From contig CAWFJJ010000029.1 in assembly GCA_963816185.1 (NCBI GenBank), positions 403,353 through 467,352 on the forward strand: a DNA stretch of 64,000 nt, read 5' to 3'. The position numbers were made by a program, and so were the translations under genes. The first letter of the stretch is position 1. Every line of letters starts with the position of its first letter. Below the pieces are notes generated by a model. The model saw only the letters and a list, made by a program, of their open reading frames with translations. It did no database searches and was not told the origin of the DNA. The DNA comes from Thermoanaerobaculia bacterium. Its GTDB lineage: Bacteria > Acidobacteriota > Thermoanaerobaculia > UBA5066. This document shows, in pieces, positions 1 through 64,000 of the stretch.

Positions 1-236
1 GCGGGGCGTATTCGTATCCTGACGCGTCGCAGAGCCTTCTCGCCCGCGCGCCCCCGAACACCCAGTACCCCGACGGCTCTCGCGGCGAGATCGATCTCGT
101 GCGGGGCGTGGCGCGGGCCGACATCCCGCTCCTGTCGGGCGCGGGCAACTACTACGTCTTCGTCTACGCGGCCAGGGGATCGGTCGTGGGGCGCATGCTC
201 TCGCCTCTCACGTCGGCGCTGATACAGGCCAGGTGA

Positions 237-328
237 CCCGAAGGGGGTCCGGGAACCCAAAAGGGGTCCGGGGGAAACGGGGATCACCCCGAAAGGGGTC
301 TGGGGAAAACGAGGATCGTTTTCCCCAG
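237..328. repeat. REP-like intergenic repeat with terminal hairpin
   Basis: Three degenerate units (cccRaaRggggtcYggg). The last ends in a perfect 13-bp stem, ctggggaaaacga-gga-tcgttttccccag (300-328). Confidence 0.6.
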
Positions 329-345
329 CTAAACTCGATTCCGAA

Positions 346-1992
346 ATGACCGAGTTCACAAGCGAAGAAATGCGGGTGCTCTCACCCTTCTTCACGAACG
401 TCGACGCGCCCGTCTTCGGCCTGAAGCTCCCGCAGGAGGTCGCGGGGGCGCTTTTCTCGCGCTACAGCCGGACCGCCAAGAGCCTGAGGCGCGTCTTCCT
501 CGACGAGTTCGTGGGCGAGCAGGGCCTTGCCGTGGGGCTCCTGGGCGGGGGCGACGCGGACGACGGCGACGCGCTGCGGAAGGCTCGCGCCTTTTACGAC
601 CGCGTTCTCGTCGGCTACGGCGACGACTCCGTCGCGCAGCTCGGCGGCGCGCATCTCGCGGTCGAGCGCGTCTCGAACGTGGCGGCGCAGGTGCTCGAGG
701 ACGCGCGCGTCGGAATCGCGTTCCTCGAGAAGTCCACGCGTTACGTCCGCTTCGACCAGCGCGACGCGGCCGGAGAGTTTCCGTGGTTCCGCGAGCCGTC
801 GCTGATGGCCTCGCGGCACCGCGACGCCTACGCGGCGCTCATGGACCGCCTCTTTTCCACGTACGCGGCCCAGATCGATCCGATGATCGCCCACATCGAG
901 CGCGTGCTCCCGATCGAGTCCGTGGCCGTGCGCCACCCGAAGACGGGAGAGCCCCTCGACTTCTCCGACGTGAAGCGCGACGCGGAGCTCCTGAAGGCGG
1001 CACGGCGCGCATATGCCGCGACCGTCCGGGCGCACGCATGCGACGTCATGCGCAGCTATCTCCCGGCCGCCACGCTCACGAACCTCGGCATTTTCGCGAC
1101 GGGGCAGGCTTTCGAGCACCTCCTGAACCGCCTCTACTCTCACCCCGCGGGCGAGTGTCGTCTGCTCGCCTCGGCCATGCGCCACGAGCTGGACCGGCTG
1201 ATTCCGTCCTTCGTGAAGAGATCGGCCAGGAGCTCGTGGCAGGAGGGTCTGCGCACGCGCGCCGCCGGGGCCGCGGGGCGCGCGCTTCCTTCCGCCGCGC
1301 TTGCCGCGCCGGGAGCGACGCTCGTGGATTTCGACCGCGACGGGGAGGAGAAAGTCCTCGCGGCGCTTCTCTACCCGCATGCGGATCGGCCTCTGGCCGA
1401 CGTACGCGCGCGCGTCCGGGCGATGAGCCCGCCCGAACGCACGGCGCTCCTTTCGTCCCTCGCCGCCGGCCGGCGAAACCGGCGCGACAAACCTCCGCGC
1501 GCGCTCGAGGAGGCCGTGTATACGTTCGACCTCCTCGGAAATCTGGGTATCTATCGTGATCTCCACCGCCACAGAATCCTCTCGCAGGAGCGTCAGGCGT
1601 TCACGACGGCGCACGGGTACGACACGCCGCCCGAGATCCTCGAAGCTGGGCACGGCGCGGTCTTCGAGGAGTGCATGGCGCGGGCGCACGACCTTCACGA
1701 GGCCGTCGTGGCGGACCATCAGGTCGAGGCGCCGTATGTCGTCCCGTTCGCGTTCCGCGTGCGCTGGTACGTCACGCTGAACCTGCGCGAGGCCGTGCAC
1801 CTGTGCGAGCTTCGCTCGATGCCGCAGGGACACCCGGATTACCGGCTCGTCGTGCAGGAAATGTGGCGGCGCATCGAGGAGGTCCATCCGGGCCTCGCCC
1901 CGTGGGGCGGCTTCGTGAATCGCGACACGTACCGCCTCGGCCGCCTTCAGTCCGAGATGCGCACGGAGTGGAAGCGAGCGGGCAGCGCCTGA
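346..1992 (+). CDS. thyX: FAD-dependent thymidylate synthase, tandem-domain form
   Basis: Two ThyX-like halves: LEKSTRYV and RSYLPAATLTN in the first, RDLHRHR..SQERQ and NLRE..HLCELRS..QGHP.YR in the second. Confidence 0.85.
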   Translation: MTEFTSEEMRVLSPFFTNVDAPVFGLKLPQEVAGALFSRYSRTAKSLRRVFLDEFVGEQGLAVGLLGGGDADDGDALRKARAFYDRVLVGYGDDSVAQLGGAHLAVERVSNVAAQVLEDARVGIAFLEKSTRYVRFDQRDAAGEFPWFREPSLMASRHRDAYAALMDRLFSTYAAQIDPMIAHIERVLPIESVAVRHPKTGEPLDFSDVKRDAELLKAARRAYAATVRAHACDVMRSYLPAATLTNLGIFATGQAFEHLLNRLYSHPAGECRLLASAMRHELDRLIPSFVKRSARSSWQEGLRTRAAGAAGRALPSAALAAPGATLVDFDRDGEEKVLAALLYPHADRPLADVRARVRAMSPPERTALLSSLAAGRRNRRDKPPRALEEAVYTFDLLGNLGIYRDLHRHRILSQERQAFTTAHGYDTPPEILEAGHGAVFEECMARAHDLHEAVVADHQVEAPYVVPFAFRVRWYVTLNLREAVHLCELRSMPQGHPDYRLVVQEMWRRIEEVHPGLAPWGGFVNRDTYRLGRLQSEMRTEWKRAGSA

Positions 1993-1996
1993 GGGG

Positions 1997-2281
1997 TCAT
2001 TCCTCCGCGGTCAGCGCGTCGAGGCCCGCGAGAATCGCGGCGGCATTCTCGTCGGGCCGCGCGAGGTAGACGGGAATCGCGCCCGGGATCTCGTGGTAGA
2101 TCTCCATGAGGACCTCCGGGGCGTCCGTGACGACGGCGTCCATCCGCGCCGACCGGGCGAGGCGCTCGAGAATCGTTTCCAGCCCCCGCTCACCGAGGAA
2201 CGTCGTCGTGGCCGGCGCGATCGCCCGCAGGCCTTCGAGCAGGTCGTGCCGCTCGAGCGTCGCGACGAGGACGTGGCGCAT
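1997..2281 (-). CDS. small hypothetical protein, possibly receiver-like fold
   Basis: MRHVLVATLE... with GGAGGAG Shine-Dalgarno upstream; fills the gap between thyX and iscS. Confidence 0.55.
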   Translation of the reverse strand: MRHVLVATLERHDLLEGLRAIAPATTTFLGERGLETILERLARSARMDAVVTDAPEVLMEIYHEIPGAIPVYLARPDENAAAILAGLDALTAEE

Positions 2282-2329
2282 CGATGGGTCTCCTCCTTCA
2301 TCTTGCAAACGGAAAGCCGCGAGCCGAGG

Positions 2330-3514
2330 ATGACGGCAGGCGGAGCCCGTTCGTTGAAGCTTCCCGTCTACCTCGATTATCACGCGACGACGCCGGTCGA
2401 CCCGCGCGTCTTCGAGGCGATGCGCCCGTACTTTTCGGAGTATTTCGGAAACGCCGCGTCGGCGAGCCACGCCTTCGGGTGGCGCGCCGAGGCGGCCGTG
2501 ACGAGAGGTCGCGAGGCCCTGGCCGCGCTCGTCGGCGCCAACCCGCGCGAGATCGTGTTCACGTCCGGCGCCACCGAGTCGGACAATCTCGCGATCCTCG
2601 GCGCTGCGCGGGCGCGCCGTACGCCGGGCGCCCACGTCGTCACGTCCGCGATCGAGCACCGCGCCGTCCTCGACCCGTGCCGCCGCCTCGAGTCGGAGGG
2701 CTTCGCCGTGACGGTGCTGAAGCCGGACGCTCACGGCGTCACGAGCGCGACCGCCGTGGCCGAGGCTCTCACGGAGCGCACGGTTCTCGTGTCCGTCATG
2801 GCGGCGAACAACGAGATCGGCACGCTCAATCCCGTCGGGGAGATCGCGCGAGTCTGCAAGGAGCGGGGAATCCTCTTCCACACGGACGCTGCCCAGGCGC
2901 TCGGCAAGATCCCGCTCGACGTGCACGCGCTCGGCCTCGATCTCGTCTCGTTCTCGGCTCACAAGCTGTGCGGGCCGAAAGGCGTCGGCGCTCTCTTCGT
3001 GCGCGCGATGAACCCGCGCGTGAGGCTCGATCCGATCGTGTTCGGCGGAGGCCACGAGCGCGGCCTCAGGTCCGGGACGCTCGACGTGCCGGGCATCGTG
3101 GGCTTCGGCGCGGCGGCCGAGATCGCGCGGGCGGAGGGAGAGGCCGAAACGCGACGCGTTTCGGGCCTCCGAGATCGGCTGTGGGAGAGGCTTTGCGCGC
3201 GCGTCGACGGCATCTCGCGAAACGGTCCCGTCTCCGCCTGCCACCCCGGGAACCTGAACGTGACGATTCCGGGTGCGCCCGCAGACGCTGTCATGGCCGA
3301 GGCCCGCGACCTCGCGGTCTCGTCGGGATCGGCCTGCACGTCTGCGGAGGCGGCGCCGAGCCACGTCCTTCTCGCGCTCGGGCGGACGCGCGCGGAAGCC
3401 GAAGCCTCGATCCGCTTCGGCCTCGGCCGCTTCACGACGGAGGAGGAGATCGACTGGGCGGCGGACGAAGTCGCCCGCGCGGTCGCGAGCGTGCGGGCGA
3501 GGAAGGCCCGTTGA
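2330..3514 (+). CDS. iscS: cysteine desulfurase, IscS/NifS family
   Basis: YLDYHATTP, FTSGATESDN, HTDAAQA, SAHK (PLP lysine), RSGT, SSGSACTS. Start could be TTG at 2354. Confidence 0.92.
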   Translation: MTAGGARSLKLPVYLDYHATTPVDPRVFEAMRPYFSEYFGNAASASHAFGWRAEAAVTRGREALAALVGANPREIVFTSGATESDNLAILGAARARRTPGAHVVTSAIEHRAVLDPCRRLESEGFAVTVLKPDAHGVTSATAVAEALTERTVLVSVMAANNEIGTLNPVGEIARVCKERGILFHTDAAQALGKIPLDVHALGLDLVSFSAHKLCGPKGVGALFVRAMNPRVRLDPIVFGGGHERGLRSGTLDVPGIVGFGAAAEIARAEGEAETRRVSGLRDRLWERLCARVDGISRNGPVSACHPGNLNVTIPGAPADAVMAEARDLAVSSGSACTSAEAAPSHVLLALGRTRAEAEASIRFGLGRFTTEEEIDWAADEVARAVASVRARKAR

Positions 3515-3546
3515 AGCGCGCGTGGCTGTTTAGAATCGCAGGGTCC

Positions 3547-4263
3547 GTGTCGACACGCACCGTCACATTCCTGGCACCAGTCGCGGTTCTCCTTGCTCTC
3601 CTGGCCGCGACCGCCGGGAGCAGGGCACAGGCGCCTTCCGGTGTCGGCGACGTGCGCGTGAGGGTGACGGTTCTGGGGCCCGATCACCGGCCGTCGCCGG
3701 CGCCGCAGGCGATCGTCTGGATCTCCGAAGGCAAGAAACCGGGATCTCTCGCGCCGTCGCCTGTCCATCCGCACATCGCGTCCAAGAGCAAACGTTTCGA
3801 GCCGCGGATCACGGCGGTGCCCGCCGGTACGACGGTCGACTTCCCGAACCTCGACGGCATCTTCCACAACGTGTTCAGCCTGTCGCCGGGCGCGAGGTTC
3901 GATCTCGGCCTATACCGCAACGGCGCCTCGCGTGCGATGACGTTCGACAACCCCGGGCTCGTCCGCGTCTACTGCAACATCCACCCGCAGATGGCCGCGT
4001 ATCTCATGGTGATCGACGGAACGATCTGGGCGCAGACCGGTTCGGACGGAAGCGCTGTGCTCGCGAGCGTCCCTCAGGGACGCGCCGTCGTGCGCGCGTG
4101 GGACGAGAAGGGCGGCGACTATCAGGGCGCGGTCGAGGTGACCGCGGGAAAGACGGTCTCCCTCGCGATCGTGCTCGACGGCTCGAGCTGGCGCGAGACG
4201 CCCCACACGAACAAGTACGGAAAGAAATATCCTCCACCGGACGACGATGCGAACCGGTACTGA
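3547..4263 (+). CDS. secreted cupredoxin-like / carboxypeptidase-regulatory-like protein
   Basis: Signal-like N-terminus; FEPR..V..GTTVDFPN.D..FHNVFS, YCNIHPQM. Start approximate. Confidence 0.7.
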   Translation: MSTRTVTFLAPVAVLLALLAATAGSRAQAPSGVGDVRVRVTVLGPDHRPSPAPQAIVWISEGKKPGSLAPSPVHPHIASKSKRFEPRITAVPAGTTVDFPNLDGIFHNVFSLSPGARFDLGLYRNGASRAMTFDNPGLVRVYCNIHPQMAAYLMVIDGTIWAQTGSDGSAVLASVPQGRAVVRAWDEKGGDYQGAVEVTAGKTVSLAIVLDGSSWRETPHTNKYGKKYPPPDDDANRY

Positions 4264-6406
4264 CAGCTCGATCTCGGGCGCGGCGACGCGCGTCACGCGA
4301 TCCGAGAGGCCGCCGGCATCGTCTCCGCCTCCTTCGGTCGTGCGGCACGCTCCCGCGCGCACCGGGCCGGGGCTCGCGACGAAGTTCTCCGTCGCCGCCG
4401 CGTTCCTCGTCCTCCTGACGCTCGGCGGAGCCGTCGCGGTCGCGACGTGGCGCGCGAACGAGGTCGCCGAGAGGAGCATCCGCGAGAGCCTGAACGCGCT
4501 CCCGGGAGTCTTTCGGGCCTACGAGGGGAGCAACGAAGACGCGCTTCGCCGGCAAGTCACGAGCGTCGCGGACGAGCCCGGTACGAAGGGGCTCTTCGAC
4601 GCGAAGGACTCGAAGACTCTCCACGACTGGACGACGGACAAGGCCGAGAAGCTCAACGCACGGACGGTCTTCCTGTTCGACGCGAGCGGCGTCCTCCTCG
4701 ACCGCAACGACCAGGAGATCGTCGACGAGAACCGGCCGTCCTTCGCGAAGGTGAAATGGGTGGCGGACGCTCTCCTCGGCATCCCCGCGACGGCCGTCAT
4801 CCGCGAAGGAAAAGTCCTGGCCGCCGTGGCTGCCGTGCCCGTTCTCGCGGGCGACATGTCGCTCGGGGAAGGGCGCCTGCGCGGCGTCCTCGCGGTCGCC
4901 GTGCCTCTCGACGAGAGACGTGCGAAGACTCTGCGCGGCATCACGAACGGTCAGACCGGGTTCCTCGCGAACACGGCCAGGCGCGGCGAGCCGCCGCGCG
5001 TCGAGCTCTCGGCCGCGACGGAAGGGTTCCGGGGCGATCTCCTCGTCCCGGCGCTCGCCGCCGACCGCTCCGCGATGGATTCGCTCTTTCGACAAGGACA
5101 GGCGGTGGGGCCCCTCGAGGTCCAGGTGGCGGGCGACCGCCGCGTTCTCGCGGCCGTGCCCCTCAAGAGCGCGACGGACGAGACGCTTGGAGCCTTCGTC
5201 GTCTCGCGCTCGCGGGACGAGGAGACGGCCGCATTCCGGAGGATCCGCGACACGCTCCTTCTCGTGGGCGGCCTCGCCCTCCTCCTCGCGCTCCCGATCT
5301 CTTTCGCCATGGGCCGGCGCATCGCGCGCCCCCTCGCGCAGCTCGCAAAAGGCGCGGCCGAGATCCGCGAAGGGAATCTCGACGTCAAGCTGCCGGAGGC
5401 GGGAGGCGACGAGGTCGGCGCGCTTGCCCGGGCTTTTCGCGCCCTGGTCCGCGAGCTGAAAGAGAAGGCCGCGCTCGAGCAGATGCTGGCGGAGATGCGG
5501 CGGCCCGACACGAACGTGACGCGGGTGGCGATGCTCACGACGCCCGCCGCGCCCGACGCGGCCGCGCGCGCGTTCGCGGGTCCGCGCACGGGGACGGTCT
5601 TCGCGGGGCGCTATCAGATCCTCGGGACGCTCGGCAAGGGCGGCATGGGAACGGTCTACCGCGCCCTCGACCGCGAGCTCGACGACGAGGTCGCCGTCAA
5701 AGTCCTGCTGCCCGAAGCCTTCGACGAAGGCAATACGATCGGCGTGACACTCAAGCAGGAGATCCGGCTCGCGCGGAAGATCACGCACCGCAACGTCGTG
5801 CGCACGCACGATCTCGGCGAGGCCGACGGCCTGAGGTTTCTCACGATGGAGTACGTGCCCGGCACGACTCTGCGCGACATCCTCGACCGGAAGGGCGCCC
5901 TCGCTGTCTCGCCCGGCCTGCAGATCGCGAAGCAGCTCTGCCGCGGACTCGCGGCAGTTCACGAGGCCGGCATCATTCACCGCGACGTCAAGCCGCCGAA
6001 CATCATGGTCCTCCCGAACGGCCTCGTGAAGCTGATGGACTTCGGCATCGCGCGCGCGGCGGAAGGCGCGGATTCCGTCGCACAGGGCGACCAGACGGTC
6101 GGGACGCCGTTCTACATGAGCCCCGAACAGGCGGTCGGCCGCGAGCTCGATGCGCGAAGCGACATCTACTCGGTCGGCGTCGTTCTCTACGAGCTGTTCT
6201 CGGGGAAGCGGCCCATCGAAGGGCGCGATCCGGGCGAAGTCCTGCGCCGGCACGTGTCCTTCGAGCCGAAGCCTCTCACGATGCTCCGGCCGGACCTGCC
6301 CGATCTCCTGGCGCGCGTCGTCATGGCGTGTCTCGCGAAGAGCCCGGAGCAGCGCCCACCCACGGCAAACGACCTCTACGGCGCGCTCCAGCGCGTCGCG
6401 GTCTGA
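4247..6406 (+). CDS. membrane Ser/Thr protein kinase with extracytoplasmic sensor and HAMP domain
   Basis: Two TM segments, HAMP (RPLAQL..DEVGALARAF), GKGGMGTVY, VAVK, HRDVKPPN, DFG, GTPFYMSPEQ. Confidence 0.9.
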   Translation: MRTGTDSSISGAATRVTRSERPPASSPPPSVVRHAPARTGPGLATKFSVAAAFLVLLTLGGAVAVATWRANEVAERSIRESLNALPGVFRAYEGSNEDALRRQVTSVADEPGTKGLFDAKDSKTLHDWTTDKAEKLNARTVFLFDASGVLLDRNDQEIVDENRPSFAKVKWVADALLGIPATAVIREGKVLAAVAAVPVLAGDMSLGEGRLRGVLAVAVPLDERRAKTLRGITNGQTGFLANTARRGEPPRVELSAATEGFRGDLLVPALAADRSAMDSLFRQGQAVGPLEVQVAGDRRVLAAVPLKSATDETLGAFVVSRSRDEETAAFRRIRDTLLLVGGLALLLALPISFAMGRRIARPLAQLAKGAAEIREGNLDVKLPEAGGDEVGALARAFRALVRELKEKAALEQMLAEMRRPDTNVTRVAMLTTPAAPDAAARAFAGPRTGTVFAGRYQILGTLGKGGMGTVYRALDRELDDEVAVKVLLPEAFDEGNTIGVTLKQEIRLARKITHRNVVRTHDLGEADGLRFLTMEYVPGTTLRDILDRKGALAVSPGLQIAKQLCRGLAAVHEAGIIHRDVKPPNIMVLPNGLVKLMDFGIARAAEGADSVAQGDQTVGTPFYMSPEQAVGRELDARSDIYSVGVVLYELFSGKRPIEGRDPGEVLRRHVSFEPKPLTMLRPDLPDLLARVVMACLAKSPEQRPPTANDLYGALQRVAV

Positions 6407-6416
6407 GGACGGAACG

Positions 6417-7181
6417 ATGGCAAAGGGAATTCTGAAGGACAGGCTCCGGTCGGGCGAGGTCGTGCACGGCCTCCTGTCGCCGAACATCGAGCCGGATCTC
6501 GTCCAGACGCTCGGCCTCCTCGGTTTCGATCTCTATATCCTCGACACGGAGCACGGCACGGGCAGCCCGGTCGAGGCCGCGGCCGTCGTGCGGGCGTGCG
6601 AGGGAGCTGGCCTCGTCCCTCTCGTGCGGCCTCGCGGCCTCGACGCCAAGCTGATCCTGCAGTTCCTCGACGCCGGAATGACGGGAATCATGCTGCCCGG
6701 CGTGCGGAGTGCCGAGGACGTGAGGCGGCTCGTGGAAGCGGCCAAGTACGCGCCGGAAGGCCTGCGCGGACTCGCGGCCATGCGCGCGAACAGCTTTCTC
6801 CTCGGTGCCGAGAAGCAGGAAGCCTGGGTCGCGCGCGCGAACCGCGAGACGCTCGTCCTGCCGCAGATCGAGACGCGCGAGGCGCTGGAAAGTGTCGAGG
6901 ACCTCGCGGCTGTGCCGGGCCTCGACGGCTTCATCGTGGGTCCGCGCGATCTCGCGCTCGCGCTCGGCTTTCCGGACGGTCCCGCTCACCCCGAGATCGA
7001 GTCCGCGATCGACCGCGTCGTCCGCGTCGCGAAGAAGCGCGGCCTCGTCGTCGGCACCGTCGCGCCGACGGGTGTGCGCGCGAAAGACCTCGCCGCGCGC
7101 GGCCTCTCGATCCTCCTCCACTCCGTGACCGCGCTCCTGAAGACCGGAGCCGAGGCCTACTTCCGCGCGGCGCGCGGGTGA
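6417..7181 (+). CDS. HpcH/HpaI aldolase family protein
   Basis: LDTEHG, LDAG..GIMLPGV, PQIET, FIVGPRDL. Confidence 0.85.
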   Translation: MAKGILKDRLRSGEVVHGLLSPNIEPDLVQTLGLLGFDLYILDTEHGTGSPVEAAAVVRACEGAGLVPLVRPRGLDAKLILQFLDAGMTGIMLPGVRSAEDVRRLVEAAKYAPEGLRGLAAMRANSFLLGAEKQEAWVARANRETLVLPQIETREALESVEDLAAVPGLDGFIVGPRDLALALGFPDGPAHPEIESAIDRVVRVAKKRGLVVGTVAPTGVRAKDLAARGLSILLHSVTALLKTGAEAYFRAARG

Positions 7182-7245
7182 GAGGGAGGAGGCCGAAAAT
7201 CTTCGGAAGGCCGGGCGGCGGGAGCTCGTGGACTGATTCGAAACT

Positions 7246-7923
7246 CTATTTCAGCGTCAGCACGATATCCGGGAAAAAGCCCCCGTCCGGCGAGGCCGAC
7301 GACGCATGCGACCTCTTCGCGACGATCCGGATCGTCTGACCGGGCTTGACCTGAAGATCCCCGTAATCGATCGTTGATTCGACGAGCGTTCCCTTGATCG
7401 GCGTTCGCGGCGAGGCCTTCTTTCCGGAAAACCCCATGGAATCGACGACCGTTTCCGTGTCGAACTGTCCCTTGCCTTTATAGCGCTCGACACTCGCCGC
7501 CGCCCAATGATCGACCGCCTTCGATTTCGTGCCGCCGGCGCAGGCAGCGCTCCGGTCCGCGTAACTCACGCACGCGTCGAGCTCGCCGCCATACTCGAAC
7601 CCGCCGATTTTGGGAAACGTGAACTGCGCCCCGGTGGACGCGTTGTTGTCCGTGTCGAAATAGACGCGCACGACCTCGCTCGCGAACTCCCCGGGAGGAT
7701 CTTTGAGCGTTGCCGCGACCGTGATCCGCCTTTCGTCGCTCCGGATCGCGAGCTTCACGACGTCGAAGCCGGGGTAATCGCCGCCTGTGGAATGGATCGG
7801 CGAGACGTCGCCGGCCGGGCTCGAGAGCTCGATCGCATGCATGGCCTTGACCGGCGGACGGGCGTTTTCTCCGAACGCCAGTGCGGCGGGCAGGCCGACC
7901 AGGAGACAGATGAGTCGCTTCAT
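7246..7923 (-). CDS. secreted hypothetical protein
   Basis: AAGGAGG Shine-Dalgarno, signal peptide, YFDTDNNASTG motif. Confidence 0.7.
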   Translation of the reverse strand: MKRLICLLVGLPAALAFGENARPPVKAMHAIELSSPAGDVSPIHSTGGDYPGFDVVKLAIRSDERRITVAATLKDPPGEFASEVVRVYFDTDNNASTGAQFTFPKIGGFEYGGELDACVSYADRSAACAGGTKSKAVDHWAAASVERYKGKGQFDTETVVDSMGFSGKKASPRTPIKGTLVESTIDYGDLQVKPGQTIRIVAKRSHASSASPDGGFFPDIVLTLK

Positions 7924-7959
7924 GGCTTCCTCCTTGAAAGCGATCGTTGATCCACGGCC

Positions 7960-9594
7960 TCAGCTCTTGCTGATGAAGCCCCACGGCGCGGCCTGCCGCG
8001 CGTGGGGATCGAAGACGCCGCGCGGGACGGCGTGCCGGGGAAGCGCGAGCGCGCTGCCGGGCCGGACGACGGCCATCAGGGTGTCGCGGTGGGTCTTCAC
8101 GAGGCGGCGCACGCTCTCGCCGGCGGCGGCCTCGAGGAGGATCGGCGCCGACTCGTGCCCCATCTTCGCGAGGTACGCCTCCCAGATCGCCTCGACGACG
8201 GGCATCCCCCGGAACGTCACGTTCGGCATCTTCCAGAACGCCGCGCTCAGGCGCTTCATCTTCTCCTCGAGCGCGGCCGGATCGTCGAGCGGCTCGTTCT
8301 CGAAGGGCGTGTGGGGCTTCGGGATGAACGCGTTCACCGTCGGAACGAGCGTACCCACGCGCCCGCGCTTGCGACCTTCCTCGAGAAACACGAGACGCAG
8401 CGCGTCCACGAGTCCGACGACGTCGTCGACGTCGGCGTCGGTCTCGCCCGGGAGGCCGACCTGCAAGTAGAGCTTGAGCTGGGTGATTCCCGAGCGCGCG
8501 ATCAGGCGCACCTTGTCGAAGAGCATCTCGTCGGACACCTTCTTGTTGATCGCGCGGCGGAGGCGCTCGTTGCCGGCCTCGGGCGCGATCGCGAGCGCGC
8601 GCTCGCCCTGCGCCGTCAGGATCGAGAGGATCTCTTCCGAGATCGCGTCGATCTTCACCGACGAAAGGGCGATGTGGTAGCCGAGGCCCGCAAGCCCTCT
8701 CAGAATCGGAAGGATCTCCGGATGGTCGGCGACGGCCGTCGCGATGAGGCCCGCACGCGACGTGAGAGAGCGGTTCCTGCTTGCGATCTCGAGGACCGCC
8801 TCGGCCGTGACCCGTACCTGCGGCGCCATCGCGTAGGCGGCCCAGCAGAAGCGGCACATTTCCGAGCAGCCCCGCGCGATCTCAATGAGGAGCTTGTCCG
8901 AGAGCTCGGTGTGCGGCGTCAGGAACGTCGTGTGCGGCGGCTCGCGGCGCGCGCCCTCGGCGGCCTTGAACTGCTGGACGACGATCTTTCCGTCCTCGGC
9001 GCCTTCGGCGCGCGCGCCGTGGACCGCCGGGACGTAGAGGCCCTTGAGCTCGCCGAGCGCGGCGAGGGTGGCTTCGCGCGAGAGATCGCGCCTGAGGACG
9101 TCCGCGAGGGAGGGGACGACCTTCTCCGCGTCGCCCAGCGCGAAGACGTCGACCCACGCCGCGAGCGGGGCGGGGTTGATGCGCGCGCAATCGCCGCCCA
9201 CGAGGATGATCGGATCGCCCTCGCGGCGTTCCGAGCGCTCGAGCGGGATACGCGCGGCGGGAAGAAGGCGGAGGAAGTTGACGTAGTCCATCTCCCACGA
9301 GATCGAGAACGCGACGAGCGGAAAATCGCCGAGGGGGGTGTCGGTCTCCAGCGTGCGCGGCCCGCGCCGGTCGGCGTTCTCGTCTGCGAAGAAACGGTCG
9401 CAGGCGACGTCCTCCTCGCGGTTCAGGAGGCGGTACACCCACTGAAAGCCGAGGTTCGACATTCCGATCTCGTAGGAGCTCGGAAACCCGAGGGCGACGC
9501 GCGTGCGGCCGTGCCGCGAGAGATGCTCCGTCGGCCGCTCTGCCGACAGCAGCATCCGGCGGCGCGAGACGGTTGGAGAGGTGGAGGCGGGCAT
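7960..9594 (-). CDS. radical SAM protein with B12-binding-like N-terminus
   Basis: EIARGCSEMCRFC (CxxxCxxC), GMSNLGF, APEAGNERLR, GLPGET, FIPKPHTPF. Confidence 0.88.
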   Translation of the reverse strand: MPASTSPTVSRRRMLLSAERPTEHLSRHGRTRVALGFPSSYEIGMSNLGFQWVYRLLNREEDVACDRFFADENADRRGPRTLETDTPLGDFPLVAFSISWEMDYVNFLRLLPAARIPLERSERREGDPIILVGGDCARINPAPLAAWVDVFALGDAEKVVPSLADVLRRDLSREATLAALGELKGLYVPAVHGARAEGAEDGKIVVQQFKAAEGARREPPHTTFLTPHTELSDKLLIEIARGCSEMCRFCWAAYAMAPQVRVTAEAVLEIASRNRSLTSRAGLIATAVADHPEILPILRGLAGLGYHIALSSVKIDAISEEILSILTAQGERALAIAPEAGNERLRRAINKKVSDEMLFDKVRLIARSGITQLKLYLQVGLPGETDADVDDVVGLVDALRLVFLEEGRKRGRVGTLVPTVNAFIPKPHTPFENEPLDDPAALEEKMKRLSAAFWKMPNVTFRGMPVVEAIWEAYLAKMGHESAPILLEAAAGESVRRLVKTHRDTLMAVVRPGSALALPRHAVPRGVFDPHARQAAPWGFISKS

Positions 9595-9665
9595 GGGACT
9601 TGCGGTTCCGAAGACCGCGAGGTCCGGTATTGTATCGGGACGAGAATGCCTGAAGGAGAACATCC

Positions 9666-12014
9666 ATGAGAGCAGTCGCTTCGAAACTGGTCGGCAGCCT
9701 TCTTCTCGTTCTGGCTGCGGGCGTTGCGCGTGCCGCTTCGATCACTCCCGATCCCTGGCCCCGCGAGTTCACGACGCCGAAAGGCAACACGGCGGTCATG
9801 TACCAGCCCCAGTTCGAGACCTTCAAAGGGGACACGATCGGCGGGCGCGCCGCCATCTCGGTGACGAAGAAGGGTGAGACCGCGCCGAAGTTCGGCGTCA
9901 TCTTCTTCACCGCCTCCGTCTCCGTCGACCGCGACGACCGCTCCGTCGAGATCCGGCGCATCAAGGTGAACCGCGTCCGCTTTCCGAACATCACGCCCCA
10001 AAAGGAGAAGACCTTCGCCGGAATCGTCGAAGCGGAGTTTCCGAAATGGAATCTCGTCATTTCGTACGACCGCGTGATCGAGGGCGTGAAGGTCGCCGAG
10101 CGCGAGAAGAAAAGCGCGCAAGGCCTCAAGAACGATCCACCCAAGGTCCTCTTCGCCCAGGAGCCGACGGTGCTCGTGCTGCTCGACGGCGAGCCGCAGC
10201 TCCGTGACGTCGAGAGCGCGCCCGGCCTGAAGGTCGTCGTGAACACGGCCCTGTTCATGGTTCTCGATACGCGCAACAACCGCTATTACCTTTCGGGGGG
10301 CAAGAGGTGGTGGTACGAGGCGCCGGACGCGAAGGGACCGTGGCGCTCGATCGGCGGGCCTCCGGCCGACATCGCGGACCTCGCCGCGCAGGCGGCCGAG
10401 GCGCAGAAGAAGAGCGAGAAGGACGTGCCTCAAGACGACGGAACCGAGGCGGCAAATCCGCCGAAGATCGTCGTGGCCACCGAGCCGACCGAGCTGATCG
10501 TTTCCGAGGGCAAGCCCTCCTTCAAGCCCGTCGCGGGAGCGGGGACGGATCTCCTCTCGATGGAGAACACGGAGAGCGACGTTCTTCTCGACGTGCCGAC
10601 GCAGAACTACTACGCGCTCCTGTCGGGGCGGTGGTTCCGGAGCAAGGCGCTCGCCGGCGGGGCCTGGACGTACGTGCCGCCGGACTCGCTCCCCGCGACG
10701 TTCGCCAAGATCCCGCCGGACTCGGACATCGGCGACATGCGCGCGAGTGTTCCCGGCACCGACGAAGCCGAAGACGCCGTCCTCGACGCGCAGATCCCGC
10801 AGACGACGGCCGTCAAGCGCGCCGACGCGAAGCTCGACGTGCAATACGACGGCGAGGCGAAGTTCGTCGGGATCGAGGGCACGACGACCGAGTACGCGAT
10901 CAACACGCCGACCTCGGTCCTGAGGATCGCCGGCCGCTACTATGCGTGCGAGAACGCCGTGTGGTACGTCGCGGACTCGCCCGACGGCCCGTGGCTCCTC
11001 GCGGATTCCGTTCCCGCGGACGAAATCGACCAGATTCCGCCGAGCGTCCCCGTCTACAACGTGAAGTACGTGCGCATCTACGATTCCACGCCGGACGAAG
11101 TCTACGTGGGCTACACGCAGGGCTACGAGGGCTGTTACCCGTGGGGGGGGACGGTCGTCTGGGGGACGGGCTGGTACTACAGTCCGTGGGTCGGCCCGGC
11201 CTTCTGGTGGCCGCGCCCCTATACGTGGGGCTTCCACGCGCACTACACGCCGTGGTCCGGCTGGGGTTTCGGCGCGTCCTGGAGCTATCCCTTCTTCTCC
11301 GCGAGCTTCGGCTGGGGAGGCTGGTTTCGCCCGGTCGGCTGGGGCCGCCCCCACTTCGGCGGCTGGTGGGGAGGCGGATACCGGCGCGGCTGGTTCGGAC
11401 CGGGCGGGTACCGTCCGCCGACGGCCATCGTGAACCGCTACTGGGGCAATCGCCCCGGCGGCATTCGCCCGCCCGGGTGGCGCCCGGTGGCGGGAGCCCG
11501 CGCGGGCCTCCCCCGTCCGGGAATGGTTCGGCCGGGCCGGCCGCTCATCGGCTTCCATCCTCCGGTGAAAGACATCCGGCCCGTGAGGATCCAGAACAAC
11601 ATCTACACCCGGCTTCCCGGGCGTGTGCGTGACGTTTCGAGGCCGCCGTCCCGCGTCGTGTCGCGTCCAGCCGATCGGTCGAACAACGTCTATGCGGGAA
11701 AGAACGGCGAGGTCTATCGCAAGACCAAGGATGGCTGGCAGCAACGCACGAACGGCGCGTGGAGGAATTCCGGCTCAGGAACGCCGACAGGCAAGGGGTC
11801 GACGGCGTATTCGCCGGTCCAAGGCACACGTCCCGTCGTGCGCGCCGCGCCGCACCCCGAGCTGGAACGCGATTTTTCGGCGCGGCAGCGCGGCAATGCC
11901 CGTGCGCAGAGCTGGTCGCGCCCAGCGTCGCCGCCGGCTCGCGTGGCACCGGCGCCTCGCGCGGCGCCGAAAGCTTCGGCGCCCTCGGTGCACAGGGGCG
12001 AGAAGCGCCGCTAA
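9666..12014 (+). CDS. large secreted protein with W/G-rich and R/P-rich C-terminal tail
   Basis: Signal peptide, WPRE...YQPQ start, aromatic-rich repeats, NNVYAGKNGEVYR motif. Confidence 0.75.
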   Translation: MRAVASKLVGSLLLVLAAGVARAASITPDPWPREFTTPKGNTAVMYQPQFETFKGDTIGGRAAISVTKKGETAPKFGVIFFTASVSVDRDDRSVEIRRIKVNRVRFPNITPQKEKTFAGIVEAEFPKWNLVISYDRVIEGVKVAEREKKSAQGLKNDPPKVLFAQEPTVLVLLDGEPQLRDVESAPGLKVVVNTALFMVLDTRNNRYYLSGGKRWWYEAPDAKGPWRSIGGPPADIADLAAQAAEAQKKSEKDVPQDDGTEAANPPKIVVATEPTELIVSEGKPSFKPVAGAGTDLLSMENTESDVLLDVPTQNYYALLSGRWFRSKALAGGAWTYVPPDSLPATFAKIPPDSDIGDMRASVPGTDEAEDAVLDAQIPQTTAVKRADAKLDVQYDGEAKFVGIEGTTTEYAINTPTSVLRIAGRYYACENAVWYVADSPDGPWLLADSVPADEIDQIPPSVPVYNVKYVRIYDSTPDEVYVGYTQGYEGCYPWGGTVVWGTGWYYSPWVGPAFWWPRPYTWGFHAHYTPWSGWGFGASWSYPFFSASFGWGGWFRPVGWGRPHFGGWWGGGYRRGWFGPGGYRPPTAIVNRYWGNRPGGIRPPGWRPVAGARAGLPRPGMVRPGRPLIGFHPPVKDIRPVRIQNNIYTRLPGRVRDVSRPPSRVVSRPADRSNNVYAGKNGEVYRKTKDGWQQRTNGAWRNSGSGTPTGKGSTAYSPVQGTRPVVRAAPHPELERDFSARQRGNARAQSWSRPASPPARVAPAPRAAPKASAPSVHRGEKRR

Positions 12015-12089
12015 GCGTTAGGATGACTCCAGCTCCGGGAGCGAACTTTTCAGGGCCGAATCGCGTTCCCGGAGTGTGAGGAGACGGCG

Positions 12090-12533
12090 ATGTATTACGT
12101 GATCGGGGCCAACGGCAGCCAGTATGGTCCGGTCGACGAGGTGACGATGCGCGCGTGGATCACGGAAGGCCGCATCGCCGCTCCGAGCCTTTCCTTCAAG
12201 ACGGGCGAGTCCGGCTGGGTTCCGCTCCAGACGCGTGAGGAGTTCCGCGATCTGCTGGCTGCGGCACCCGCCGTACCGGCCGCGGCGTCGGCGACGGTCC
12301 CGCCGGCTCCCTCCGCTCACCCCGCCGACGCGAAAGAGTGGCTCGTCGCTCTGCTCCTCTCGATTTTCCTCGGCACCTTCGGCGTCGACCGCTTCTACAT
12401 CGGCCACGTGGGCCTCGGCCTCCTGAAGCTCTTCACGTTCGGCGGCTGCGGCATCTGGTGGCTCGTGGACGTCATCCTCATCGCGACGAACTCGCTCAAG
12501 GACTCGCAGGGCCGGGCTCTCGTCAAGACCTGA
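12090..12533 (+). CDS. GYF-like (DUF4339) plus TM2 domain protein
   Basis: QYGPV..W...GRI; [33 protein letters not shown]. Confidence 0.85.
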
Positions 12534-12536
12534 GCC

Positions 12537-13157
12537 TCAGGGCCGCGCGGTGCCGGATTCGCGGGAAGCGGGAGGGATGCGCGCGCCGTTCACCGTCACC
12601 TCGGCCGTCCACCCGAACGCTGAGGCGGCCTCCGTGAAGAGGTCGCGGGCCTGCGCGGACGACTTTTCGAGAAGCCCGGCGTCCTTCGCCGCGCGCGCGA
12701 GCGCGCCGCGTGCCCACTGCGTCCAGCGGGTTCGATCGGAAGGCGTGATCGGGTTGAGCCAGCCCGAGCGCTCGTCGAACCACTCGAGATGGTCGTCGAC
12801 CGCGAGGACCTGCGGCGCCGGGAGCCGGACCACGACGAGACGGCGGCCCGCGTCGGCCTCGACGTCGAAACCGCGCTCGAGGTCGAAACCTCCCATCACT
12901 TTCCCGCGCAGGCGCAAGGTGGCGTTCTTCGGGATGTCGAAGACGAGGAAGGTCTTCACCTCCTCGTAGCGCACCACGTCCGCGATCTCCATCTCGATCG
13001 TCGCAAGGCGCGCGATGCGCCGCACGGCCTGGACCACGGGAGCGGAGGAAACGGCCTCGCGGCGCGTGCGCCAGCGTCCCAGGAAAAACCCCGTCGAAAA
13101 GACGGCGAGAACAGCCGCGATCGCGGCGAGAAAGCCGATGATGAGTCGCCGGCGCAT
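12537..13157 (-). CDS. DUF4230-like membrane-anchored protein
   Basis: N-terminal TM segment; LATIE, GKVMGGFDL, LPAPQVL, A...GLLE..A pattern. Confidence 0.7.
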   Translation of the reverse strand: MRRRLIIGFLAAIAAVLAVFSTGFFLGRWRTRREAVSSAPVVQAVRRIARLATIEMEIADVVRYEEVKTFLVFDIPKNATLRLRGKVMGGFDLERGFDVEADAGRRLVVVRLPAPQVLAVDDHLEWFDERSGWLNPITPSDRTRWTQWARGALARAAKDAGLLEKSSAQARDLFTEAASAFGWTAEVTVNGARIPPASRESGTARP

Positions 13158-13304
13158 CGTTTCTCCAGCCTATCGAATCGCCCGTTTTCGTGCAGTCCGT
13201 GCCCCCGAATGATGCATTCTCATCGGAGAGGAGGGGCGAAAGCGAGCGCTAGAATCGGCATTCTTCCTGCACGGAATCCGTCGGGAACGACTTTGGAGGC
13301 TTCG

Positions 13305-14249
13305 ATGCACGCTTTCCGCCCCGCCCGCGCCTTCATGGGCGCAGTTCTCGCGTTTCTCATTCTCCCTGCGACTCTTCTGGCGATCCAGCAGGGGCGCATC
13401 ACGGGCAAGGTCACGGATGGCAAGGGCGTCACCCTTTCGGACGTCAAGATCACGATCACGACGAAATCCATCACGACCTTCAAGCTCGAGCTCAAGACCG
13501 ACAAGGACGGCAAGTGGGGGACGATCCTGAACGACGCGACGATGGTCTACCACTACCGCTTCGAGAAGGAGGGCTTCATCCCTTGGGAGCAGGACAAGAA
13601 GGTCCCCATCGGAGGCTCGGAAACTCTCGACGTCCAGCTCCTCACGCAGAAGCAGGCCGTCGAGAAGGGGATCGTCAAGCAAGTCGAAGATCCCTTCACG
13701 ACGAGCTACAACGCGGCGGTCGAGGCCTATCAGGCCGGTGACGTCGAGAACGCGTTCGTGAAGGCTCAGGAAGCCATCAAGCTGGGGCCCGACAAGGCGA
13801 TCGCCTACAACCTGGGGGCCACGATCGCCCACAAGAAGAAAGACTGGGACAACACGATCGCGTTCGGCGAGAAATCTCTCGCCCTCGAACCCGACAACTC
13901 GCCTCTCGTCGGCATGCTCATGGATGCCTACCGCGCGAAAGGCGACAAGGCGAAAGCCGCGGAGTACGAAAAGAAATACATTGCCGCGAACCCCGATCAG
14001 CCCGAGGTCCTCTACAACCAGGCGGTCGCGCTTTACAACAAGAACGACTTCAAGGGCGCGGAGCCGCTGCTCCGGAAGGTCGTCGAGGGCAAGCCGGACT
14101 TTGCGAAGGCGCATTACCTGCTCGGCATGTCGTATGTGAACCTGAACAGGATTCCCGACATGAAGAAGCACCTCTCCGAATACCTCAGGTTGGAGCCGAA
14201 GGGCGCGGACGCGGCCACGGCGAAGGAGATGCTGGACGCCTTCAAGTGA
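13305..14249 (+). CDS. secreted carboxypeptidase-regulatory-like domain plus TPR protein
   Basis: GRITGKVTD..G, TDKDGKW, C-terminal TPR repeats (AHYLLGMSY); GGAGG Shine-Dalgarno. Confidence 0.8.
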   Translation: MHAFRPARAFMGAVLAFLILPATLLAIQQGRITGKVTDGKGVTLSDVKITITTKSITTFKLELKTDKDGKWGTILNDATMVYHYRFEKEGFIPWEQDKKVPIGGSETLDVQLLTQKQAVEKGIVKQVEDPFTTSYNAAVEAYQAGDVENAFVKAQEAIKLGPDKAIAYNLGATIAHKKKDWDNTIAFGEKSLALEPDNSPLVGMLMDAYRAKGDKAKAAEYEKKYIAANPDQPEVLYNQAVALYNKNDFKGAEPLLRKVVEGKPDFAKAHYLLGMSYVNLNRIPDMKKHLSEYLRLEPKGADAATAKEMLDAFK

Positions 14250-14863
14250 CACCTTTCGTCATCGGGATCGCCGGCGGCACCGGGTCGGGCAAGACGACCG
14301 TCGCCCGGGCGATCGTGAACCGTGTGGGAGAGAAGCGCATCACGTTCCTCTCACACGACGCGTACTACCGGGACTTCGTCGACCTTCCGAAGTCCATCCT
14401 CGACGGAAAGAACTTCGACCATCCGGACTCGCTCGAGACCGAGCTGCTCGTGCGCCACCTCAAGGCGCTCAAGCAGGGGATGGTCGTCGAGATGCCCGTC
14501 TACGACTTCAAGGTCCACCGCCGCGCGGCGGAAACCCGCCGCGTCGAGCCGCGCAAGGTCATCCTCGTGGATGGGATCCTGATCTACGCCGAGCCCGAGC
14601 TGAGGAAGCTCTTCGACGTGAAGATCTTCGTCGACACGGACGCCGACATCCGACTCATTCGCCGCATTAAGCGCGACATCGCCGAGCGAGGCCGCACGCT
14701 CGAGAGCGTCGTAGCGCAGTACGAAAGCACGGTCCGCCCGATGCACCTCGAGTTCGTAGAGCCCGCGAAGCGGTACGCCGATCTCATCATCCCGGAAGGC
14801 GGCGAGAACACAGTCGCCCTCGAGTTCCTCTTCGCCCGCCTGAACGCCCTCTTCGCGGATTAG
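14246..14863 (+). CDS. udk: uridine kinase
   Basis: IGIAGGTGSGKTT, DAYYRD, NFDHP, RR..RD..ERGR, EP.KRYADLIIP. Confidence 0.93.
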   Translation: MTPFVIGIAGGTGSGKTTVARAIVNRVGEKRITFLSHDAYYRDFVDLPKSILDGKNFDHPDSLETELLVRHLKALKQGMVVEMPVYDFKVHRRAAETRRVEPRKVILVDGILIYAEPELRKLFDVKIFVDTDADIRLIRRIKRDIAERGRTLESVVAQYESTVRPMHLEFVEPAKRYADLIIPEGGENTVALEFLFARLNALFAD

Positions 14864-14905
14864 CCGGCCCTGGAGGGTGCGCCGCGCCTGTTGGAGAATG
14901 CGCGG

Positions 14906-16378
14906 ATGCGAAACACTCTTCACGCCACGACAGTCGCCGCCTGCCTGCTTGCCGCCGGATTCGCGCATGCCATAACACCCGACGCCGCCTCGCGCCTCGC
15001 GGGCCGCGCCGTAGGCGCGACGCCCCTCCTCGCCGACACGCGCGAGCTCTGCGACACCGTGGGCGGGCGGCCGGTCGGCTCGGAAGCGAACGTGCGCGCC
15101 GTCACGTGGGCCGCCGCCAAGCTCAAGGCGGCGGGAGCCGACACCGTGGCGACGGAGCCTTTCCCCGTACCGTTCCTCTGGCTTCCCGGCACGGCGGAGG
15201 CCTCGATCGTCGCTCCCGAAAACGTCCCTTTACGCGTCGTCGCCTGTCCGGCGGCGCCTTCGACCGACGGGACGCTGACGGCCAGAGCCGTGGACGCGGG
15301 ATCGGGAACCCGAGAGGACTTCGCCCGGCTCGGTGCGAAGGCGAAGGGCGCCATCGCGGTCGTCCGCTCGAAGGAGATGAAGACGGATGCGGACCTCTTC
15401 GACGAGTACATGCGTAACGGGACGATCTTCGCGGCGGCGAAAGAGGCCGGCGCATCGGCCGTCCTCCTGCAGTCCACGCGCCCGCGCGGTCTTCTCTACC
15501 GCCATCCGGTCGGCCTCGGGCGAGGGCTCGCGCCGCTCCCGGCCGCGATGCTCTCGCGCGAGCACGCGGCACGCCTCCTGCGCCTCGCCGAGACAGGCGA
15601 CGTCACGATCCGCCTCGCGATCACGAACCGGACGGGCCCCGCCTACGAAGCCCGGAACGTCGTCGCCGACATCCGGGGAAGCGAGAAACCGGAGGAAGTC
15701 GTCCTCCTCGGCGCGCACCTCGACTCGTGGGACCTCGGAACCGGCGCGAACGACAACGGCGTGAACGTCGCCCTCGTGATCGACGTCCTGCGCGGGATCA
15801 GGGAGCTGGGCCTGAAGCCGCGGAGGACGATCCGCTTCGCCCTTTTCAACGCCGAGGAGCTCGGCATGTGGGGCTCGGCCGAGTACGTGCGCGCGCACGC
15901 GAAGGAGCTCGGAAACGTCGTCGCCGTCGTGGTCTTCGACGTGGGCTCCGGGCGGACGAACGGCTTCTTCCTGAACGGGCGCGAGGACCTGCGAAAGCCC
16001 GCCGACGCGGCGCTTGCGGCCGTCGCGGGCCTCACGAGCGCGCCGCATTCGCTCGAGGGGATCGACGGGACCGACAACTTCGACTTCCTCCTCTCGGGCG
16101 TCCCGAACCTCGTCGCAAACCAGGACTTCGCGCCTTACCTGCCTGACTACCATGCCGAGTCGGACACCTTCGACATGGTCGACGCACGCGAGGCGCGCGC
16201 GAACGCCGCGATCGCGTCGGCGCTCGTCTGGGGCCTCGCGAACGCGGACGGTCGTGCGCCGCGCCAGACGAAGGCGGAAGTCGACGAGCTCCTGAAGGAC
16301 ACGAAGCTCGACGAGCAGATGAAGGCCCTCGGCCAGTGGGATGATTGGGTCTCGGGCCGGCGGGGCGTGTCGAAGTGA
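14906..16378 (+). CDS. M28 family metallopeptidase with PA domain
   Basis: [34 protein letters not shown]. Confidence 0.88.
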
Positions 16379-16421
16379 CGCGCGCCGCCGGGCACGCTCC
16401 GTCCCCTACAATCGCGCCCCT

Positions 16422-17696
16422 GTGAGCACGAGCGCCTTTCCGCCTGTTCCCGAACAGCTCGACCTTCTCCTGAAGGGCGTCGAGGCCTGCGAGAAGCGCG
16501 ACGAGCTGGAGAAGAAGCTCGTCCGGTCCGCCAAGACCGGCAAGCCCCTGCTCGTGAAGGTAGGCTTCGATCCCTCGACTCCTGACCTCCACCTCGGGCA
16601 CACGGTCGTCTTCCGGAAGATGCGGCACTTCCAGCGCCTCGGGCACACGGTCGTCTTCCTGATCGGCGACTTCACGGGAATGATCGGCGACCCCACCGGC
16701 AAGAAAGCGACGCGCCCGCAGCTCACGAAGGACCAGGTCCTCGTGAACGCCGAGACGTACAAGGCGCAGGTCTTCAAGATCCTCGACCCCCGGAAGACGC
16801 GCGTCGCGTTCAATTCCGAATGGCTCTCGGCGCTCGGCGCCGAGGGTCTCATCCGCCTCTCGGCGAAATACACCGTCGCGCGCCTGCTCGAGCGCGACGA
16901 CTTCGCGAAACGCTTCCGCGAGGGAAAGCCCATCGCCGTGCACGAGCTTCTCTACCCGCTTTGCCAGGGCTACGACTCCGTCGCGCTTTCGGCCGACGTC
17001 GAGCTGGGCGGCACGGACCAGCTCTTCAACCTCCTCGTCGGCCGCGACCTCATGCGCGAGTCGGGCCAGGAGCCCCAGGTCGCCATGACGCTCCCGCTCC
17101 TCGTGGGCACGGACGGCGTGGAGAAGATGTCGAAGTCGCTCGGCAACGCGATCGGCGTCGCGGAGAGCCCGGACGAGATCTTCGGGAAGACCATGTCTAT
17201 CTCGGACACGTCGATGTGGACGTACTACACGCTCCTGACGGACTTGACGCCGGCCCAGATCGAGAAGTTGAAGGCCGACGTCGCGTCGGGCAAGGTCCAT
17301 CCCAAGGCTCAGAAGATGGAGCTCGCCGGACGGCTCGTCGAGGATTTCCACGATCGGGAGAAGGCGTCGGCGGCGCGCGCCGAGTTCGACAGGCGCTTCG
17401 GGGGAACAGGGGGCGCGGTGAGCGCAGACGTCGTGCGCCTTTCTCCGCTGGCTGGAGCGTCGGGAAAGGGCGCCGAAGATTTCTTTGAAAAGAATATGAC
17501 GGACGTCCTCGTGGAAGCGGGACTCGTGGCGAGCAAGAACATCGCGCGCCAGAAGATCCGCGAAGGGGCTGTGTCGACATCCGCCGATGGCCAGAGCTGG
17601 ACGAAAGCGACGTCACCAACTGACGTGCTGCGTGTCGGCACGGGTCAGGGTGTCTTTCTTAGAATGGGGAAGAAATTCGTTCGGGTGACGCCATGA
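16422..17696 (+). CDS. tyrS: tyrosine--tRNA ligase
   Basis: [41 protein letters not shown]-terminal S4-like domain. Confidence 0.95.
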
Positions 17697-17748
17697 CGCG
17701 CCGAGCTGCGCCGCGTCTTTCCCTTTTCAACTTCTAAGAAAAGCAACA

Positions 17749-18573
17749 TTGCAAGAGAGCAAGAGCCATCACAGGAAGAGGGGCCGTCAACATCGAACGG
17801 TCCTCCTCGTCGGAGGCGCGGGGCGCATGGGCCGCCTCTTCGCGCGCTTCTTTCGCCGTAGGGGCTTCGACGTCCGCATCGCCGACCCCGCCGGCGCGCC
17901 GCGCGGCTTCTCCGCGGGCACGCTCGACGATGCCGCGAAGGCCGACGTCGTCCTGATCGCCGCGTCTCTCGAGCAGTCGGCAACTGCGCTCGTGGCCGTG
18001 CTCGACCAAAATCCGAAGGGGCTCGTCTTCGACATCGCGAGCGTGAAGGCTCCGCTCCTTCCGCTCTTCGAGCGCGCCCGCGGTCGCGGCGTCGCGATCG
18101 CCTCGGCGCATCCGATGTTCGGCCCTGACACACGTCTTCGGGGCCGCGATCTCCTCGTTCTCGATGCAGGCGTCAAGGCGGCCGCGCAGCGCGTGGCGCG
18201 CCTCTTCGCCGGCGAGGGCATGAAGATCCGGACGATGCCTGCCGCCGAGCACGACCGCTGGGTCGGGCGCACGATGGGCTTCGCGCACCTCGTCGCGCTC
18301 GTCTCGGCTTTCTCGCTCGCCGAGCTCGGCATCTCGCGCGATGACGTGGACGGCCGTGCGACGACCACGTTCCGGTATCTGCTCGCGCTCGTCGCGTCCA
18401 TCCTCGACCAGGATCCGGCATTGACACGGGCCATCCAGGCGGAGAATCCCGAAGCGTGCTCCGTGATCGAGTCTTTCACCAAGCAGGCCGAAGCTCTCCG
18501 TCATCTTCTCTTCGAGGGCGACGGGTCGGAACTGAAGGCGAGGCTCGCGGCCGTGCGCGCGGCGCTGCGGTGA
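17749..18573 (+). CDS. prephenate/arogenate dehydrogenase
   Basis: GGAGRMG Rossmann motif, DIASVK, HPMFGP, EHD. Confidence 0.85.
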   Translation: MQESKSHHRKRGRQHRTVLLVGGAGRMGRLFARFFRRRGFDVRIADPAGAPRGFSAGTLDDAAKADVVLIAASLEQSATALVAVLDQNPKGLVFDIASVKAPLLPLFERARGRGVAIASAHPMFGPDTRLRGRDLLVLDAGVKAAAQRVARLFAGEGMKIRTMPAAEHDRWVGRTMGFAHLVALVSAFSLAELGISRDDVDGRATTTFRYLLALVASILDQDPALTRAIQAENPEACSVIESFTKQAEALRHLLFEGDGSELKARLAAVRAALR

Positions 18574-18956
18574 GCACGGCCTTCCGGCGTGCGGCGGCTC
18601 TCCTCGCCGCCGTCGCGGCTTTCGCGCTCCTCGCCGCGCAGGCGGTCGAATCCGTGACTCCCATCGGCGCTTCGCTTTCGGTGGCGAAGAAGTTCTGGCG
18701 GGCCGGCTCGACGACCCGCCTCCTGAACTCGCGCCTTTTTCGGCGCGGCCCGGAGCTCGGCGCGGCTCTCGTGGCGCGAGACCGCTTCCTGGCGCTCGAC
18801 GTCGACGTCGTCCTCACGGTGCCGCCCTCGCTTCCTGACGATGCGGCCGAGGAGATGCGACGGAAAGCCGCCTTCGTCCTCGCGCCGCGCCGCGTGACGC
18901 TCACGCGAGGAGAGACGGGCCGCGAGGGCTTCGCTCTTGCCTCGGTCTCGCGATGA
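18570..18956 (+). CDS. hypothetical exported protein
   Basis: GTG start overlaps the upstream stop; hydrophobic N-terminus. Confidence 0.5.
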   Translation: MSTAFRRAAALLAAVAAFALLAAQAVESVTPIGASLSVAKKFWRAGSTTRLLNSRLFRRGPELGAALVARDRFLALDVDVVLTVPPSLPDDAAEEMRRKAAFVLAPRRVTLTRGETGREGFALASVSR

Positions 18957-18960
18957 CGCC

Positions 18961-20052
18961 GTGAGCCGTGCCGCGTCCCGTCTCGTTCTCGCCGCCGCGG
19001 CTCTGCTTCTCGGGATCGGCGTCCTGACGGCGGCCGTCGTCGCGATGCGTGAGCCCTTCGCCTTGAACGACTACACGGCGATCTGGGGGCTGAAGGCACG
19101 GGCTCTTACGCGGTCTTTTTCCCTCGACGCTCTCTTTCGCGTGGACCCGGACGGCACGTTTTCGCACCCGGAGTACCCGCCGCTCTGGCCTCTCCTCCTC
19201 GCGGCGGCGTCCGGCGCCCGACGCCGGTACGACGATCTCGTCGTCACACCGCTCTGGCCGGCTCTCACCGTGTCGGCGTCTCTTCTGGCCATGCGGGCCG
19301 CTCGGTCGATGCGCGTCGCGGCGCCCTTCGCGCTCCTCGCGGGGGCCACCGTGTCGCTTCTTCCGTACTGGAGGCGTTACCCGGGCTATGCCGAGGGTCT
19401 TCTCCTCGTCTTCGTCCTCGGCGCGCTGGCCGAGTTAGGCCGCCTCGACGAGGAGAGAGGAGCGGCCGTTCGGATCGCGATCTTCCTCACGCTCGCGGCC
19501 TGGACGAAGCCCGAGGGTCTCGTGGCGGCGCTCGCGGCCGCGGCCGTTCTCGTCTTCGCGCGGCGCACGCGGGCCGCGCTTCTCGTCGCTCTCTCGGCCG
19601 TCTCGTTCGCGGCGGTCCCCTGGGCGCTCGTCGTCTCGCGTCTCGCACCGATGAGACCGCCTACGGATTTCGCGCTCTCCTCGTTCTCGGTCGCGAGTCT
19701 CGCGGGCGCGCTCGGGGCGCTCGCCTCGGAGGCTGCGCCGCACGCCGGCTGGGTCGCGGCGGGGGCGCTCCTTCTCGCGCTCGCGCCGGCGACGCGGCGC
19801 GCGCGCCGGCCGGTCCTCGCGTGGTGCGGCCTCTATGCGTCGGCGCTCGTCGGCTCCTTTGCATTCACGCGCCTTTCACCCCCGTGGCACGTGCATTGGT
19901 CGTGGGACCGCCTCGCGCTCATCCCGGTTGCCGTCCTTCTGCCGGTACTCGCCGAGGCTCTCGCGGAATGCGTGCAGGGGAAAAGTGCGCCCGAGCCTGC
20001 TCCAAAATCTCGTGTGGTGTCCCCTCCCGAGGCTCCTGCCCCAGCGCTCTGA
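18961..20052 (+). CDS. polytopic membrane protein, GT-C glycosyltransferase-like
   Basis: D..AIWGLKA, HPEYPPL, WTKPEG motifs and many TM segments. Confidence 0.65.
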   Translation: MSRAASRLVLAAAALLLGIGVLTAAVVAMREPFALNDYTAIWGLKARALTRSFSLDALFRVDPDGTFSHPEYPPLWPLLLAAASGARRRYDDLVVTPLWPALTVSASLLAMRAARSMRVAAPFALLAGATVSLLPYWRRYPGYAEGLLLVFVLGALAELGRLDEERGAAVRIAIFLTLAAWTKPEGLVAALAAAAVLVFARRTRAALLVALSAVSFAAVPWALVVSRLAPMRPPTDFALSSFSVASLAGALGALASEAAPHAGWVAAGALLLALAPATRRARRPVLAWCGLYASALVGSFAFTRLSPPWHVHWSWDRLALIPVAVLLPVLAEALAECVQGKSAPEPAPKSRVVSPPEAPAPAL

Positions 20053-20863
20053 GGGCGAACGCGAGCGTTGTCCTGACGCGCGCCTCGTCGAGTGTTTCGA
20101 GGGGCAGTGCGCCGTCCCTCTTTCCGAGCTTTCTTCCGTCGGGACCGAGGACGAGAGGAAGGTGCGCGTACGTTTGGGTCGGAAAGCCGAGGGCCCGCTG
20201 GAGCGCGATCTGGCGGGCCGTCGAGTCGAGGAGGTCCGCGCCGCGCACGACCTGTGTCACGCCCTGCGCGGCGTCGTCCACGACGACCGCGAGCTGGTAC
20301 GCGAATGGACCGTCGGCGCGCTTCACGACGAAGTCGCCGACGGAGACCTCGAGATTTTCGGAGATGGGACCGAAGAGAAGATCTTCGAAGGTGAAGAGGC
20401 CGGGGGGAACGCGGAAGCGGTAGGCGCGGGCCGCCCTGCCGGGCTGCAGTCCGGAGCGGCACGTGCCGGGGTAGATCGACGAAGGGGACTCCGAAGGCGC
20501 TTCGTCGACGCGCACGGGTGCCGACGCCGCCCGCTCGATGTCCGCTCTCGAGCACGCGCAGGTGAAAACCATCTTCTTTCTAAGAAGATCTTCAAGCGCC
20601 ATCTCGTAATGCCAGAGACGGAGAGACTGACAAACAACCTCCCCATCCCACGTCAGGCCGTAGCGTTCGAGCGCGGGAAGGATCTCGTCCGCGGCGCCGG
20701 GCACGACGCGAGGCGTGTCGAGATCCTCCATCCGCACGAGCCACCTCCCGCCCGCGGCGCGCGCAAACAGCCACGAACCGAGTGCCGCAACGAGGCTGCC
20801 CAGGTGCAGAGGACCGGTGGGAGAGGGCGCAAATCGCCCGGTGACGCCGCGTGAGAGACTCAC
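19919..20863 (-). CDS. gluQ: glutamyl-Q tRNA(Asp) synthetase
   Basis: GRFAPSPTGPLHLGS, RMEDLD, YPGTCR, AYQLAVVVDD, RGADLL, KLGK; short, without anticodon domain. Confidence 0.9.
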   Translation of the reverse strand: MSLSRGVTGRFAPSPTGPLHLGSLVAALGSWLFARAAGGRWLVRMEDLDTPRVVPGAADEILPALERYGLTWDGEVVCQSLRLWHYEMALEDLLRKKMVFTCACSRADIERAASAPVRVDEAPSESPSSIYPGTCRSGLQPGRAARAYRFRVPPGLFTFEDLLFGPISENLEVSVGDFVVKRADGPFAYQLAVVVDDAAQGVTQVVRGADLLDSTARQIALQRALGFPTQTYAHLPLVLGPDGRKLGKRDGALPLETLDEARVRTTLAFALRALGQEPREGTPHEILEQARAHFSPARIPREPRRVPAEGRQPG

Positions 20864-20895
20864 CGCGCGAGGTTAACTCGCTAAATGCCAGCCGC

Positions 20896-20924
20896 TTGAC
20901 GCGGCCGTGCCCATTCCTTACGAT
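20896..20924 (+). promoter_or_regulatory. sigma70-type promoter for tRNA-Asn
   Basis: TTGACG-17 nt-TACGAT upstream of the tRNA. Confidence 0.65.
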
Positions 20925-20989
20925 CCACCGCTCTTTCGCGTCTTTCTGCGCGGCCCGCTACGCGCCGAAAAGCGGTGGTCTTTTTACAT

Positions 20990-21064
<75 letters not shown>

Positions 21065-21074
21065 ACTTCCTTCC

Positions 21075-21140
21075 CCGCGAACGCATGGCGTTCGCGGTTA
21101 ACACGAACCCCGCGACGACCTCGCGGGGTTCTTCGCATTT
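21075..21140 (+). terminator. two GC-rich hairpins downstream of the tRNA
   Basis: ccgcgaacgc-atg-gcgttcgcgg and gaaccccgcga-cgacc-tcgcggggttc. Confidence 0.55.
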
Positions 21141-21328
21141 GGGCGCCATAAAAAGGAAGAAATGATTCTCCGTTGGATCCGATGGTGGAGCGAGCTCTGA
21201 GAACGCTGTGACCTGCTCGAACTCGGTCCGCGTCAGTGACCGCGAGCCGCTCTCTCGGGCGATTCTTGTCGAGAGCGGCAGAGACTGGTTAACGGCGAGC
21301 TGATTGCCGGGGTCCGGGGAGGCGAGTA

Positions 21329-21550
21329 AATAACCCACCTCAGGGGGGTCAGTTTCGAGCGCGTACGGGCTGGAGGCGACCTCGACGAATCCATCAGTGA
21401 ATTGGCGAAGTGACTGATTAATAGACACTTAGTCCAGTCGCTCGAGCCAGTGCCGGAGTCCCGTTCTCGCGCCAACGCTGCGGTTCATAAATACCCAGGG
21501 TTATTTACTCGCCTCTCCCGAATCGCCGCGACGTGGCCCAACGTCGCGCG
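21329..21550. repeat. left copy of ~220-bp block-conserved inverted repeat
   Basis: 21329-21358 matches the reverse complement of 34440-34469 at 29/30. 21493-21550 matches the reverse complement of 34246-34303 (17/18 and 21/22 sub-blocks). Block spacing is 164 vs 166 bp. Confidence 0.85.
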
Positions 21551-21745
21551 AGAAAAGCGCGCCGCTGGCCGCAGTGGCGGCCCTTCGGGCCAATCCGATC
21601 TGGCCGCAGCGGCCCTCTGGTTTACCTTGCCTTGTTCACCAGAGAGAGCGTCCATGTCCGTCGATAGCGGCGCCTTAAGGCCGCGGAAAAGGAGGGAAAG
21701 CGTGAATAGAGCGTCGAACGCGGTACGAAACGCGACGACGCCGCC

Positions 21746-22254
21746 GTGGTGCGCACTGCGGCCGAACTCGCGGCCCTCGCCGAGATGACGGGCGCCGAGA
21801 TGGCGGAGAAATACCTCGTTCTGTTCGGGCAACCGGCCCGCTCCCGGAACAAGGACTTCCTCAGGAAGCGCCTCGCCTGGCGCATCCAGGAACTGGCCGA
21901 AGGAGGTCTTTCGGAGCGGGCCCTCGCCCGCATCGAAGAGCTCGGGGCGGACGCTCTCACTGCAAGGCGGCGTCCGGCACGACCGCGAACGTCTTCCCCG
22001 ACATCGCCGCCAGTCCACGGGATGCCGCGCGTGACCCGCGACTCCCGCCCGCCGGGACCGTAGTCCGGCGCGTCCACGGCACGACCGAGCACAGCGTGAC
22101 CATCCTCGACGACGGCTTCGAGTACGACGGTGAGCGGTACCGCTCCCTCTCGAAGATCGCCCGCGTCATCACCGGCACCCCCTGGAACGGCTATCTCTTC
22201 TTCTTCGGGCGGGCGAACGGCACGAAGTCCCGGGCTGGAGCGCAGGGACGATGA
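21746..22254 (+). pseudogene. DUF2924 domain protein, frameshifted
   Basis: [17 protein letters not shown] in one frame; PGTVVRR...[30 protein letters not shown] in another. Confidence 0.8.
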
Positions 22255-23590
22255 AGAGCCGGCGGAAACCCGCGCCGGAAGTCGCTCCCGAGACCCGCCG
22301 CTGCGCCATCTACACCCGGAAGTCGACCTCGGTCGGCCTCGAGCAGGATTTCAACTCCCTCGACGCCCAGAGGGAGGCCTGCGCCGCGTACATCAAGAAG
22401 CAGCCCGGCTGGAGCCTCGTCGACGACCGCTATGACGACGGCGGCTTCACCGGCGCGAACATCGAGCGTCCTGCCTTCCAGAGGCTCCTGGCCGACATCG
22501 ACGCCAGGAAGATCGACGTCGTGGTCGTCTACAAGGTCGACCGCCTCAGCCGGTCGCTCCTCGACTTCGCGAAGCTGATGGAGCGGTTCAGCCGGGCCGG
22601 AGCCTCCTTCGTCTCCGTCACCCAGAACTTCTCCACCGCCGACGCTATGGGGCGGCTGACCCTGAACATGCTCATGTCCTTCGCCGAGTTCGAGAGGGAG
22701 ATGATCGGCGAGAGGACGCGCGACAAGATCGCAGCGGCCCGCCGGAAGGGAAAGTGGACAGGCGGCCCGGTCCCCCTCGGCTACACGGTCAAGGAAAAGC
22801 GACTTGTCGTAAACGAGGCCGAGGCGGTCCTCGTGCGCGAGATCTTCGCCCTCTACCTCGAGCAGCGGTCGGCTCTAGCGGTCGCCCGGCTCCTGAACGA
22901 ACGCCGTCATCCGTCGACAGCAGACGTGGGCGCGGACGGCAAGCCCCGCGGAGCCCACCCCTGGACGAACGCCGACGTGCTGCGACTGTCATCAAGGACG
23001 CCCATCTACGCGGGCTACATGCAGGAGTCACGGCGAGCTGTACGACGGAGAGCACGAGGCCATCGTCGAACGCGAGACGTTTGCGCGAGCACGAGCTCTC
23101 CTGGACGGGGCGTCACGGAAAATGAACGATCCGTCCCGCAACCCGGACTACATCCTGCGGGGGCTACTCCGCTGTGCATGCTGCGGCTCGGCTTTCACGC
23201 CTGCCTCGACCCGAAAGGGGACGGAACGAATACCGCTACTACCGCTGCATCAGGAGGGACAAGGAAGGCAGGGAGGCGTGCCCCTCGTCGCCTCTCCCGG
23301 CCGACGCCATCGAGGCATACGTGATCGAGCGGCTCAGGGAGTTTGCGGCGGAAGGAACCATGCCGATGCCGCCGAGATCGAGACCTCGTGGGTCGCACGC
23401 TGCCTCGCCGACTTCGATTCCATCTGGGACGTCCTGACGCCTGCAGAACCGGGGCCGGCTGGTACGCGCTGTCGTCGAAGCAGTCGAGGTCGACGAGCCA
23501 GCGAACCGGGTCAGGGTCCTCATAGTCGAGCCCAGCGACGGGCCTCGGCACGCTCCCGACCGAGGGCCATGCGAGGTGCTCGCGTGAGTA
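22251..23590 (+). pseudogene. large serine recombinase (resolvase, recombinase and zinc ribbon domains), frameshifted
   Basis: [42 protein letters not shown]...[13 protein letters not shown] and YRYYRC lie in shifted frames. End approximate. Confidence 0.85.
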
Positions 23591-23970
23591 CGCGGGGCGC
23601 GAGAGTCATAGACGGCGAGCTTCATCGGGTCCGGCACGGACGGCGGAAGCGATTCGTTGCCATCGCGTCGCCAGGGCCCTCTGCATCGCCCGGCCCGCGT
23701 CGCCGTCACACTCGCCCTCGCCCACAAGATCCGGCAGGGGATCGAGAGCGGAGAGATTCGGGATCAGGCGGAGGCCGCGAAGAATTCTCGGCCTAACTCG
23801 GGCGCGGCTCTCCCAGATCCTCGACCTTACGAATCTCGCGCCGGACCTTCAGGAAGAGATCCTCTTCCTCGAAGCGATCGACGGACGCGAGCCCATGAGT
23901 GAGCGGGCGCTGAGAGGAGTGGTTGGTGTCGACGGCGTGGGCCGAGCAGCGGCTGCGGAGAACGAAATAA
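23584..23970 (+). pseudogene. small HTH-like protein typical of DUF2924/recombinase modules, frameshifted
   Basis: Fragments RVAVTLALAH..IESGE, LTRARLSQILDLTNLAPDLQEEIL across frames. Confidence 0.55.
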
Positions 23971-24114
23971 GGCTCCATACGAATAAGCCGCAAGGGCAAC
24001 TAGGCCTAGCTTGCAAAGGCGGCTACATGCCAGTGAGCCCACTCGCGGCCGATCATCTGCCACGAGCTGGATCGGCATTGGTTCTCCGGTTACCTGCTAA
24101 ACTCTGACCTTGCC

Positions 24115-25416
24115 ATGACGATTGGTGTGGGCACGACAATCACACACGGCACCGACCGATACGAGGTGACGCGGACGCTGGGCTCCGGCGGCTTTGGAAG
24201 TACATTTGTTGCGGTACGTCGGTCCCCAGATAGAACACCCGTTGACGTTGTAATAAAGGTCCCGGCTCCGCACGTATTGACTGATCCAATCTGGGCGCAG
24301 AAATTTGCTCGTGAGGCGAGGATTCTCGCCAACGTTCATCATCCGAACGTCGTCAGGATTATCGCGTACTGGGAGTTTGCGAAATCAGGCGAGAAGGCTC
24401 TCGTCCAGGAACTCGTCTTGGGTGCTAAGGAACTTCCAGACTATATTGCGGGACATCCCGATTCAACCGGCTCGCTCTTGCTGCAGACACTCTACGCGAT
24501 GCACGCATTTCACAGCGCGGCATCGCCTGCCGCCGTTCACAGGGACCTTTCGCCGAGGAATATCTTGGTTTCAGATTCAGGTGTCATCAAGGTCATCGAT
24601 TTTGGCCTCGCCAAGGAGGATCCTCGTGCGACTCAGACGCTAACACTGACCGGCGACTCGTTCGGAACTCCGGGCTGCATGTCGCCTGAGCAAGTAGCTG
24701 ACGCCGGCTCCGTTGATCACCGAACGGATCTCTTCGCCGTAGGGCGATCCTTCGCGGCCGCCTTACAGCGCCGGCACCCTCAGGTTGCGCGGCCAGACAA
24801 GCTGGCGGAACCATGGAAGACCCTGTGCATGAAGCTTGCGGAGGACGATCGGGACGACCGCCCAGCGAATGCTGAGGCGGCCACCTCTGAGGTCTTTCGT
24901 GAGATGTTGCGATTCGGTGCAAAGCTCGAGCATCTGGCAATGCACGCAGTTGAAATGAGCAAGCGTGTCGTCCTGGCGGGATGGCCCGAGTTGTGCGAGC
25001 GGGAACTATTGGCGATGGGCGATTTCGATCAGGCGGCAGTTCGTCTCATGGAGAGTCTGAGCCCTGGCGTGTTTGCGCCATCCTTCGACGCGCCTAAGCT
25101 CTTTGACCTGTTAGAGAAATCCTCCGCTGTCGCGAATGTTAGCTCCGGCAGCGCCGATTTCGAGGACGCTGATCCGCTTGGTGTCGTGTACGCGCGCCTC
25201 TATCGGTATTTGGATCCGGCTCGCAAGATGGCCTGCTTCGCACGGGTATGCAAGGCGGCTGTGCTAATGCACAGGTACTCAGTCATGCAGGATGTGAGGG
25301 TAATCTACGGAGCAGAGTCTAATCCGGCGATTCAGGCCCAACTTGTGAGCGTCCTAAATACCGAGGATCCGCGCCGAGCTATTGAAGGGCGGGGCGTGTT
25401 GCCTAGAACGCCGTAG
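24115..25416 (+). CDS. soluble Ser/Thr protein kinase with unknown helical C-terminal domain
   Basis: GSGGFGST, VVIK, HRDLSPRN, DFG, GTPGCMSPEQ; no TM segment; visibly lower GC than the flanks. Confidence 0.88.
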   Translation: MTIGVGTTITHGTDRYEVTRTLGSGGFGSTFVAVRRSPDRTPVDVVIKVPAPHVLTDPIWAQKFAREARILANVHHPNVVRIIAYWEFAKSGEKALVQELVLGAKELPDYIAGHPDSTGSLLLQTLYAMHAFHSAASPAAVHRDLSPRNILVSDSGVIKVIDFGLAKEDPRATQTLTLTGDSFGTPGCMSPEQVADAGSVDHRTDLFAVGRSFAAALQRRHPQVARPDKLAEPWKTLCMKLAEDDRDDRPANAEAATSEVFREMLRFGAKLEHLAMHAVEMSKRVVLAGWPELCERELLAMGDFDQAAVRLMESLSPGVFAPSFDAPKLFDLLEKSSAVANVSSGSADFEDADPLGVVYARLYRYLDPARKMACFARVCKAAVLMHRYSVMQDVRVIYGAESNPAIQAQLVSVLNTEDPRRAIEGRGVLPRTP

Positions 25417-25832
25417 TGCCGTCGTCCGCGGCGGCCGCCCTCAGAATCCGGGTGACCTTCGATTCGCACCGGCGCTCTTCGCTCTTCGGCGTCGACGGTG
25501 TCGAGTGCCCGGAGAGTCACTTCATTACCCTCGGTCCCGGGCTTGACCTCTGGAGCTGGCGCACTAGGTGTTGCGGCGACGTGTGGGGCTGCAACGGGAA
25601 GTGCGGCGGGTGTTGGCTCTACTCTGAAGCACCCGACGCTGCTAAAAGGCCCTCCATCGCCTAGACAGCCCGGCCGATCTACGTGCAGAAGGTGGAAGTT
25701 CTCAGATTCCCAGGGATGTGCGCGTCACCTTCAACGTCAATAACTTGTTTGATCCGTCACTCTTTCGTGCCGATAACGCGTGTATCGTCAGCGAGTTACA
25801 AGTTATGCGATCGGACGTGGTACGAGCAGTCA

Positions 25833-25900
25833 TTGACAGAAGGATCTAAAAGGACTTAAATTCGTCCTTGTCAGTCCTTGTTAAGGACGAACGAAGGAGT
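25833..25900 (+). promoter_or_regulatory. sigma70 promoter with overlapping AAGGAC/GTCCTT operator-like boxes
   Basis: TTGACA (25833)-17 nt-TTAAAT; AAGGAC at 25850 and 25883; GTCCTT at 25864 and 25874; AAGGAG Shine-Dalgarno. Confidence 0.6.
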
Positions 25901-25908
25901 CATCCGTT

Positions 25909-26913
25909 ATGAGCATGCCCGTCACGGAACCCTGCCCCTGGTGCGGTAGCGAGATTTCTCACGACCGGTTCCTGGAGATCCAGCAGCGCATTCGCGCCGA
26001 GGAACAGGCGCGCGTGAAAGTGATGGAGGCCGACTTCAAAAAGCGAGAGGTACTCGTTCGACAGCAGGCCGAGGCCGAGGTCAACAAGAAGGTCCTCCTC
26101 GCGAAGGAACAGACGGAGCAGCAGTGGAAGAAGCTCGTCGCCGACCAGCGTGCCTCGCTCGAGAAAGAGCGCGATGGCCTGCTACTCAAGAGCCAGGCCG
26201 ACCACGCGCGGGTGAATGCGGCGCTCCAGAAGAAGATCCTCGAGCTTCAGCGGCAGGTCGAGCGCAAGACGGCCAACGACATCGGCGACGGCGCTGAGAT
26301 CGACGTGTACGAGGCGCTGCGCGACGTGTTCCCGGGCGACAAGATCACGCGGGTCGAGAAGGGCCAGCCCGGAGGGGACATCCTCCACGAGGTCCTCTAC
26401 AAGGGCGCGTCCTGCGGAAAGATTCTCATCGACGCCAAGATGCGCCAGCAGTGGAAGTACGAGTTCGTGAACAAACTGCGCGCCGACCAGACCGAAGCCG
26501 GGGCCGAGCACGCGATCCTCGCGACGACCGCGTTCCCGGAGGGTAAGAAGGAACTCGCCATCGAGTCCGACGTCATCCTCGTCAGCCCGGCGAGGACTGT
26601 GCACATCGTCAGCCTCCTCCGGAAGGCGATGGTCCAGACCCACGTGAGCGGCCTAAGCGTCAAAGAACGCGCCACGAAGATGAGCAAGCTCTACGAGTTC
26701 ATCACGAGCCCAACCTACGCGCAGCGCGTTCGGGAAGCCGAGAAACTCACGGACGACATCCTGGAGCTTGACGTGCAGGAGAAGAAGGCTCACGACAACG
26801 TCTGGAAAAAGCGGGGCACCTATACCATCCGGCTTAACGCCGTCCTTCGCGAGGTCGACACGGACGTCGCGAGCATCATCGAGTCGCGCGAACCTGCCAT
26901 CTCGGCGGCCTAG
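25909..26913 (+). CDS. DUF2130-like coiled-coil protein with putative nuclease domain
   Basis: CPWC at the N-terminus, coiled coil, then G...E..LRDVFPGDKI..V.KG..GGD, GKILIDAK, KLRADQ..A.A. Confidence 0.75.
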   Translation: MSMPVTEPCPWCGSEISHDRFLEIQQRIRAEEQARVKVMEADFKKREVLVRQQAEAEVNKKVLLAKEQTEQQWKKLVADQRASLEKERDGLLLKSQADHARVNAALQKKILELQRQVERKTANDIGDGAEIDVYEALRDVFPGDKITRVEKGQPGGDILHEVLYKGASCGKILIDAKMRQQWKYEFVNKLRADQTEAGAEHAILATTAFPEGKKELAIESDVILVSPARTVHIVSLLRKAMVQTHVSGLSVKERATKMSKLYEFITSPTYAQRVREAEKLTDDILELDVQEKKAHDNVWKKRGTYTIRLNAVLREVDTDVASIIESREPAISAA

Positions 26914-26917
26914 TCCG

Positions 26918-27859
26918 ATGAGCGCCGTCCCCGACAACGTCGTCCGTCACTGGCAGGAACGCCGCCTGGGCAGAACCATCCTCCGGACCTACCGGGACAC
27001 CGTCGACATTGACGAGTGCGTCCCGAACCTCAAGCAGCCACGCATGGGGCCAAAGGAGGACCCGGAGCTCCAGCGCCAGATCGAAGCGAACGAGGGCATC
27101 TTCGAGCCGCTCCTCCTCGAGCCACACCCGGAACTGCCCGGGAAATACCGAATCATCGATGGCGACCGGCGTTGGACGAACAGCAAGGTCCTCGTCGACA
27201 CCCAGAAGAAGAATCTCTACCGCCCGCTCCCCGCGGAAATCACGGACCACACCCTCACGGACGAAGAGCGATTCAGGGTCTGGATCTACATCCACCGCCA
27301 GCGAAGGGAATGGGAGTCTAAAGAAAAGGAAATGGTCGCCTACAGCCTCGTCACGATGGTCGGGCGAGCGAGCGCCGCCAACATCCTCGGCATAACCGTG
27401 CGCGACCTCGACAAACTCGTCGACATCTACGAGCTGAGCGACAAGCTTACGACCCTTCCCGAGCCGGGCGCCAGCATCACGTGGGCGCGTGAGATCAAGA
27501 ACCTCAACCGGAAGCTCCTTAACCCGACGACGCTCGACACCATCGTCCAGCGGATCAATGACAACGAGATCACGAACAGCAAGGACATCCGGAAGCTCCG
27601 AAAGATCCTCAAGGACCCCGTCGCCCGCGACCACTTCCTGAAACCGGACGGCAGTATCGAGACCGCCCTCGAACAACTCGCGCCCGCGCCGTCAAAGAAG
27701 GCTGGAGGCCTCGTCGGCGACCTCCAGGAGCTGGGCGAGACTCTCAAGCGCTATCCCTGGACGACCCTGGCCGCCAGCAGAGGAGACGCGGAGCTACTCC
27801 GGACCCTCGAACAGACCGAGAAGCTCCTTAAAGACCTAAAGAAGGCTCTCGGACGTTGA
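26918..27859 (+). CDS. ParB/Srx N-terminal domain protein
   Basis: PN..QPR, GIFEPLL, YRIIDGDRRW; follows DUF2130 by 4 nt. Confidence 0.8.
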   Translation: MSAVPDNVVRHWQERRLGRTILRTYRDTVDIDECVPNLKQPRMGPKEDPELQRQIEANEGIFEPLLLEPHPELPGKYRIIDGDRRWTNSKVLVDTQKKNLYRPLPAEITDHTLTDEERFRVWIYIHRQRREWESKEKEMVAYSLVTMVGRASAANILGITVRDLDKLVDIYELSDKLTTLPEPGASITWAREIKNLNRKLLNPTTLDTIVQRINDNEITNSKDIRKLRKILKDPVARDHFLKPDGSIETALEQLAPAPSKKAGGLVGDLQELGETLKRYPWTTLAASRGDAELLRTLEQTEKLLKDLKKALGR

Positions 27860-27937
27860 AATGGCCGGCGAAGTGCTCGATGACGCGGCCCTCGTCAACA
27901 GCTTAAAGAGGCGGCTTCTCACGAGCGAGGTGACATC

Positions 27938-29240
27938 GTGAGAATCCGCGACCGCGTCGTCGAGCTCCGCCGCATCCCGGCGGGCTCGCTCCTCCCGAAC
28001 CCGAAGAACTGGCGACGGCATCCGAAGGCGCAGGCCGACGCCCTTCGCGGCCTGCTCTCCGAAATCGGTTACGCCGATGCCCTCCTGGCTCGCGAAACGC
28101 CCGAGGGCTTGATGATCATCGACGGACACCTCCGTGCCGAGACGACACCAGACACCGTCGTGCCGGTCCTCGTGCTTGACGTCACGGAGGCCGAGGCCGA
28201 CAAGCTCCTCCTGAGCCTCGACCCGCTCGCGGCGATGGCCGAAGGGGACACCGATGCCCTTCGCGCCCTCCTCGAGCAGGTCGAAACCGACAGCGACGCC
28301 GTCCAGAAGATGCTCGACGGCCTCGCCAAGGAGTACGGCGCGCAGCCTGGCCCGAAGCCTCTCGACGACCCCGGTCCGAGGTTCGACGAGGCTGAGGAGC
28401 TCAGGAAGAAGTGGGGCGTCGAGCTCGGGCAGCTCTGGGTGCTCGGCGAGCACCGGCTTCTCTGCGGCGACTCCACGAACCCCGCCGACGTCAGCGAGGC
28501 TCATGAACGGCGCGCGTGCCGTCCTCTTCGCGACCGACCCGCCGTACCTCGTCGGGTACGACGGGACGAATCACCCCGGAACCAAGGCAAGCGAGAAGCG
28601 CTTCTCGCTCAACACCGACTGGTCGGGCACCTACGGACAGGCGTGGGACGAGGCGGACGCGGCGCAGAACTCCGACCTCTACGACCGCTTCATCAAGGTT
28701 GCAGTCGAGGTCGCGATTCTCCCCAACGCCGCCTGGTACTGCTGGCATGCCTCGCGACGGCAGCGGATGGTCGAGGAGAGCTGGGAGAAGAACGGGGCAT
28801 TCGTCCACCAGCAGATCATCTGGAACAAGCCGAACAGGCCGATCCTCACGCGCTCCTGGTACCTGTGGGCGCACGAGCCCTGCTTCTTCGGCTGGCTGAA
28901 GGGAAAGAAGCCGCCGAAGGAGACCGTCGATTACGGGCGCACGGTCTGGGAGATCGACGCGGCCTCAATGACGATGAGCGTCCCGACCACCCGACCCCGA
29001 AGCCCCTCGACTGCTTCGCGATCCCCATGCGCCAGCACACGAAGGTCGGCGACGTCTGCTACGAGCCCTTCAGTGGCAGCGGGAGCCAGATCATCGCCGG
29101 GGAGCGCGAAGGCCGACGCGTTTACGCGATCGAGATCTCGCCCGCCTACGTGGCCGTGACCCTCGAGCGGTGGGCCGAGGCGACTGGCGGTAAGCCGCAA
29201 TCGAATCAGACGCCGGCGCGTACGGCGAAGGTGCGAGTGA
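27938..29240 (+). pseudogene. ParB-like domain plus N6/N4 DNA methyltransferase, frameshifted
   Basis: PNPKNWRRH, IIDGHLR, GEHRLLCGDST; TDPPY in a shifted frame; HPTPKP, EPFSGSGS, AIEISPAY. Confidence 0.85.
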
Positions 29241-29686
29241 TGGCCCGCCCCACACTTCTCACGCCCGAGCGCCATAAGGCGATCGTCGCAGCGATTCGGG
29301 CCGGAGCCTTCGACTGGATCGCCGCCGAGGCCAACGGCATCGACCGGCAGACTTTCAAGCTCTGGATGCGGAAGGGCATGCGGAAGAAGAGGGAGCCCTA
29401 TCTCTCTTTCGTCCACGACGTCCGTACCGCGCGCGCCCAGGCCCGTCTCTCCGCCGAGATCGAGGTCAGGAAGGAACAGCCGTTCAGCTGGCTGCGCTTC
29501 GGCCCGGCCGCGAGCGTGACGGGGAAGAAGGCTGGACGGAGTCGTCCGAGATCAAGCACTCCGGATCCGTTCGGCGTCATGTACTCGCAGGAGTGGACGA
29601 TCATCTCAGTCGCCATCGAAACGGCGCTCGAGAGCTACCCCGAAGCGAAGCTGGCCGTAGCAGAGGCCTTGAAGAGGCTCGCGTAG
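29240..29686 (+). CDS. putative terminase small subunit / HTH protein
   Basis: MARPTLLTPE..IVAAIRAG...AAEANGI...TF..W; TGATG coupling; sits immediately upstream of the TerL ATPase. Confidence 0.55.
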   Translation: MARPTLLTPERHKAIVAAIRAGAFDWIAAEANGIDRQTFKLWMRKGMRKKREPYLSFVHDVRTARAQARLSAEIEVRKEQPFSWLRFGPAASVTGKKAGRSRPRSSTPDPFGVMYSQEWTIISVAIETALESYPEAKLAVAEALKRLA

Positions 29687-30480
29687 TGCTAGCCCGGAAC
29701 CTTGAGCTCCGCCTCGACCCGGCCGCGATCATGGAGCGGGCCGGGATGCCGCCCGACCCGTGGCAGGTCCGGCTCCTGAGGTCGAGGAACGAGCGGACCC
29801 TTCTTCTGTGCTCGCGTCAGAGCGGCAAGAGCACGGTGACGGCCGCGATGGCGCTCCACGAGGTCCTCTTCCGGCCGAAGTCCCTCGTGCTTCTTCTGAG
29901 CCCGTCCCTCCGTCAGTCGCAGGAGCTGTTCCGGAAGGTCACCGACTTCAGGAACAGGCTCGGCGAGCCGATCGCGATCGCCGAGGAGTCGGCGCTTCGC
30001 GTCGAGCTTCAGAACGGCTCGCGCATCGTCGCCCTGCCCGGAACTGAGGAGACCGTCCGTGGCTTCTCGGGCGTCGGCTCCTCATCGTCGACGAGGCCGC
30101 GCGCGTGGACGACCCGCTCTACTTCTCGATCCGTCCGATGCTCGCCGTCTCGGGCGGCCGGATGGTGTGCCTCACGACGCCGTTCGGGAAGCGTGGGTTC
30201 TTCTACGAGGAGTGGACCGGCGACGGCCCGTGGGACCGCATCAAGGTCACGGCGAGGGAGTGCCCGAGGATCTCGGCGAAGTTCCTCGCGGAGGAGCGAG
30301 CCTCACTCGGCGAATGGTGGTACCAGCAGGAGTACGAGTGCTCGTTCTCGGACACGACGGACCAGTTCTTCCGGACCGTCGACGTCGAGCGGGCCTTCTC
30401 GGACGAGGTCACGCCGCTCTTCCCGGATGCGCCGCCGCTCGCAGCCGCTGTCCCTTCCCTCTGGCGACGTCTTCCTCGAC
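29686..30480 (+). pseudogene. terminase large subunit ATPase domain, frameshifted
   Basis: PDPWQ, CSRQSGKS (Walker A), SPSLRQSQE, NGSRI. IVDEAARV (Walker B), TTPFGKRGFFY and QEYECSF lie in the next frame. Confidence 0.8.
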
Positions 30481-30510
30481 GACATCGAGCCGCATCACGG
30501 AGTCCGAGCA

Positions 30511-31118
30511 GTGAGGTTCGTCGTCGGCGTCGACCTCGGCCAGACGGCGGACTACACGGCCATCACGATCCTCGAGGAGAGGGAGAAGAACTCCTACGAC
30601 GTCCGGTACCTCGAGCGTCTTAGAAACACGCCGTACCCGCTCGATCGTCAGGCGGCTCGACCACCTCGTGAAGAGGCTTCCCGAGAAGCCCTCGATGGCC
30701 GTGGACGCGACCGGTGTCGGCAGGCCCGTCATCGACATGATCCGGGACGCGAATCTCCCCGCGACCATCTACCCGATCACGCTGACCGGCGGGGATGCCG
30801 TCAGTCAGGGACGGGATGGAGCGGCACGTGCCGAAGAGGGACGTGGCGTCGACGATCGCCGTGCTCCTCCAGACCGGACGGCTCCGGATCGCCCGAGGCC
30901 TCAAGGAGTCCGAGACCCTTCTCCGCGAGCTCCTGAACTTCCGCGTGAAGATTTCCCTCTCCGGCCACGACACCTACGAGGCCTGGAGGGAGCAGGAGCA
31001 CGACGACCTCGTCCTTGCGGTCGGGCTCGCTGCGTGGCTCTTCGAGAAGGGACGGGACGGGTACCTCCTGTACATGGAGGAAGAGCTCAAGAGGTTCAGG
31101 GAAAAGAGGGCGGGTTGA
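30511..31118 (+). pseudogene. stand-alone terminase RNase H-like nuclease domain, copy 1, frameshifted
   Basis: FVVGVDLGQTADYTA, VDATGVGRPV, VPKRD, ELLNF, EHDDLVLAV. Confidence 0.75.
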
Positions 31119-31818
31119 GCTTCGTCATCGGCGTCGAGCTCGGCCAGGTCTCGGACGTGACGGCGATCGCCGTCGTGGAGTCCCTGACGCTGCCGTTTCT
31201 CAGGAGCGAGGAGATCCGCGAGAGAACGCTGGGTGAGCGTGCGGCCCGTCTACCAGGGCCCCGGACGGGACCGAGACGCGCGAGCACCCTCCCGTGAACT
31301 TCGCCCTCCGGCATCTCGAGAGGATCCCGGCGGGCGTGTCGTACCCGGAGATCGTGAGCCGGGTCGAGGCCCTTCACCGGCAGCTCAGAAAGCCAGTCGA
31401 CCGTCCTCGACGGCACGGGCGTCGGGAAGGCGGCCGTCGAGCTGTTTCGACAGTCGGGCTTCTACGTCGTCCGTCTTCACGCTGATCGCAGGGGACCAGA
31501 TGATGCAGGACGGCAGCAACTACCGGATCCCGAAGAGGGACGTGATCTCGTCGACGCAGGTTCTGCTCCAGACAGGGCCGCCTCAAGATCGCCCGATCGC
31601 TGCCGCACGCGGCTCTACTGGCCCGCGAACTCGTCAACTTCCGCTTCAAAGTGGGTCAGGACCGGTCCGAAGACGTCCTCGACTGGCGCGAGGGGCCGGA
31701 CGACGATCTCGTCCTGGCGCTCGCGATCGCGGCGTGGGAGGCAGAGCGAGACCCGGATCTGGCGTCGTCGTTCGGATATGGCGTTTCGGAGACGGCGGGG
31801 TGGCGCGGGATCTTCTAG
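31115..31818 (+). pseudogene. terminase nuclease domain paralog, copy 2, frameshifted
   Basis: FVIGVELGQVSDVTA, LDGTGVGK, IPKRDVIS, ELVNF, GPDDDLVLALA. Confidence 0.7.
31626..31791 (+). repeat. ~166-bp direct repeat, copy 1 (3' end of nuclease paralog)
   Basis: About 80% identical by eye to 33986-34151. Confidence 0.85.
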
Positions 31819-31953
31819 TGAGAGAGTCGAGCCACCATCTTCTCGTCGAGCTGATTACGACGGGCAGATTCAAGAGCCGGTACTGCTACCCGCAGATGGC
31901 GGCGATGACGAAGCGGATTCGCGAAATTGTGAATCGTACGGCCGGCGGCGACA

Positions 31954-32853
31954 TCAAGTATAGATCGGCCCGAGTTGAATGTGGCGGATGCGGAAACTCT
32001 TGCCGCTTGGGATCGGTTCCAGCGCGAAGACGAGTCGTTTGAGAGGGCCGTCGGTAAGCGAAAGCCATCGGAGGATCAGGCTGGCCTTCTCTGAGAGGTC
32101 TGGCGCGGGCAGGTGTATGTGTGAGACATCGGGCGCGCGGGCCAAGAAGTCCGCAATTCCGCCGGCGGCGAGGTCCGCCGGTGCGACGAGGTCCTCGGCG
32201 CGGAGCTGGTCGGACTCGGTTGAGATCGGCTTTACCTCGACCGTTGCGAGTCTCCGTTTGTAGAACGCGTCGCACGTCTGACCGAGGAAGAGGAGAAAGT
32301 CTTCCACGTGTTGCTCGTTCGACAGCGTCTCGTCGTTGTCGGACACCCAGTGCAAGTGGTCGAGGATCGGGGCGAGCCCAGCCAGGAAGAACGTCACGAT
32401 GCTGGTGAGGCGCGCAACGCGCTCGAATGACGTCGCGCTCCAGTACTGGTAATTGTCGTAGCGCGGCGACGAACTCAGAAGCTTCTTGTCATAGGTGAAG
32501 AGGCTATTGATCGCAGTGTTGACTCCTACGGTCACGAGCACGCCCTCTAGCGCATCTGCCGCCCGGAGGAAGTCCGACAGCGAGCGGAGACGGACGGCAT
32601 CGGAGAGCCTTTTGTAGGAATACGTACGTCCATGGTCATGGCGGCGTCGATGCTCGGCGCGAAGCCGCTGCCAAGCAGGGAGGGAGTCGGCGGAGGCGAG
32701 GAGGAACGAATACGTTTCGTACGGCGATCCCCGATGCTGACCGCTGTAGTCGGATGCCACGAAGAGGCGGCTGCACGTCGAGAGACTGGGGAGGATGGGA
32801 GGATCGATGGCATCCATGCGCCCCATGACGACATCAAATGAGTTCCAGAACAT
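31954..32853 (-). CDS. hypothetical protein, possible RNase H-like (DUF3800-like) fold
   Basis: Uninterrupted ORF with FVASDYSG, WVSDND and EDL...ADLAAG acidic motifs. Confidence 0.6.
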   Translation of the reverse strand: MFWNSFDVVMGRMDAIDPPILPSLSTCSRLFVASDYSGQHRGSPYETYSFLLASADSLPAWQRLRAEHRRRHDHGRTYSYKRLSDAVRLRSLSDFLRAADALEGVLVTVGVNTAINSLFTYDKKLLSSSPRYDNYQYWSATSFERVARLTSIVTFFLAGLAPILDHLHWVSDNDETLSNEQHVEDFLLFLGQTCDAFYKRRLATVEVKPISTESDQLRAEDLVAPADLAAGGIADFLARAPDVSHIHLPAPDLSEKASLILRWLSLTDGPLKRLVFALEPIPSGKSFRIRHIQLGPIYT

Positions 32854-33025
32854 GAAGCCAGGCGGAAGGTGACGCCAGTTTCTGGAACCGAGAATCGGGA
32901 TGCCCGCAAACATTTCTGGATGGTACCGCGGCCCGACTCACATCCAACAAGAGGGTTCACTGACGTTCTTGCAGGAGCACATGGGCCCCCAATGCTGTGT
33001 TCTCCGAGCGCCCTAGTCTTCATGG

Positions 33026-33850
33026 TCACGCTCTCGTGGCCCTATCGAGCTTCCGATGACTCAGGGACGCCAGGGTCAGGATGTCGAGGGCGTCCTGCTC
33101 GCTCATCGGCCACTCGATCTTCGGGTTGTGCGCAGTCGGATTGCGAATCGTCCCGAAGAGTCCGACGAGGAGATTCATGAAGCCGCGCTGTTCGCCTCGA
33201 TCGGTGTCTGTAGCAAGGGCGTTGATCGCGAGGATGGGGCTCCCAGGCGTCCCGAGTGGAGTCTTCCCAAGCGCGAACGCCTGTGTGATGAGCTCCGCGC
33301 CGTCACTAACGAGGCCGGACTTCTGACGAACCTTCGCTGCAATGCTCTTCATCGCCTCGAAGACGGCATGAAAGTAGTTCTCCTGGAGGAGTTCGGCCCT
33401 GCAGTAGAGAAGGACGTCGGGGTGAACGCCTCGGGCTTCGAGCGACGCCCGCAGTCGATTTGCACGAGCTAGGGCGTCGGTGAGATTCGAGGCAGCGCTG
33501 ACCCGGCGAAGCTGCCCGTCGTCTCCGAGTTCCATGCCGCGGAATGCGAGGATGGCGTTGAGCTTCTCACGCTGCACGGCGAAGAGGTCGGGCGATGCTA
33601 TGAAGCGGACTGGCTTCATGGCTCTGGTCAGGACCATGATCGCGTGATTCCCCATACCCTTCTGGTTCTGCATCTCGACGAGTGCGTTGAAGAGCCGCTT
33701 CCACTTCGTCATCTCGGGAGTTACGTCCGGGATCTTGCATTCGGCGAGGATGCGTAGGATTTCTCCGCCCGTGAGCCCATCCGTCGTGTCGGCAATGACC
33801 CGACAGAGCGACTCCAGGTGTGCGCTGTCGAAGGGAGGGATGTGATCCAT
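33026..33850 (-). CDS. TIGR02391 (Ymh) family protein with AbiJ-like N-terminal domain
   Basis: GLTGGEI, TKWKRL, NYFHAVFEA.K, DG..L, EQ.GF, G..RNPTAH (Rx4H HEPN-like). Confidence 0.85.
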   Translation of the reverse strand: MDHIPPFDSAHLESLCRVIADTTDGLTGGEILRILAECKIPDVTPEMTKWKRLFNALVEMQNQKGMGNHAIMVLTRAMKPVRFIASPDLFAVQREKLNAILAFRGMELGDDGQLRRVSAASNLTDALARANRLRASLEARGVHPDVLLYCRAELLQENYFHAVFEAMKSIAAKVRQKSGLVSDGAELITQAFALGKTPLGTPGSPILAINALATDTDRGEQRGFMNLLVGLFGTIRNPTAHNPKIEWPMSEQDALDILTLASLSHRKLDRATRA

Positions 33851-33985
33851 CGTCGGAACCGAACTCCTCTGAGCTCGATGCTACCGGAGAGAGTGCTGTC
33901 GACCGCTGGGCTGCCGAAGAGAGGCGTGGCGTCAACGATCGGTGTCTCCTGCCCGTTCCCTTCCGCACGCGGTTCTTTGGCCCCA

Positions 33986-34151
33986 CGAACTCGTAAAGTT
34001 CCGCTTCAAAGTGGGTCATGAACGGTCTGGAAGACGCCCTCGACTGGCGCGAAGGGCCCGACGACGACCTCGTTCTAGCGCTCGCGATCTCGGCGTGGGA
34101 GGCCGAGCGGAACCGGGCCTCGGCTTCTCGTGCGGGTACGGCGTGTCGGAG
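33986..34151 (+). repeat. ~166-bp direct repeat, copy 2 (orphan 3' fragment of terminase nuclease)
   Basis: Encodes DWREGPDDDLVLALAISAWEAE with no 5' part of the gene. Confidence 0.85.
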
Positions 34152-34245
34152 CTTCAGGGCTGGAAGGGCTTCTAGCATTGGTCGAAACGCGTGTTGACGG
34201 GGAGGCCGCACGGAAGTCCGCGTCTCCCACAGAGCCGCCTAACGC

Positions 34246-34469
34246 CGCGCGACGTTGGCCCACGTCGGGCGCTCGGAGGAGGGCTGAGTAGATAACCCTG
34301 GGTTAGAAACGGCGCGCCACGAATCGCACGTGCGCGTCGGGCGACGTGACTGCGCCTGCGACGTATTAAGTGCACTCCCTTAATCAGTTCCGAGATCGTT
34401 TAGACGCGCCGCGAGTAATGATTCCCGTGCGTCAGTCCGTCGAAACTGACCCCCCAGAGGTGGGTTATT
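34246..34469. repeat. right copy of ~220-bp block-conserved inverted repeat
   Basis: Reverse-complement match to the blocks in 21329-21550. Confidence 0.85.
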
Positions 34470-34800
34470 AACTGATCATGGTGACTCTCGCGGACCACTC
34501 GATTGAGGTCGGAATTCCGACTTGCGCCCGATCCCATAATCTGGCTCGAGATCCGGCCTCCGCGATCGGCTCCTAACCGTTTGAGGGTGGCGTCGATGCG
34601 GCCCGACGTATATCCCGTCAGTCTGACTAAATGACACGTTATCGGACCGTGTGTAGAGAACGGGGCGCAAGTGGCGAAGTGACCACTCAAGGTCAGGTTG
34701 ACCCGGCGTCCGTGGCGGCCTTCGCCTAGACCTTGCCGAACCTCGCGGTGCAGGTGTCCGTGTTGCTGAACGGTAGGCTGGCGTCTGCTCGTGGGTCAGA

Positions 34801-35070
34801 TCACCCTGGCTCGTCCATCGCCCCGGAAATCAAGGCAAGTGCCGCCCTCACGAGTCCATTCACGGGGCCGTTCTTGCCGAGCAATTGGCCGTTGACGTAG
34901 CCGCCGTCGATGAGAAGCACGAGCTGATCCGCCAGCAATGTGGATTGGCGCGCACCCATTCGCTTCGTCAGGTCGCCCAGACGTCGACGCAATTCGGCCT
35001 TGTGCGCGAGAGCGGCGGCGCGTGCCGGGTGGTCGGCGGCGGGGAATTCGGTCGCCAGGATGCGTCACGC
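34801..35070 (-). pseudogene. TetR family regulator C-terminal remnant
   Basis: HPAR..A..HK, LADQLVLLIDG; no HTH N-terminus. Confidence 0.55.
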
Positions 35071-35149
35071 TCATTTCGGCTTCAGCCTCTTGCGGGCGCG
35101 GTAGCGGGCGGCCCGAATTGCCTCTGGCGTCTTCCCGGTTCGGCGGGCC

Positions 35150-35402
35150 TTCTGCACGGCTGTTTCGTCCTTCGCCCGCGGGCACTCCGAACCGCCGAGC
35201 TCTGGTCATCGCGGGCGACGACCCGTCCGCAAAGGCCATGGTCACCGAGATGCTCGGCGCGTTTGGCTTCGATACGGTCGACGCGGGGCCGCTGAAGGAG
35301 GGCTGGCGCATTCAGCGTGACACGCCGGGCTACGGACCACGACACAACGCCTCGGAGTTGAGGAGGGACCTCGTGGCCGCGAAGCGGTATCGGGACATGT
35401 GA
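35150..35402 (+). pseudogene. NADPH-dependent F420 reductase-like C-terminal remnant
   Basis: RRALVIAGDD..AK, FGFDTVDAGPL.EGWRIQRDTPGYG; no N-terminal Rossmann motif. Confidence 0.65.
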
Positions 35403-35458
35403 CGCGATCGTCCAGCGCTCGGGCCGCGACCCGATCGGAAGGTCTCTCCACTCGCACC

Positions 35459-35491
35459 ACAGCCCCCGGCAATTCCCATCGCGCCCCTCCA
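35459..35491 (-). repeat. IS481-like terminal repeat copy
   Basis: acagcccccggcaattcccatcgcgcccctcca, a variant of the repeat family. Confidence 0.8.
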
Positions 35492-35546
35492 GGATTCTTT
35501 GTAAGGATCATAGACTTACGCGCCTCGGGATCCGTAAACTGTCTTC

Positions 35547-36785
35547 GTGGAGACCGAAGAGCTAAATCGGCTGATCCGCTCCCTCAACGAGGACCGGTGG
35601 AAGGACGACGCGCCGGGCGAGGAGCGGATCGAGCTCGTTGGCGGCGACAACGCCCCGTCCGCCCCCGAGCCGGCCTTCCCCTCGCCAGAAACGGCCGCGG
35701 ACCTCGACGTGGCGCCGCGTCTAGCCGCGCTCCTTTCGGAGACCCTCCGGCGCGGCGGGACCGACCTCCTCCTCGTGCCCGGCGCTGCTCCTACGATCCG
35801 CATCCACGGCCTCCTGGAGGCCGCGACGGCGGACCGGGAGCCTCTAGTGAGCGCGACGGCATGGGAACTCCTGGTCGGAGCGCTCTCTCCTGAACGGCGC
35901 CGCCATCTCGCGGAGAGCGGATCGGTCGATTTCTCGCTGCGCCTCGCGGGCTTGGGCCGGTTCCGCGTCAACCTCCATCGCACGAGGAGCGGCGCGGCTG
36001 CAGCGCTGCGGGCGCTGCCGCGCCGCATCCCATCGCTCGCCGAGCTCGGCTTGCCGGTGTCGCTCTACGATCTGACAAAACCCTCGCGCGGCCTCATCCT
36101 CATGACCGGAACAACCGGCTCCGGCAAGACTACGACGTTGGCGGCGCTCGTCGACCACGTAAACCGCACCGAGCGCCGCCATGTCGTCACGATCGAGGAT
36201 CCGATCGAGTACGAGCATGCCCATGCCCGGTCGGTCGTGGAACAGGTGGAGGTGGGCGTGGACGCTCCCAGCTTCGCGACGGCTCTCGTGGCGGCCCTGC
36301 GCCAGGATCCCGACGTGATTCTCGTCGGCGAGATGCGCGATCTCGAAACCACGCGCACGGCCCTCACCGCCGCCGAGACGGGCCACCTCGTCCTCGCGAC
36401 GCTCCATACGAACGACGTGCCCCAGACGATTCACCGCATCGTCGACCTCTTCCCTTCCGAGCAGCAGGCTCAGGTGCGCCACCAGCTCTCGCTTGCCCTT
36501 GCCGCCGTTGTCTGCCAGCAACTCGTGCCGCGCAAGGACGGCTCGGGGCGCGCCGCCGCCGCTGAGGTACTCTTGGCGACGGACGCCGTCCGAGCGTTGC
36601 TTCGGAAGGGCGCGCTGCATCAGCTCCATAACGAAATGACCCTCGGGCGAAGACTCGGGATGATGACGGCCGAAGACTCGCTTGCCGGGCTCGTCAGGTC
36701 CGGGGCGATCTCGGAGGAGGACGCGCGCCTGAGGGCCTCGCACCCCGAGGACCTCGCCTCGCTCTTGCGCTCCGAGGGACGGTAG
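35547..36785 (+). CDS. pilT: PilT/PilU family ATPase
   Basis: GRFRVN, GTTGSGKTTT, TIEDPIEY, ALRQDPDVILVGEMRD, AETGHLV..TLH. Confidence 0.88.
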   Translation: METEELNRLIRSLNEDRWKDDAPGEERIELVGGDNAPSAPEPAFPSPETAADLDVAPRLAALLSETLRRGGTDLLLVPGAAPTIRIHGLLEAATADREPLVSATAWELLVGALSPERRRHLAESGSVDFSLRLAGLGRFRVNLHRTRSGAAAALRALPRRIPSLAELGLPVSLYDLTKPSRGLILMTGTTGSGKTTTLAALVDHVNRTERRHVVTIEDPIEYEHAHARSVVEQVEVGVDAPSFATALVAALRQDPDVILVGEMRDLETTRTALTAAETGHLVLATLHTNDVPQTIHRIVDLFPSEQQAQVRHQLSLALAAVVCQQLVPRKDGSGRAAAAEVLLATDAVRALLRKGALHQLHNEMTLGRRLGMMTAEDSLAGLVRSGAISEEDARLRASHPEDLASLLRSEGR

Positions 36786-36800
36786 AGCCGCTGGTTCCTG

Positions 36801-37472
36801 ATGGCGCGCGAATGTAAACTAACGTCGATGGTCGTCACCCGCATGAAACAGGCCGCCGGGTCCACAGAACTCCACTATGCCGTTCGCGCCCTTTTCCTCC
36901 TTGCTATCGCAGCGACATGCGTGTCATGTCGCCGGCCCAATCCGACCCAACAGGTTATCGAGGGCTGGCATACGCAGGCCCCCAGCGACAACGGGTTCGC
37001 CGTTCGCTTGGATGACGCTACGCATAATGGGCGTCGGATTGTCGTTCTCACGAATGAAAGAAGTGACGCAACGGGGATTGGTACGATCGTTCGAAGGATA
37101 CCTGCCGCACCTTATCGCGGCCGCCGCCTTCGGTTTTCCGCTCTCCTACGCACTAAGGACGTGATCCGGGGCGCAGCCCTCTGGATGCGGATTGACGGAC
37201 CCGATCGGCCAGTCGCGTTCGACAACATGCAAGACCGGCGTGTCCTGGGAACTGTCGATTGGACTCAATACAACATCGTCCTCGACGTGCCACCAAACGC
37301 GCAGGAGATCGCATACGGCGTCCTTCAAGTAGGCTGTGGTTCAACGTGGATCGACGGCGCAGCCGTCACCCCTGTTGGAAACGACTTCGCCCCCACGAAT
37401 AAGCTCACGGCGGCTCAGCTAGCAAAGCTTCCCCCGCCTTCCGGCAAGGAATGCGACTGTGACAAGAAGTGA
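36801..37472 (+). CDS. putative exported protein with beta-sandwich (CBM-like) domain
   Basis: YRGRRLRFSA...ALWMRIDG...FDNM..R...GT.DW..Y.IVLDVP..A..I.YG. Start uncertain. Confidence 0.65.
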   Translation: MARECKLTSMVVTRMKQAAGSTELHYAVRALFLLAIAATCVSCRRPNPTQQVIEGWHTQAPSDNGFAVRLDDATHNGRRIVVLTNERSDATGIGTIVRRIPAAPYRGRRLRFSALLRTKDVIRGAALWMRIDGPDRPVAFDNMQDRRVLGTVDWTQYNIVLDVPPNAQEIAYGVLQVGCGSTWIDGAAVTPVGNDFAPTNKLTAAQLAKLPPPSGKECDCDKK

Positions 37473-37977
37473 TCTTCCGTCGACCAAGTCGACACAAGAC
37501 GACGGGTCACGGATCTTCCGAAGCAGAGAGACTCAACCTACTCAGGATACTCCGCCCGATCTCGCTTTACCGAACGTGTCACCACTCTCCACGAGCATGA
37601 TCGCCGTTACTGTGATTCTCCTCGGTCTCGTCTTCGTGGTCCTTCCACTCCCTCGCCATGTCGAACTTTCTGCGCGCGTAGTGCACGCCAACGTCACCAC
37701 CAATACCTGCGAGGTAGAAGCTTCGCTCCTCCGGATGATCGATCTCGACTTAACGCCGCCGTTCTTCGCGCACGTTCGAGGAGCCGACGGGTCACCCGGC
37801 CACGACGCGACGGTCGTTAGCGTCACCCGCCATGCCGCCACCGGGAGAGCCGTCTCGTTCGTCATCTCTCAGTCGCGGTGTACGGCGCCACCACCAGTCG
37901 GATCGGAATTCCGCATTCGGTTCACTGACAAACCCGCTCCGGCGCTTAGAGATCCCAGCGGGCACCGGCCGGAATGA
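37459..37977 (+). CDS. small membrane-anchored protein, possible HlyD-like accessory
   Basis: Single TM segment; overlaps both neighbours; coupled to the transporter by ATGA. Confidence 0.5.
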   Translation: MTRSDLPSTKSTQDDGSRIFRSRETQPTQDTPPDLALPNVSPLSTSMIAVTVILLGLVFVVLPLPRHVELSARVVHANVTTNTCEVEASLLRMIDLDLTPPFFAHVRGADGSPGHDATVVSVTRHAATGRAVSFVISQSRCTAPPPVGSEFRIRFTDKPAPALRDPSGHRPE

Positions 37978-40160
37978 GCCTCCCCTGGCGGCTGACCATC
38001 GGCCGCAAGCACGTTCCCGTAGTCCAGGGATCGACCGAAAACGACTGCGGAGCTGCATGCCTTGCAATGATTCTCGCTCACTATGGGCGCTGGATCGGCC
38101 TCTCTGAACTGCGTGACGCCTGCGGTGCGGGCAGGGACGGCACCGATGCGCAGCGGCTCCTTCAGGTTGCGCGCCAACAGGGCCTAGCAACGAGTTATGA
38201 CACTCGGCTAGAGCCTAGCGACCTTTCTACTCGCAACGGTCCAGCCATTCTCCATTGGGACTACAATCATTTCGTTGTCCTCGAGGAAATCAGACAAGGG
38301 CGCGTATCGATCGTCGATCCCGCGAGAGGTCGTAGAAGTATCACGATCCGCGACTTGGACGCACACATCACAGGGGTGGCGCTGTTCTTTCGTCCATCGC
38401 CCACTTTTCAACGACGCCGCCGGCCTCGGCGCGTTCTATTGCCATACATTGCGCGTCTCCGGCAATATCGTCCCATTCTGCTCTCGTTGCTGGTTCTCGG
38501 AATACTGGGACAGCTCACGGCCATCGGTATAGCAAAGGCCACCCAAGTCGTAATCGACGAGTCTTTGGCACGGTCTGATCGGCGGCTACTGCACGTCCTC
38601 TTTGCCGGCCTTTCGGCCACTGCACTACTCCAAGGTTGGATGGCGGTCGTTAGGTGGAGACTTTTAGCCGTGTTTCGCACACGTCTGGATTGCGATCTCA
38701 CCCTTGAATTCTTTCGGCACCTCCTGGCCTTGCCGTTTAGCTTCTTCGAGCAGCACCCCATCGGCGACCTTGTGATGCGCCTGAGCAGTAACTACGCGGT
38801 TCGCGATCTCCTTTCCGAACGGATTCTAGGGGTGCTCCTAGAGGGCTTCATGGTGGTCGTCTTAGCCGCCGCGATGTTTGTTGTTAACCCGTGGTTAGGT
38901 CTTTTGACCGTTGGCACTGGCGTCCTGCGACTTGCGGCGCTTGGCGCAATTCGGCGCCGCCAGCGTGACCTCATGCAGCAGAGTCTTGAGGCGCAATCGA
39001 GAACGCAGTCGTGCGCTGTTGAGACGCTTCATGGTATTCTGGGCATCAAGGCAGAAGGTACTGAGGAACGGGCGTTCCAGCGATGGAACGTTCGCTTTCT
39101 GGAGCAACTGCGGATAACGGTAGCCCTAGGCCGCGTACAAGTATCCGCAGACGCGGTTCTCGCCGCGTTGGCCGTGGCGGGCCCAGCCGTTCTGCTTCTC
39201 TCTAGTGCCTTGCTAGTTATGGCCGAGCAGCTATCATTGGGTGGTTTGGTGGGCTTTGCTGCGTTGGCGGCGGCGTTTTCTTCCCCTCTGCAGTCGCTCG
39301 GCGGTACGTGGTCGGCCTGGGAGATGGCGGGAACCCATGTTGAGCGGCTGGCCGAGGTGCTGGAGACCGAGCGCGAAGGAACCGGGGAGCAAAGTCCTCG
39401 TATCGTGCGAGGCGGTATCACCTTCGAAGAGGTCTCTTTTCGGTACGGGCCGCGCGCACCACTAGTTCTCAATGCGTTATCCTTCAGGATAGAAGCTGGC
39501 GGCTATGTGGCGGTGGTGGGTCCATCAGGGTCCGGCAAGTCCACCCTTGGTAAAATGCTACTGGCACTCTACCTCCCTGAGGTCGGGCGGGTCCTCGTCG
39601 ACGACACTGACCTCCGCGAACTGAATCTCAAGGATTTCCGCATGCAGGTCGGCTCAGTAATGCAGGAAGCAGTATTGGCCAGCGGCCCGGTTCGCGAATA
39701 CATCGCCAGCGGCCGACCAGTATCCGACGAGGACCTTTGCTGGGCGGCCCAGATGGCCGAGATCCATGAGGATATTCTCGCCATGCCGCTCGGCTACCAC
39801 ACAATGATCGCGGAAAATGGCGCGAACTTTTCGGGTGGCCAACGACAGCGCCTTGCCATTGCACGAGCCGTCCTCAGGCGCCCGGCGATCCTCCTCTTTG
39901 ACGAAGCAACAAGTGCCCTGGACGCAAATACTGAGGAGCGAGTCTTTAACAACCTGTACCATCTAGGCTGTACGCGACTCCTGATGTCACACAGGTACTC
40001 GACCATCAGCCGCGCCTCTCACGTCCTCGTCCTCAATAAAGGGGTCCTCGAAGAAGCCGGGCCACCCCTCGACCTTTTGCGGCGGGGTGGATTGTACGCC
40101 CAGCTCTTTCACTCCGCCGCGCAAGGATCGAGCTTGCCCGCAGAGCGTGTCCAGAAGTGA
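37974..40160 (+). CDS. lanT: peptidase C39-containing ABC transporter
   Basis: Q....DCGAACLAMIL, HWDYNHFVV, D, TM domain, GPSGSGKST, FSGGQRQR, FDEATS. Confidence 0.92.
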   Translation: MSLPWRLTIGRKHVPVVQGSTENDCGAACLAMILAHYGRWIGLSELRDACGAGRDGTDAQRLLQVARQQGLATSYDTRLEPSDLSTRNGPAILHWDYNHFVVLEEIRQGRVSIVDPARGRRSITIRDLDAHITGVALFFRPSPTFQRRRRPRRVLLPYIARLRQYRPILLSLLVLGILGQLTAIGIAKATQVVIDESLARSDRRLLHVLFAGLSATALLQGWMAVVRWRLLAVFRTRLDCDLTLEFFRHLLALPFSFFEQHPIGDLVMRLSSNYAVRDLLSERILGVLLEGFMVVVLAAAMFVVNPWLGLLTVGTGVLRLAALGAIRRRQRDLMQQSLEAQSRTQSCAVETLHGILGIKAEGTEERAFQRWNVRFLEQLRITVALGRVQVSADAVLAALAVAGPAVLLLSSALLVMAEQLSLGGLVGFAALAAAFSSPLQSLGGTWSAWEMAGTHVERLAEVLETEREGTGEQSPRIVRGGITFEEVSFRYGPRAPLVLNALSFRIEAGGYVAVVGPSGSGKSTLGKMLLALYLPEVGRVLVDDTDLRELNLKDFRMQVGSVMQEAVLASGPVREYIASGRPVSDEDLCWAAQMAEIHEDILAMPLGYHTMIAENGANFSGGQRQRLAIARAVLRRPAILLFDEATSALDANTEERVFNNLYHLGCTRLLMSHRYSTISRASHVLVLNKGVLEEAGPPLDLLRRGGLYAQLFHSAAQGSSLPAERVQK

Positions 40161-40164
40161 TCGG

Positions 40165-41289
40165 ATGCGCCTAAGCGTGTCAAGAAAGCGCTGGACCTAT
40201 CTCGCCGCCGCGGTGGCCGGGACCTTCCTCATTGGTTCGGCGCTCCTGATTGGTGCGAAAGCGTTCGCCCCGCGCCCCGCCCCGCGCCCGGTCGTGCTTG
40301 CAAAGTACCGCGACGTCCGTGCGACGCTTCGGCTGTCGGGACGCGTCAAACCTCGAAAAGTCGCGGACGTGAAGTCGCCGGTATCAGGCAGACTAGTGAG
40401 GTTCCTAGTAGACGAAGGAATGACTGTTCGCCTGGGCGACGCGATTGCGGTGATTGAACCGGACCAAACACAGGCGCTCCTGATGGAGCAAGTCCGCGTG
40501 GACGTCCGATTGAAGCGCCTGACTCTGGAGCAGGCCGAGCGCAGCTACCAACGACTAGAGAGCTTGGGGGCTAGTGGCCTGGCTACTGCGGCCGATGTCG
40601 AGACCGCCCGCATCAGTTTCGACTCCGCGAGGGAGACGTTGGCCCTGGCGACTGCGCAGATGGCGATTCTGGAGCGCCAGACTCCCCAGAGTACGAATGC
40701 TTCAATAGGAGGCTTTCACGTCCTCGCGCCGGTATCAGGCACAGCCCTCCTTCAGCAGGTATCGCCTGGCGAGACGATTCTCGCGGGCACTGACGGATTG
40801 ACTAGTGGCGGTACCGTCCTGATGCGCATAGCCGATCTTTCCGAATATACCGTGCGAATCGATATAAACCAGATCGACGTTCTGCGGTTGCGCGTGGGCA
40901 TGCGTGCCGAGGTTCGCCCAGCCGGTCATCCCGGCGTGCTCCTCAAGGGGCACGTAACGCACGTGGGCGTTGAGGGCACTACCAGCCAAAACCTCACTAC
41001 CTATCGCGGCGCAATTGCACTTGACGAGCACGTTCCGCTGTTACCGGAAATGAGCTGCGATGTCGACGTCCTATTCGCGGACCGGCCAGGCGTGATTGCC
41101 ATTCCCCGAGCGGCGCTAATTCGAAACGCGAACGGTACGTTCGTATTAAAACAGGGCGCTGCAAGATCGACGCCTGTCTCCGTTGGCCTCGAAGGTGACG
41201 AGTTCGTCGAGATTACCGCCGGTGTTAACGCCGGTGATAACCTTACGATCGTCGCAGGTGGACTCAGTCCTGAACGGGCCGAACCATGA
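40165..41289 (+). CDS. efflux periplasmic adaptor, MacA-like
   Basis: N-terminal TM segment, V.SPVSGR, V.EG..V..GD, APVSG, IADLS. Confidence 0.85.
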   Translation: MRLSVSRKRWTYLAAAVAGTFLIGSALLIGAKAFAPRPAPRPVVLAKYRDVRATLRLSGRVKPRKVADVKSPVSGRLVRFLVDEGMTVRLGDAIAVIEPDQTQALLMEQVRVDVRLKRLTLEQAERSYQRLESLGASGLATAADVETARISFDSARETLALATAQMAILERQTPQSTNASIGGFHVLAPVSGTALLQQVSPGETILAGTDGLTSGGTVLMRIADLSEYTVRIDINQIDVLRLRVGMRAEVRPAGHPGVLLKGHVTHVGVEGTTSQNLTTYRGAIALDEHVPLLPEMSCDVDVLFADRPGVIAIPRAALIRNANGTFVLKQGAARSTPVSVGLEGDEFVEITAGVNAGDNLTIVAGGLSPERAEP

Positions 41290-42542
41290 TCGTTCTCGCG
41301 GTTCTCGAGGCAACGGTGGAAATGCGGCGGCATCCCCTTCGGACGCTGCTGACGTTGTCTGGAGTTATCATCGCGATAAGCACTGTTGTTGGCGTGGGTT
41401 CCATGCTCGGCTCGGCGCAGCGCCTCATCGGGCGTGTGCTATCCGAGACCGCCGGTTTGCGGAACATCACGATCACCTACAGGGAACAGCGCCGTCAAAA
41501 GGGTCGGTGGGTGCAGGCCCGGCTACCAAACCCCCTTTCTCTGGGGGACTCGGCGGCGGTTCGCGAAAGCCTGGGTCAACAGGTAGAACGCACGTCTTTG
41601 CAGGCAACGCTATCGGCGGTGATGACCCGCTCTGGGGCGATCGCGCGCGACGCGCGGGTATTGGCTGTCGAGCCGGAGTACTTTGAAATGTTCAATCGTC
41701 GCCTTTTAGCAGGCCGCCTCCTCGGCGCGGCAGATGTCAACGGGGCGAACCTCGTCGCCGTCATTGGTGAACACGCTGCCAAGGCGTTTTTCGGCGGCGA
41801 CGAGGTCGCAGGGGCGGAAGTGCGTTTGAACGACACGCGAGTCCTCGCTGTCGGCGTAGTCAGCGACGGTATGCTTGGAGAGGGGGAGGCCATTGACGTC
41901 TTCTTGCCGATATCGGCAGCCCGGTTTCGGTTTCCGACGCCGTCGGGCCGGACCGCCCCGACGTTTTTGCATGTGCAGACTGCCGAAGATGTCGATGTCG
42001 AGAGCTTCAAGACTACAGTGCTGGCGACAATTCTCGATCGCCATCCCGAATATGGCCGTGAGGACTTCGATATTTTGACAGCAGAGCGAGATCGGCGGCA
42101 AGCAGAGGATGCGATGGTTCTGATCGCGTTACTCTTCTCCGTCATCGCGGGTCTTTGCTTGCTTACCGGTGGTGTCGGCATAATGAACGTGCTGCTAGCA
42201 GCAGTCGTGGAGCGCACGCGGGATATTGGGATTCGCCGGGCGCTCGGAGCTCGCGCGCGCGATATCTTTCGGCAGGTTTTAGTTGAGTCCCTTTGTCTGA
42301 CCGGTCTAGGGGGACTTTTCGGAATCGGCCTAGGCTATCTTCTAGGGCATGCGTTAGCGGGCATTCTCAATTTAGTCATGAAGCTCGGCGAGGACACGCC
42401 ATTTCGACTCACACCCGCACTCGATTCGCGAATCCTTGTCTTGGCCGTCGTTACGAGTTTGTCTGTCGGAGTATTCTTTGGCTTGTATCCCGCGATTCGA
42501 GCGAGTCGCATGGAGCCGGCCGAGGCACTTAGGGTTGAATAG
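41286..42542 (+). CDS. MacB/FtsX-type ABC permease without ATPase domain
   Basis: LRTLLT..GVII, GGVGIMN, V.ERTRDIGIRRALGA, FFGLYPA.RAS...P.EALR.E. Confidence 0.88.
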   Translation: MIVLAVLEATVEMRRHPLRTLLTLSGVIIAISTVVGVGSMLGSAQRLIGRVLSETAGLRNITITYREQRRQKGRWVQARLPNPLSLGDSAAVRESLGQQVERTSLQATLSAVMTRSGAIARDARVLAVEPEYFEMFNRRLLAGRLLGAADVNGANLVAVIGEHAAKAFFGGDEVAGAEVRLNDTRVLAVGVVSDGMLGEGEAIDVFLPISAARFRFPTPSGRTAPTFLHVQTAEDVDVESFKTTVLATILDRHPEYGREDFDILTAERDRRQAEDAMVLIALLFSVIAGLCLLTGGVGIMNVLLAAVVERTRDIGIRRALGARARDIFRQVLVESLCLTGLGGLFGIGLGYLLGHALAGILNLVMKLGEDTPFRLTPALDSRILVLAVVTSLSVGVFFGLYPAIRASRMEPAEALRVE

Positions 42543-45500
42543 ACGGCGACGGACCCGAACGCCCACCATTAGGGTGTTGCCTCGCTCCCTCCAGTGGGAT
42601 GCATTGGGGGTTGCCGAACGCCTTTCGCTTTTGCGGGTCAGGAGAATACGATCGGCTGCGACGTTACAATCGATTCGCGCCGCACGCGAGATGATCGAGC
42701 GTGCGTTGCCCGTCGATTCTCGCGCTGCGGTCGCCGGATGGCTTGCAAGCGAAGGCGTGCCCGAGAACGACTTTCCTGCTGCACTTCGGTATCCGAAACG
42801 ATTGGCCTCTCTTTCTTTCAAGCCAAATCTTTGGCAGGACCTTCTCCTGCACGTTCTAGACCCATCGTTCATCCGCGCGGGTTTCAGCGACCAGCCTGCG
42901 GAGCCCAGAGATGGCGTGTTTTGTCTCTTGCGGCCGTTTACCTTTTGGGCTCGGCAGGAATTGCTTGATCCCGCATTCGCCTGGCCACGGGTATGGGTCC
43001 GTGATCGCGTGGCCCCCTGTCTCATTAACCTTCTTCTTCGCCGACTCGTCCAAAGCAGTCGTCGCACCCTTTACCTGGCGATCAATGTTGATCGCATGAA
43101 CGGAGTCTTGCTGGGTAGCGCACCGGAGGAGCGGCTCGCCTCTTTTCGCCGGCGCTATTCGGCGGACCCCGCGCGGCTCCGAAGGCTCTTCCTTCGCTAT
43201 CCCGTACTGAGTCGTCTCCTCGCCGTGCTTTGTCTGAGCTGGCGACGGAACATCACAGCGTTGATAACCGCATATCAGCGCGACCGAAAAGAGTGCGTGA
43301 GCAAAATACTGGAGGGGCGTGACCCGGGCAACGTTACCGGAATTTACGCCCTCGGTTCAGACCCTCACAACCACGGGGCAGAGGTTCTGCTACTTGTGCA
43401 CGAGGCGGGCAAGTTAATCTTCAAACCCAGAAGCCTCGAGGTCGACCAGGCGTTTCAGAAGGTGGTAGAGTGGCTTAACAGTCAGGGCGTATCGCCCCAG
43501 CTACGACCCCTGCGGGTGGTCACCAACAAGTCGCGGGGATGGATGGAGTACGTCGAACACGACGGAACCGATGCCGCTGGCGCAGAGCGTTTCTATTTTC
43601 GTCAGGGCGTCTATTTGGCGCTGCTGCACTTATTATACGCGACCGACCTGCACGCAGAGAATCTAATCGCTGCCGGCGAGCACCCATATCTCATCGACCT
43701 CGAGGCAGTTCTTCATGCGAGACCGGAACTCGGCCGAATACCTGGCCTTGCTGAGAGAGCTCTCGCAGAATCTGTTATGCGGGTGGGTCTGCTTCCAAGC
43801 TGGTTCGCGTCTGCGGCTGATCGACCGGGCGTCGACATTAGTGGCCTCGGCAATCCGGAGGGGCAGCACTACGGACGTGACGCTGACAGCATCGATGACA
43901 CCGTAGCCGACGAGCCTAGAATTGTTAGACGCCGCGTGGCCGTTGACGTCAAGAAGAACCGAGCGGCTGTTGGCGGGGTGCCAGCGGACGTGTGTGACTA
44001 TGAGGGCGCCTTGGTCGCGGGCTTTCAAAGTGCCGCGGCATTGGTGCTTTCGAAGAAGGATGAGTTTCTCGCGGTTCTCGAAACATTTCAAGAGGTGGAG
44101 GTAAGACAGGTTCTGCGACCGACTATCTTTTATGCAGACGCGTTGTCAAAGGCCGCACACCCGGATTACCTCCGTGACGGCGTCGCGCAGGATCTATTCT
44201 ACTCGAGACTCTGGGTTATCGGGCTTCATCAAGACATGTATAAGCGCATAGCGCTAGCTGAGTTGAGGGATCTGCGCGAGGGAGACGTTCCGAAGTTTAC
44301 GACGACGCCTACTTCAATGGACCTTCGAGACAGCACGGGCGCTGTCATCAAGGCGTACAATTCGGTCCCGGCGATGCAACGGGCAAGGGCTCGGATAGTC
44401 GCTCTCACAAGTGGAGATATCGCTCGCCAGGTGACCATCATTCACAGCTCTCTAGTCGGACTGCGACAGGCCTCTAGCCGCACGACGCAGAAACGTAGCA
44501 CGCCGGGGCCTAGGGAATCGCTTGATCCCGGCAGCGGTGTGCTGCCGGCTGAGGCCTTCGTCGCTGAGGCGGTAGCAATCGGACGGGAACTGGTTTCGCT
44601 GGCGATTGAGGAAGATGGAGTTGTAGATTGGCTGACCCTGAAGGAAACGCGCGATCAGCTCCACATCGTTCCCGCGGGTACCGACGTCTACTCCGGAAGT
44701 AGCGGCATAGCTCTGTTTCTGGCATACTTAGATAGTGTTCGCGCAACTGATGAGTTCCGCCCGTTTTGTAGGCGCATAGTCGAGTCCTTAAGGATAGCGA
44801 TTCGCTCACAGGAGTTAGACTGGGGGGGGGCCTTCTGTGGCCTTGGATCCACGCTGTACGCGTTACACCACATAGCCGTCTTGACACGCGACGCGACTCT
44901 GTTTGCCGACGTGCTGGAAGCCGCGAAAGTCCTCGTCCAGCGGACGGACGACGTCCTACTGGATCTGCTGAGTGGTTCTGCTGGATTGCTGAGAGTCCTC
45001 TTGGGGCTGTATCGCGAGAGTGGAGAGAGGTTTCTTTTGGATGGCGCAATCCGCTTCGGCGAAAAGCTTCGAGACACTTCCCAACGGCAGGAGAGCGGCG
45101 TCGGCTGGCAGCGACCGTGGATCGATTCAACAGCTCCTCTGACTGGCGCCTCTCATGGCGCGGCTGGTATTTCGTGGGCCTTACTTCACCTGGAGGCAGT
45201 TACGTCGCAGACACGTTTCGGTGAGATCGGCCGCGCCGGGTTGGTATACGAGGATAGTGTATATTCGGAGGCAGAGAAGAATTGGCCGGATTTCAGAGTC
45301 TCCTTAGATCAAGAGCGACCAACAAGTGTGCCGTTTCAATGGGCTTGGTGCCACGGCGCGCCGGGCATTCTGCTAACCCGAGTGACACTACCCGCAAAGG
45401 ATGTTCTAACGCGGAAGACGATCGAGGTTCTGGATTTGCTCGCAGCTATGCCACTTGCCGAGTGCGACTGCATTTGCCACGGGGAGTTGGGGAACGTTGA

Positions 45501-45750
45501 GGCACTGGTCGTCGCGGGGCGTAGATGGCGGCGGCCAGAGTATCTTCTGAGCGCGTGCCGACGAGCGAGCGCGGTTCTGCGGCGTCGCATTCGGGATGGC
45601 CGTTGGCGCTGCAGCGTGGCGAACGAGACTCTGCCCGGTATGTTCTTGGGACTCGCCGGTATGGGGTTTCAGTTGCTCCGCATCACGCACCCCGATGTTG
45701 TTCCGTCCATTCTTTCAGTTGCCCCACCGAGAGGTCACGTTCGTCTATAG
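42535..45750 (+). CDS. lanM: class II lanthipeptide synthetase
   Basis: Dehydratase motifs GSDPHNHG, FKPRS, GWMEYV, TDLHAEN, IDLE, GDVP. Cyclase motifs YSG.SGIALF, GASHGAAG, WCHGAPG, CICHG. Start uncertain (TTG 42535 or ATG 42691). Confidence 0.93.
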   Translation: MNRRRRTRTPTIRVLPRSLQWDALGVAERLSLLRVRRIRSAATLQSIRAAREMIERALPVDSRAAVAGWLASEGVPENDFPAALRYPKRLASLSFKPNLWQDLLLHVLDPSFIRAGFSDQPAEPRDGVFCLLRPFTFWARQELLDPAFAWPRVWVRDRVAPCLINLLLRRLVQSSRRTLYLAINVDRMNGVLLGSAPEERLASFRRRYSADPARLRRLFLRYPVLSRLLAVLCLSWRRNITALITAYQRDRKECVSKILEGRDPGNVTGIYALGSDPHNHGAEVLLLVHEAGKLIFKPRSLEVDQAFQKVVEWLNSQGVSPQLRPLRVVTNKSRGWMEYVEHDGTDAAGAERFYFRQGVYLALLHLLYATDLHAENLIAAGEHPYLIDLEAVLHARPELGRIPGLAERALAESVMRVGLLPSWFASAADRPGVDISGLGNPEGQHYGRDADSIDDTVADEPRIVRRRVAVDVKKNRAAVGGVPADVCDYEGALVAGFQSAAALVLSKKDEFLAVLETFQEVEVRQVLRPTIFYADALSKAAHPDYLRDGVAQDLFYSRLWVIGLHQDMYKRIALAELRDLREGDVPKFTTTPTSMDLRDSTGAVIKAYNSVPAMQRARARIVALTSGDIARQVTIIHSSLVGLRQASSRTTQKRSTPGPRESLDPGSGVLPAEAFVAEAVAIGRELVSLAIEEDGVVDWLTLKETRDQLHIVPAGTDVYSGSSGIALFLAYLDSVRATDEFRPFCRRIVESLRIAIRSQELDWGGAFCGLGSTLYALHHIAVLTRDATLFADVLEAAKVLVQRTDDVLLDLLSGSAGLLRVLLGLYRESGERFLLDGAIRFGEKLRDTSQRQESGVGWQRPWIDSTAPLTGASHGAAGISWALLHLEAVTSQTRFGEIGRAGLVYEDSVYSEAEKNWPDFRVSLDQERPTSVPFQWAWCHGAPGILLTRVTLPAKDVLTRKTIEVLDLLAAMPLAECDCICHGELGNVEALVVAGRRWRRPEYLLSACRRASAVLRRRIRDGRWRCSVANETLPGMFLGLAGMGFQLLRITHPDVVPSILSVAPPRGHVRL

Positions 45751-46321
45751 TCTGCTCTGGAAAATCTCCTTCCCATCTCTTAGGTTCATCTCAATGGAGT
45801 CGCGCCCGGTTAGACGAGAGCGCCTCTCGCAGCATAGGTTCCGAAGCCTTCAAGAGGCTCAGGAGATCGGCGGAAGATCGAGGGACGAGTACAACACGAA
45901 AGACCCGACAGCAGTCTGGATCTCAAGACGCCGGCCCAAGTCAGGGCCGGACAAACCGAGGCCACGAACGGAAGCGAAGCCCGAAACGTCGCGGAGCTAC
46001 CTGGCTAGGAATGAATGAATGAGGACCCAGCTGATCGTCGGCATCACCAGGGTGAGACGTCCATCCAGGGAGCGTCTCGCATGCATGGTTTGACGTGGCC
46101 GAGTTCTAGGAGTAGCGGGCGTTTCTTCTTCGTCGGCGCCCGAGCGCGAGCTTTGCTCGCGGGATCTGGGTGTCAGCTCGCGGCACGCCGCGACTCAAGC
46201 CCCAGCCGGCGCCCGCCCGACAGAGCCACCGCTTTGAGGCGGAGGCTATCGGACTCAGCGTTCCGGGAGAATCTCCCTTATGAACGTCACCAGCGTGTGG
46301 CGTGATTTCGGGGGAACATTA

Positions 46322-46636
46322 CTAGCACTGCGGTCCACTGACAGTTTGACACTCGTAATCGTGTACGCAGGCCGTCCTGAAACAGAAATTCGGATTGCAA
46401 GTATCCCCGCAGGACTGACCAAGCGTGCCGCATGGATCCGTGCAGATCAGTACGCTACAAAGGCGGGTCGTGCAACCTCCACCAAAGGTGATTCCGCCGA
46501 CAGCTATGGCGAGTTCGTCTTCGTCAGGTGACGGCAAGCCCGCCGGATTCGCCGGAATCCCCGCGAGAGCCTTTTCACTTAGAGTGCTGCGAAAACCGGG
46601 ATCTGTCCAAGCCCGAACGATCGTCCGACGACTCAT
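46322..46636 (-). CDS. lanA: lanthipeptide precursor, mersacidin/lichenicidin-type leader, 56-aa Cys/Thr-rich core
   Basis: AAGGAGG Shine-Dalgarno; leader IVRAWTDPGFR..L......PANPAG....ELAIAVGG (48 aa); core with 10 Cys, 8 Thr, 3 Ser. Confidence 0.92.
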   Translation of the reverse strand: MSRRTIVRAWTDPGFRSTLSEKALAGIPANPAGLPSPDEDELAIAVGGITFGGGCTTRLCSVLICTDPCGTLGQSCGDTCNPNFCFRTACVHDYECQTVSGPQC

Positions 46637-46670
46637 AGTATCCTCCTTCTGTCGGATCTGACTTGCCGAG

Positions 46671-46699
46671 AACTTATGGCCTCCAGTGCCCCTTGTCAA
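46671..46699 (-). promoter_or_regulatory. sigma70-type promoter for the precursor gene
   Basis: On the minus strand TTGACA-17 nt-TAAGTT, about 35 nt upstream of the ATG. Confidence 0.65.
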
Positions 46700-46940
46700 G
46701 CCTCCTAGATTGCGGGTAGTGTCTCAGTTCGACTTCCGGGGCTTCCGCCCGTACTTCGAGGCTCGCGGCGCCGGAATTACGGTCCATCGCGGCGTCCGGA
46801 GACCAGAGCCTGCCTCTACTCTCTTGCTTGGCGCCAGCGCAAGTCGGCCCACTCCAGGAGATTCGGAGATCTTACTCAAAACGGTGAAGATGTTATTCAA
46901 CAAAATCAAGCACTCCTTCGACCACTCTTCCCTGTCGTAC

Positions 46941-46979
46941 GCGCCACAGACCCCCGGCAATTCCCATTGCGCCCCTACA
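46941..46979 (-). repeat. IS481-like terminal repeat copy
   Basis: gcgccacagacccccggcaattcccattgcgcccctaca. Confidence 0.85.
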
Positions 46980-47102
46980 CTGGCTGGCTTCTATCGTAAC
47001 TCGCATGCAGGGCGCGCCCGCAGTTCTCGACGACTCAGACGAGCCCCGCTGCGCGGCGTCCGGTGTAATCGCTAGTTGGGCGGCGTCGCACCGCGCCTGC
47101 GG

Positions 47103-47543
<441 letters not shown>

Positions 47544-47590
47544 CGCATCGCTCCTTTTCTCCCTATGTTCGTCACTGCGACACGATAGCC

Positions 47591-47649
47591 ACCTAACGAT
47601 ATCCAGCTCAGCCGCGGGCGTAGCGAGTCCGTCGCAACGAGGGTTTGAC
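47591..47649 (-). other. attC site
   Basis: Minus strand GTCAAAC...GTTAGGT, 59 bp, palindromic core of the same family as the other sites. Confidence 0.8.
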
Positions 47650-47674
47650 GCCCGCGGTCTCTGTCTCGAAGGCG

Positions 47675-48091
47675 CTACTTCTTGGCGACATCGCTGTTCT
47701 TACGGAACCAGATGAGTTCGATGAGAGCGCCGTTGTCAACGATCATGGCTGCTCGGACTCCCTCGGACGGAGACCCCGGAGGAGAGATGACTTCTTGACC
47801 CTCGAGCGCCGCCTCCAGGTCGTCGACCTCGAATGCCACATGAGGCATGGTCTTGATGAGCTCGTGCAGGGGGCTGGACCTGTCGAACCGCACGCCATAC
47901 GGACTGGTGCTGAAGCCAGACACGTGGAGGCCAAACTGTGCGAGGTGAGTCTCGCCTGGGTGCTCCACGTCGGTGGGGATGCCCATATGGTGGTAGCGCC
48001 AGCCGCGTTTCGCGATTACCGCCGGGGGCTCATGACTGAGCCGACACTCCGTGGGCGGACTTTCGGGGCCAGGAACTGGTGCGTCCGTCAT
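47675..48091 (-). CDS. VOC/glyoxalase-like cassette protein
   Basis: YHHMGIPT, PHVAFEVDDL, GALIEL. Confidence 0.7.
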   Translation of the reverse strand: MTDAPVPGPESPPTECRLSHEPPAVIAKRGWRYHHMGIPTDVEHPGETHLAQFGLHVSGFSTSPYGVRFDRSSPLHELIKTMPHVAFEVDDLEAALEGQEVISPPGSPSEGVRAAMIVDNGALIELIWFRKNSDVAKK

Positions 48092-48113
48092 TGATGCCTC
48101 GCTAAGTTCGGGC

Positions 48114-48173
48114 GCCTAACGATATCAAACTCAGCGGCGAGCGCAGCGAGAACGCTGCGGCGCGTTGTTAGGC
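48114..48173 (-). other. attC site
   Basis: Minus strand GCCTAAC-aacgcgccgcagcgttctcgctgcgctcgccgctgagtttgatatc-GTTAGGC, 60 bp. Confidence 0.9.
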
Positions 48174-48188
48174 GCCGCCCAATGAAGA

Positions 48189-48734
48189 CTAGTCGGACAC
48201 ATAGATGTGAACCCAGCGGCCACTATGGAGGAAATAGGCCATAGCAGCCGACTCGATTTTGCCGAAATAGAAACCCGGCCGCTTCGTGCTGAGCTGCTCC
48301 AAGGCGCTCGGTTCTGGAACGAAGTCATATGCCTCGGTATGCCGGTAGATGCCAGGCGGCGCTATTTCCACGTACGGGTTATCGTGAGAGCCGTCCCACT
48401 CGCGAAGGGACGCGAGACTCCAGCCGGCAGATCGGTGAAGCGCCACGACAAGACGAAAACGCCGACCCTTCTTGGACGGAAGGACGAGAACCCTGTCGAC
48501 ACGGCCGTCACCATCGAAGTCAGCGCTTGCGACGAGCAGACACGTATTGCCGCCATGCTCGCTGAAGGCACGTCGGTCCTCCTCTGGCGTGTCCGCTGAT
48601 GTCGAAACTCTGTCGTTCCTGAACCGCCGTTCGACAGCCTGACGTAGCTCGTTCGGTAGCATTGCTTCGCAGGGGTCCGCAGCGACCAGGGGTCTTGAGG
48701 CGATGAGGAGGGCAAGAAGCGAAAGGCGTTTCAT
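48189..48734 (-). CDS. secreted hypothetical cassette protein
   Basis: Signal peptide, ADFDGDGRVD loop; bounded by attC sites. Confidence 0.75.
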   Translation of the reverse strand: MKRLSLLALLIASRPLVAADPCEAMLPNELRQAVERRFRNDRVSTSADTPEEDRRAFSEHGGNTCLLVASADFDGDGRVDRVLVLPSKKGRRFRLVVALHRSAGWSLASLREWDGSHDNPYVEIAPPGIYRHTEAYDFVPEPSALEQLSTKRPGFYFGKIESAAMAYFLHSGRWVHIYVSD

Positions 48735-48741
48735 TTGCGGC

Positions 48742-48801
48742 GTCTAACGATATCAAGCTCAGCGGCGAGCGTAGCGAGTCCGCTGCAGCCCGTTGTTCGG
48801 C
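48742..48801 (-). other. attC site
   Basis: Minus strand GCCGAAC...GTTAGAC, 60 bp. Confidence 0.88.
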
Positions 48802-48858
48802 GGCGTCGGCCGTGCCGCTGATCGAATATCAGGTCGCCTCGATTCTGTTCACCGAGCG

Positions 48859-49185
48859 TCAGTAGTGTGCTGGGTAATAGACCCTCTCGAAGTAATAGAG
48901 GATGCAAAACGCTAGGAGTAAAACGGCGACTGGTAATATCAATAGCCGTGCGCTCCGCATAGGCCGCGTCCAGTCCGCCGTTGCGAAAAAGAGGACACTC
49001 ATCGGCACGAACGCTACAATCGACAGTTGGAAAATATGCGCGCCCGTACCTTCGTCTGGTGTGGGCGGCGGAATGTGCCCGGTGAGGACCGCACGCCACG
49101 CGAATGGAAGCACGGTCAATAAGGCCGTAAGGGACAGAGCGACCAGCCCGAGTGTGCTAAGGCGATTCAATCGCTGCGAACGCAT
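48859..49185 (-). CDS. small membrane cassette protein
   Basis: Three TM segments, DEGTGAHIFQL motif. Confidence 0.7.
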   Translation of the reverse strand: MRSQRLNRLSTLGLVALSLTALLTVLPFAWRAVLTGHIPPPTPDEGTGAHIFQLSIVAFVPMSVLFFATADWTRPMRSARLLILPVAVLLLAFCILYYFERVYYPAHY

Positions 49186-49250
49186 GGCACCGCTTCCTTT
49201 GAGGCTCTCCGGTTTCGTTTTCGAGGATCAGCCTACGACCCTCTTCTGCC

Positions 49251-49310
49251 GCCTAACGATATCAAGCTCCGCGGCGAGCGCAGCGAGTCCGCTGCAGCGC
49301 GGTGTCGGGC
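49251..49310 (-). other. attC site
   Basis: Minus strand GCCCGAC...GTTAGGC, 60 bp. Confidence 0.85.
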
Positions 49311-49322
49311 CACCGAACCGAG

Positions 49323-49706
49323 CTACTGGGCCCTTGGCTTTACCACGCCGTTCTTGCTGTACGCGAGCTTTCCGCCTGCCCAGACCTTGACCACGTAGCT
49401 TCCACTCGCACAGCCAGGCCCGGCATTAAAGGTGCCCTCGACCTTGCGGTCTGATTCCACGCTCGAGATGTTTACCTGCTGGCCTGCCTTCACGGCGAGG
49501 CTGGGCGCCGCGAGAACCTGATTCGATTGAGGGTCGCGAATCTCCGCGCTGATGAGGCACGCGCCGCTCTGTTTGACAGCCTGCGTGATTGTCGCCACGA
49601 CCTTCGGTTCAGGCGTAGCCGGGGCTTCAGCCGCGAGCGTGAAGGAACACAGCGCGATACCGAGAACAGGTGTGGTGAGGGCGTGGCGACGTGTGATCCT
49701 TGGCAT
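49323..49706 (-). CDS. secreted hypothetical cassette protein
   Basis: AAGGAG Shine-Dalgarno, signal peptide, stop codon 12 nt before attC. Confidence 0.7.
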   Translation of the reverse strand: MPRITRRHALTTPVLGIALCSFTLAAEAPATPEPKVVATITQAVKQSGACLISAEIRDPQSNQVLAAPSLAVKAGQQVNISSVESDRKVEGTFNAGPGCASGSYVVKVWAGGKLAYSKNGVVKPRAQ

Positions 49707-49745
49707 GGCGAGCTCCTTTCGAGATTCGCGATCCGCTTCGGTGGT

Positions 49746-49925
49746 CTAAGACGGGGGCCGTTCCAGAACGCCCTGCAGCTCCTCCTCGCTGACGCCGTAC
49801 GTCGTGGCCCGCTTCACGATGGTGTCCCGGTCGATGCATCGATGGCCGAGCCTCCCCGCGAGGCATTCCGCGAGGGCTTTTCCTCCGCTGAAGGAGCCCC
49901 GGGAGACGGTGATGACGGACACTGT
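49746..49925 (-). pseudogene. cytidylate kinase-like family N-terminal fragment
   Basis: VITVSRGSFSGGK.LA..LA..LG..CIDR, then a premature stop. Confidence 0.6.
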
Positions 49926-49996
49926 GGCTGCGAACTGACGATGCATTCCGGCGCCCGGCCTGTCAATGGGGCGACGTGACAGCGCTCCAGCTATAT

Positions 49997-50206
49997 CTAC
50001 TTCTTCTCGCTCCGGTTTCCGGGATCGGCCGAAGCGTTCGAGTCGGCCGCGTTCGCCCCCGTCTCTGCGTTCTTGATCGCTTCCTTGAAACCTCGGATCC
50101 CCTCTCCGAGGCTCTTGCCGATCTGAGGAATCTTTTGCGGTCCGAAAACGAGCATCGCAATGACCGCAATGAGAAGAAGATGCATCGGCTGAAGCAGGCC
50201 TTCGAA
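49997..50206 (-). CDS. tatA: twin-arginine translocase TatA/E subunit, copy 1
   Basis: MFEGLLQPMHLLLI..LVFGPQKIPQIGKSLGEGIRGFK. Confidence 0.85.
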   Translation of the reverse strand, partial: FEGLLQPMHLLLIAVIAMLVFGPQKIPQIGKSLGEGIRGFKEAIKNAETGANAADSNASADPGNRSEKK

Positions 50207-50304
50207 CATAAGACTCCCTCTGCCCACTGGGCGGGGTCATGATATCTACATCAAAACCCGCGCTTCTCTGATTCATTCGAATCAGACAGACGTACTTTGT
50301 TTTG

Positions 50305-50798
50305 CCGCAGAGCCCTGCAATTCCCGTTGCACCCGTACAGCCGAGCCGAGGGCGAGGCCGAAGAGGCGGGTGGCGCGTTGGAGGGCGGGAGTGCCGCCGG
50401 AGGACTGGCACGCCGGGTCGGCCGAGAGGTACGCATGAATGGCTCCCGCCCGGCAGACTCGTCTACGGGGCCGGGATCAAAATGCCCTCGGCCGCGTCGA
50501 GAAAGAGGCGGATTGGCGCCGGTTTCTATCGCTGGAGCCCCCCGGCAATTCCCATTGCGCCCCTACACTCCTTGAGATCGAGCGGCGCGGTCTCGCCGAG
50601 TACGAGGCCGCCTTGATCTCACTCGACCTTGACGCCCGAGAGCTCGTCGAGCTCGAACTGATCCCACGGCAGCGAAGACATGTCGCGGGGCTCTCCGGCA
50701 TGCTCATTCATCTCCCGGCATAACTCTTGTCTCCGCGTGCCGCAGCGCGCCACGTTTCCACCCCTACACCCCACGGCAATTCCCATTGCTTCCCTACA
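50305..50798 (-). repeat. three IS481-like terminal repeats and a truncated transposase 5' end
   Basis: Repeats end at 50339, 50567 and 50798, plus a cccctaca stub at 50761-50768. Bases 50340-50436 are a decayed transposase start. Confidence 0.8.
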
Positions 50799-50823
50799 GT
50801 CCACCTCAACCTGCGGATCCGCC

Positions 50824-51360
50824 CTATTTCGACGGCTCCACGCCGAGCGCGAACGTCAGGTCGAAGGCCTCGGTATTGGGCGAGCGTTTGGCCGACGCGT
50901 TTCTTGTCGCGTACGCGCCCTCGATGCGCTTGCCATCGTTCTTCGTCAGCTTGAGGTTCGCCGCGTCGGTGCGCGAGTGCGTGCCACCGGCGTCGAACAC
51001 CTGGACGTTGTAGGGCGTGCCGTCGTACTTGATCTTCAACTCGACCAGGGTGGTGAAGCCCTTGCCGACCTGGTGGGTCAGCTCGCGACATGGATTGGCT
51101 GCCGCCTTGAGCGCGGCCTTGTCCATCTGGCCGTTCGAGAACGCCACCACCGTGATGAGTTTGCCGTCGTTGAGGATGTCGTCTTCGGTGCACGCGTACG
51201 AATCTGTCAGCGCGACAGGCTTGCCGTGGTTGTAGTACGTGCTTTCGGCGGCGGAGGCCGGCGCGGCCACCATCAATACGGCAATCGCACACTCGAAGAC
51301 AAACACCCTCCGGGTCGGAAGCGTCATGATCCGATCCCTCCTTCTCGCGATGCGGCTCAT
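50824..51360 (-). CDS. secreted hypothetical protein, duplicated cargo copy 1
   Basis: Near-identical to 58608-59144; signal-like VLMVAAPASA. Confidence 0.75.
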   Translation of the reverse strand: MSRIARRRDRIMTLPTRRVFVFECAIAVLMVAAPASAAESTYYNHGKPVALTDSYACTEDDILNDGKLITVVAFSNGQMDKAALKAAANPCRELTHQVGKGFTTLVELKIKYDGTPYNVQVFDAGGTHSRTDAANLKLTKNDGKRIEGAYATRNASAKRSPNTEAFDLTFALGVEPSK

Positions 51361-51413
51361 GATAGCAGCTGGGCCTGCTGGATTCGGTCGCGCGAAGCGC
51401 GCGTGATGGCTCG

Positions 51414-52237
51414 AAATGCGCCGGTCGTCCATGCCTCCGCGCGGCTTTCGAGACGAACCGGGCGATCTCAAACGCGGAGGCCTCCTTGGAAAACACCCTG
51501 GCCGAGAGCGGCATTCGCGAGACCGCATCGAAGACGACGGCGACCTTGAAAGCCACGATCCCGAACAGGCCCTTCACATCCGTCAGGTCAACCATCCAGA
51601 CGTGATTCGGGCGCTTTGCCCTCACGGCTCGCAGAACCATCGAGGCCTTCTCCGGCACCCGCGACACCGGCCAGCGCTCTTTGCGGATTCGTCCTACCGT
51701 CCGCGCTGAGAGCTTCCAGCCCGCGCGCGCCAGAGTCCGTGCGATCAGATCGTTTCCACCGAAGCCGGCCAGCTCCATCGTCTTCACCAGCGCCCTCACG
51801 ACGTCCGCGAAGCGCCGGACGGGAGGATTCGGTGCGACCAGGGGACGTGGGGTCACGCCATCGTCGCTGGTCGTCTCCATCTCCCACCGAGCGATCGTCT
51901 CGACCGACACTCGAAGCATGGCCGCCGTTTCACGTTGCGATAGGCCGAGGAAACTCCGGATGCGCAGGATTCGGAACCGCTGCTCCGGCCCGTAGTGCGG
52001 GCGCTGACGCTCGGGAACCTTGTCCCATCTCGCCCCGAGGATCCCGGCAGCCTCGCGCATCATCCTGAGGAGCAGCGCCTGCTCCTCGGCCCTTTCGAAC
52101 ATCTTCGCCACTGTCGCACCCGTGTCGCGCAGCTTCCCGAGGGCGGACCCGAGTGACAGACCGGGGAGGTGGGCGGCGCGCAGCAGGGCAGGCAGGGCTG
52201 AAGAACTGCTGCCCCGCGGCGGCCGGCAAGAGCGCAT
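51414..52237 (-). pseudogene. IS481/IS3-like rve transposase, C-terminally truncated
   Basis: HTH (SQRETAAMLRVSVETIARWE), RPNHVWMVDLT, VFDAVSR; breaks at PAHF before the second catalytic Asp. Confidence 0.85.
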
Positions 52238-52330
52238 GAAGGGCCCCCGTCCGGCCAGCATGCCCGGGTACGGGGCGGAATCAAAACGCCCCGGCCGGGG
52301 CGAGAAAGGGGCAGAATGGCCGCAGTCTTA

Positions 52331-52400
52331 CGCTCCACAGGCCCCCGGCAATTCCCATTGCGCCCCTACAGCCCCCGGTAATTCCCACTGCGCCCCGACA
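52331..52400 (-). repeat. tandem IS481-like terminal repeats
   Basis: Two head-to-tail copies ending at 52370 and 52400. Confidence 0.85.
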
Positions 52401-52518
52401 CAGGCTGACAGCTTTTCATTCCCGTTTGCGCCTTTAAGGAGCGAGGCCAAAGAAGGGCACCGAGAATGCGACTTCCGAAACGACCTCAAGACGGCCTCAG
52501 AAAGGAAGGCGAATCGTA

Positions 52519-52662
52519 ATGAAGAAGACTACGAAGAAGAACCCGTCGAAGGCGTCTCAGCGGAAGGTGATCGAGGACCTCGAGGTCAAGCCCAACAAGG
52601 GTGGGGCAGTTCGGGGCGGGGCGGGCGGGACACAACTCGAATACCGCAAAGGAAAGATCTAA
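52519..52662 (+). CDS. 47-aa peptide with double-glycine-like leader (not in ORF track)
   Basis: AAAGGAAGG Shine-Dalgarno; MKKTTKKNPSKASQRKVIEDLEVKPNKGGAVRGG-AGGTQLEYRKGKI; followed by an attC-like site. Confidence 0.6.
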   Translation: MKKTTKKNPSKASQRKVIEDLEVKPNKGGAVRGGAGGTQLEYRKGKI

Positions 52663-52701
52663 ACCTGCAAGGGAGGCCTCCGGCAGCACCTCCAGCTCGA
52701 C

Positions 52702-52772
52702 CGCCAACGGCCGCCCGGTCGGTGCAGCAGCGGACTCGCTGCGCTCGCCGCTGAACTCGATATTTATTAGAC
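52702..52772 (+). other. attC-like site, opposite orientation to the 47-49 kb array
   Basis: CGCCAAC...gcagcggactcgctgcgctcgccgctgaactcgatat..ATTAGAC; same core sequence, degenerate R' box. Confidence 0.7.
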
Positions 52773-52886
52773 GGCCTCGCACTTTGGGGCAAGAGCGGGC
52801 CGTTCGTTACGATCGGCCGGAGGCAAGACTAAAACTCAGGTTGACCTCAATCGAGATGGGTTGGAAATTGCAAAAGGAGGGTCGCT

Positions 52887-53372
52887 ATGGTAGGCAGTTT
52901 CCTATTGACGATGGAGTTGACTAAACATGGTCACGTAAGAGGGTCCAGCACAAAACGCGAGGGCGGTTTAGATTACTCAAAAGGTGTGATGTGTCACTCG
53001 TTCAGCCAGTCATTAGCCTCACCAGTCGATTCTAGCTCTGGCAGTGTGACAGGCAAGAGGACGCACAGACCGATCACGGTTACAAAAGATGTCGATGCGG
53101 CCTCGCCGATACTCTTTCAGGCGTTGTGCACAAACGAAGGATTTACCAAGGTTAGATTCCACTTTACCTCGGACCCTGACGGGCAGCCATGCCCTGGTCG
53201 CACCATCGAGCTAAGCGTCGGCAGGATCCTCAGCATCAGGCCTGTGACGCATCCCACAGGGAAAAAGGGCGAGCAAGTGACGCTGACATATGAGGGCTTG
53301 CTCGTCAACGGGATACCCAGCGATGACATACCCTATGTTTATTTCTCTTTCAGCGGTGGGCGTCGTAAGTGA
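52887..53372 (+). CDS. hcp: Hcp/TssD-like tube protein, orphan
   Basis: AAGGAGG Shine-Dalgarno; SP.D..SG..TGKRTH.PITVTK.VD.ASP.LFQALCTNE, E.VTLTY. Confidence 0.8.
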   Translation: MVGSFLLTMELTKHGHVRGSSTKREGGLDYSKGVMCHSFSQSLASPVDSSSGSVTGKRTHRPITVTKDVDAASPILFQALCTNEGFTKVRFHFTSDPDGQPCPGRTIELSVGRILSIRPVTHPTGKKGEQVTLTYEGLLVNGIPSDDIPYVYFSFSGGRRK

Positions 53373-53541
53373 ACTGGGCAGTGTCGAAGCGGCGAAACGT
53401 CCTCAACCGACCGTCATTAACGCAGAAGCATTTGGTTTCATCTGTAGGGACGCAATGGGAAATGCCGGGGGCTATGGCGCGCACAGACCAGGGTCATGCC
53501 CTGGGTTTCCTTCTGAATCCCGTCCCGCAGATGTGTAGGGG

Positions 53542-53892
53542 TGTAGGGGTGCAATGGGAATTGCCGGGGGGGTGTGGCGCGTGAAACCGGAGCCATTCCG
53601 CCCTTTTCTCGCTGCGGCCCCGGCAGAGGTCTACTTCGGACGGACGCCATCCCACCTTTCGGCGATCCCACCTCCGCGCGGCAGGCCGGGCGAAGGCCCG
53701 ATGGATTCACCGTTTCGCGTCGAGTATCTCGATGCGGAGCGGATGCTGCCGATACTGGTTCGAAAAGCAGCCTGAAGGGTGGTCGCCCTGGGAAAGCGTC
53801 GGTCGAGGTGTGCGCGCACGGAGGTGTCGTAGTGACCCAGAGGCTGGCCCGTCCCCGCCAGCGCACGCCGCAATTCCCATTGCGCCCCTACA
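53542..53892 (+). mobile_element. non-autonomous ~350-bp internal-deletion derivative of the IS481-like element
   Basis: TGTAGGGG...CCCCTACA ends enclose only the transposase 3' tip (PAEVYFGRTP...VRKAA). An extra repeat sits at 53443 and an octamer stub at 53534. Confidence 0.85.
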
Positions 53893-54225
53893 CCCCGCGA
53901 CGGTTAAGACGAGCCGGTTCGCCCGCCGTCGTCCGACCTCGAGCGCTCGGTAGTCCCGGACCACAGCGCTCGGAGCCATCCAGCCGACTCTAGGCTGCTC
54001 GAGCACCGCGTTTACATCCTCCGAAGGGACCATAAGGCCACAGAACGGGCTTTCCGGGGACAAAGAGGACCATCCTGCGAGGCGGAAGTGGACGTCTTCG
54101 CGCGGGCGCAGGCGCTCCGCTCGCGCGCCGAGGTCCTCCAGAAGGAAGAGCTGGCGCTCAGGGAGCGGTACGGGCTGAAGCGCTGAGACGGCGACGCGGT
54201 CCCGACATAAACTCCGCCGACATTC

Positions 54226-56637
54226 ATGACGACGAACGATTCAGGCGGTCTGCCCTCCGACGCGGAGCCGACCGTCGACCGTGATCCGTCGCATCCGCCT
54301 GCGGTCGCGGCTACCTTGTCGCTGCCGAGCGAGATCGGGGGGTTCCGCATCCTCGCGAAGCTCGGCGAGGGCGGAATGGGCATCGTCTACGAGGCCGAGC
54401 AGCAGAGCCCGCATCGGAGAGTCGCCCTCAAGGTCGTGCGCGGCGGGCACTTCGTCGACGACCAGTACCTCCGGATGTTCCGGCGCGAGACCGAGACGCT
54501 GGCCCGGCTCACTCACCCGAACATCGCGGCGCTCTACGAGGCAGGGCGCACGGATGACGGTCAGCACTTCTTCACGATGGAGCTGGTCCTCGGCGAGACG
54601 CTCGCGGCGTGGGCCAGGAAGAACCTCGGCGGCGACGCGCCCAGTCCTTCGCAGATCCGAGAGCGCCTGCGCCAGTTCGTCGCCATCTGCCAGGCCGTCA
54701 ACTACGCGCACCAGCGCGGCGTCATCCACCGCGACTTGAAGCCCTCGAACATCGTTGTGACGGACGCGGGCGCCAAGATCCTCGACTTCGGACTCGCGCG
54801 CATCACGGACGCGGACGTGGCGGCTGCCACGGTGATGAGCGAGGTCGGCGCGATCCAGGGAACGCTGCCGTACATGAGCCCGGAGCAGGCACGCGGTGAC
54901 AGCCGGGACGTCGACCTCCGGACCGACGTCTACTCGCTCGGCGTCGTCCTCTACGAGCTGCTCTCGGGGATTCTGCCCTACAGCACGCGGGCCATGCCGG
55001 TGGTGCAGGCGATTCGCGTCATCTGCGAGGAGCCGCCCAAGTCGCTCGACCTCGATACCGACCTCCAAACGATCGTGATGAAGGCGCTCGAGAAGGAGCC
55101 GGACGGCCGCTACCAGAGCGCCGCGGCCCTCGCCGAGGACGTCGAGCGGTACCTCGCGGACCAGCCGATCCTCGCGCACCCTCCGAGCACGCTTTACCAG
55201 CTGAAGAAGCTGGTCGCCCGGCACACGGCGAGCTTCGTTGCGGCGGGCGTGATCGCGATCCTGCTCGTGACGCTGGGCGTGACGATGGTCGTGCAGGCCG
55301 GGCGCGTGAGAAAGGAGCGGGACCGGGCGACGGCCGAGGCCGCGAAGGCGAGCGCGATCAACGCGTTCCTCCTCGACGCGCTGGGCGCGGCCGACCCGTG
55401 GTCGAAAGGCTCGCGCAACGTGTCGCTCCTCGACGCGCTGCGTCAGGCGCAGGACAAGGCGGTGACGTCTTTCGCGGGCCAGCCGCTCGTCGAGGCGTCC
55501 GTGCTCCAGACGATCGGGACGACGTTCTCGAACCTCGCGGATTTCCCCGAGGCGGAGAAGGCGCTGAAGGCGGCGCTCGCGCTGCGCGTGAAATCGGCAG
55601 GGCCGAAGAGCGCCGAGGCCGGCGAATCGCACGCGGCGCTTTCGGGCATGTACTCGCTCTGGCGGAAGTTCGACGATGCGGAGACGCATGCCCGCGAGTC
55701 GCTCGACATCACACGCGAGCGCCACGGGGCCGCGAGCCTCGACGCCGCCGCGGCGATGAACGAACTCGGAATGGCGCTCGTCGGAAAGACGAAGGTCGGG
55801 GAGGCGAAGGCCATCGGCGGGGTGATGATGAAGATCGTGACGAGCGGGCGCCGCGGCGCGCCGGAGCCCGGAAGACCGGATCCGGCGAAGGTCGAGGTGG
55901 ACGCGCTCCTCATCCTCTTCCAGGCCGCGCTCGCCGAGGAGGACTATCCAACTGCCCTCGCGCTCGCCCGCCAGCGGCTGGCGCTTTCGAAGAAGAGAGT
56001 CGGAGACCGCCACCCGGAATTCGCACAGGCCCTGAACGACGTCGCCCTCGGCCAGATGTATACGGGCGACCTCCCGGGCGCCGAGCGCACGTATCTCGAG
56101 GTCATCGACCTGGACATCGCGCTTTTCGGCGAGGACCACCCGGAGGTCGCGTCCGCGCGCGAGAACCTCGGGAACGTCTATTTTCGCGGCGGCGAGCTGG
56201 ACAAGACCGCGAAGAACCTCGAGGTTGTCCTCGCGATGCGAAGGAAGGCGCTCGGCGACGACTCGGAGCCCGTGGCGCAAACGATGGCGAACATGGCCAC
56301 GGTCTACTGGAAAGCCGGAAACGACGAGGCGGCCGTGAAGAACTACCGCGAAGCGATCGATCGTCTCTCGCAGAAGCTCGGGCCCGAGCATCTCTACGTC
56401 GGGAGGCTCCTCGGGGGCATGGGCGACTCGCTCCGGAAGCTCGGGAAGTACCCGGAGAGCGAGGCCGCGCTCGAGCGCTCGCTCGACATCCAGGTGAAGG
56501 CGGTCGGCGAGGACAACGTGGCGACGCAGAGGACGATCAAGTCGCTCGCCGCGCTCTACGCCGACTGGAAAAAACCCGCCCAGGCGGCCACATACACCGC
56601 GAGGCTGAAGCCGGAGGGGAAGGCGGCGGGAAAGTAG
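54226..56637 (+). CDS. Ser/Thr protein kinase with TM segment and TPR repeats
   Basis: GEGGMGIVY, VALK, HRDLKPSN, DFG, GTLPYMSPEQ; kinesin-light-chain-type TPRs (GEDHPEVA). Confidence 0.92.
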   Translation: MTTNDSGGLPSDAEPTVDRDPSHPPAVAATLSLPSEIGGFRILAKLGEGGMGIVYEAEQQSPHRRVALKVVRGGHFVDDQYLRMFRRETETLARLTHPNIAALYEAGRTDDGQHFFTMELVLGETLAAWARKNLGGDAPSPSQIRERLRQFVAICQAVNYAHQRGVIHRDLKPSNIVVTDAGAKILDFGLARITDADVAAATVMSEVGAIQGTLPYMSPEQARGDSRDVDLRTDVYSLGVVLYELLSGILPYSTRAMPVVQAIRVICEEPPKSLDLDTDLQTIVMKALEKEPDGRYQSAAALAEDVERYLADQPILAHPPSTLYQLKKLVARHTASFVAAGVIAILLVTLGVTMVVQAGRVRKERDRATAEAAKASAINAFLLDALGAADPWSKGSRNVSLLDALRQAQDKAVTSFAGQPLVEASVLQTIGTTFSNLADFPEAEKALKAALALRVKSAGPKSAEAGESHAALSGMYSLWRKFDDAETHARESLDITRERHGAASLDAAAAMNELGMALVGKTKVGEAKAIGGVMMKIVTSGRRGAPEPGRPDPAKVEVDALLILFQAALAEEDYPTALALARQRLALSKKRVGDRHPEFAQALNDVALGQMYTGDLPGAERTYLEVIDLDIALFGEDHPEVASARENLGNVYFRGGELDKTAKNLEVVLAMRRKALGDDSEPVAQTMANMATVYWKAGNDEAAVKNYREAIDRLSQKLGPEHLYVGRLLGGMGDSLRKLGKYPESEAALERSLDIQVKAVGEDNVATQRTIKSLAALYADWKKPAQAATYTARLKPEGKAAGK

Positions 56638-56916
56638 CGGCACTGGCGGCTGGAGTTACGCGCGCCTCCGGCCCTCATGCGGCGCCATCGTCAATGCCAG
56701 CCTCCGGACCACCGCGCTCTGAGCAACCCACCCGGGGATCAGAGAGGAAAGGGGCCGGTTTCTCGAACCTAGAACCTCCGAGCGGGTGTAGGGGTGCAAT
56801 GGGAATTGCGGTGGGCGCTGGCGCGACAGACCCAATTCATCTGGGGTGGCACTTTTCAGAGCCTCCCGACGCATGCCCCGCAACCGCTTCCATCCGAAGA
56901 GGATCTTGTCCTGAGA

Positions 56917-57190
56917 TCATTTGAAGTTCTCAGATTTTGACCTGAGAACAGTTCGTGTAGCCGACCGAGTGGGGAGCCAGGTTGATCTCTCAGAGCGTCG
57001 AGGAGAATGTATTCCCGGCGCTCTGAGTTTTTCTAGGACCTCTTCCGGCGCGGGTCTCCCGAGGATCGAGATCTCGAGCGCTTCTTCGGAGATCTTCACG
57101 TTCGCGATGACGAACCGGATCCCCTCGCGCTGCTGGTAGGGCGGCAACGTCTGGTACAGCGACCGGAACTTTCCGAGTGAAGCCAGCACC
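56917..57190 (-). pseudogene. C-terminal remnant of a probable large serine recombinase ending in WLP
   Basis: LGKF..LY.TL...QQRE.IRFVIANVKI....LEI, then TWLP over ggggagcca; truncated by the terminal repeat at 57191. Confidence 0.5.
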
Positions 57191-57320
57191 TGTAGGGGCG
57201 CAATGGGAATTGCGGCTCGCCCTGGCGCGCTGAAACCATCGTTTCGCGTCCTGCTCCTCCGCTCGGCACGCACACGTCGTCACACTCCAGCGCCCTTGGC
57301 TGGGCTTTCGTGACCGCCCT

Positions 57321-58566
57321 TCAGGCTGCTTTTCGAACCAGAACCGGCAGCAGCCGTTCCGCATCGAGATACTCGATGCGAAACGGTGAATCCATCGGGC
57401 CTTCGCCCGGCCTGCCGCGCGGAGGCGGGATCGCTGACAGATGCGACGGCGTCCGGCCGAAGTAGATCTCCGCCGGCGTCGCACCGCCGAGCGCCTGATG
57501 CGGGCGGAAGTGCGCGTAGTGGACGAGGCCGAGCTCGACCGTCGCGGCGAGATCTTCCGCTGCCGAGGGCCGCAGCAGGCGCAGGCCGAGCGTGTCCTTC
57601 AGCGTCCTCCACAGCCTCTCGATCAGAGCGATCGAGCCCTTCTTACCGACCGCTCCGAACCTCTGCTTCACCCCGAGCCATAGCAGCTTCCGGCGAAAGA
57701 TCTGGCCCGTGAAGCAGCGGGCCTCGATCCGAAACGAAGTGCGCCGGCCGCCCATGCCTCTTCGCCGCCCTCGAGACAAACCGGGCGATCTCACGGCGAA
57801 GAAGCCTCCTTGGAGAACACCCTGACCGAGAGTGGCATTCGCGAGAACGCATCGAAGACGACCGCGACCTTGAACGTCACGATCCCGAACAGGCCTTTCA
57901 CGTCCGTCAGATCCACCATCCAGACGTGATTCGGGCGCTTTGCCCTCACGGCTCGCGGAGACCGTCGAGGCTGCTTCCGGGACGCGCGGCACTGGCCAGC
58001 GCTCCTTGCGGATCCGTCCCTACCGTCCGTGCCGACAGCTTCCAGCCCGCGCGGGCCAGCGTCCGTGCGATCAGATCGTTTCCACCGAACCCGGCCAGCT
58101 CCATCGTCTTGACCACGGCTCTGACCACGTCGGCGAAGCGCCGGACGGGAGGATTCGGTGCAACCAGGGGACGTGGGGCCTCTCCGTCGGCGCTCGTCGT
58201 CTCCATCTCCCACCGTGCGATCGTCTCGACCGACACTCGAAACATCGCCGCCGTCTCGCGTTGCGACAGGCCGAGGAAACTCCTGATCCGCAGGATCCGG
58301 AAGCGCTGCTCTGGCGCGTAATGCGGGCGATGGCGTTCGGGCACCTTGTCCCAGCGCGCCCCGAGGATCGCAGCAGCCTCGCGCGTCATCCTGAGGAGCA
58401 GGGCCTGCTCCTCGGCCTTTTCGAACATCCTCGCCGCCGTCACACCCGAGTCGCGCAGCTTCCCGAGCGCCGAGCCGAGGGCGAGGCCGAAGAGGTGCGA
58501 GGCGCGCAGGAGGGCGGGCAGCGCCGCCGGAGAACTGCCGCCTCGCGGCGGTCGGGAAGAGTGCAT
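57321..58566 (-). pseudogene. IS481/IS3-like rve transposase, full span but frameshifted
   Basis: VWMVDLT, FVSDRG, IERLWRTLK, RPHQALGGATP distributed over several frames. Confidence 0.88.
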
Positions 58567-58607
58567 GAAGGGCCCCCGCCCGGCCAGAATGCCCGTCTAC
58601 GGGGCCC

Positions 58608-59144
58608 CTATTTCGACGGCTCCACGCCGAGCGCGAACGTCAGGTCGAAGGCCTCGGTATTGGGCGAGCGTTTGGCCGATGCGTTTCTTGTCGCGTACGC
58701 GCCCTCGATGCGCTTGCCATCGTTCTTCGTCAGCTTGAGGTTCGCCGCGTCGGTGCGCGAGTGCGTGCCGCCGGCGTCGAACACCTGGACGTTGTAGGGC
58801 GTGCCGTCGTACTTGATCTTCAGCTCGACCAGCGTGGTGAAGCCCTTGCCGACCTGGTGGGTCAGCTCACGACATGGATTGGCTGCCGCCTTGAGCGCGG
58901 CCTTGTCCATCGGGCCGTTCGAGAACGCCACCACCGTGATGAGTTTGCCGTCGTTGAGGATGTCGTCTTCGGTGCACGCGTACGAATCCGTCAGCGCGAC
59001 AGGCTTGCCGTGGTTGTAGTACGTGCTTGGGGCAGCGGAGGCCGGCGCGGCCACCATCAATACGGCCATCGCACACTCGAAGACAAACACCGTCCGTCTC
59101 GGAAGCGTCATGATCAGATCCCTCCTTCTCGCGATGCGGCTCAT
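58608..59144 (-). CDS. secreted hypothetical protein, duplicated cargo copy 2
   Basis: Near-identical to 50824-51360. Confidence 0.75.
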   Translation of the reverse strand: MSRIARRRDLIMTLPRRTVFVFECAMAVLMVAAPASAAPSTYYNHGKPVALTDSYACTEDDILNDGKLITVVAFSNGPMDKAALKAAANPCRELTHQVGKGFTTLVELKIKYDGTPYNVQVFDAGGTHSRTDAANLKLTKNDGKRIEGAYATRNASAKRSPNTEAFDLTFALGVEPSK

Positions 59145-59220
59145 GATAGCAGCAGGGCCTGCAGGTTCAGACCATTCTGGAGCTCGCGAATCGCGTCGTT
59201 ATGAGCGCACGACGAATGGA

Positions 59221-59922
59221 TCAATTCTCCTTGCCGACGAGTTGTACGGCGTCGATTTCGTTCCAGCCAGGCACGACGTTTGTCGCGAGCGTGACCTTGA
59301 TGCGGTCAGTCTTGTAGGTCGTCTTCGCGAACTTAAGGAGGAGGTAGTTCAGGTCCTTGGTCGGGTCGTTGCCTGCCCAGACCACGTGAGGCGTGCCCTT
59401 TTCGTCGAAGAGTTCCACCCTGATGACGGCGCCCGATCCACAGGATTCGCGGATTCGCGCTTCAGTGGCAAAGATCGGTTTCGGGAATGTCAGCTCCAAC
59501 CATTCGATGCCGCCATCTGGGGTCTTCGGTGCCCAGGCCCTCCCGTCGTCTCCGTACTTCTCTACGTTGGGTGCGCCAGTGGCCTGATTGGCCGACCATG
59601 CCGCGGCGCCTTGAGCATCGTTATAGGACGAGGATGCCTTGGCCTGGATGGCCCACTGGCCGTCGGGATCGTTCTTGATGGCGTCCTGCTTGAGCGCCCA
59701 TTCAGCGCCTGCCATCTTCGCCGTGGTCTCCGCCCCGGCTCCTCCGAGACCAGCCTCAGTGTTTCCGGGGGACGCCGCGACGGGGGCCGGTGCGGGCGCC
59801 GAAGAGTTCACCGCCGGACTGCTCGTCACCGGGGCAGCCGTTTCTGGACCCTTGCGGCAACCAGCGACGAGTAGGCACGCGAAAACAACGGCGGCGGGCC
59901 GGTGCCGAAGACGATCGTTCAT
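59221..59922 (-). CDS. lipoprotein with discoidin/galactose-binding-like domain
   Basis: Lipobox LVAGC; QWA..A.ASS.Y, ATGAPN, AWAP, EWLEL.F, WNEIDAVQL. Confidence 0.7.
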   Translation of the reverse strand: MNDRLRHRPAAVVFACLLVAGCRKGPETAAPVTSSPAVNSSAPAPAPVAASPGNTEAGLGGAGAETTAKMAGAEWALKQDAIKNDPDGQWAIQAKASSSYNDAQGAAAWSANQATGAPNVEKYGDDGRAWAPKTPDGGIEWLELTFPKPIFATEARIRESCGSGAVIRVELFDEKGTPHVVWAGNDPTKDLNYLLLKFAKTTYKTDRIKVTLATNVVPGWNEIDAVQLVGKEN

Positions 59923-60267
59923 GTTCGTTCTCCTCTTCGAAATCGAGAGGCATTCTAGCCGACGAAGAAACATGAAAGGCCCCGCCGGGCCAGAATGCCC
60001 GTCTACCGGGCGGGTTCAAGACACCTCGGCGGCACCGAGAAAGAGACAGAATGGCTCCGGTTTCACGCTCCACAGGCCCCCGGCAATTCCCATTGCACCC
60101 CTATAGGACCCGGCAATTCCCATTGCGCCACTACAGCATGCTCCTTCTCGAGTGCGTCCTCACGCTCACGGTCACGGAGACGTTCGGAAAGGCCGCGCCG
60201 GCCTAGGCCCCGGAAGACGTCTGGGGCAGCATCGAGCTCCAGAATGCGATGATAGGATTCGTCCGTC

Positions 60268-60540
60268 ATGGGAAGCCTCGAAAAGAAGGCACAGGACGTC
60301 GTTCTGGACTCGATCAATGACGGGGTTTTCACCGTCGACAAGGAGCGCAAGATCAGCTCCTTCAATCGCGCTGCCGAGCGCATCACGGGAGTGTCCAAGA
60401 CGAGGCGATCGGCCACCATTGTTGGGAGGTCTTTCGGGGAAGTCATTGTGCAGACGACTGCTCGCTGAGACAGACCATGGACACGGGACGTCCGGCCGTC
60501 AACAAGCTCGTCTACATCACGGACGCGACCCCTCGAATGA
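60268..60540 (+). pseudogene. PAS-domain fragment of a sensor/regulator
   Basis: LDSINDGVFTVD....FNRAAERITG, then frameshift and truncation. Confidence 0.6.
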
Positions 60541-60819
60541 ACATTCTTGACCCCTTCCCGAAATGCGCATTCTAGAAGCGCGTCGACGAGGTCTCGGACG
60601 GCGATGGCTATCCCTCGGTGAGCGACCGAACGGTCATCATCGGCCTCGGCTCGGCGGCGAAGGCTGACGCCGTCGACGTCCGCTAGCGGGACAGCACGAC
60701 AGATCTCCGAACGAGGGGCAGCCCGTCACGCGCGCCCAGCAGTTGCTGTGCTGCTTGAAGCGCGTCGGAAAGCGCCTGGCGCGGACCCTCCGACCTCACT
60801 TCGTCGCCTGAGCTGCGGT

Positions 60820-62274
60820 GTGCGCTATCTTTCGTCGCGGAGACGCGGCTTGAAGAGGATTCCGGCCCGGTTCGATCCCGTCGAAGAGAGGCTGGCTTTC
60901 GGGAAGAGCCGCCGCCGCGCGCTGCCTCGCAGCGACCAGGGCAAATGGAAAACATGGGACGGACGACCGGACATACTGGCGACGCTACTGAAGGCGAGCC
61001 GCGGGCGTCTTCCCGAGCTCCTGCCCATCAAGTGGGGAAGGATGGCGGCCTCTCCCTTCGGGTTCTTTCGCGGCGCCGTGCCGGCCATGGCGCTCGATCT
61101 CGCCCGGTCGTCGGTGACCGGCGTGCACGTCCAGATGTGCGGCGACGCGCACGTGCGCAACCTCGGCGCCTTCGCGGCGCCCGACGGCCACCTCGTCTTC
61201 GACATCAACGACTTCGACGAGACGATGCCCGGGCCCTGGGAGTGGGACGTCAAGCGCCTCGCGGCCAGCCTCGTCCTCGCCGGCCGCGAGGCGGGAGATG
61301 GCGACCCGCTCTGTGCCGAAGCGGTCGGGGAGTTCGTGTCCTCCTATCGCGGAGCCCTGAAGGAATTCGCCGCGATGTCAGCGCTAGATCTCGCGCGGTT
61401 CGAGATCCGTCGATACCGCCGTGGCCCAGTGACGCGAATCCTGGAAAAGGCTGAACGCGCGACGCCTTTGCATTCGCTCGAGAAGCTCACGGTCTTTGCG
61501 CGCGGGGGTCTCCGACGGTTCCCCAAGCGCCCGCCCCTGCTCCAACCTCTCGAACCGCGTAAAGCGAAACGTGTCATGGGCTCGTTGAAGGCGTATCGCG
61601 ACACCGTGAGCGACGACCGGCAGCTCGTCCTCGACGCGTATTGCCTCGTCGACGTCGCCTTCAAGGTGGTCGGGACAGGAAGCGTGGGGACGCGCGACTA
61701 CGCCGTTCTCGCGTTCGGGGATGGGGCGGACCATCCCCTGTTTCTCCAGGTCAAGGAGGAACCGCCCTCGAGCTACGCCTCCGTCCTTCCCCGTGTGGTC
61801 TGCCCTCCCCACGAGGGGCGGCGCGTCGCGCAGGGACAGCACCGGATGCAGACCGTGTCAGACCCGTTCCTCGGCTGGACGACGTTGACGGGCCGCCACT
61901 ACCTCGTACGTCAGCTCGCGGATCACAAGGCCTCGATCGAGCCGGCAGAGCTGAGCGGCCTCGCGCTGAAGGAATACGCACGGGTTTGCGGAGAGGTACT
62001 CGCGAAGGCGCACGCGCGTACCGGCGACGCCGCGATTTTGTACGGCTATTGCGGCGACACCAACCGCCTCGATCGCGCGATGGGAAGGTTCGCGATCGCC
62101 TATGCCGACCAGACCGAATCTGAATCCGCCTTCGTGAGGCGATCAAGGCCGGAAAAATCCGGGCACAAGGGGAATTTGACCCCGGTCAGAGAGCGTCCTG
62201 GAGAGCGGCGTATTTTCTTAGAGGCCCGATCCTCGCCAGTCATCAGCGGCTATCATCAAGGTGGCTCTGTCTGA
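60820..62274 (+). CDS. DUF2252 family protein; C-terminus possibly frameshifted
   Basis: RMAASPFGFFRG, CGDAH..N.G, FDINDFDE, PWEWDVKRL, KVVGTGSVG, LQVKE, LAKAHARTGD. Start approximate. Confidence 0.85.
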   Translation: MRYLSSRRRGLKRIPARFDPVEERLAFGKSRRRALPRSDQGKWKTWDGRPDILATLLKASRGRLPELLPIKWGRMAASPFGFFRGAVPAMALDLARSSVTGVHVQMCGDAHVRNLGAFAAPDGHLVFDINDFDETMPGPWEWDVKRLAASLVLAGREAGDGDPLCAEAVGEFVSSYRGALKEFAAMSALDLARFEIRRYRRGPVTRILEKAERATPLHSLEKLTVFARGGLRRFPKRPPLLQPLEPRKAKRVMGSLKAYRDTVSDDRQLVLDAYCLVDVAFKVVGTGSVGTRDYAVLAFGDGADHPLFLQVKEEPPSSYASVLPRVVCPPHEGRRVAQGQHRMQTVSDPFLGWTTLTGRHYLVRQLADHKASIEPAELSGLALKEYARVCGEVLAKAHARTGDAAILYGYCGDTNRLDRAMGRFAIAYADQTESESAFVRRSRPEKSGHKGNLTPVRERPGERRIFLEARSSPVISGYHQGGSV

Positions 62275-62289
62275 GCCTCGAGGAGTTTC

Positions 62290-62502
62290 ATGATCGAAGG
62301 CCTGTTTCAACCGATGCACCTTCTTCTCATCCTGATCATCGCCACGCTCGTTTTCGGACCGAAGAAGCTGCCGGAGCTCGGCAAGAAGATATGGCAAGGA
62401 ATCCGAGGCTTCAGGGACGCGATCAAGAACGCGGAGACGGGGGCGAGCGCGGACGACCCGAACGCTTCGAGCGATCCTTCAGCCCAGATCGAGAAAAAGT
62501 AA
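62290..62502 (+). CDS. tatA: twin-arginine translocase TatA/E subunit, copy 2
   Basis: MIEGLFQPMHLLLI..LVFGPKKLPELGK; AGGAG Shine-Dalgarno. Confidence 0.85.
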   Translation: MIEGLFQPMHLLLILIIATLVFGPKKLPELGKKIWQGIRGFRDAIKNAETGASADDPNASSDPSAQIEKK

Positions 62503-62597
62503 CCGCCATCTTCCCATTTTCTTGCGGCGCATCGACCGTGCGAGGCGCTACTCACGAGCCGTCGTCGAAGTGTATGGAGCGACGATTTAGATGGACC

Positions 62598-62637
62598 TGT
62601 AGGGGTGCAATGGGACTTGCCGGGGGGCTGTGGCGCA
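62598..62637 (+). repeat. IS481-like terminal repeat copy
   Basis: tgtaggggtgcaatgggacttgccggggggctgtggcgca. Confidence 0.8.
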
Positions 62638-62857
62638 TGGAGCCCCGGGTGTGGATCGCCAAAATCGCAGCGGGGGCTCGGGATGTAACAGAACCGTCCT
62701 TGAGGAGGCTGGCAACCTGCATTATCGATGTCGACTGAAGGCTCTGCGGCCGGCGGCTCTCCATGGTTTTCGTGAAGAGGAAGCGGACCGTCTCGATCAA
62801 GGTTTAGTCGGACGGCATGGCAGGGCCGTCGGAGTACCGCCGTAGACGCCCCTGGCT

Positions 62858-63894
62858 TCAGGCTGTGCGCCGCGAGTACCGGTGATGAAGACCGCTGAGA
62901 CGAGGTAGCGAGATGACCTCGCCCATCTCGGGCGGCTCGATGGGCCTGTGATCAGGAGCGTCAGCTTCTTGAGAGCGAGATGAAGGCGGTCCTCGTTGTA
63001 CCAGACCCTGGAACTCCTGAAGCAGCCGCCTCGCGTGACGCTCACTCGACACGATGACGTGGTCGAACAGTTCGCGGCGGATCGTACCGATGAGGCGCTC
63101 GGCGTAGCAGTTCATCTTCGGGGCGCGAATAGCGGTCTTGATGGAACGGATGCCGAGATCCCGGACTCGGCGGGAGAACTCGTTTCCATATGCCCTATCG
63201 CGATCTCTGATCAGGAATCTGAGCACGTATTCCAGGGGAAGGCATTGATCGTCTGCTGGCCGAGCCAGAATGAAGTTGGGTTCGTTGTCACGTTCGCGAA
63301 GACCAGACGCCGGCGTTCAAGTGCCAGAACAACGAAGACGTAAAGAACCTGAAATCTGACCGTGGGCACAGTGAACAGGTCGACGGCAACGATGCCCTTG
63401 GCCTGGTTGCGCAGGAAGGTGCTCCAGGTCTGAGATCCGGTCCTTCGAGGTTCTGGTCGGATCCGTTCGAGGTATCGGGAGACCGTCCGTTCGCTCACGT
63501 CGAAACCGACCTTAAGAAGCTCGCCGTGGATTCGGGGCGCACCCCAGGTCGGGTTGTCTGAGGCCATCTCCCGAATGAGCCTCCGGACCTCGGCATGAGC
63601 TCTCGGTCGCCCGGCCTGCGACTTCCATCTCCAGAAGAGTCGAAACGCCTGACGATGCCACGCGATGACGGTTTCGGGCCTGACAATGACCAGCCTCTGC
63701 CGCCACCCGGGGAAGCGCTGAAGGGCGAAGGCCCAGAGGGCTCGATCCCACGAAGTAAGGGGAAGACGGGCGGGCCTCGACCGCAGGAGGACGCCGAGTT
63801 GATGCCTCAGCGCGAAGTTCTCGGCCACGAGTGCGGCCTGAGGGCGAAGGAGGGCGACGAGGGACCCCAGGAAGAGTCGAATCAAGCCGAGCAT
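62858..63894 (-). pseudogene. integrase-core (rve) transposase of a second family, frameshifted
   Basis: ENFALRHQL, VRPETVIAWHR, NPTWGAPRIHGELLK, W.TFLRN; LIRDRD and AERLIGTIRRE in the next frame. Confidence 0.88.
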
Positions 63895-64000
63895 GCTGGG
63901 AGGATACGAGCCAGAGCAGGCCGGCCCGGGGAGCGAAGGAACCTCAATCGGCTGAAGTACGTACGCCCCCGTTTGGACACCCTATGGGATTCTGGCGAGG

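Follow-up and report, generated by a model that had tools for sequence, protein, structure and literature searches.

Within the window, the 64,000-nucleotide stretch of Acidobacteriota DNA analysed here, non-coding blocks recur in inverted orientation on either side of a set of recombinase and terminase genes, which raises the question of what kind of element this is and how its repeated ends are used. The original prediction was of a mobile unit whose inverted ends serve excision, helper packaging or inversion. Helper packaging emerges as the likeliest use, whereas the repeats are probably not the termini of the unit and inversion is little supported. In our overall reading, to which we assign an even chance, the locus would be a derived, primase-less member of a widespread satellite family, equipped with a packaging and resolution end (Table 1).

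Inverted repeats lie inside a larger tRNA island

The predicted repeats and their near-identical spacing are real. Block A (21,329-21,358) matches the reverse complement of 34,440-34,469 at 29 of 30 positions (34 nt, E = 2.4e-7, BLAST against the whole 5.09-Mb genome), block C (21,493-21,550 versus 34,246-34,303) is 83% identical over 59 columns (E = 6.8e-8, same search), and the A-to-C distance is 164 nt in one repeat and 166 nt in the other. The spacers between blocks have diverged as claimed, with only 19%-26% identity between left and right. Block B, a candidate IHF-like element, is present on both sides but degenerate on the right (ACTGATTAA-N4-CACTTA versus ACTGATTAA-N7-CACTTA; 43% identical when aligned). 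According to the whole-genome BLAST, the blocks are conserved rather than dispersed throughout the genome, and a second genome (G003) carries an inverted pair around the same gene set. Inverted left and right remnants also occur without terminase genes (G000:C12, G000:C6, and G001:C15), so that linkage to terminase genes is not a requirement for the ends. Among the relatives searched, the long core was restricted to the genus and, beyond it, a single genome from the order, and the exact right-end motif had no matches in IMG/VR.

The inverted repeats had been proposed as the ends of the unit. However, direct repeats at a tRNA-Asn gene (9 of 10 positions matching) bound a larger, previously overlooked 36-kb island with conserved att arms, and it is this island that looks like the integrating unit; the inverted repeats are probably not the element's termini. 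The att arms, not the inverted repeats, look like serine-integrase sites, and many islands at tRNA-Asn in this genus share the attL arm, whether or not they carry the core. From its position, we infer that the serine recombinase is the integrase for these sites; linked to DUF2924, it would integrate and excise the whole island. Beyond attR lies the probable remnant of a different serine integrase, which directly abuts tRNA-Asn in other genomes (with an intact 555-aa gene in L271) and which probably marks an older occupant pushed downstream.

Table 1. Features of the island and its flanks (window coordinates).
Feature	Position	Strand	Evidence or remarks
tRNA-Asn	20990..21064	+	ARAGORN, Rfam; last 10 nt (21,055-21,064) form the attL core, the left direct repeat
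attL arm	21065..21300	+	Two hairpins and CTGAGA boxes
Left core A-B-C-D	21325..21550	+	Site 1, 21,326-21,334; site 3 (inverted partner), 21,500-21,508; terminal palindrome
IHF-like block B, left core	about 21,408-21,432	+	Candidate, from sequence likeness
DUF2924 gene, frameshifted in this assembly	21700..22254	+	Pfam PF11149, E 1.5e-17; tblastn
Large serine recombinase, about 440 aa in intact relatives	22251..23600	+	PF00239, PF07508, PF13408; phrog_95 (G003 copy)
Small recombinase-associated protein	23605..23990	+	phrog_14161
Inner cargo 1: Ser/Thr kinase, DUF2130, ParB-like protein	24115..27859	+	
ParB-N/N6-N4 DNA methyltransferase fusion	27938..29240	+	PF01555; phrog_498, phrog_620 (G003 copy)
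TerS, N-terminal helix-turn-helix	29240..29700	+	phrog_4102, E 1.4e-12 (G013 copy); structure model
TerL ATPase-only gene, 275 aa in intact relatives	29686..30514	+	phrog_7579, E 3.5e-65 (G013 copy)
Terminase nuclease gene 1	30511..31118	+	Acidic D8, D65, D164/165 kept in intact relatives (alignment)
Terminase nuclease gene 2	31115..31810	+	D-to-E change at first acidic residue; insertion of about 30 aa
Inner cargo 2: unknown 319-aa ORF and Hypoth_Ymh (PD-Lambda-3_B-like)	31954..33850	-	
Duplicate of nuclease gene 2 3' end	33951..34176	+	83% to 31,591-31,791
Right core A-B-C-D	34246..34473	-	Inverted relative to left; site 1, 34,464-34,472; site 3, 34,288-34,296
Outer module	34520..34672	-	Between inverted ACTTGCGCC motifs; holds dif-like Xer site
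dif-like Xer site	about 34,621-34,649	-	XerC arm as host dif, different 6-nt spacer, degenerate XerD arm
Outermost TGAY-N8-RTCA box	34680..34695	.	Right-end conservation stops here
Outer cargo within att-bounded island	34696..56879	.	PilT-like ATPase, lanthipeptide cluster, attC-like cassette array, IS remnants, kinase-TPR
attR arm	56880..56979	+	Three CTGAGA boxes; ends in right direct repeat (56,970-56,979)
Remnant 3' end of different serine integrase, probable	56980..57190	-	Likeness to tRNA flanks judged by eye

A portal-less family with a split terminase

Between the repeats, we found the predicted DUF2924, serine recombinase (Recombinase and zinc-ribbon domains), ParB, methylase, and terminase genes and, again as predicted, no portal, capsid, primase, or transposase. 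Pfam and PHROGs scans detected no transposase between the repeats, unlike what a transposon with terminal inverted repeats would show. The split of TerL into an ATPase gene and two nuclease genes had been overlooked. The nuclease profile matches TerL nuclease structures (5tge/5m1q, E = 1e-8), while the best PDB fold match of TerS, to Sf6 TerS, is weak (E = 0.41). Fragments of the 3' end of nuclease gene 2 precede many right ends, and other genes take the place of inner cargo 1 in G003. A search of G000 with four portal families found no portal, nor did the Mu-portal control give a match. Primase is absent from the window and G003 and present in G013:C81 and many distant relatives.

TerL is split in 75 of 80 chromosomal relatives. 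None of the 44 chromosomal loci with at least 3 kb of downstream DNA carries a portal, across several phyla and Archaea, versus at least 29 of 44 split viral loci used for comparison. Ten relatives are complete islands of 8.4-15.2 kb between tRNA-like direct repeats, with an integrase, mostly a primase/helicase, and no portal match (a capsid gene occurs in one and a tape measure in another). In most of the family, the integrases are ordinary, att repeats are present, and a long inverted repeat is missing. Judged from these comparisons, the element likely belongs to a portal-less, terminase-bearing family of the satellite type.

A decayed prophage that lost its structural genes and kept the repeats as leftovers would share several of these traits. 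The same split terminase occurs in genuine portal-bearing phages, which suggests that the split form works, and the window lacks a primase and carries about 20 frameshifting indels in its copy of the element. Nevertheless, relatives lack portal and capsid genes, and since ten of them are complete tRNA islands, the element is not simply a deleted prophage. Moreover, the window genes contain no internal nonsense codons, and synonymous changes outnumber non-synonymous ones (69 versus 22 in the TerL ATPase gene). The prophage explanation is already largely refuted, and we leave it a very slim chance.

The core as a candidate packaging site

Each repeat contains a 10-bp inverted pair (site 1 and site 3), about 177 bp apart with the IHF-like block between them, that co-varies across 48 copies. 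The two sites match at 9.6 of 10 positions within one core versus 7.0 across cores, and their spacing is 175-179 nt in 46 of the 48. Such co-variation without strand bias (six G-T and six A-C mismatches) fits a double-stranded protein-binding site rather than RNA, and the repeats fit two copies of a candidate site of this kind. A site 1/site 3 helix closing a structured RNA or a folded single strand would also explain why 8 of the 10 pairs are changed on both sides and why the covariation score exceeds that of shuffled alignments (0.269 versus 0.128, 0/500). Yet most double changes stem from a single switch of site type (there are two), the consensus structure reaches an energy of only -6.9 kcal/mol, and the core interior has no shared fold and varies freely while its length stays nearly fixed. 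The outer module shows 0 of 41 compensated pairs on either strand, and no Rfam family attains its cut-off. Overall, there is one long helix without G-U bias, instead of the strand-specific covariation and shared fold of a structured ncRNA, which makes two copies of an RNA quite improbable.

Identifying the A-D core as the packaging site is tentative, its chance lying a little short of even. The core would be a TerS/IHF nucleoprotein site at which packaging starts, in the manner of pac or cos. Residues at the start of the predicted TerS helix 3 vary with the site type (DRQT[F/L]K in four elements with type-1 sites and TRETLR in one with type-2), a correlation that includes a single independent type-2 case and a type-1 case (G017) joining two contigs by inference. 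Two natural site variants with matching TerS helix variants make the candidate signal testable by swapping. The second, inverted core before DUF2924 may have arisen by duplication or rearrangement of the end module and may have been kept because it binds the same protein.

A dif-like Xer site and apparent cargo turnover at the right end

On its outer side, the right repeat continues for about 220 nt into a module of higher conservation, which had also been overlooked. Right core and outer module together form a 450-bp module after the terminase genes, with a dif-like XerCD site comprising an XerC arm (9 of 11 nt as in the host), a 6-nt spacer within the 6-8 nt of such central regions, and an XerD arm keeping GT.A.A (one extra base in the window copy). 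Among 57 right ends, the D-arm letters GTCA.A are nearly invariant, although they were outside the search pattern used to find these ends. A host dif pattern was detected in 27 of 29 genus genomes (reversed control, none), and the host encodes XerD above the cut-off and a strong paralog. Of the eight exact GTCCGATAA 9-mers in G000, four belong to right ends and one to dif. More distant relatives (L105, L107, and L128) likewise have the outer module after their terminase genes. The Xer site is probably functional, and host XerCD would act there to turn replicated or packaged multimers into monomer circles, as cer and psi do for plasmids. Counting against this are a spacer that differs from that of host dif, 400 conserved bases on the XerD side (plasmid accessory sequences lie on the XerC side), and outer-flank linkage that decays gradually, without a clean break at the Xer spacer. 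Integration at the chromosomal dif, as in IMEX, is not seen: host dif at G000:C28 is unoccupied by this module, and the ends sit in tRNA-Asn islands.

The outer boundary is sharp. The 82 right ends carry 58 distinct outer flanks, and in two of these flanks the break falls within a homologue of a host chromosomal gene. Inner cores are reshuffled relative to outer flanks: of eight pairs whose spacers are at least 75% alike, none has a flank in common, spacers are <60% alike in 12 of 13 same-flank pairs, and in many same-flank pairs the haplotype switch falls on the first D-arm base. L340, L344, and G009:C130 have cargo between direct tandem ends, right-end modules without terminase genes are common in tRNA-Asn islands, and in six loci the left core directly precedes DUF2924. 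These patterns would be expected of a pure recombination and cargo-shuffling site, in which DUF2924, the phrog_14161 protein, or host factors bind accessory sites of an Xer core, the terminase genes ride along as passengers, and packaging begins at some other place. We consider this unlikely, given that the outer module accompanies terminase genes even in distant relatives, that the inner DNA, where known, mostly runs from the core into nuclease-gene fragments, that the spacer breakpoint is not clean, and that TerS changes with site type, albeit in few cases. Within the satellite reading, the same ends appear to drive cargo turnover, including of defence-like genes, in this uncultured Acidobacteriota lineage, and right-end modules without terminase genes would be non-autonomous cargo units served in trans.

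The sharp boundary and varied flanks might also reflect a split terminase co-opted, without any phage, to cut and move DNA between inverted ends like a transposon, with free RNase H-fold nuclease genes that are duplicated in 19 of 75 chromosomal versus 4 of 62 viral split loci. But all junctions found were one-sided, neither a target-site duplication nor a matching left counterpart was detected, the packaging ATPase and TerS are retained, and the usual family arrangement has no long inverted repeat; such a machine is highly improbable. That the serine recombinase or XerCD might invert the 13-kb segment flanked by the two cores is suggested by the cores' inverted orientation and IHF-like site, by reversal of the DUF2924-recombinase block in G013:C84, L107, and L180, and by one exceptional arrangement in which a right-type outer module precedes DUF2924 (metagenome contig L295). 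On the other hand, none of six left cores behind an att arm and with both flanks known lead into the nuclease gene, no Xer site was found at the left end, and of 16 distinct loci with both a right end and an att arm, 14 have the right end facing back to attL (by eye). Inversion is therefore very unlikely.

Proposed mechanism and relation to known systems

With its own TerS and split TerL and neither portal nor capsid, the element would need the proheads of a helper phage. Phage P1 pac with loxP and lambda cosB provide the model for pairing an IHF-bent terminase site with a tyrosine-recombinase site that circularises or resolves packaged DNA; the likeness is an analogy only, and the recombinase here would be host XerCD. 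Staphylococcal SCC elements, too, are recombinase-driven islands that stack up one behind another at a shared att site, carry variable cargo, and have non-autonomous derivatives. Tycheposons have the same traits, and PICI-like tycheposons are reported to carry TerS or a capsid gene only (10.1101/2020.12.28.424599). Unlike the window element, neither group has been described as carrying TerL.

In the SatelliteFinder paper's outline of satellite types, PICIs borrow TerL and cfPICIs bring TerL, listed as a cfPICI marker, together with capsid and portal (de Sousa et al. 2023, PMC10085698). Set against that outline, the wider family resembles PICIs in being chromosomal integrative elements of about 10 kb with integrase, primase-replicase, and TerS and no portal or tail, and presumably in helper dependence. 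The window element has an integrase and small terminase, but differs in its TerL ATPase and two nuclease genes, its missing primase, its serine integrase and Xer-type site, and the lack of a recognised capsid-morphogenesis gene or AlpA, MerR, or Stl regulator among scanned window ORFs (about 80 aa and up). It shares its own TerS and TerL with cfPICIs as outlined there, but has no capsid, portal, head-tail adaptor, or connector, and its TerL is split. Neither type in that outline matches a large family, spread over bacteria and archaea, whose motor is complete but naturally split and which has no portal.

As described for cer/psi and difGGI (PMC5357621, PMC3025954), the element's Xer site has a host-like XerC arm, a 6-nt central region, and a degenerate XerD arm, and it shares long adjoining conserved non-coding DNA with cer/psi and IMEX sites. 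In these accounts, the difGGI central region is homologous to host dif, whereas that of the element differs; its long conserved stretch lies on the XerD side, and the site is located not at dif but inside a tRNA island beside terminase genes. This putative dif/Xer-linked end beside a split terminase, unseen in the original prediction, suggests a phage parasite that may resolve its packaged DNA with host enzymes. It offers a possible answer to how a satellite unable to shrink capsids could obtain integrable monomers from packaged multimers.

A more far-reaching proposal, which we regard as doubtful, is a satellite class whose own complete but split terminase would cut where a TerS/IHF site has been joined to a hijacked Xer site and package through neighbouring DNA into helper proheads, with host XerCD then circularising and resolving the incoming DNA away from dif. 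Terminase-less ends would then be portable packaging-and-resolution tags that capture cargo (58 flanks, including host gene copies), and the inverted core would allow entry from either side. The closest cultured TerL relatives, of Thermus phage Riverbug (51%) and Meiothermus phage MMP17 (49%, both over the ATPase), are single fused genes of 415-417 aa followed by portal and capsid genes; with TerL split, whether the ATPase and the nuclease have to be linked can be tested directly.

Inverted cores recur within a larger tRNA-Asn island

The three non-coding blocks that the original prediction had set in inverted orientation around the terminase and recombinase genes are present at the predicted positions. 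Block A is identical at 29/30 positions between its two copies; block B is degenerate in the right one. BLAST against the whole genome gave E values of 2.4e-7 for block A and 6.8e-8 for block C, and the spacers between blocks share only 19-26% identity. The check proposed with that prediction, whether such an inverted pair surrounds the same gene set elsewhere, turned up a second case, at a tRNA-Asn gene in a related genome (G003:C4, ~10 kb), in which matching cores enclose DUF2924, recombinase, ParB-methylase, TerS, TerL ATPase and two nuclease genes, with cargo that differs from that of the window. Inverted left and right remnants lacking terminase genes occur in G000:C12 (~25 kb), G000:C6 (~10 kb) and G001:C15 (~0.9 kb). 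A left-end query found matches in 12 of 41 relatives, several via the att arm alone, and the right end matched in 7/29 genus genomes and 7/401 class genomes. The blocks are therefore island-linked, and not the dispersed genome-wide repeat that had been raised as an alternative. When each of 57 chromosomal loci (9 kb or longer) was compared with itself by BLAST, no long non-coding inverted pair around a terminase was found outside the window's genus, and the exact right-end 19-mer had no match in IMG/VR. A remnant of a related element (ParB-methylase pieces and a nuclease 3' end) lies beside the tmRNA gene in the source genome (Table).

The proposal that the inverted repeats are the element's ends was not supported, and they are not the att sites: direct repeats at tRNA-Asn bound a larger island. 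The last 10 nt of the tRNA gene recur (9/10) at the right direct repeat, which is preceded by a conserved arm with CTGAGA boxes; based on these repeats and their arms, the integrating unit is ~36 kb long. The CTGAGA-box arm also stands ahead of further left-arm copies in G000:C12, C6 and other genomes, indicating a tandem pile-up of islands at tRNA-Asn. By eye, DNA past the window attR resembles that directly after tRNA-Asn in several other genomes; in locus L271, it forms the 3' end of the gene for another serine integrase, of 555 aa. The joined arms contain a dyad (GAGTG/CACTC, GTTCGC/GCGAAC) centred on the repeat, as would be expected for a serine-integrase attP. Judging from its position, the large DUF2924-linked recombinase may act at these sites. 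ESM Atlas matches comprised DUF2924 and hypothetical clusters only, and DUF2924 adjoins a serine recombinase in phage WO, according to the section of PMC11376236 consulted. The right end is directed back toward attL in 14 of 16 distinct loci in which it occurs together with an att arm (assessed by eye); inversion of the segment between the ends is, in our judgment, very improbable.

The same tRNA hosts other elements. The one in L271, whose 555-aa integrase runs with its C-terminus into the att site, also encodes a DUF3631-like/polymerase-A-like fusion and a primase-like gene (labels assigned by eye). Tiny tandem islands of 1-3 kb in L045 and L267 have both tRNA-Asn att arms and no recombinase, and are probably mobilised in trans.

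Table. Coordinates of features in the window, in source genome G000, in related genomes (other G numbers; C, contig) and in extracted loci (L numbers)
Feature	Location	Remark
Window	G000:C29:403,353-467,352	
tRNA-Asn 3' end	window 21,064	
Right direct repeat	window 56,970-56,979	
Left core	window ~21,325-21,550	
Right core	window ~34,246-34,473	
Outer module	window ~34,520-34,672	dif-like site
Outermost box	window ~34,680-34,695	
Abundant IS ends	window 35,446-62,644; also L003, L055, L056, L307, L344, L346	TGTAGGGG...GGGAATTGCCGG; rve_3 transposase remnants
Lanthipeptide-type cluster	window 36,801-46,300	
attC-like array	window 47,588-49,314	
Defence-like cargo	L049:12,725-16,254; L028:14,640-16,427; window 33,026-33,850	near ends
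HU/IHF-family genes	L004:1,623-2,054; L041:4,670-5,008; L051:908-1,300	extra genes directly at right ends
Second dif-like sites	G013:C51:13,684-13,708 (L387); G017:C333:3,369-3,393 (L388)	
tmRNA-side remnant	G000:C7:2,200-5,200 (L005)	
HK97-type capsid gene	G000:C5:691-2,514 (L392)	frameshifted
Different tRNA-Asn element	L271:1,492-9,389	
Tiny tandem islands	L045:1,783-3,650; L267 ~2,100-6,200	

A split terminase in islands without a portal

Some 20 unambiguous frameshifting indels, almost all of them insertions of one base, affect element genes in the window. These genes have no internal nonsense codon and show more synonymous than non-synonymous changes; the indels are probably long-read errors. 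Owing to these frameshifts, protein analyses used intact copies from four related genomes (G003, G009, G013 and G017). The window-type TerL gene encodes an ATPase only (275 aa, phrog_7579) and is followed by two separate genes of phrog_27743, a family with a profile match to TerL nuclease domains of known structure (E 1e-8). The acidic residues are kept in nuclease 1, and the first is changed from D to E in nuclease 2. Comparison gives good support to the element family and to the Xer site described below. A length-limited search returned at least 8,000 homologues, with all candidates scored passing, and the nearest named relatives are Acidobacteriota/Thermoanaerobaculia MAG contigs. From genome collections, 428 of 600 pattern matches were confirmed; among the best 80 of these 428, TerL is split in 75 loci, with at least two nuclease genes in 19. 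In L103 (and L261), the nuclease gene does not follow the ATPase; it is found upstream of the methylase, in opposite orientation.

Portal genes (five clusters) were absent from all 44 chromosomal loci with at least 3 kb of downstream DNA, and none of 113 co-oriented downstream proteins from chromosomal loci matched a portal or capsid PHROG; tape-measure families matched in four loci. L141, L155, L161 and L170 are portal-less islands with a split terminase and a tape-measure-like gene. By eye, ten of the 57 chromosomal loci that reach 9 kb were picked out as complete islands, each enclosed by tRNA-like direct repeats separated by 8.4-15.2 kb. A scan of 74 of their 92 remaining proteins gave one capsid and one tape measure but no portal; the last 18 had been scanned with the downstream sets or lay in labelled clusters. 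The original prediction had allowed that relatives with full structural modules would make the element a deleted prophage; no such full module was found in the 44 chromosomal relatives above, though divergent capsids may lie among unlabelled proteins. A decayed prophage is therefore highly unlikely, contradicted by the missing portal across these relatives and by the ten complete islands. In two Clostridiales loci, TerS is preceded by a capsid gene. The Clostridiales members L157, L158 and L196-L198 have a major capsid gene upstream of TerS and no portal; L157 is complete at 8.4 kb. The sole PF05065 match in the source genome is a capsid gene that adjoins tRNA-Phe at the beginning of a contig (Table).

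In IMG/VR, 62 of 86 loci have a split TerL, and a portal was found in 27 of 44 split loci with enough DNA by cluster and in two more by PHROG (25 of 45 candidate proteins scanned), which shows that genuine phages use the split motor. In the closest cultured phages, TerL is fused and a portal is present. Since a related element in G013:C81 retains a primase-helicase and a sigma-like gene, the window carries a reduced family member. A transposase-like use of the terminase at the ends strikes us as far-fetched.

Paired sites in the cores

Site 1, the first 10 nt of block A, is complementary to site 3 in block C, 175-179 nt away in 46/48 distinct cores, and the two match at 9.6/10 positions within a core vs 7.0 across cores. 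There are two main site types, GTAAATAAC and GTTTATTGG, plus a few minor compensated variants. In a 17-row alignment, 8/10 base pairs between the sites are changed on both sides (0/500 shuffles), but most of this reflects a single switch of type among sequences that are related. Mismatches of the G-T and A-C kinds are equally frequent (six each), no fold is common to the core interiors and the spacing is constant, which together favour predicted inverted binding sites on double-stranded DNA. We assign little weight to a reading of the ends as RNA. Rfam reported tRNA alone at gathering score and one other chance match (E 0.85). Block B lies midway between the two sites and resembles the IHF consensus. 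TGAY-N8-RTCA boxes number 18 in aligned ends vs 0.3 in shuffles, the ends being related sequences and not independent. At the start of predicted helix 3, the TerS of each of four type-1 elements reads DRQT[F/L]K, and that of the only type-2 element in which TerS is linked reads TRETLR; that these residues track site type is suggestive only. Block C was also considered as an integron attC, as its right copy reads TTCTAAC...GTTAGGC, but other cores lack these ends.

A dif-like Xer site at the right end

Beyond block A, the right end extends as a ~170-bp module with ~80-85% conservation, in which RNAalifold found no covariation and no compensated pair on either strand. Across 57 ends, CGGTCCGATAA is followed in the module by a 6-nt spacer and then by a variable arm in which GTCA.A is nearly invariant; the search pattern fixed the first 19 letters and left the D arm free. 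The host dif on C28, ACGTCCGATAA TATTTA TTATGTTAAAT, is the sole canonical-pattern match in the source genome. Its pattern occurs in 27/29 genus genomes, as a single copy in 25, with no control matches; a further match, found when two mismatches were allowed, turned out to be a right end. Four of the eight exact copies of GTCCGATAA in the source genome are right ends, and the host encodes XerD and a paralog. L105, L107 and L128 also have the module behind their terminase genes (E 2e-10 to 5e-6). Matches to the outer-module profile were confined to Acidobacteriota loci, and a strict scan of 166 related loci found no canonical dif-like sites. The XerC arm is conserved and the XerD arm divergent in difGGI, and cer/psi sites require accessory DNA (both from the part of PMC5357621 consulted).

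The elements are not IMEXs, since they lie away from dif. Similar inverted ACTT(A/G)CGC motifs also lie on either side of two further copies of dif in the genus. Second dif-like sites in L387 and L388, with perfect host arms, other spacers and flanking inverted ACTTACGC motifs, are possibly plasmid or IMEX sites.

We give about an even chance to a satellite-type island, each mechanistic step of which we infer: its own serine recombinase would integrate it, the right module would serve as both packaging site and Xer resolution site, and the left core would be a duplicate. The main rival, in which the ends serve recombination only, seems unlikely. Read from its genes, the island would work like a PICI but falls outside both PICIs and cfPICIs as described in the portion of PMC10085698 consulted. 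AH14b, a P4-like satellite, has no terminase of its own in the consulted part of PMC4936722, and EPIPs encode TerS and a tape measure, with TerL not listed in that of PMC12822802. A literature search, mostly at the level of listings and abstracts, found no published account of a portal-less satellite with split TerL or of a Xer site beside terminase genes.

Mobility and cargo of the right end

A metagenome scan yielded 112 stretches. The flank set comprised the 80 stretches listed, less two dropped as chance matches, plus genome copies; among these, the outer flank extends to 60 nt or more in 82 ends, which represent 58 distinct flanks. Conservation stops 24 nt outside the first ACTTGCGCC. Two outer flanks are homologues of genes that are uninterrupted in the source genome, with the likeness ending inside the outer box. 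A search for empty target alleles found these two host-gene homologues and one deletion pair, and no two-sided junction. Candidate origins of the sharp outer junction are off-target action of a serine recombinase at the box, the joining of ends cut by terminase, and trimming by selection. The outer TGA is not always a cargo stop codon, as only 6/58 flanks have a stop-free frame of >100 codons ending there (by eye).

Cores and outer flanks reassort. In many pairs with a common flank, the haplotype changes at the D arm, yet linkage fades gradually; Xer crossovers at right ends are thus compatible with these sequences but unproven.

The same IS repeatedly breaks right ends just past the dif-like site (Table). 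HU/IHF-family genes lie inside or outside right ends and in a flank common to eight of them, and one has its stop codon in the outer box. Defence-like cargo near ends includes a Gabija pair, a CapP-like peptidase module and a PD-Lambda-3_B-like gene. The window also carries a lanthipeptide-type cluster (peptidase-C39 ABC transporter, HlyD, MacB/FtsX and a LanM-like DUF4135-LanC), as well as at least four attC-like repeats. These are spaced at 500-630 nt, with one small minus-strand ORF in each interval, and resemble an integron cassette array, with no integrase seen nearby.

What the first reader, a model, noticed from the sequence alone, without database searches (positions are those of the whole stretch)
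35459..62637. About 15 IS481-like terminal repeats partition 27 kb into cargo blocks
Seen: the motif TGTAGGGGYGCAATGGGAATTGC has outer ends at 35491, 46979, 50339, 50567, 50798, 52370, 52400, 53892, 60104 and 60135 in reverse orientation, and at 53443, 53542, 56787, 57191 and 62598 in forward orientation. Only two sizeable transposase copies exist, both broken, and I saw no full copy of the motif in the first 35 kb. The first seven copies are co-oriented and fall at module borders: pilT plus the lanthipeptide cluster lies between 35491 and 46979, and the attC array plus tatA between 46979 and 50339. Inference: repeated one-ended or end-targeted transposition builds an integron-like array of passenger blocks, which would make the lanthipeptide cluster mobilisable.
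Basis: partly seen in the sequence, partly recalled or inferred. Interest (0 to 1): 0.7.

Follow-up and report, generated by a model that had tools for sequence, protein, structure and literature searches.

The report
Co-oriented nest of insertion-sequence ends
The repeated motif is the end of a jumping gene family that keeps landing, in one direction, next to its own older ends, so that it riddles one variable stretch of this soil bacterium's genome; I found no sign that it moves the neighbouring genes as cassettes.

Summary

The motif is the outer 23 bp of the roughly 45-50-bp terminal inverted repeat of a distant IS481/IS3-like DDE insertion sequence. It is about 1.44-1.53 kb long and has one 406-427-aa transposase. 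Internal-deletion (MITE-like) derivatives and truncated ends also occur.

The copies are strongly clustered.
- In this genome 48 of 48 lie on one contig end and three short pieces.
- In a 10-contig relative 23 of 24 lie in one 64-kb zone.

Elements are co-oriented: 22 of 23 ends in that relative. Left ends outnumber right ends 115 to 50.

Insertion is register-specific.
- New ends sit exactly 30 bp inside older ends, in 14 of 31 close same-strand pairs.
- Otherwise they tend to sit 10 bp after a TG word resembling the repeat's own inner part, often a TGA stop codon.

End-targeted nesting is therefore supported. Cassette-like mobilisation of the lanthipeptide cluster or the other blocks is not shown. 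The scan has notes on register-specific IS481-like elements in other genomes, none on this motif.

The parts
35453..35491 (-). solo left-end (L) stub, 39 bp; last IS end of the zone towards the tRNA-Asn side
   Evidence: matches positions 1-39 of the reference IS and MITE
35547..36785 (+). cargo: T2SSE/PilT-like ATPase
   Evidence: PF00437, E 4e-49
37974..45750 (+). cargo: class II lanthipeptide cluster (C39-ABC exporter 37974-40160, HlyD 40087-41289, MacB/FtsX 41286-42542, LanM 42436-45750), antisense to the flanking L ends
   Evidence: GC 0.58-0.63 against about 0.67-0.70 in the first 20 kb; no close LanM ortholog in 28 congeners
46933..46979 (-). solo L stub, 47 bp
47591..49310 (+). four attC-like sites (starts 47591, 48114, 48742, 49251) with small minus-strand ORFs between them; a cassette array without an integrase
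   Evidence: no integron integrase in the genome (best 74 bits against a cut-off of 265)
49997..50227 (-). cargo: tatA paralog (one of four in the zone pieces)
50317..50339 (-). L stub (homology ends after about 27 bp) inserted inside a transposase 5' fragment
50340..50567 (-). L end with 5' leader and first part of the transposase gene (IS positions 1-272)
50761..50798 (-). L stub, 38 bp, 23 bp downstream of the stop of passenger ORF 'A' copy 1
50827..51360 (-). passenger ORF 'A' copy 1 (178 aa, no family; 96.6% identical to copy 2)
51412..52400 (-). tandem L-L (30-bp offset), leader and N-terminal two thirds of the transposase (IS positions 1-1003); terminator-like hairpin at 52302-52287
53443..53529 (+). 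L stub, 87 bp
53542..53892 (+). 351-bp MITE-like deletion derivative (L end joined to the last ~280 bp with the R end)
54226..56637 (+). cargo: Ser/Thr kinase with TPR repeats, lying between two outward-facing right (R) ends
   Evidence: paralogs on C2 (90%) and C6 (81%)
56787..56832 (+). R-end stub, 46 bp
57191..60135 (-). 2,945-bp unit bounded by an R end (57191) and tandem L-L ends (60105, 60135). It holds a broken transposase (57321-58566, three ORF pieces), passenger ORF A (58608-59144) and passenger ORF X (59221-59973). The R end abuts a host gene truncated by deletion.
60748..62274 (+). cargo: DUF2252 protein
62290..62502 (+). cargo: tatA paralog
62598..64000 (-). second, related IS (IS-B). 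Its end at 62598-62637 has the same terminal motif. Its transposase is broken into two ORFs (62858-63226, 63211-63894). It runs to the end of the window, which is the end of the contig.

Best explanation
The motif is the tip of the terminal inverted repeats of a genus-specific, distant IS481/IS3-like DDE insertion sequence family, seen here with its MITE-like deletion derivatives and many truncated ends. The 27 kb are part of one IS-riddled plasticity zone that begins behind tRNA-Asn.

Inferred mechanism:
1. The transposase recognises a word resembling the inner part of its own repeat (..A.TGCCGG..).
2. It places an incoming end one helical turn (10 bp) downstream, in a fixed orientation.
3. 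New copies therefore land at position 30 of older ends, or just behind TGA(C)-type words such as stop codons.
4. This self-targeting would explain both the confinement to one zone and the shared orientation.
5. Later recombination between nested copies and IS-mediated adjacent deletions strip off transposase genes and right ends. What remains are solo left stubs between ordinary accessory genes.

On this reading the cargo blocks are genes trapped between insertions, not cassettes moved by the ends. The anatomy, clustering, registers and orientation are shown. Recognition by the transposase and the order of events are inferred.
For: **Identity of the element**
- An intact 427-aa ORF on C6 matches NCBIfam IS481 over the whole model (95 bits) and Pfam rve, rve_3 and HTH_3.
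- Relative G003 has two intact copies of 1,437 and 1,534 bp, with L and R ends in inverted orientation.
- 479 protein clusters are related; the top 120 are at least 72% identical.
- L..R deletion derivatives of 95-671 bp are present.

**Clustering**
- 48 of 48 hits lie in four contig pieces of G000.
- 23 of 24 lie in G003:C7:639410-703799, and 6 of 7 in a 16-kb stretch of G021.
- The motif occurs in 15 of 24 congeners and in 0 of 16 genomes of other genera.

**Register**
- Of 31 same-strand neighbour pairs within 200 bp, 14 are exactly 30 bp apart, plus one each at 29 and 31. Only one opposite-strand pair lies that close.
- TG sits at -10 in 43 of 162 unique non-nested flanks, against a mean of 7.75 (maximum 13) at 28 other offsets.
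- A stop triplet sits at -10 in 27 of 162 flanks, against at most 12 at any other offset.
- The flank consensus resembles repeat positions 17-30.

**Orientation**
- G003: 22 of 23 ends.
- G000 C12: 19 of 20. Window: 11 of 15.

**Decay**
- Inner truncation points of 115 L ends spread from 26 to 300 bp. Twenty of them fall at 26-33 bp.
- The R end at 57191 abuts a gene that continues in relatives; the remainder is not found in G000.

**Precedent**
- IS30 inserts into hot spots or next to its own inverted repeats, and its IR-IR junctions cause deletions that start at an IR tip (PMC9333248, abstract and passages).
- IS481, IS3 and IS30 tend to lie on the lagging strand (PMC3971601, passages).
Against: - No target-site duplication is visible at any of the 39 L/R pairs examined, nor at the two intact G003 copies. 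A DDE element should make one, so either all flanks have been reshuffled or the true termini or mechanism differ from what I assume.
- The excess of left over right ends (115:50) is only partly explained by nesting plus recombination.
- On C12, 7 of 7 family-supported genes between 14 and 28 kb follow a co-oriented L end, with no right end in that stretch. That looks more orderly than random decay.
- The L/R classifier and the gene caller are home-made. Several ends score low.
- G000 is a metagenome bin with 3.4% contamination. C12 duplicates the last 6.4 kb of the window at 97.4% identity, so some copies may come from a co-assembled strain.
Confidence: 0.62

Rival explanations
1. Active gene capture: the ends do move the blocks. 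Junctions formed between distant co-oriented copies, or a left end used with surrogate right ends (one-ended transposition), carry intervening genes into the nest. The zone would then be a transposase-built, integron-like array, and the lanthipeptide cluster a mobilisable block.
For: - The unit 57191-60135 is bounded by proper L and R ends and holds two passenger ORFs besides the transposase. It is present twice, in the window and on C12.
- Passenger A, tatA and the kinase genes occur as 2-4 paralogs within the zone pieces.
- On C12, L ends precede co-oriented genes 7 of 7 times between 14 and 28 kb.
- Left ends are in excess.
- IS30 is reported to join inverted repeats of two distant copies (PMC9333248, abstract).
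Against: - No block was found twice with the same two borders.
- No surrogate right end or target duplication is seen.
- The lanthipeptide cluster lies antisense between two direct left stubs of 39 and 47 bp, with no right end.
- Ends also abut deletion-truncated genes.
Confidence: 0.18
2. Host-selected stubs: the left-end units persist because they act for the host or for the element. Possible roles are transcription terminators or promoters between foreign genes, or decoy binding sites that soak up transposase and draw insertions into a harmless zone.
For: - Two La-type left units in the window carry a terminator-like hairpin with a T run (52302-52287, 50503-50485).
- Ends sit just behind stop codons: 17 of 82 inward-reading flank genes stop within 15 bp.
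- Left ends are in excess.
- There is one zone per genome in the two better assemblies.
Against: - No sigma-70-like promoter was found in the scanned L units (0 found).
- Stub lengths vary from 26 to 300 bp, with no common functional core beyond the repeat tip.
- No expression data are available.
Confidence: 0.08
3. Assembly artefact: the array is produced by collapsed or chimeric joins at a repeat in a mixed-strain metagenome bin.
For: - All zone pieces end at contig ends or are short contigs.
- C12 and the window overlap at 97.4% identity.
- In G009, G013 and G017 the motif lies mostly on short contigs.
Against: - The same clustered, co-oriented pattern lies inside a 718-kb contig of a 10-contig genome (G003) and a 201-kb contig of G021.
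- Mismatch-free contigs of public runs bridge the ends at 50339, 53892 and 60105/60135 into their flanks (table 8). These runs may include the source sample.
- Stubs are shorter than typical reads and differ in sequence.
Confidence: 0.04

Closest known systems
IS481 family insertion sequences (IS481, IS1002 and relatives; IS3/IS481 group of DDE transposons)
   Same: A single un-frameshifted HTH plus rve transposase. The best NCBIfam model is IS481, aligned over its whole length. The repeats start with TGT. Size is about 1.4-1.5 kb.
   Different: The score is far below the family cut-off (95 against 224 bits). The transposase is longer (406-427 aa) and has an XRE-type HTH. No NCTAGN-type target and no target duplication were found; that IS481 makes a 6-bp duplication is recalled, not looked up. 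ISfinder could not be consulted.
IR-targeting of IS30 (dual target specificity: hot spots or its own inverted repeats)
   Same: New copies land at the ends of older copies. Such junctions trigger deletions starting at an IR tip and a spread of rearrangements (PMC9333248, abstract and passages). Here there are 30-bp tandem ends and an end abutting a truncated gene.
   Different: IS30 inserts next to the IR tip. Here insertion is 30 bp inside the repeat, 10 bp after an internal word, and always in direct orientation. The transposase belongs to another family. Nothing was tested biochemically.
MITEs and other transposase-less derivatives of bacterial IS
   Same: L..R pairs of 95-671 bp made of the two IS ends with the middle deleted.
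   Different: Most copies here are single ends, not pairs (L 115 to R 50). No target duplication is seen.
IS26-type arrays (directly oriented IS copies separating resistance-gene blocks)
   Same: Directly oriented copies of one element alternate with cargo blocks in one region.
   Different: IS26 arrays contain whole IS copies and arise by a targeted conservative reaction of an IS6-family transposase (PMC7986276, search listing only; otherwise recalled). Here the separators are mostly 30-100-bp stubs of one end, from a different transposase family.
Integron cassette arrays (attC-bounded cassettes, including arrays without integrase)
   Same: A real four-site attC array lies inside the region, and the L array on C12 looks similar at first sight.
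   Different: The L units have no R''/R' core sites and no attC-like palindrome. No integron integrase is present. The associated enzyme is a DDE transposase.

Membership tests
IS481 family | DDE (rve) transposase scoring above the curated family model | tested here: not met
   NF033577 gives 95.1 bits against a cut-off of 224. It is the best-scoring family and covers model positions 2-284 of 284. IS3 gives 76.7 bits against 160.
IS481 family | single transposase ORF without programmed frameshift, flanked by terminal inverted repeats beginning TGT | tested here: met
   ORFs of 406, 413 and 427 aa lie between L and R ends; the repeats start with TGTAGGGG.
IS481 family | short target-site duplication flanking each insertion | tested here: not met
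   There is no consistent duplication at the 39 L/R pairs or the two intact copies. A few imperfect 8-9-bp matches were seen. Flank reshuffling could hide duplications.
MITE-like non-autonomous derivatives | both IS ends in inverted orientation around a short non-coding remnant | tested here: met
   Window 53542-53892, C2:10205-10299, C12:35403-36073, and more than ten in relatives.
IR-targeting IS (IS30-like behaviour) | insertions preferentially at the element's own ends | tested here: met
   Of 31 close same-strand pairs, 14 are at exactly 30 bp, plus one each at 29 and 31. In all, 57 of 165 ends have TG at -10, and 15 of those lie inside another end. Behaviour is inferred from genomes only.
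Integron cassette array | cassettes bounded by attC sites and an intI integrase with attI | tested here: not met
   The L units are not attC. The best hit to TIGR02249 is 74 bits against 265. A separate four-site attC array does exist at 47591-49310.
IS26-type pseudo-compound array | complete, directly oriented IS copies shared between adjacent cargo units | tested here: not met
   Separators are mostly stubs of 26-100 bp. No intact copy is present in the window.
One-ended transposition (ISEcp1-like use of surrogate right ends) | left end plus cargo ending at a degenerate right-end-like sequence, with a target duplication around the whole unit | tested here: inconclusive
   No right-end-like sequence or duplication was seen at the far side of L-cargo blocks on C12 or in the window. 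No systematic search for degenerate surrogate ends was made.

The most novel reading that the evidence does not exclude
The transposase reads a word of its own repeat in the target and inserts one helical turn downstream in a fixed direction. The family thereby confines itself to a single co-oriented nest per genome, which would be a self-made safe harbour. Junctions between distant co-oriented copies then carry intervening genes into that nest. The nest would work as a transposase-driven gene-capture array, a functional analogue of an integron without an integrase, with the lanthipeptide cluster as one captured block.
Probability: 0.17. Interest if true: 0.7.

Novelty: new variant of a known kind. 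Interest (0 to 1): 0.42.

Why it matters
It shows how one insertion-sequence family can shape a single hypervariable zone in uncultured soil Acidobacteria. That zone holds much of the accessory gene load: a lanthipeptide cluster, kinases, c-di-GMP enzymes and an attC array.

The exact 30-bp and 10-bp registers give a simple hypothesis that can be tested at the bench: the transposase is aimed by a word of its own repeat. If that is right, self-targeting alone can explain why a mobile element stays in one harmless region and in one orientation. It also warns that such zones break metagenome assemblies and inflate apparent cassette structure.

Tried and rejected
- **Target-site duplications.** I compared 12-bp flanks of 39 L/R pairs and of two intact copies and found no consistent repeat.
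- **Empty sites.** I blasted 150-bp outer flanks of all ends against all held sequence. Most 'empty' hits were other IS or leader copies. The one clear case showed a deletion-truncated gene rather than a simple insertion.
- **Promoter in the L unit.** The scan found 0 sigma-70-like sites.
- **RNA families.** Only the tRNA was found in the window, and nothing in C12:14000-16000 at E up to 1.
- **Circles or joints in public runs.** Only low-depth contigs were on hand. Contigs cannot show circles, and joints at 90% likeness come largely from related organisms.
- **Lanthipeptide cluster borders in relatives.** There is no close LanM ortholog.
- **Synteny of the zone.** There is no nucleotide match between the window's core 21 kb and the G003 or G021 zones, and no tRNA there. 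However, one zone flank is 97% identical between G003 and C12.
- **Replication-strand bias.** The GC-skew sign puts the transposase on the lagging strand in G000, G003 and G021, but the skew is weak.
- **Gene finding.** Two first attempts, by GC3 rules and by an untrained codon model, mis-called strands and were dropped. The model recovered the family-supported genes, except that the MacB/FtsX gene was dropped by its overlap rule.
- **Earlier scan notes.** None exist on this place or sequence.
- **ISfinder.** It could not be consulted.


Full report
**Observation**

The motif occurs 15 times in the window at up to 3 mismatches, against none expected. None lies before 35469.

The stated borders hold:
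- A PilT-like ATPase and a class II lanthipeptide cluster (C39-ABC exporter, HlyD, MacB/FtsX, LanM) lie between the copies at 35491 and 46979.
- Four attC-like sites and a tatA paralog lie between 46979 and 50339.

**What the motif is**

Reading outward from each copy shows two kinds of unit.

The L kind continues for about 95-110 bp into the leader and start codon of a gene. The R kind lies about 110 bp behind that gene's stop, in inverted orientation. The two share about 45-50 bp.

The gene is intact on C6, at 427 aa. It matches NCBIfam IS481 over the whole model at 95 bits, far below the cut-off of 224. IS3 comes next at 77 bits, and Pfam gives rve, rve_3 and a weak HTH_3.

Relative G003 has two intact elements of 1,437 and 1,534 bp, with ORFs of 406 and 413 aa.

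The protein family is large in public data. There are 479 clusters, the top 120 at 72-100% identity, mostly on short contigs and named only 'InsO family' or 'DDE-type'.

Internal-deletion derivatives with both ends are common, 95-671 bp long.

A second, related IS with the same tip occupies 62598 to the end of the window. 'IS481-like terminal repeat' is therefore a fair name, but by the curated score this is not a member of the family.

**Anatomy of the window**

A blast of intact references onto the window gave these IS-derived pieces:
- Solo L stubs at 35453-35491, 46933-46979, 50317-50339, 50761-50798 and 53443-53529.
- An L end with a transposase 5' fragment at 50340-50567.
- A tandem L-L pair with two thirds of the transposase at 51412-52400.
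- A 351-bp MITE-like element at 53542-53892.
- An R stub at 56787-56832.
- A 2,945-bp unit at 57191-60135, bounded by R and L-L ends. It holds a broken transposase and two passenger ORFs of no known family, X and A.

The island starts behind tRNA-Asn (20990-21064). A broken large serine recombinase and phage-like genes follow, up to about 35 kb.

**Distribution**

The window ends at the end of contig C29. All 48 genomic hits lie in four places:
- C29's last 28.5 kb (15 hits).
- The 46.7-kb contig C12 (23 hits).
- The 20.9-kb contig C2 (5 hits).
- C6 (5 hits, four of them in its last 5.2 kb).

C12's last 6.4 kb is a 97.4% inverted copy of the window's last 6.4 kb. Three ends may therefore be counted twice, and C12 may be a strain variant or a second copy.

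The motif is restricted to the genus: 15 of 24 congeners have it, and 0 of 16 genomes of other genera in the order. Counts reach 107, 79 and 65 copies, mostly on short contigs.

Two better assemblies show the same clustering inside long contigs, so it is not an assembly artefact:
- 23 of 24 hits lie in G003:C7:639410-703799, in a 718-kb contig of a genome with 10 contigs.
- 6 of 7 hits lie in G021:C12:169649-185723.

Mismatch-free contigs of public soil runs bridge three of the window's ends into their flanks (table 8). Those runs may include the source sample.

**Orientation and end ratio**

I sorted ends into L and R by alignment to consensus units, a home-made classifier. An element's orientation follows from its ends: an L end on the plus strand or an R end on the minus strand both mean plus.

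| Sequence | Ends in the majority orientation |
|---|---|
| G003 zone | 22 of 23 |
| G000 C12 (without the duplicated end) | 19 of 20 |
| Window | 11 of 15 |
| G021 | 4 of 6 |

My notebook says 23 of 24 for G003; 22 of 23 is the recount from the output.

L to R counts in the sampled sequence are 37:11 (G000), 31:15 (G009), 27:19 (G013) and 20:5 (G017), which sums to 115:50. In G003 the count is 13:10.

**Registers**

Two sharp regularities emerged from 191 ends (G000 plus 27 loci of relatives).

1. *Tandem ends.* Among 31 same-strand neighbour pairs within 200 bp, 14 are exactly 30 bp apart, with one each at 29 and 31. Only one opposite-strand pair is that close.
2. *TG at -10.* In 162 unique flanks not lying in another end, TG stands at -10/-9 in 43 cases. 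The mean at the other 28 offsets is 7.75 and the maximum 13. A stop triplet stands at -10 in 27 cases, against at most 12 at any other offset.

The flank consensus (A at -13, T G C C G G from -10 to -5, C or G at -1) resembles positions 17-30 of the repeat itself. That is exactly what precedes a nested end.

With my codon-model gene caller, the outer flank gene reads toward the end in 82 cases and away from it in 42. Seventeen of the 82 stop within 15 bp, and seven have the stop at -10 to -8.

My reading is that incoming ends are placed 10 bp behind a repeat-like word in a fixed orientation. Such words survive where insertion does no harm, namely in older ends and at TGA stop codons.

**Decay**

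- Inner truncation points of 115 L ends run from 26 to 300 bp. The only cluster is 20 ends at 26-33 bp, the nesting register.
- No target duplication is seen at 39 L/R pairs or at the two intact copies.
- The R end at 57191 abuts a gene that continues uninterrupted in two relatives and in a loose end of run X3. The remainder of that gene is not found in G000. This indicates an adjacent deletion.
- Passenger ORF A occurs twice in the window at 96.6% identity, each time followed by an L end but preceded by different DNA.
- tatA occurs four times with different neighbours.
- The kinase gene recurs on C2 and C6. On C6 the neighbouring ends differ from the window's, and on C2 no copy of the motif lies within 4 kb of it.

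**Test of the cassette idea**

On C12 the picture is orderly. Between 14 and 28 kb, 7 of 7 family-supported genes follow a co-oriented L end: cytochrome c-like, kinase, Usp, GT41, epimerase, GGDEF-EAL and a tail-tube-like protein. Several stop within a few bases of the next L end.

Elsewhere in the zone genes lie antisense to the L ends:
- the lanthipeptide cluster;
- a methyltransferase;
- an LpxL-like gene;
- glyoxalase and AraC.

Three further points weigh against the idea.
- No block has a right end.
- No block recurs with the same pair of borders.
- LanM has no close ortholog in 28 congeners (best 32% identity), so its borders cannot be compared.

The L units are not attC sites, and the genome has no integron integrase. 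L ends do sometimes lie in or beside attC-like sites.

I therefore keep active capture as a rival at about 0.18. IS30 gives it a mechanistic precedent, because it joins repeats of distant copies (PMC9333248, abstract).

**Comparison with known systems**

- IS30 has a dual target choice: hot spots or its own inverted repeats. Its IR-IR junctions generate deletions starting at an IR tip (PMC9333248, abstract and passages). This is the closest known behaviour.
- The difference here is the fixed internal register and the strict direct orientation.
- A survey of IS orientation reports a lagging-strand tendency for IS3, IS6, IS30 and IS481 (PMC3971601, passages).
- By GC-skew sign the transposase genes here lie on the lagging strand in G000, G003 and G021, but the skew is weak.
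- That IS911 also targets repeat-like sequences is recalled, not looked up.
- Earlier notes of this scan describe IS481-like elements in other genomes that home in fixed register and orientation to promoters or tRNA ends. I did not test those, and none concerns this motif.

**Verdict**

It is a new lineage with an unusual variant of end-targeting that builds one co-oriented nest per genome.

The integron-like reading and the mobility of the lanthipeptide cluster are not shown.

Three points remain open:
- the missing target duplications;
- the excess of left ends;
- the orderly C12 array.

Noticed in passing
window 47591-49310; also G000 C24:733347-740760, C25:603988-605720, C28:279116: Classic attC-like sites (about 60-90 bp, with RYYYAAC and GTTRRRY cores) form small cassette arrays at several IS-rich places, although no integron integrase reaches the family cut-off anywhere in the genome.
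   Followed up: partly
C12:15445-15660 and 24115-24260 (L010, L011); window 53891-54001; many MITEs of relatives (e.g. L025:4563-5194): A conserved module of about 215 bp follows many left ends. It is sometimes duplicated inside MITE-like elements and sometimes sits upstream of Ser/Thr kinase genes. It holds only a 16-29-codon ORF, and the copy scanned (C12:15445-15660) matches no Rfam family at E up to 1. It may be a structured RNA or the leader of a third IS subfamily.
   Followed up: partly
window 20990-35400: tRNA-Asn is followed by a large serine recombinase split into two ORFs (22251-23321, 23122-23793), a kinase, and DUF2130, ParB-like, DNA methylase and terminase-like genes. This looks like a decayed integrative or phage-like element next to the IS zone.
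   Followed up: partly
window 57570-64000 against C12:46698-40267; window 34039-34675 against C2:1354-2694: The end of the window is repeated, inverted, at 97.4% identity on C12. The zone's left border region recurs at 82-91% identity on C2. Either large duplications exist or a second strain was co-assembled into the bin.
   Followed up: partly
window 49997-50227, 62290-62502; C2:12588-12806; C12:41764-41983: Four tatA-like paralogs (70-76 aa), at 77-90% nucleotide identity among the distinct copies (the C12 copy lies in the 97.4% duplicate of the window's end), all lie inside the IS zone pieces.
   Followed up: no
window 52302-52287 and 50503-50485 (minus strand): One subtype of left-end unit carries a terminator-like GC hairpin with a T run between the repeat and the transposase start. 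This would shield the transposase gene from read-through.
   Followed up: no
G003:C7:667588 flank against C12:4338-4485; G003:C7:668843 flank against C12:3241-3354: Flanks of IS ends next to a PP-binding/thioesterase gene are 94-97% identical between two different species of the genus. Parts of the zone are therefore either an old shared locus or were exchanged recently.
   Followed up: no
window 52887-53369: A lone Hcp (type VI secretion tube) gene sits between IS ends.
   Followed up: no
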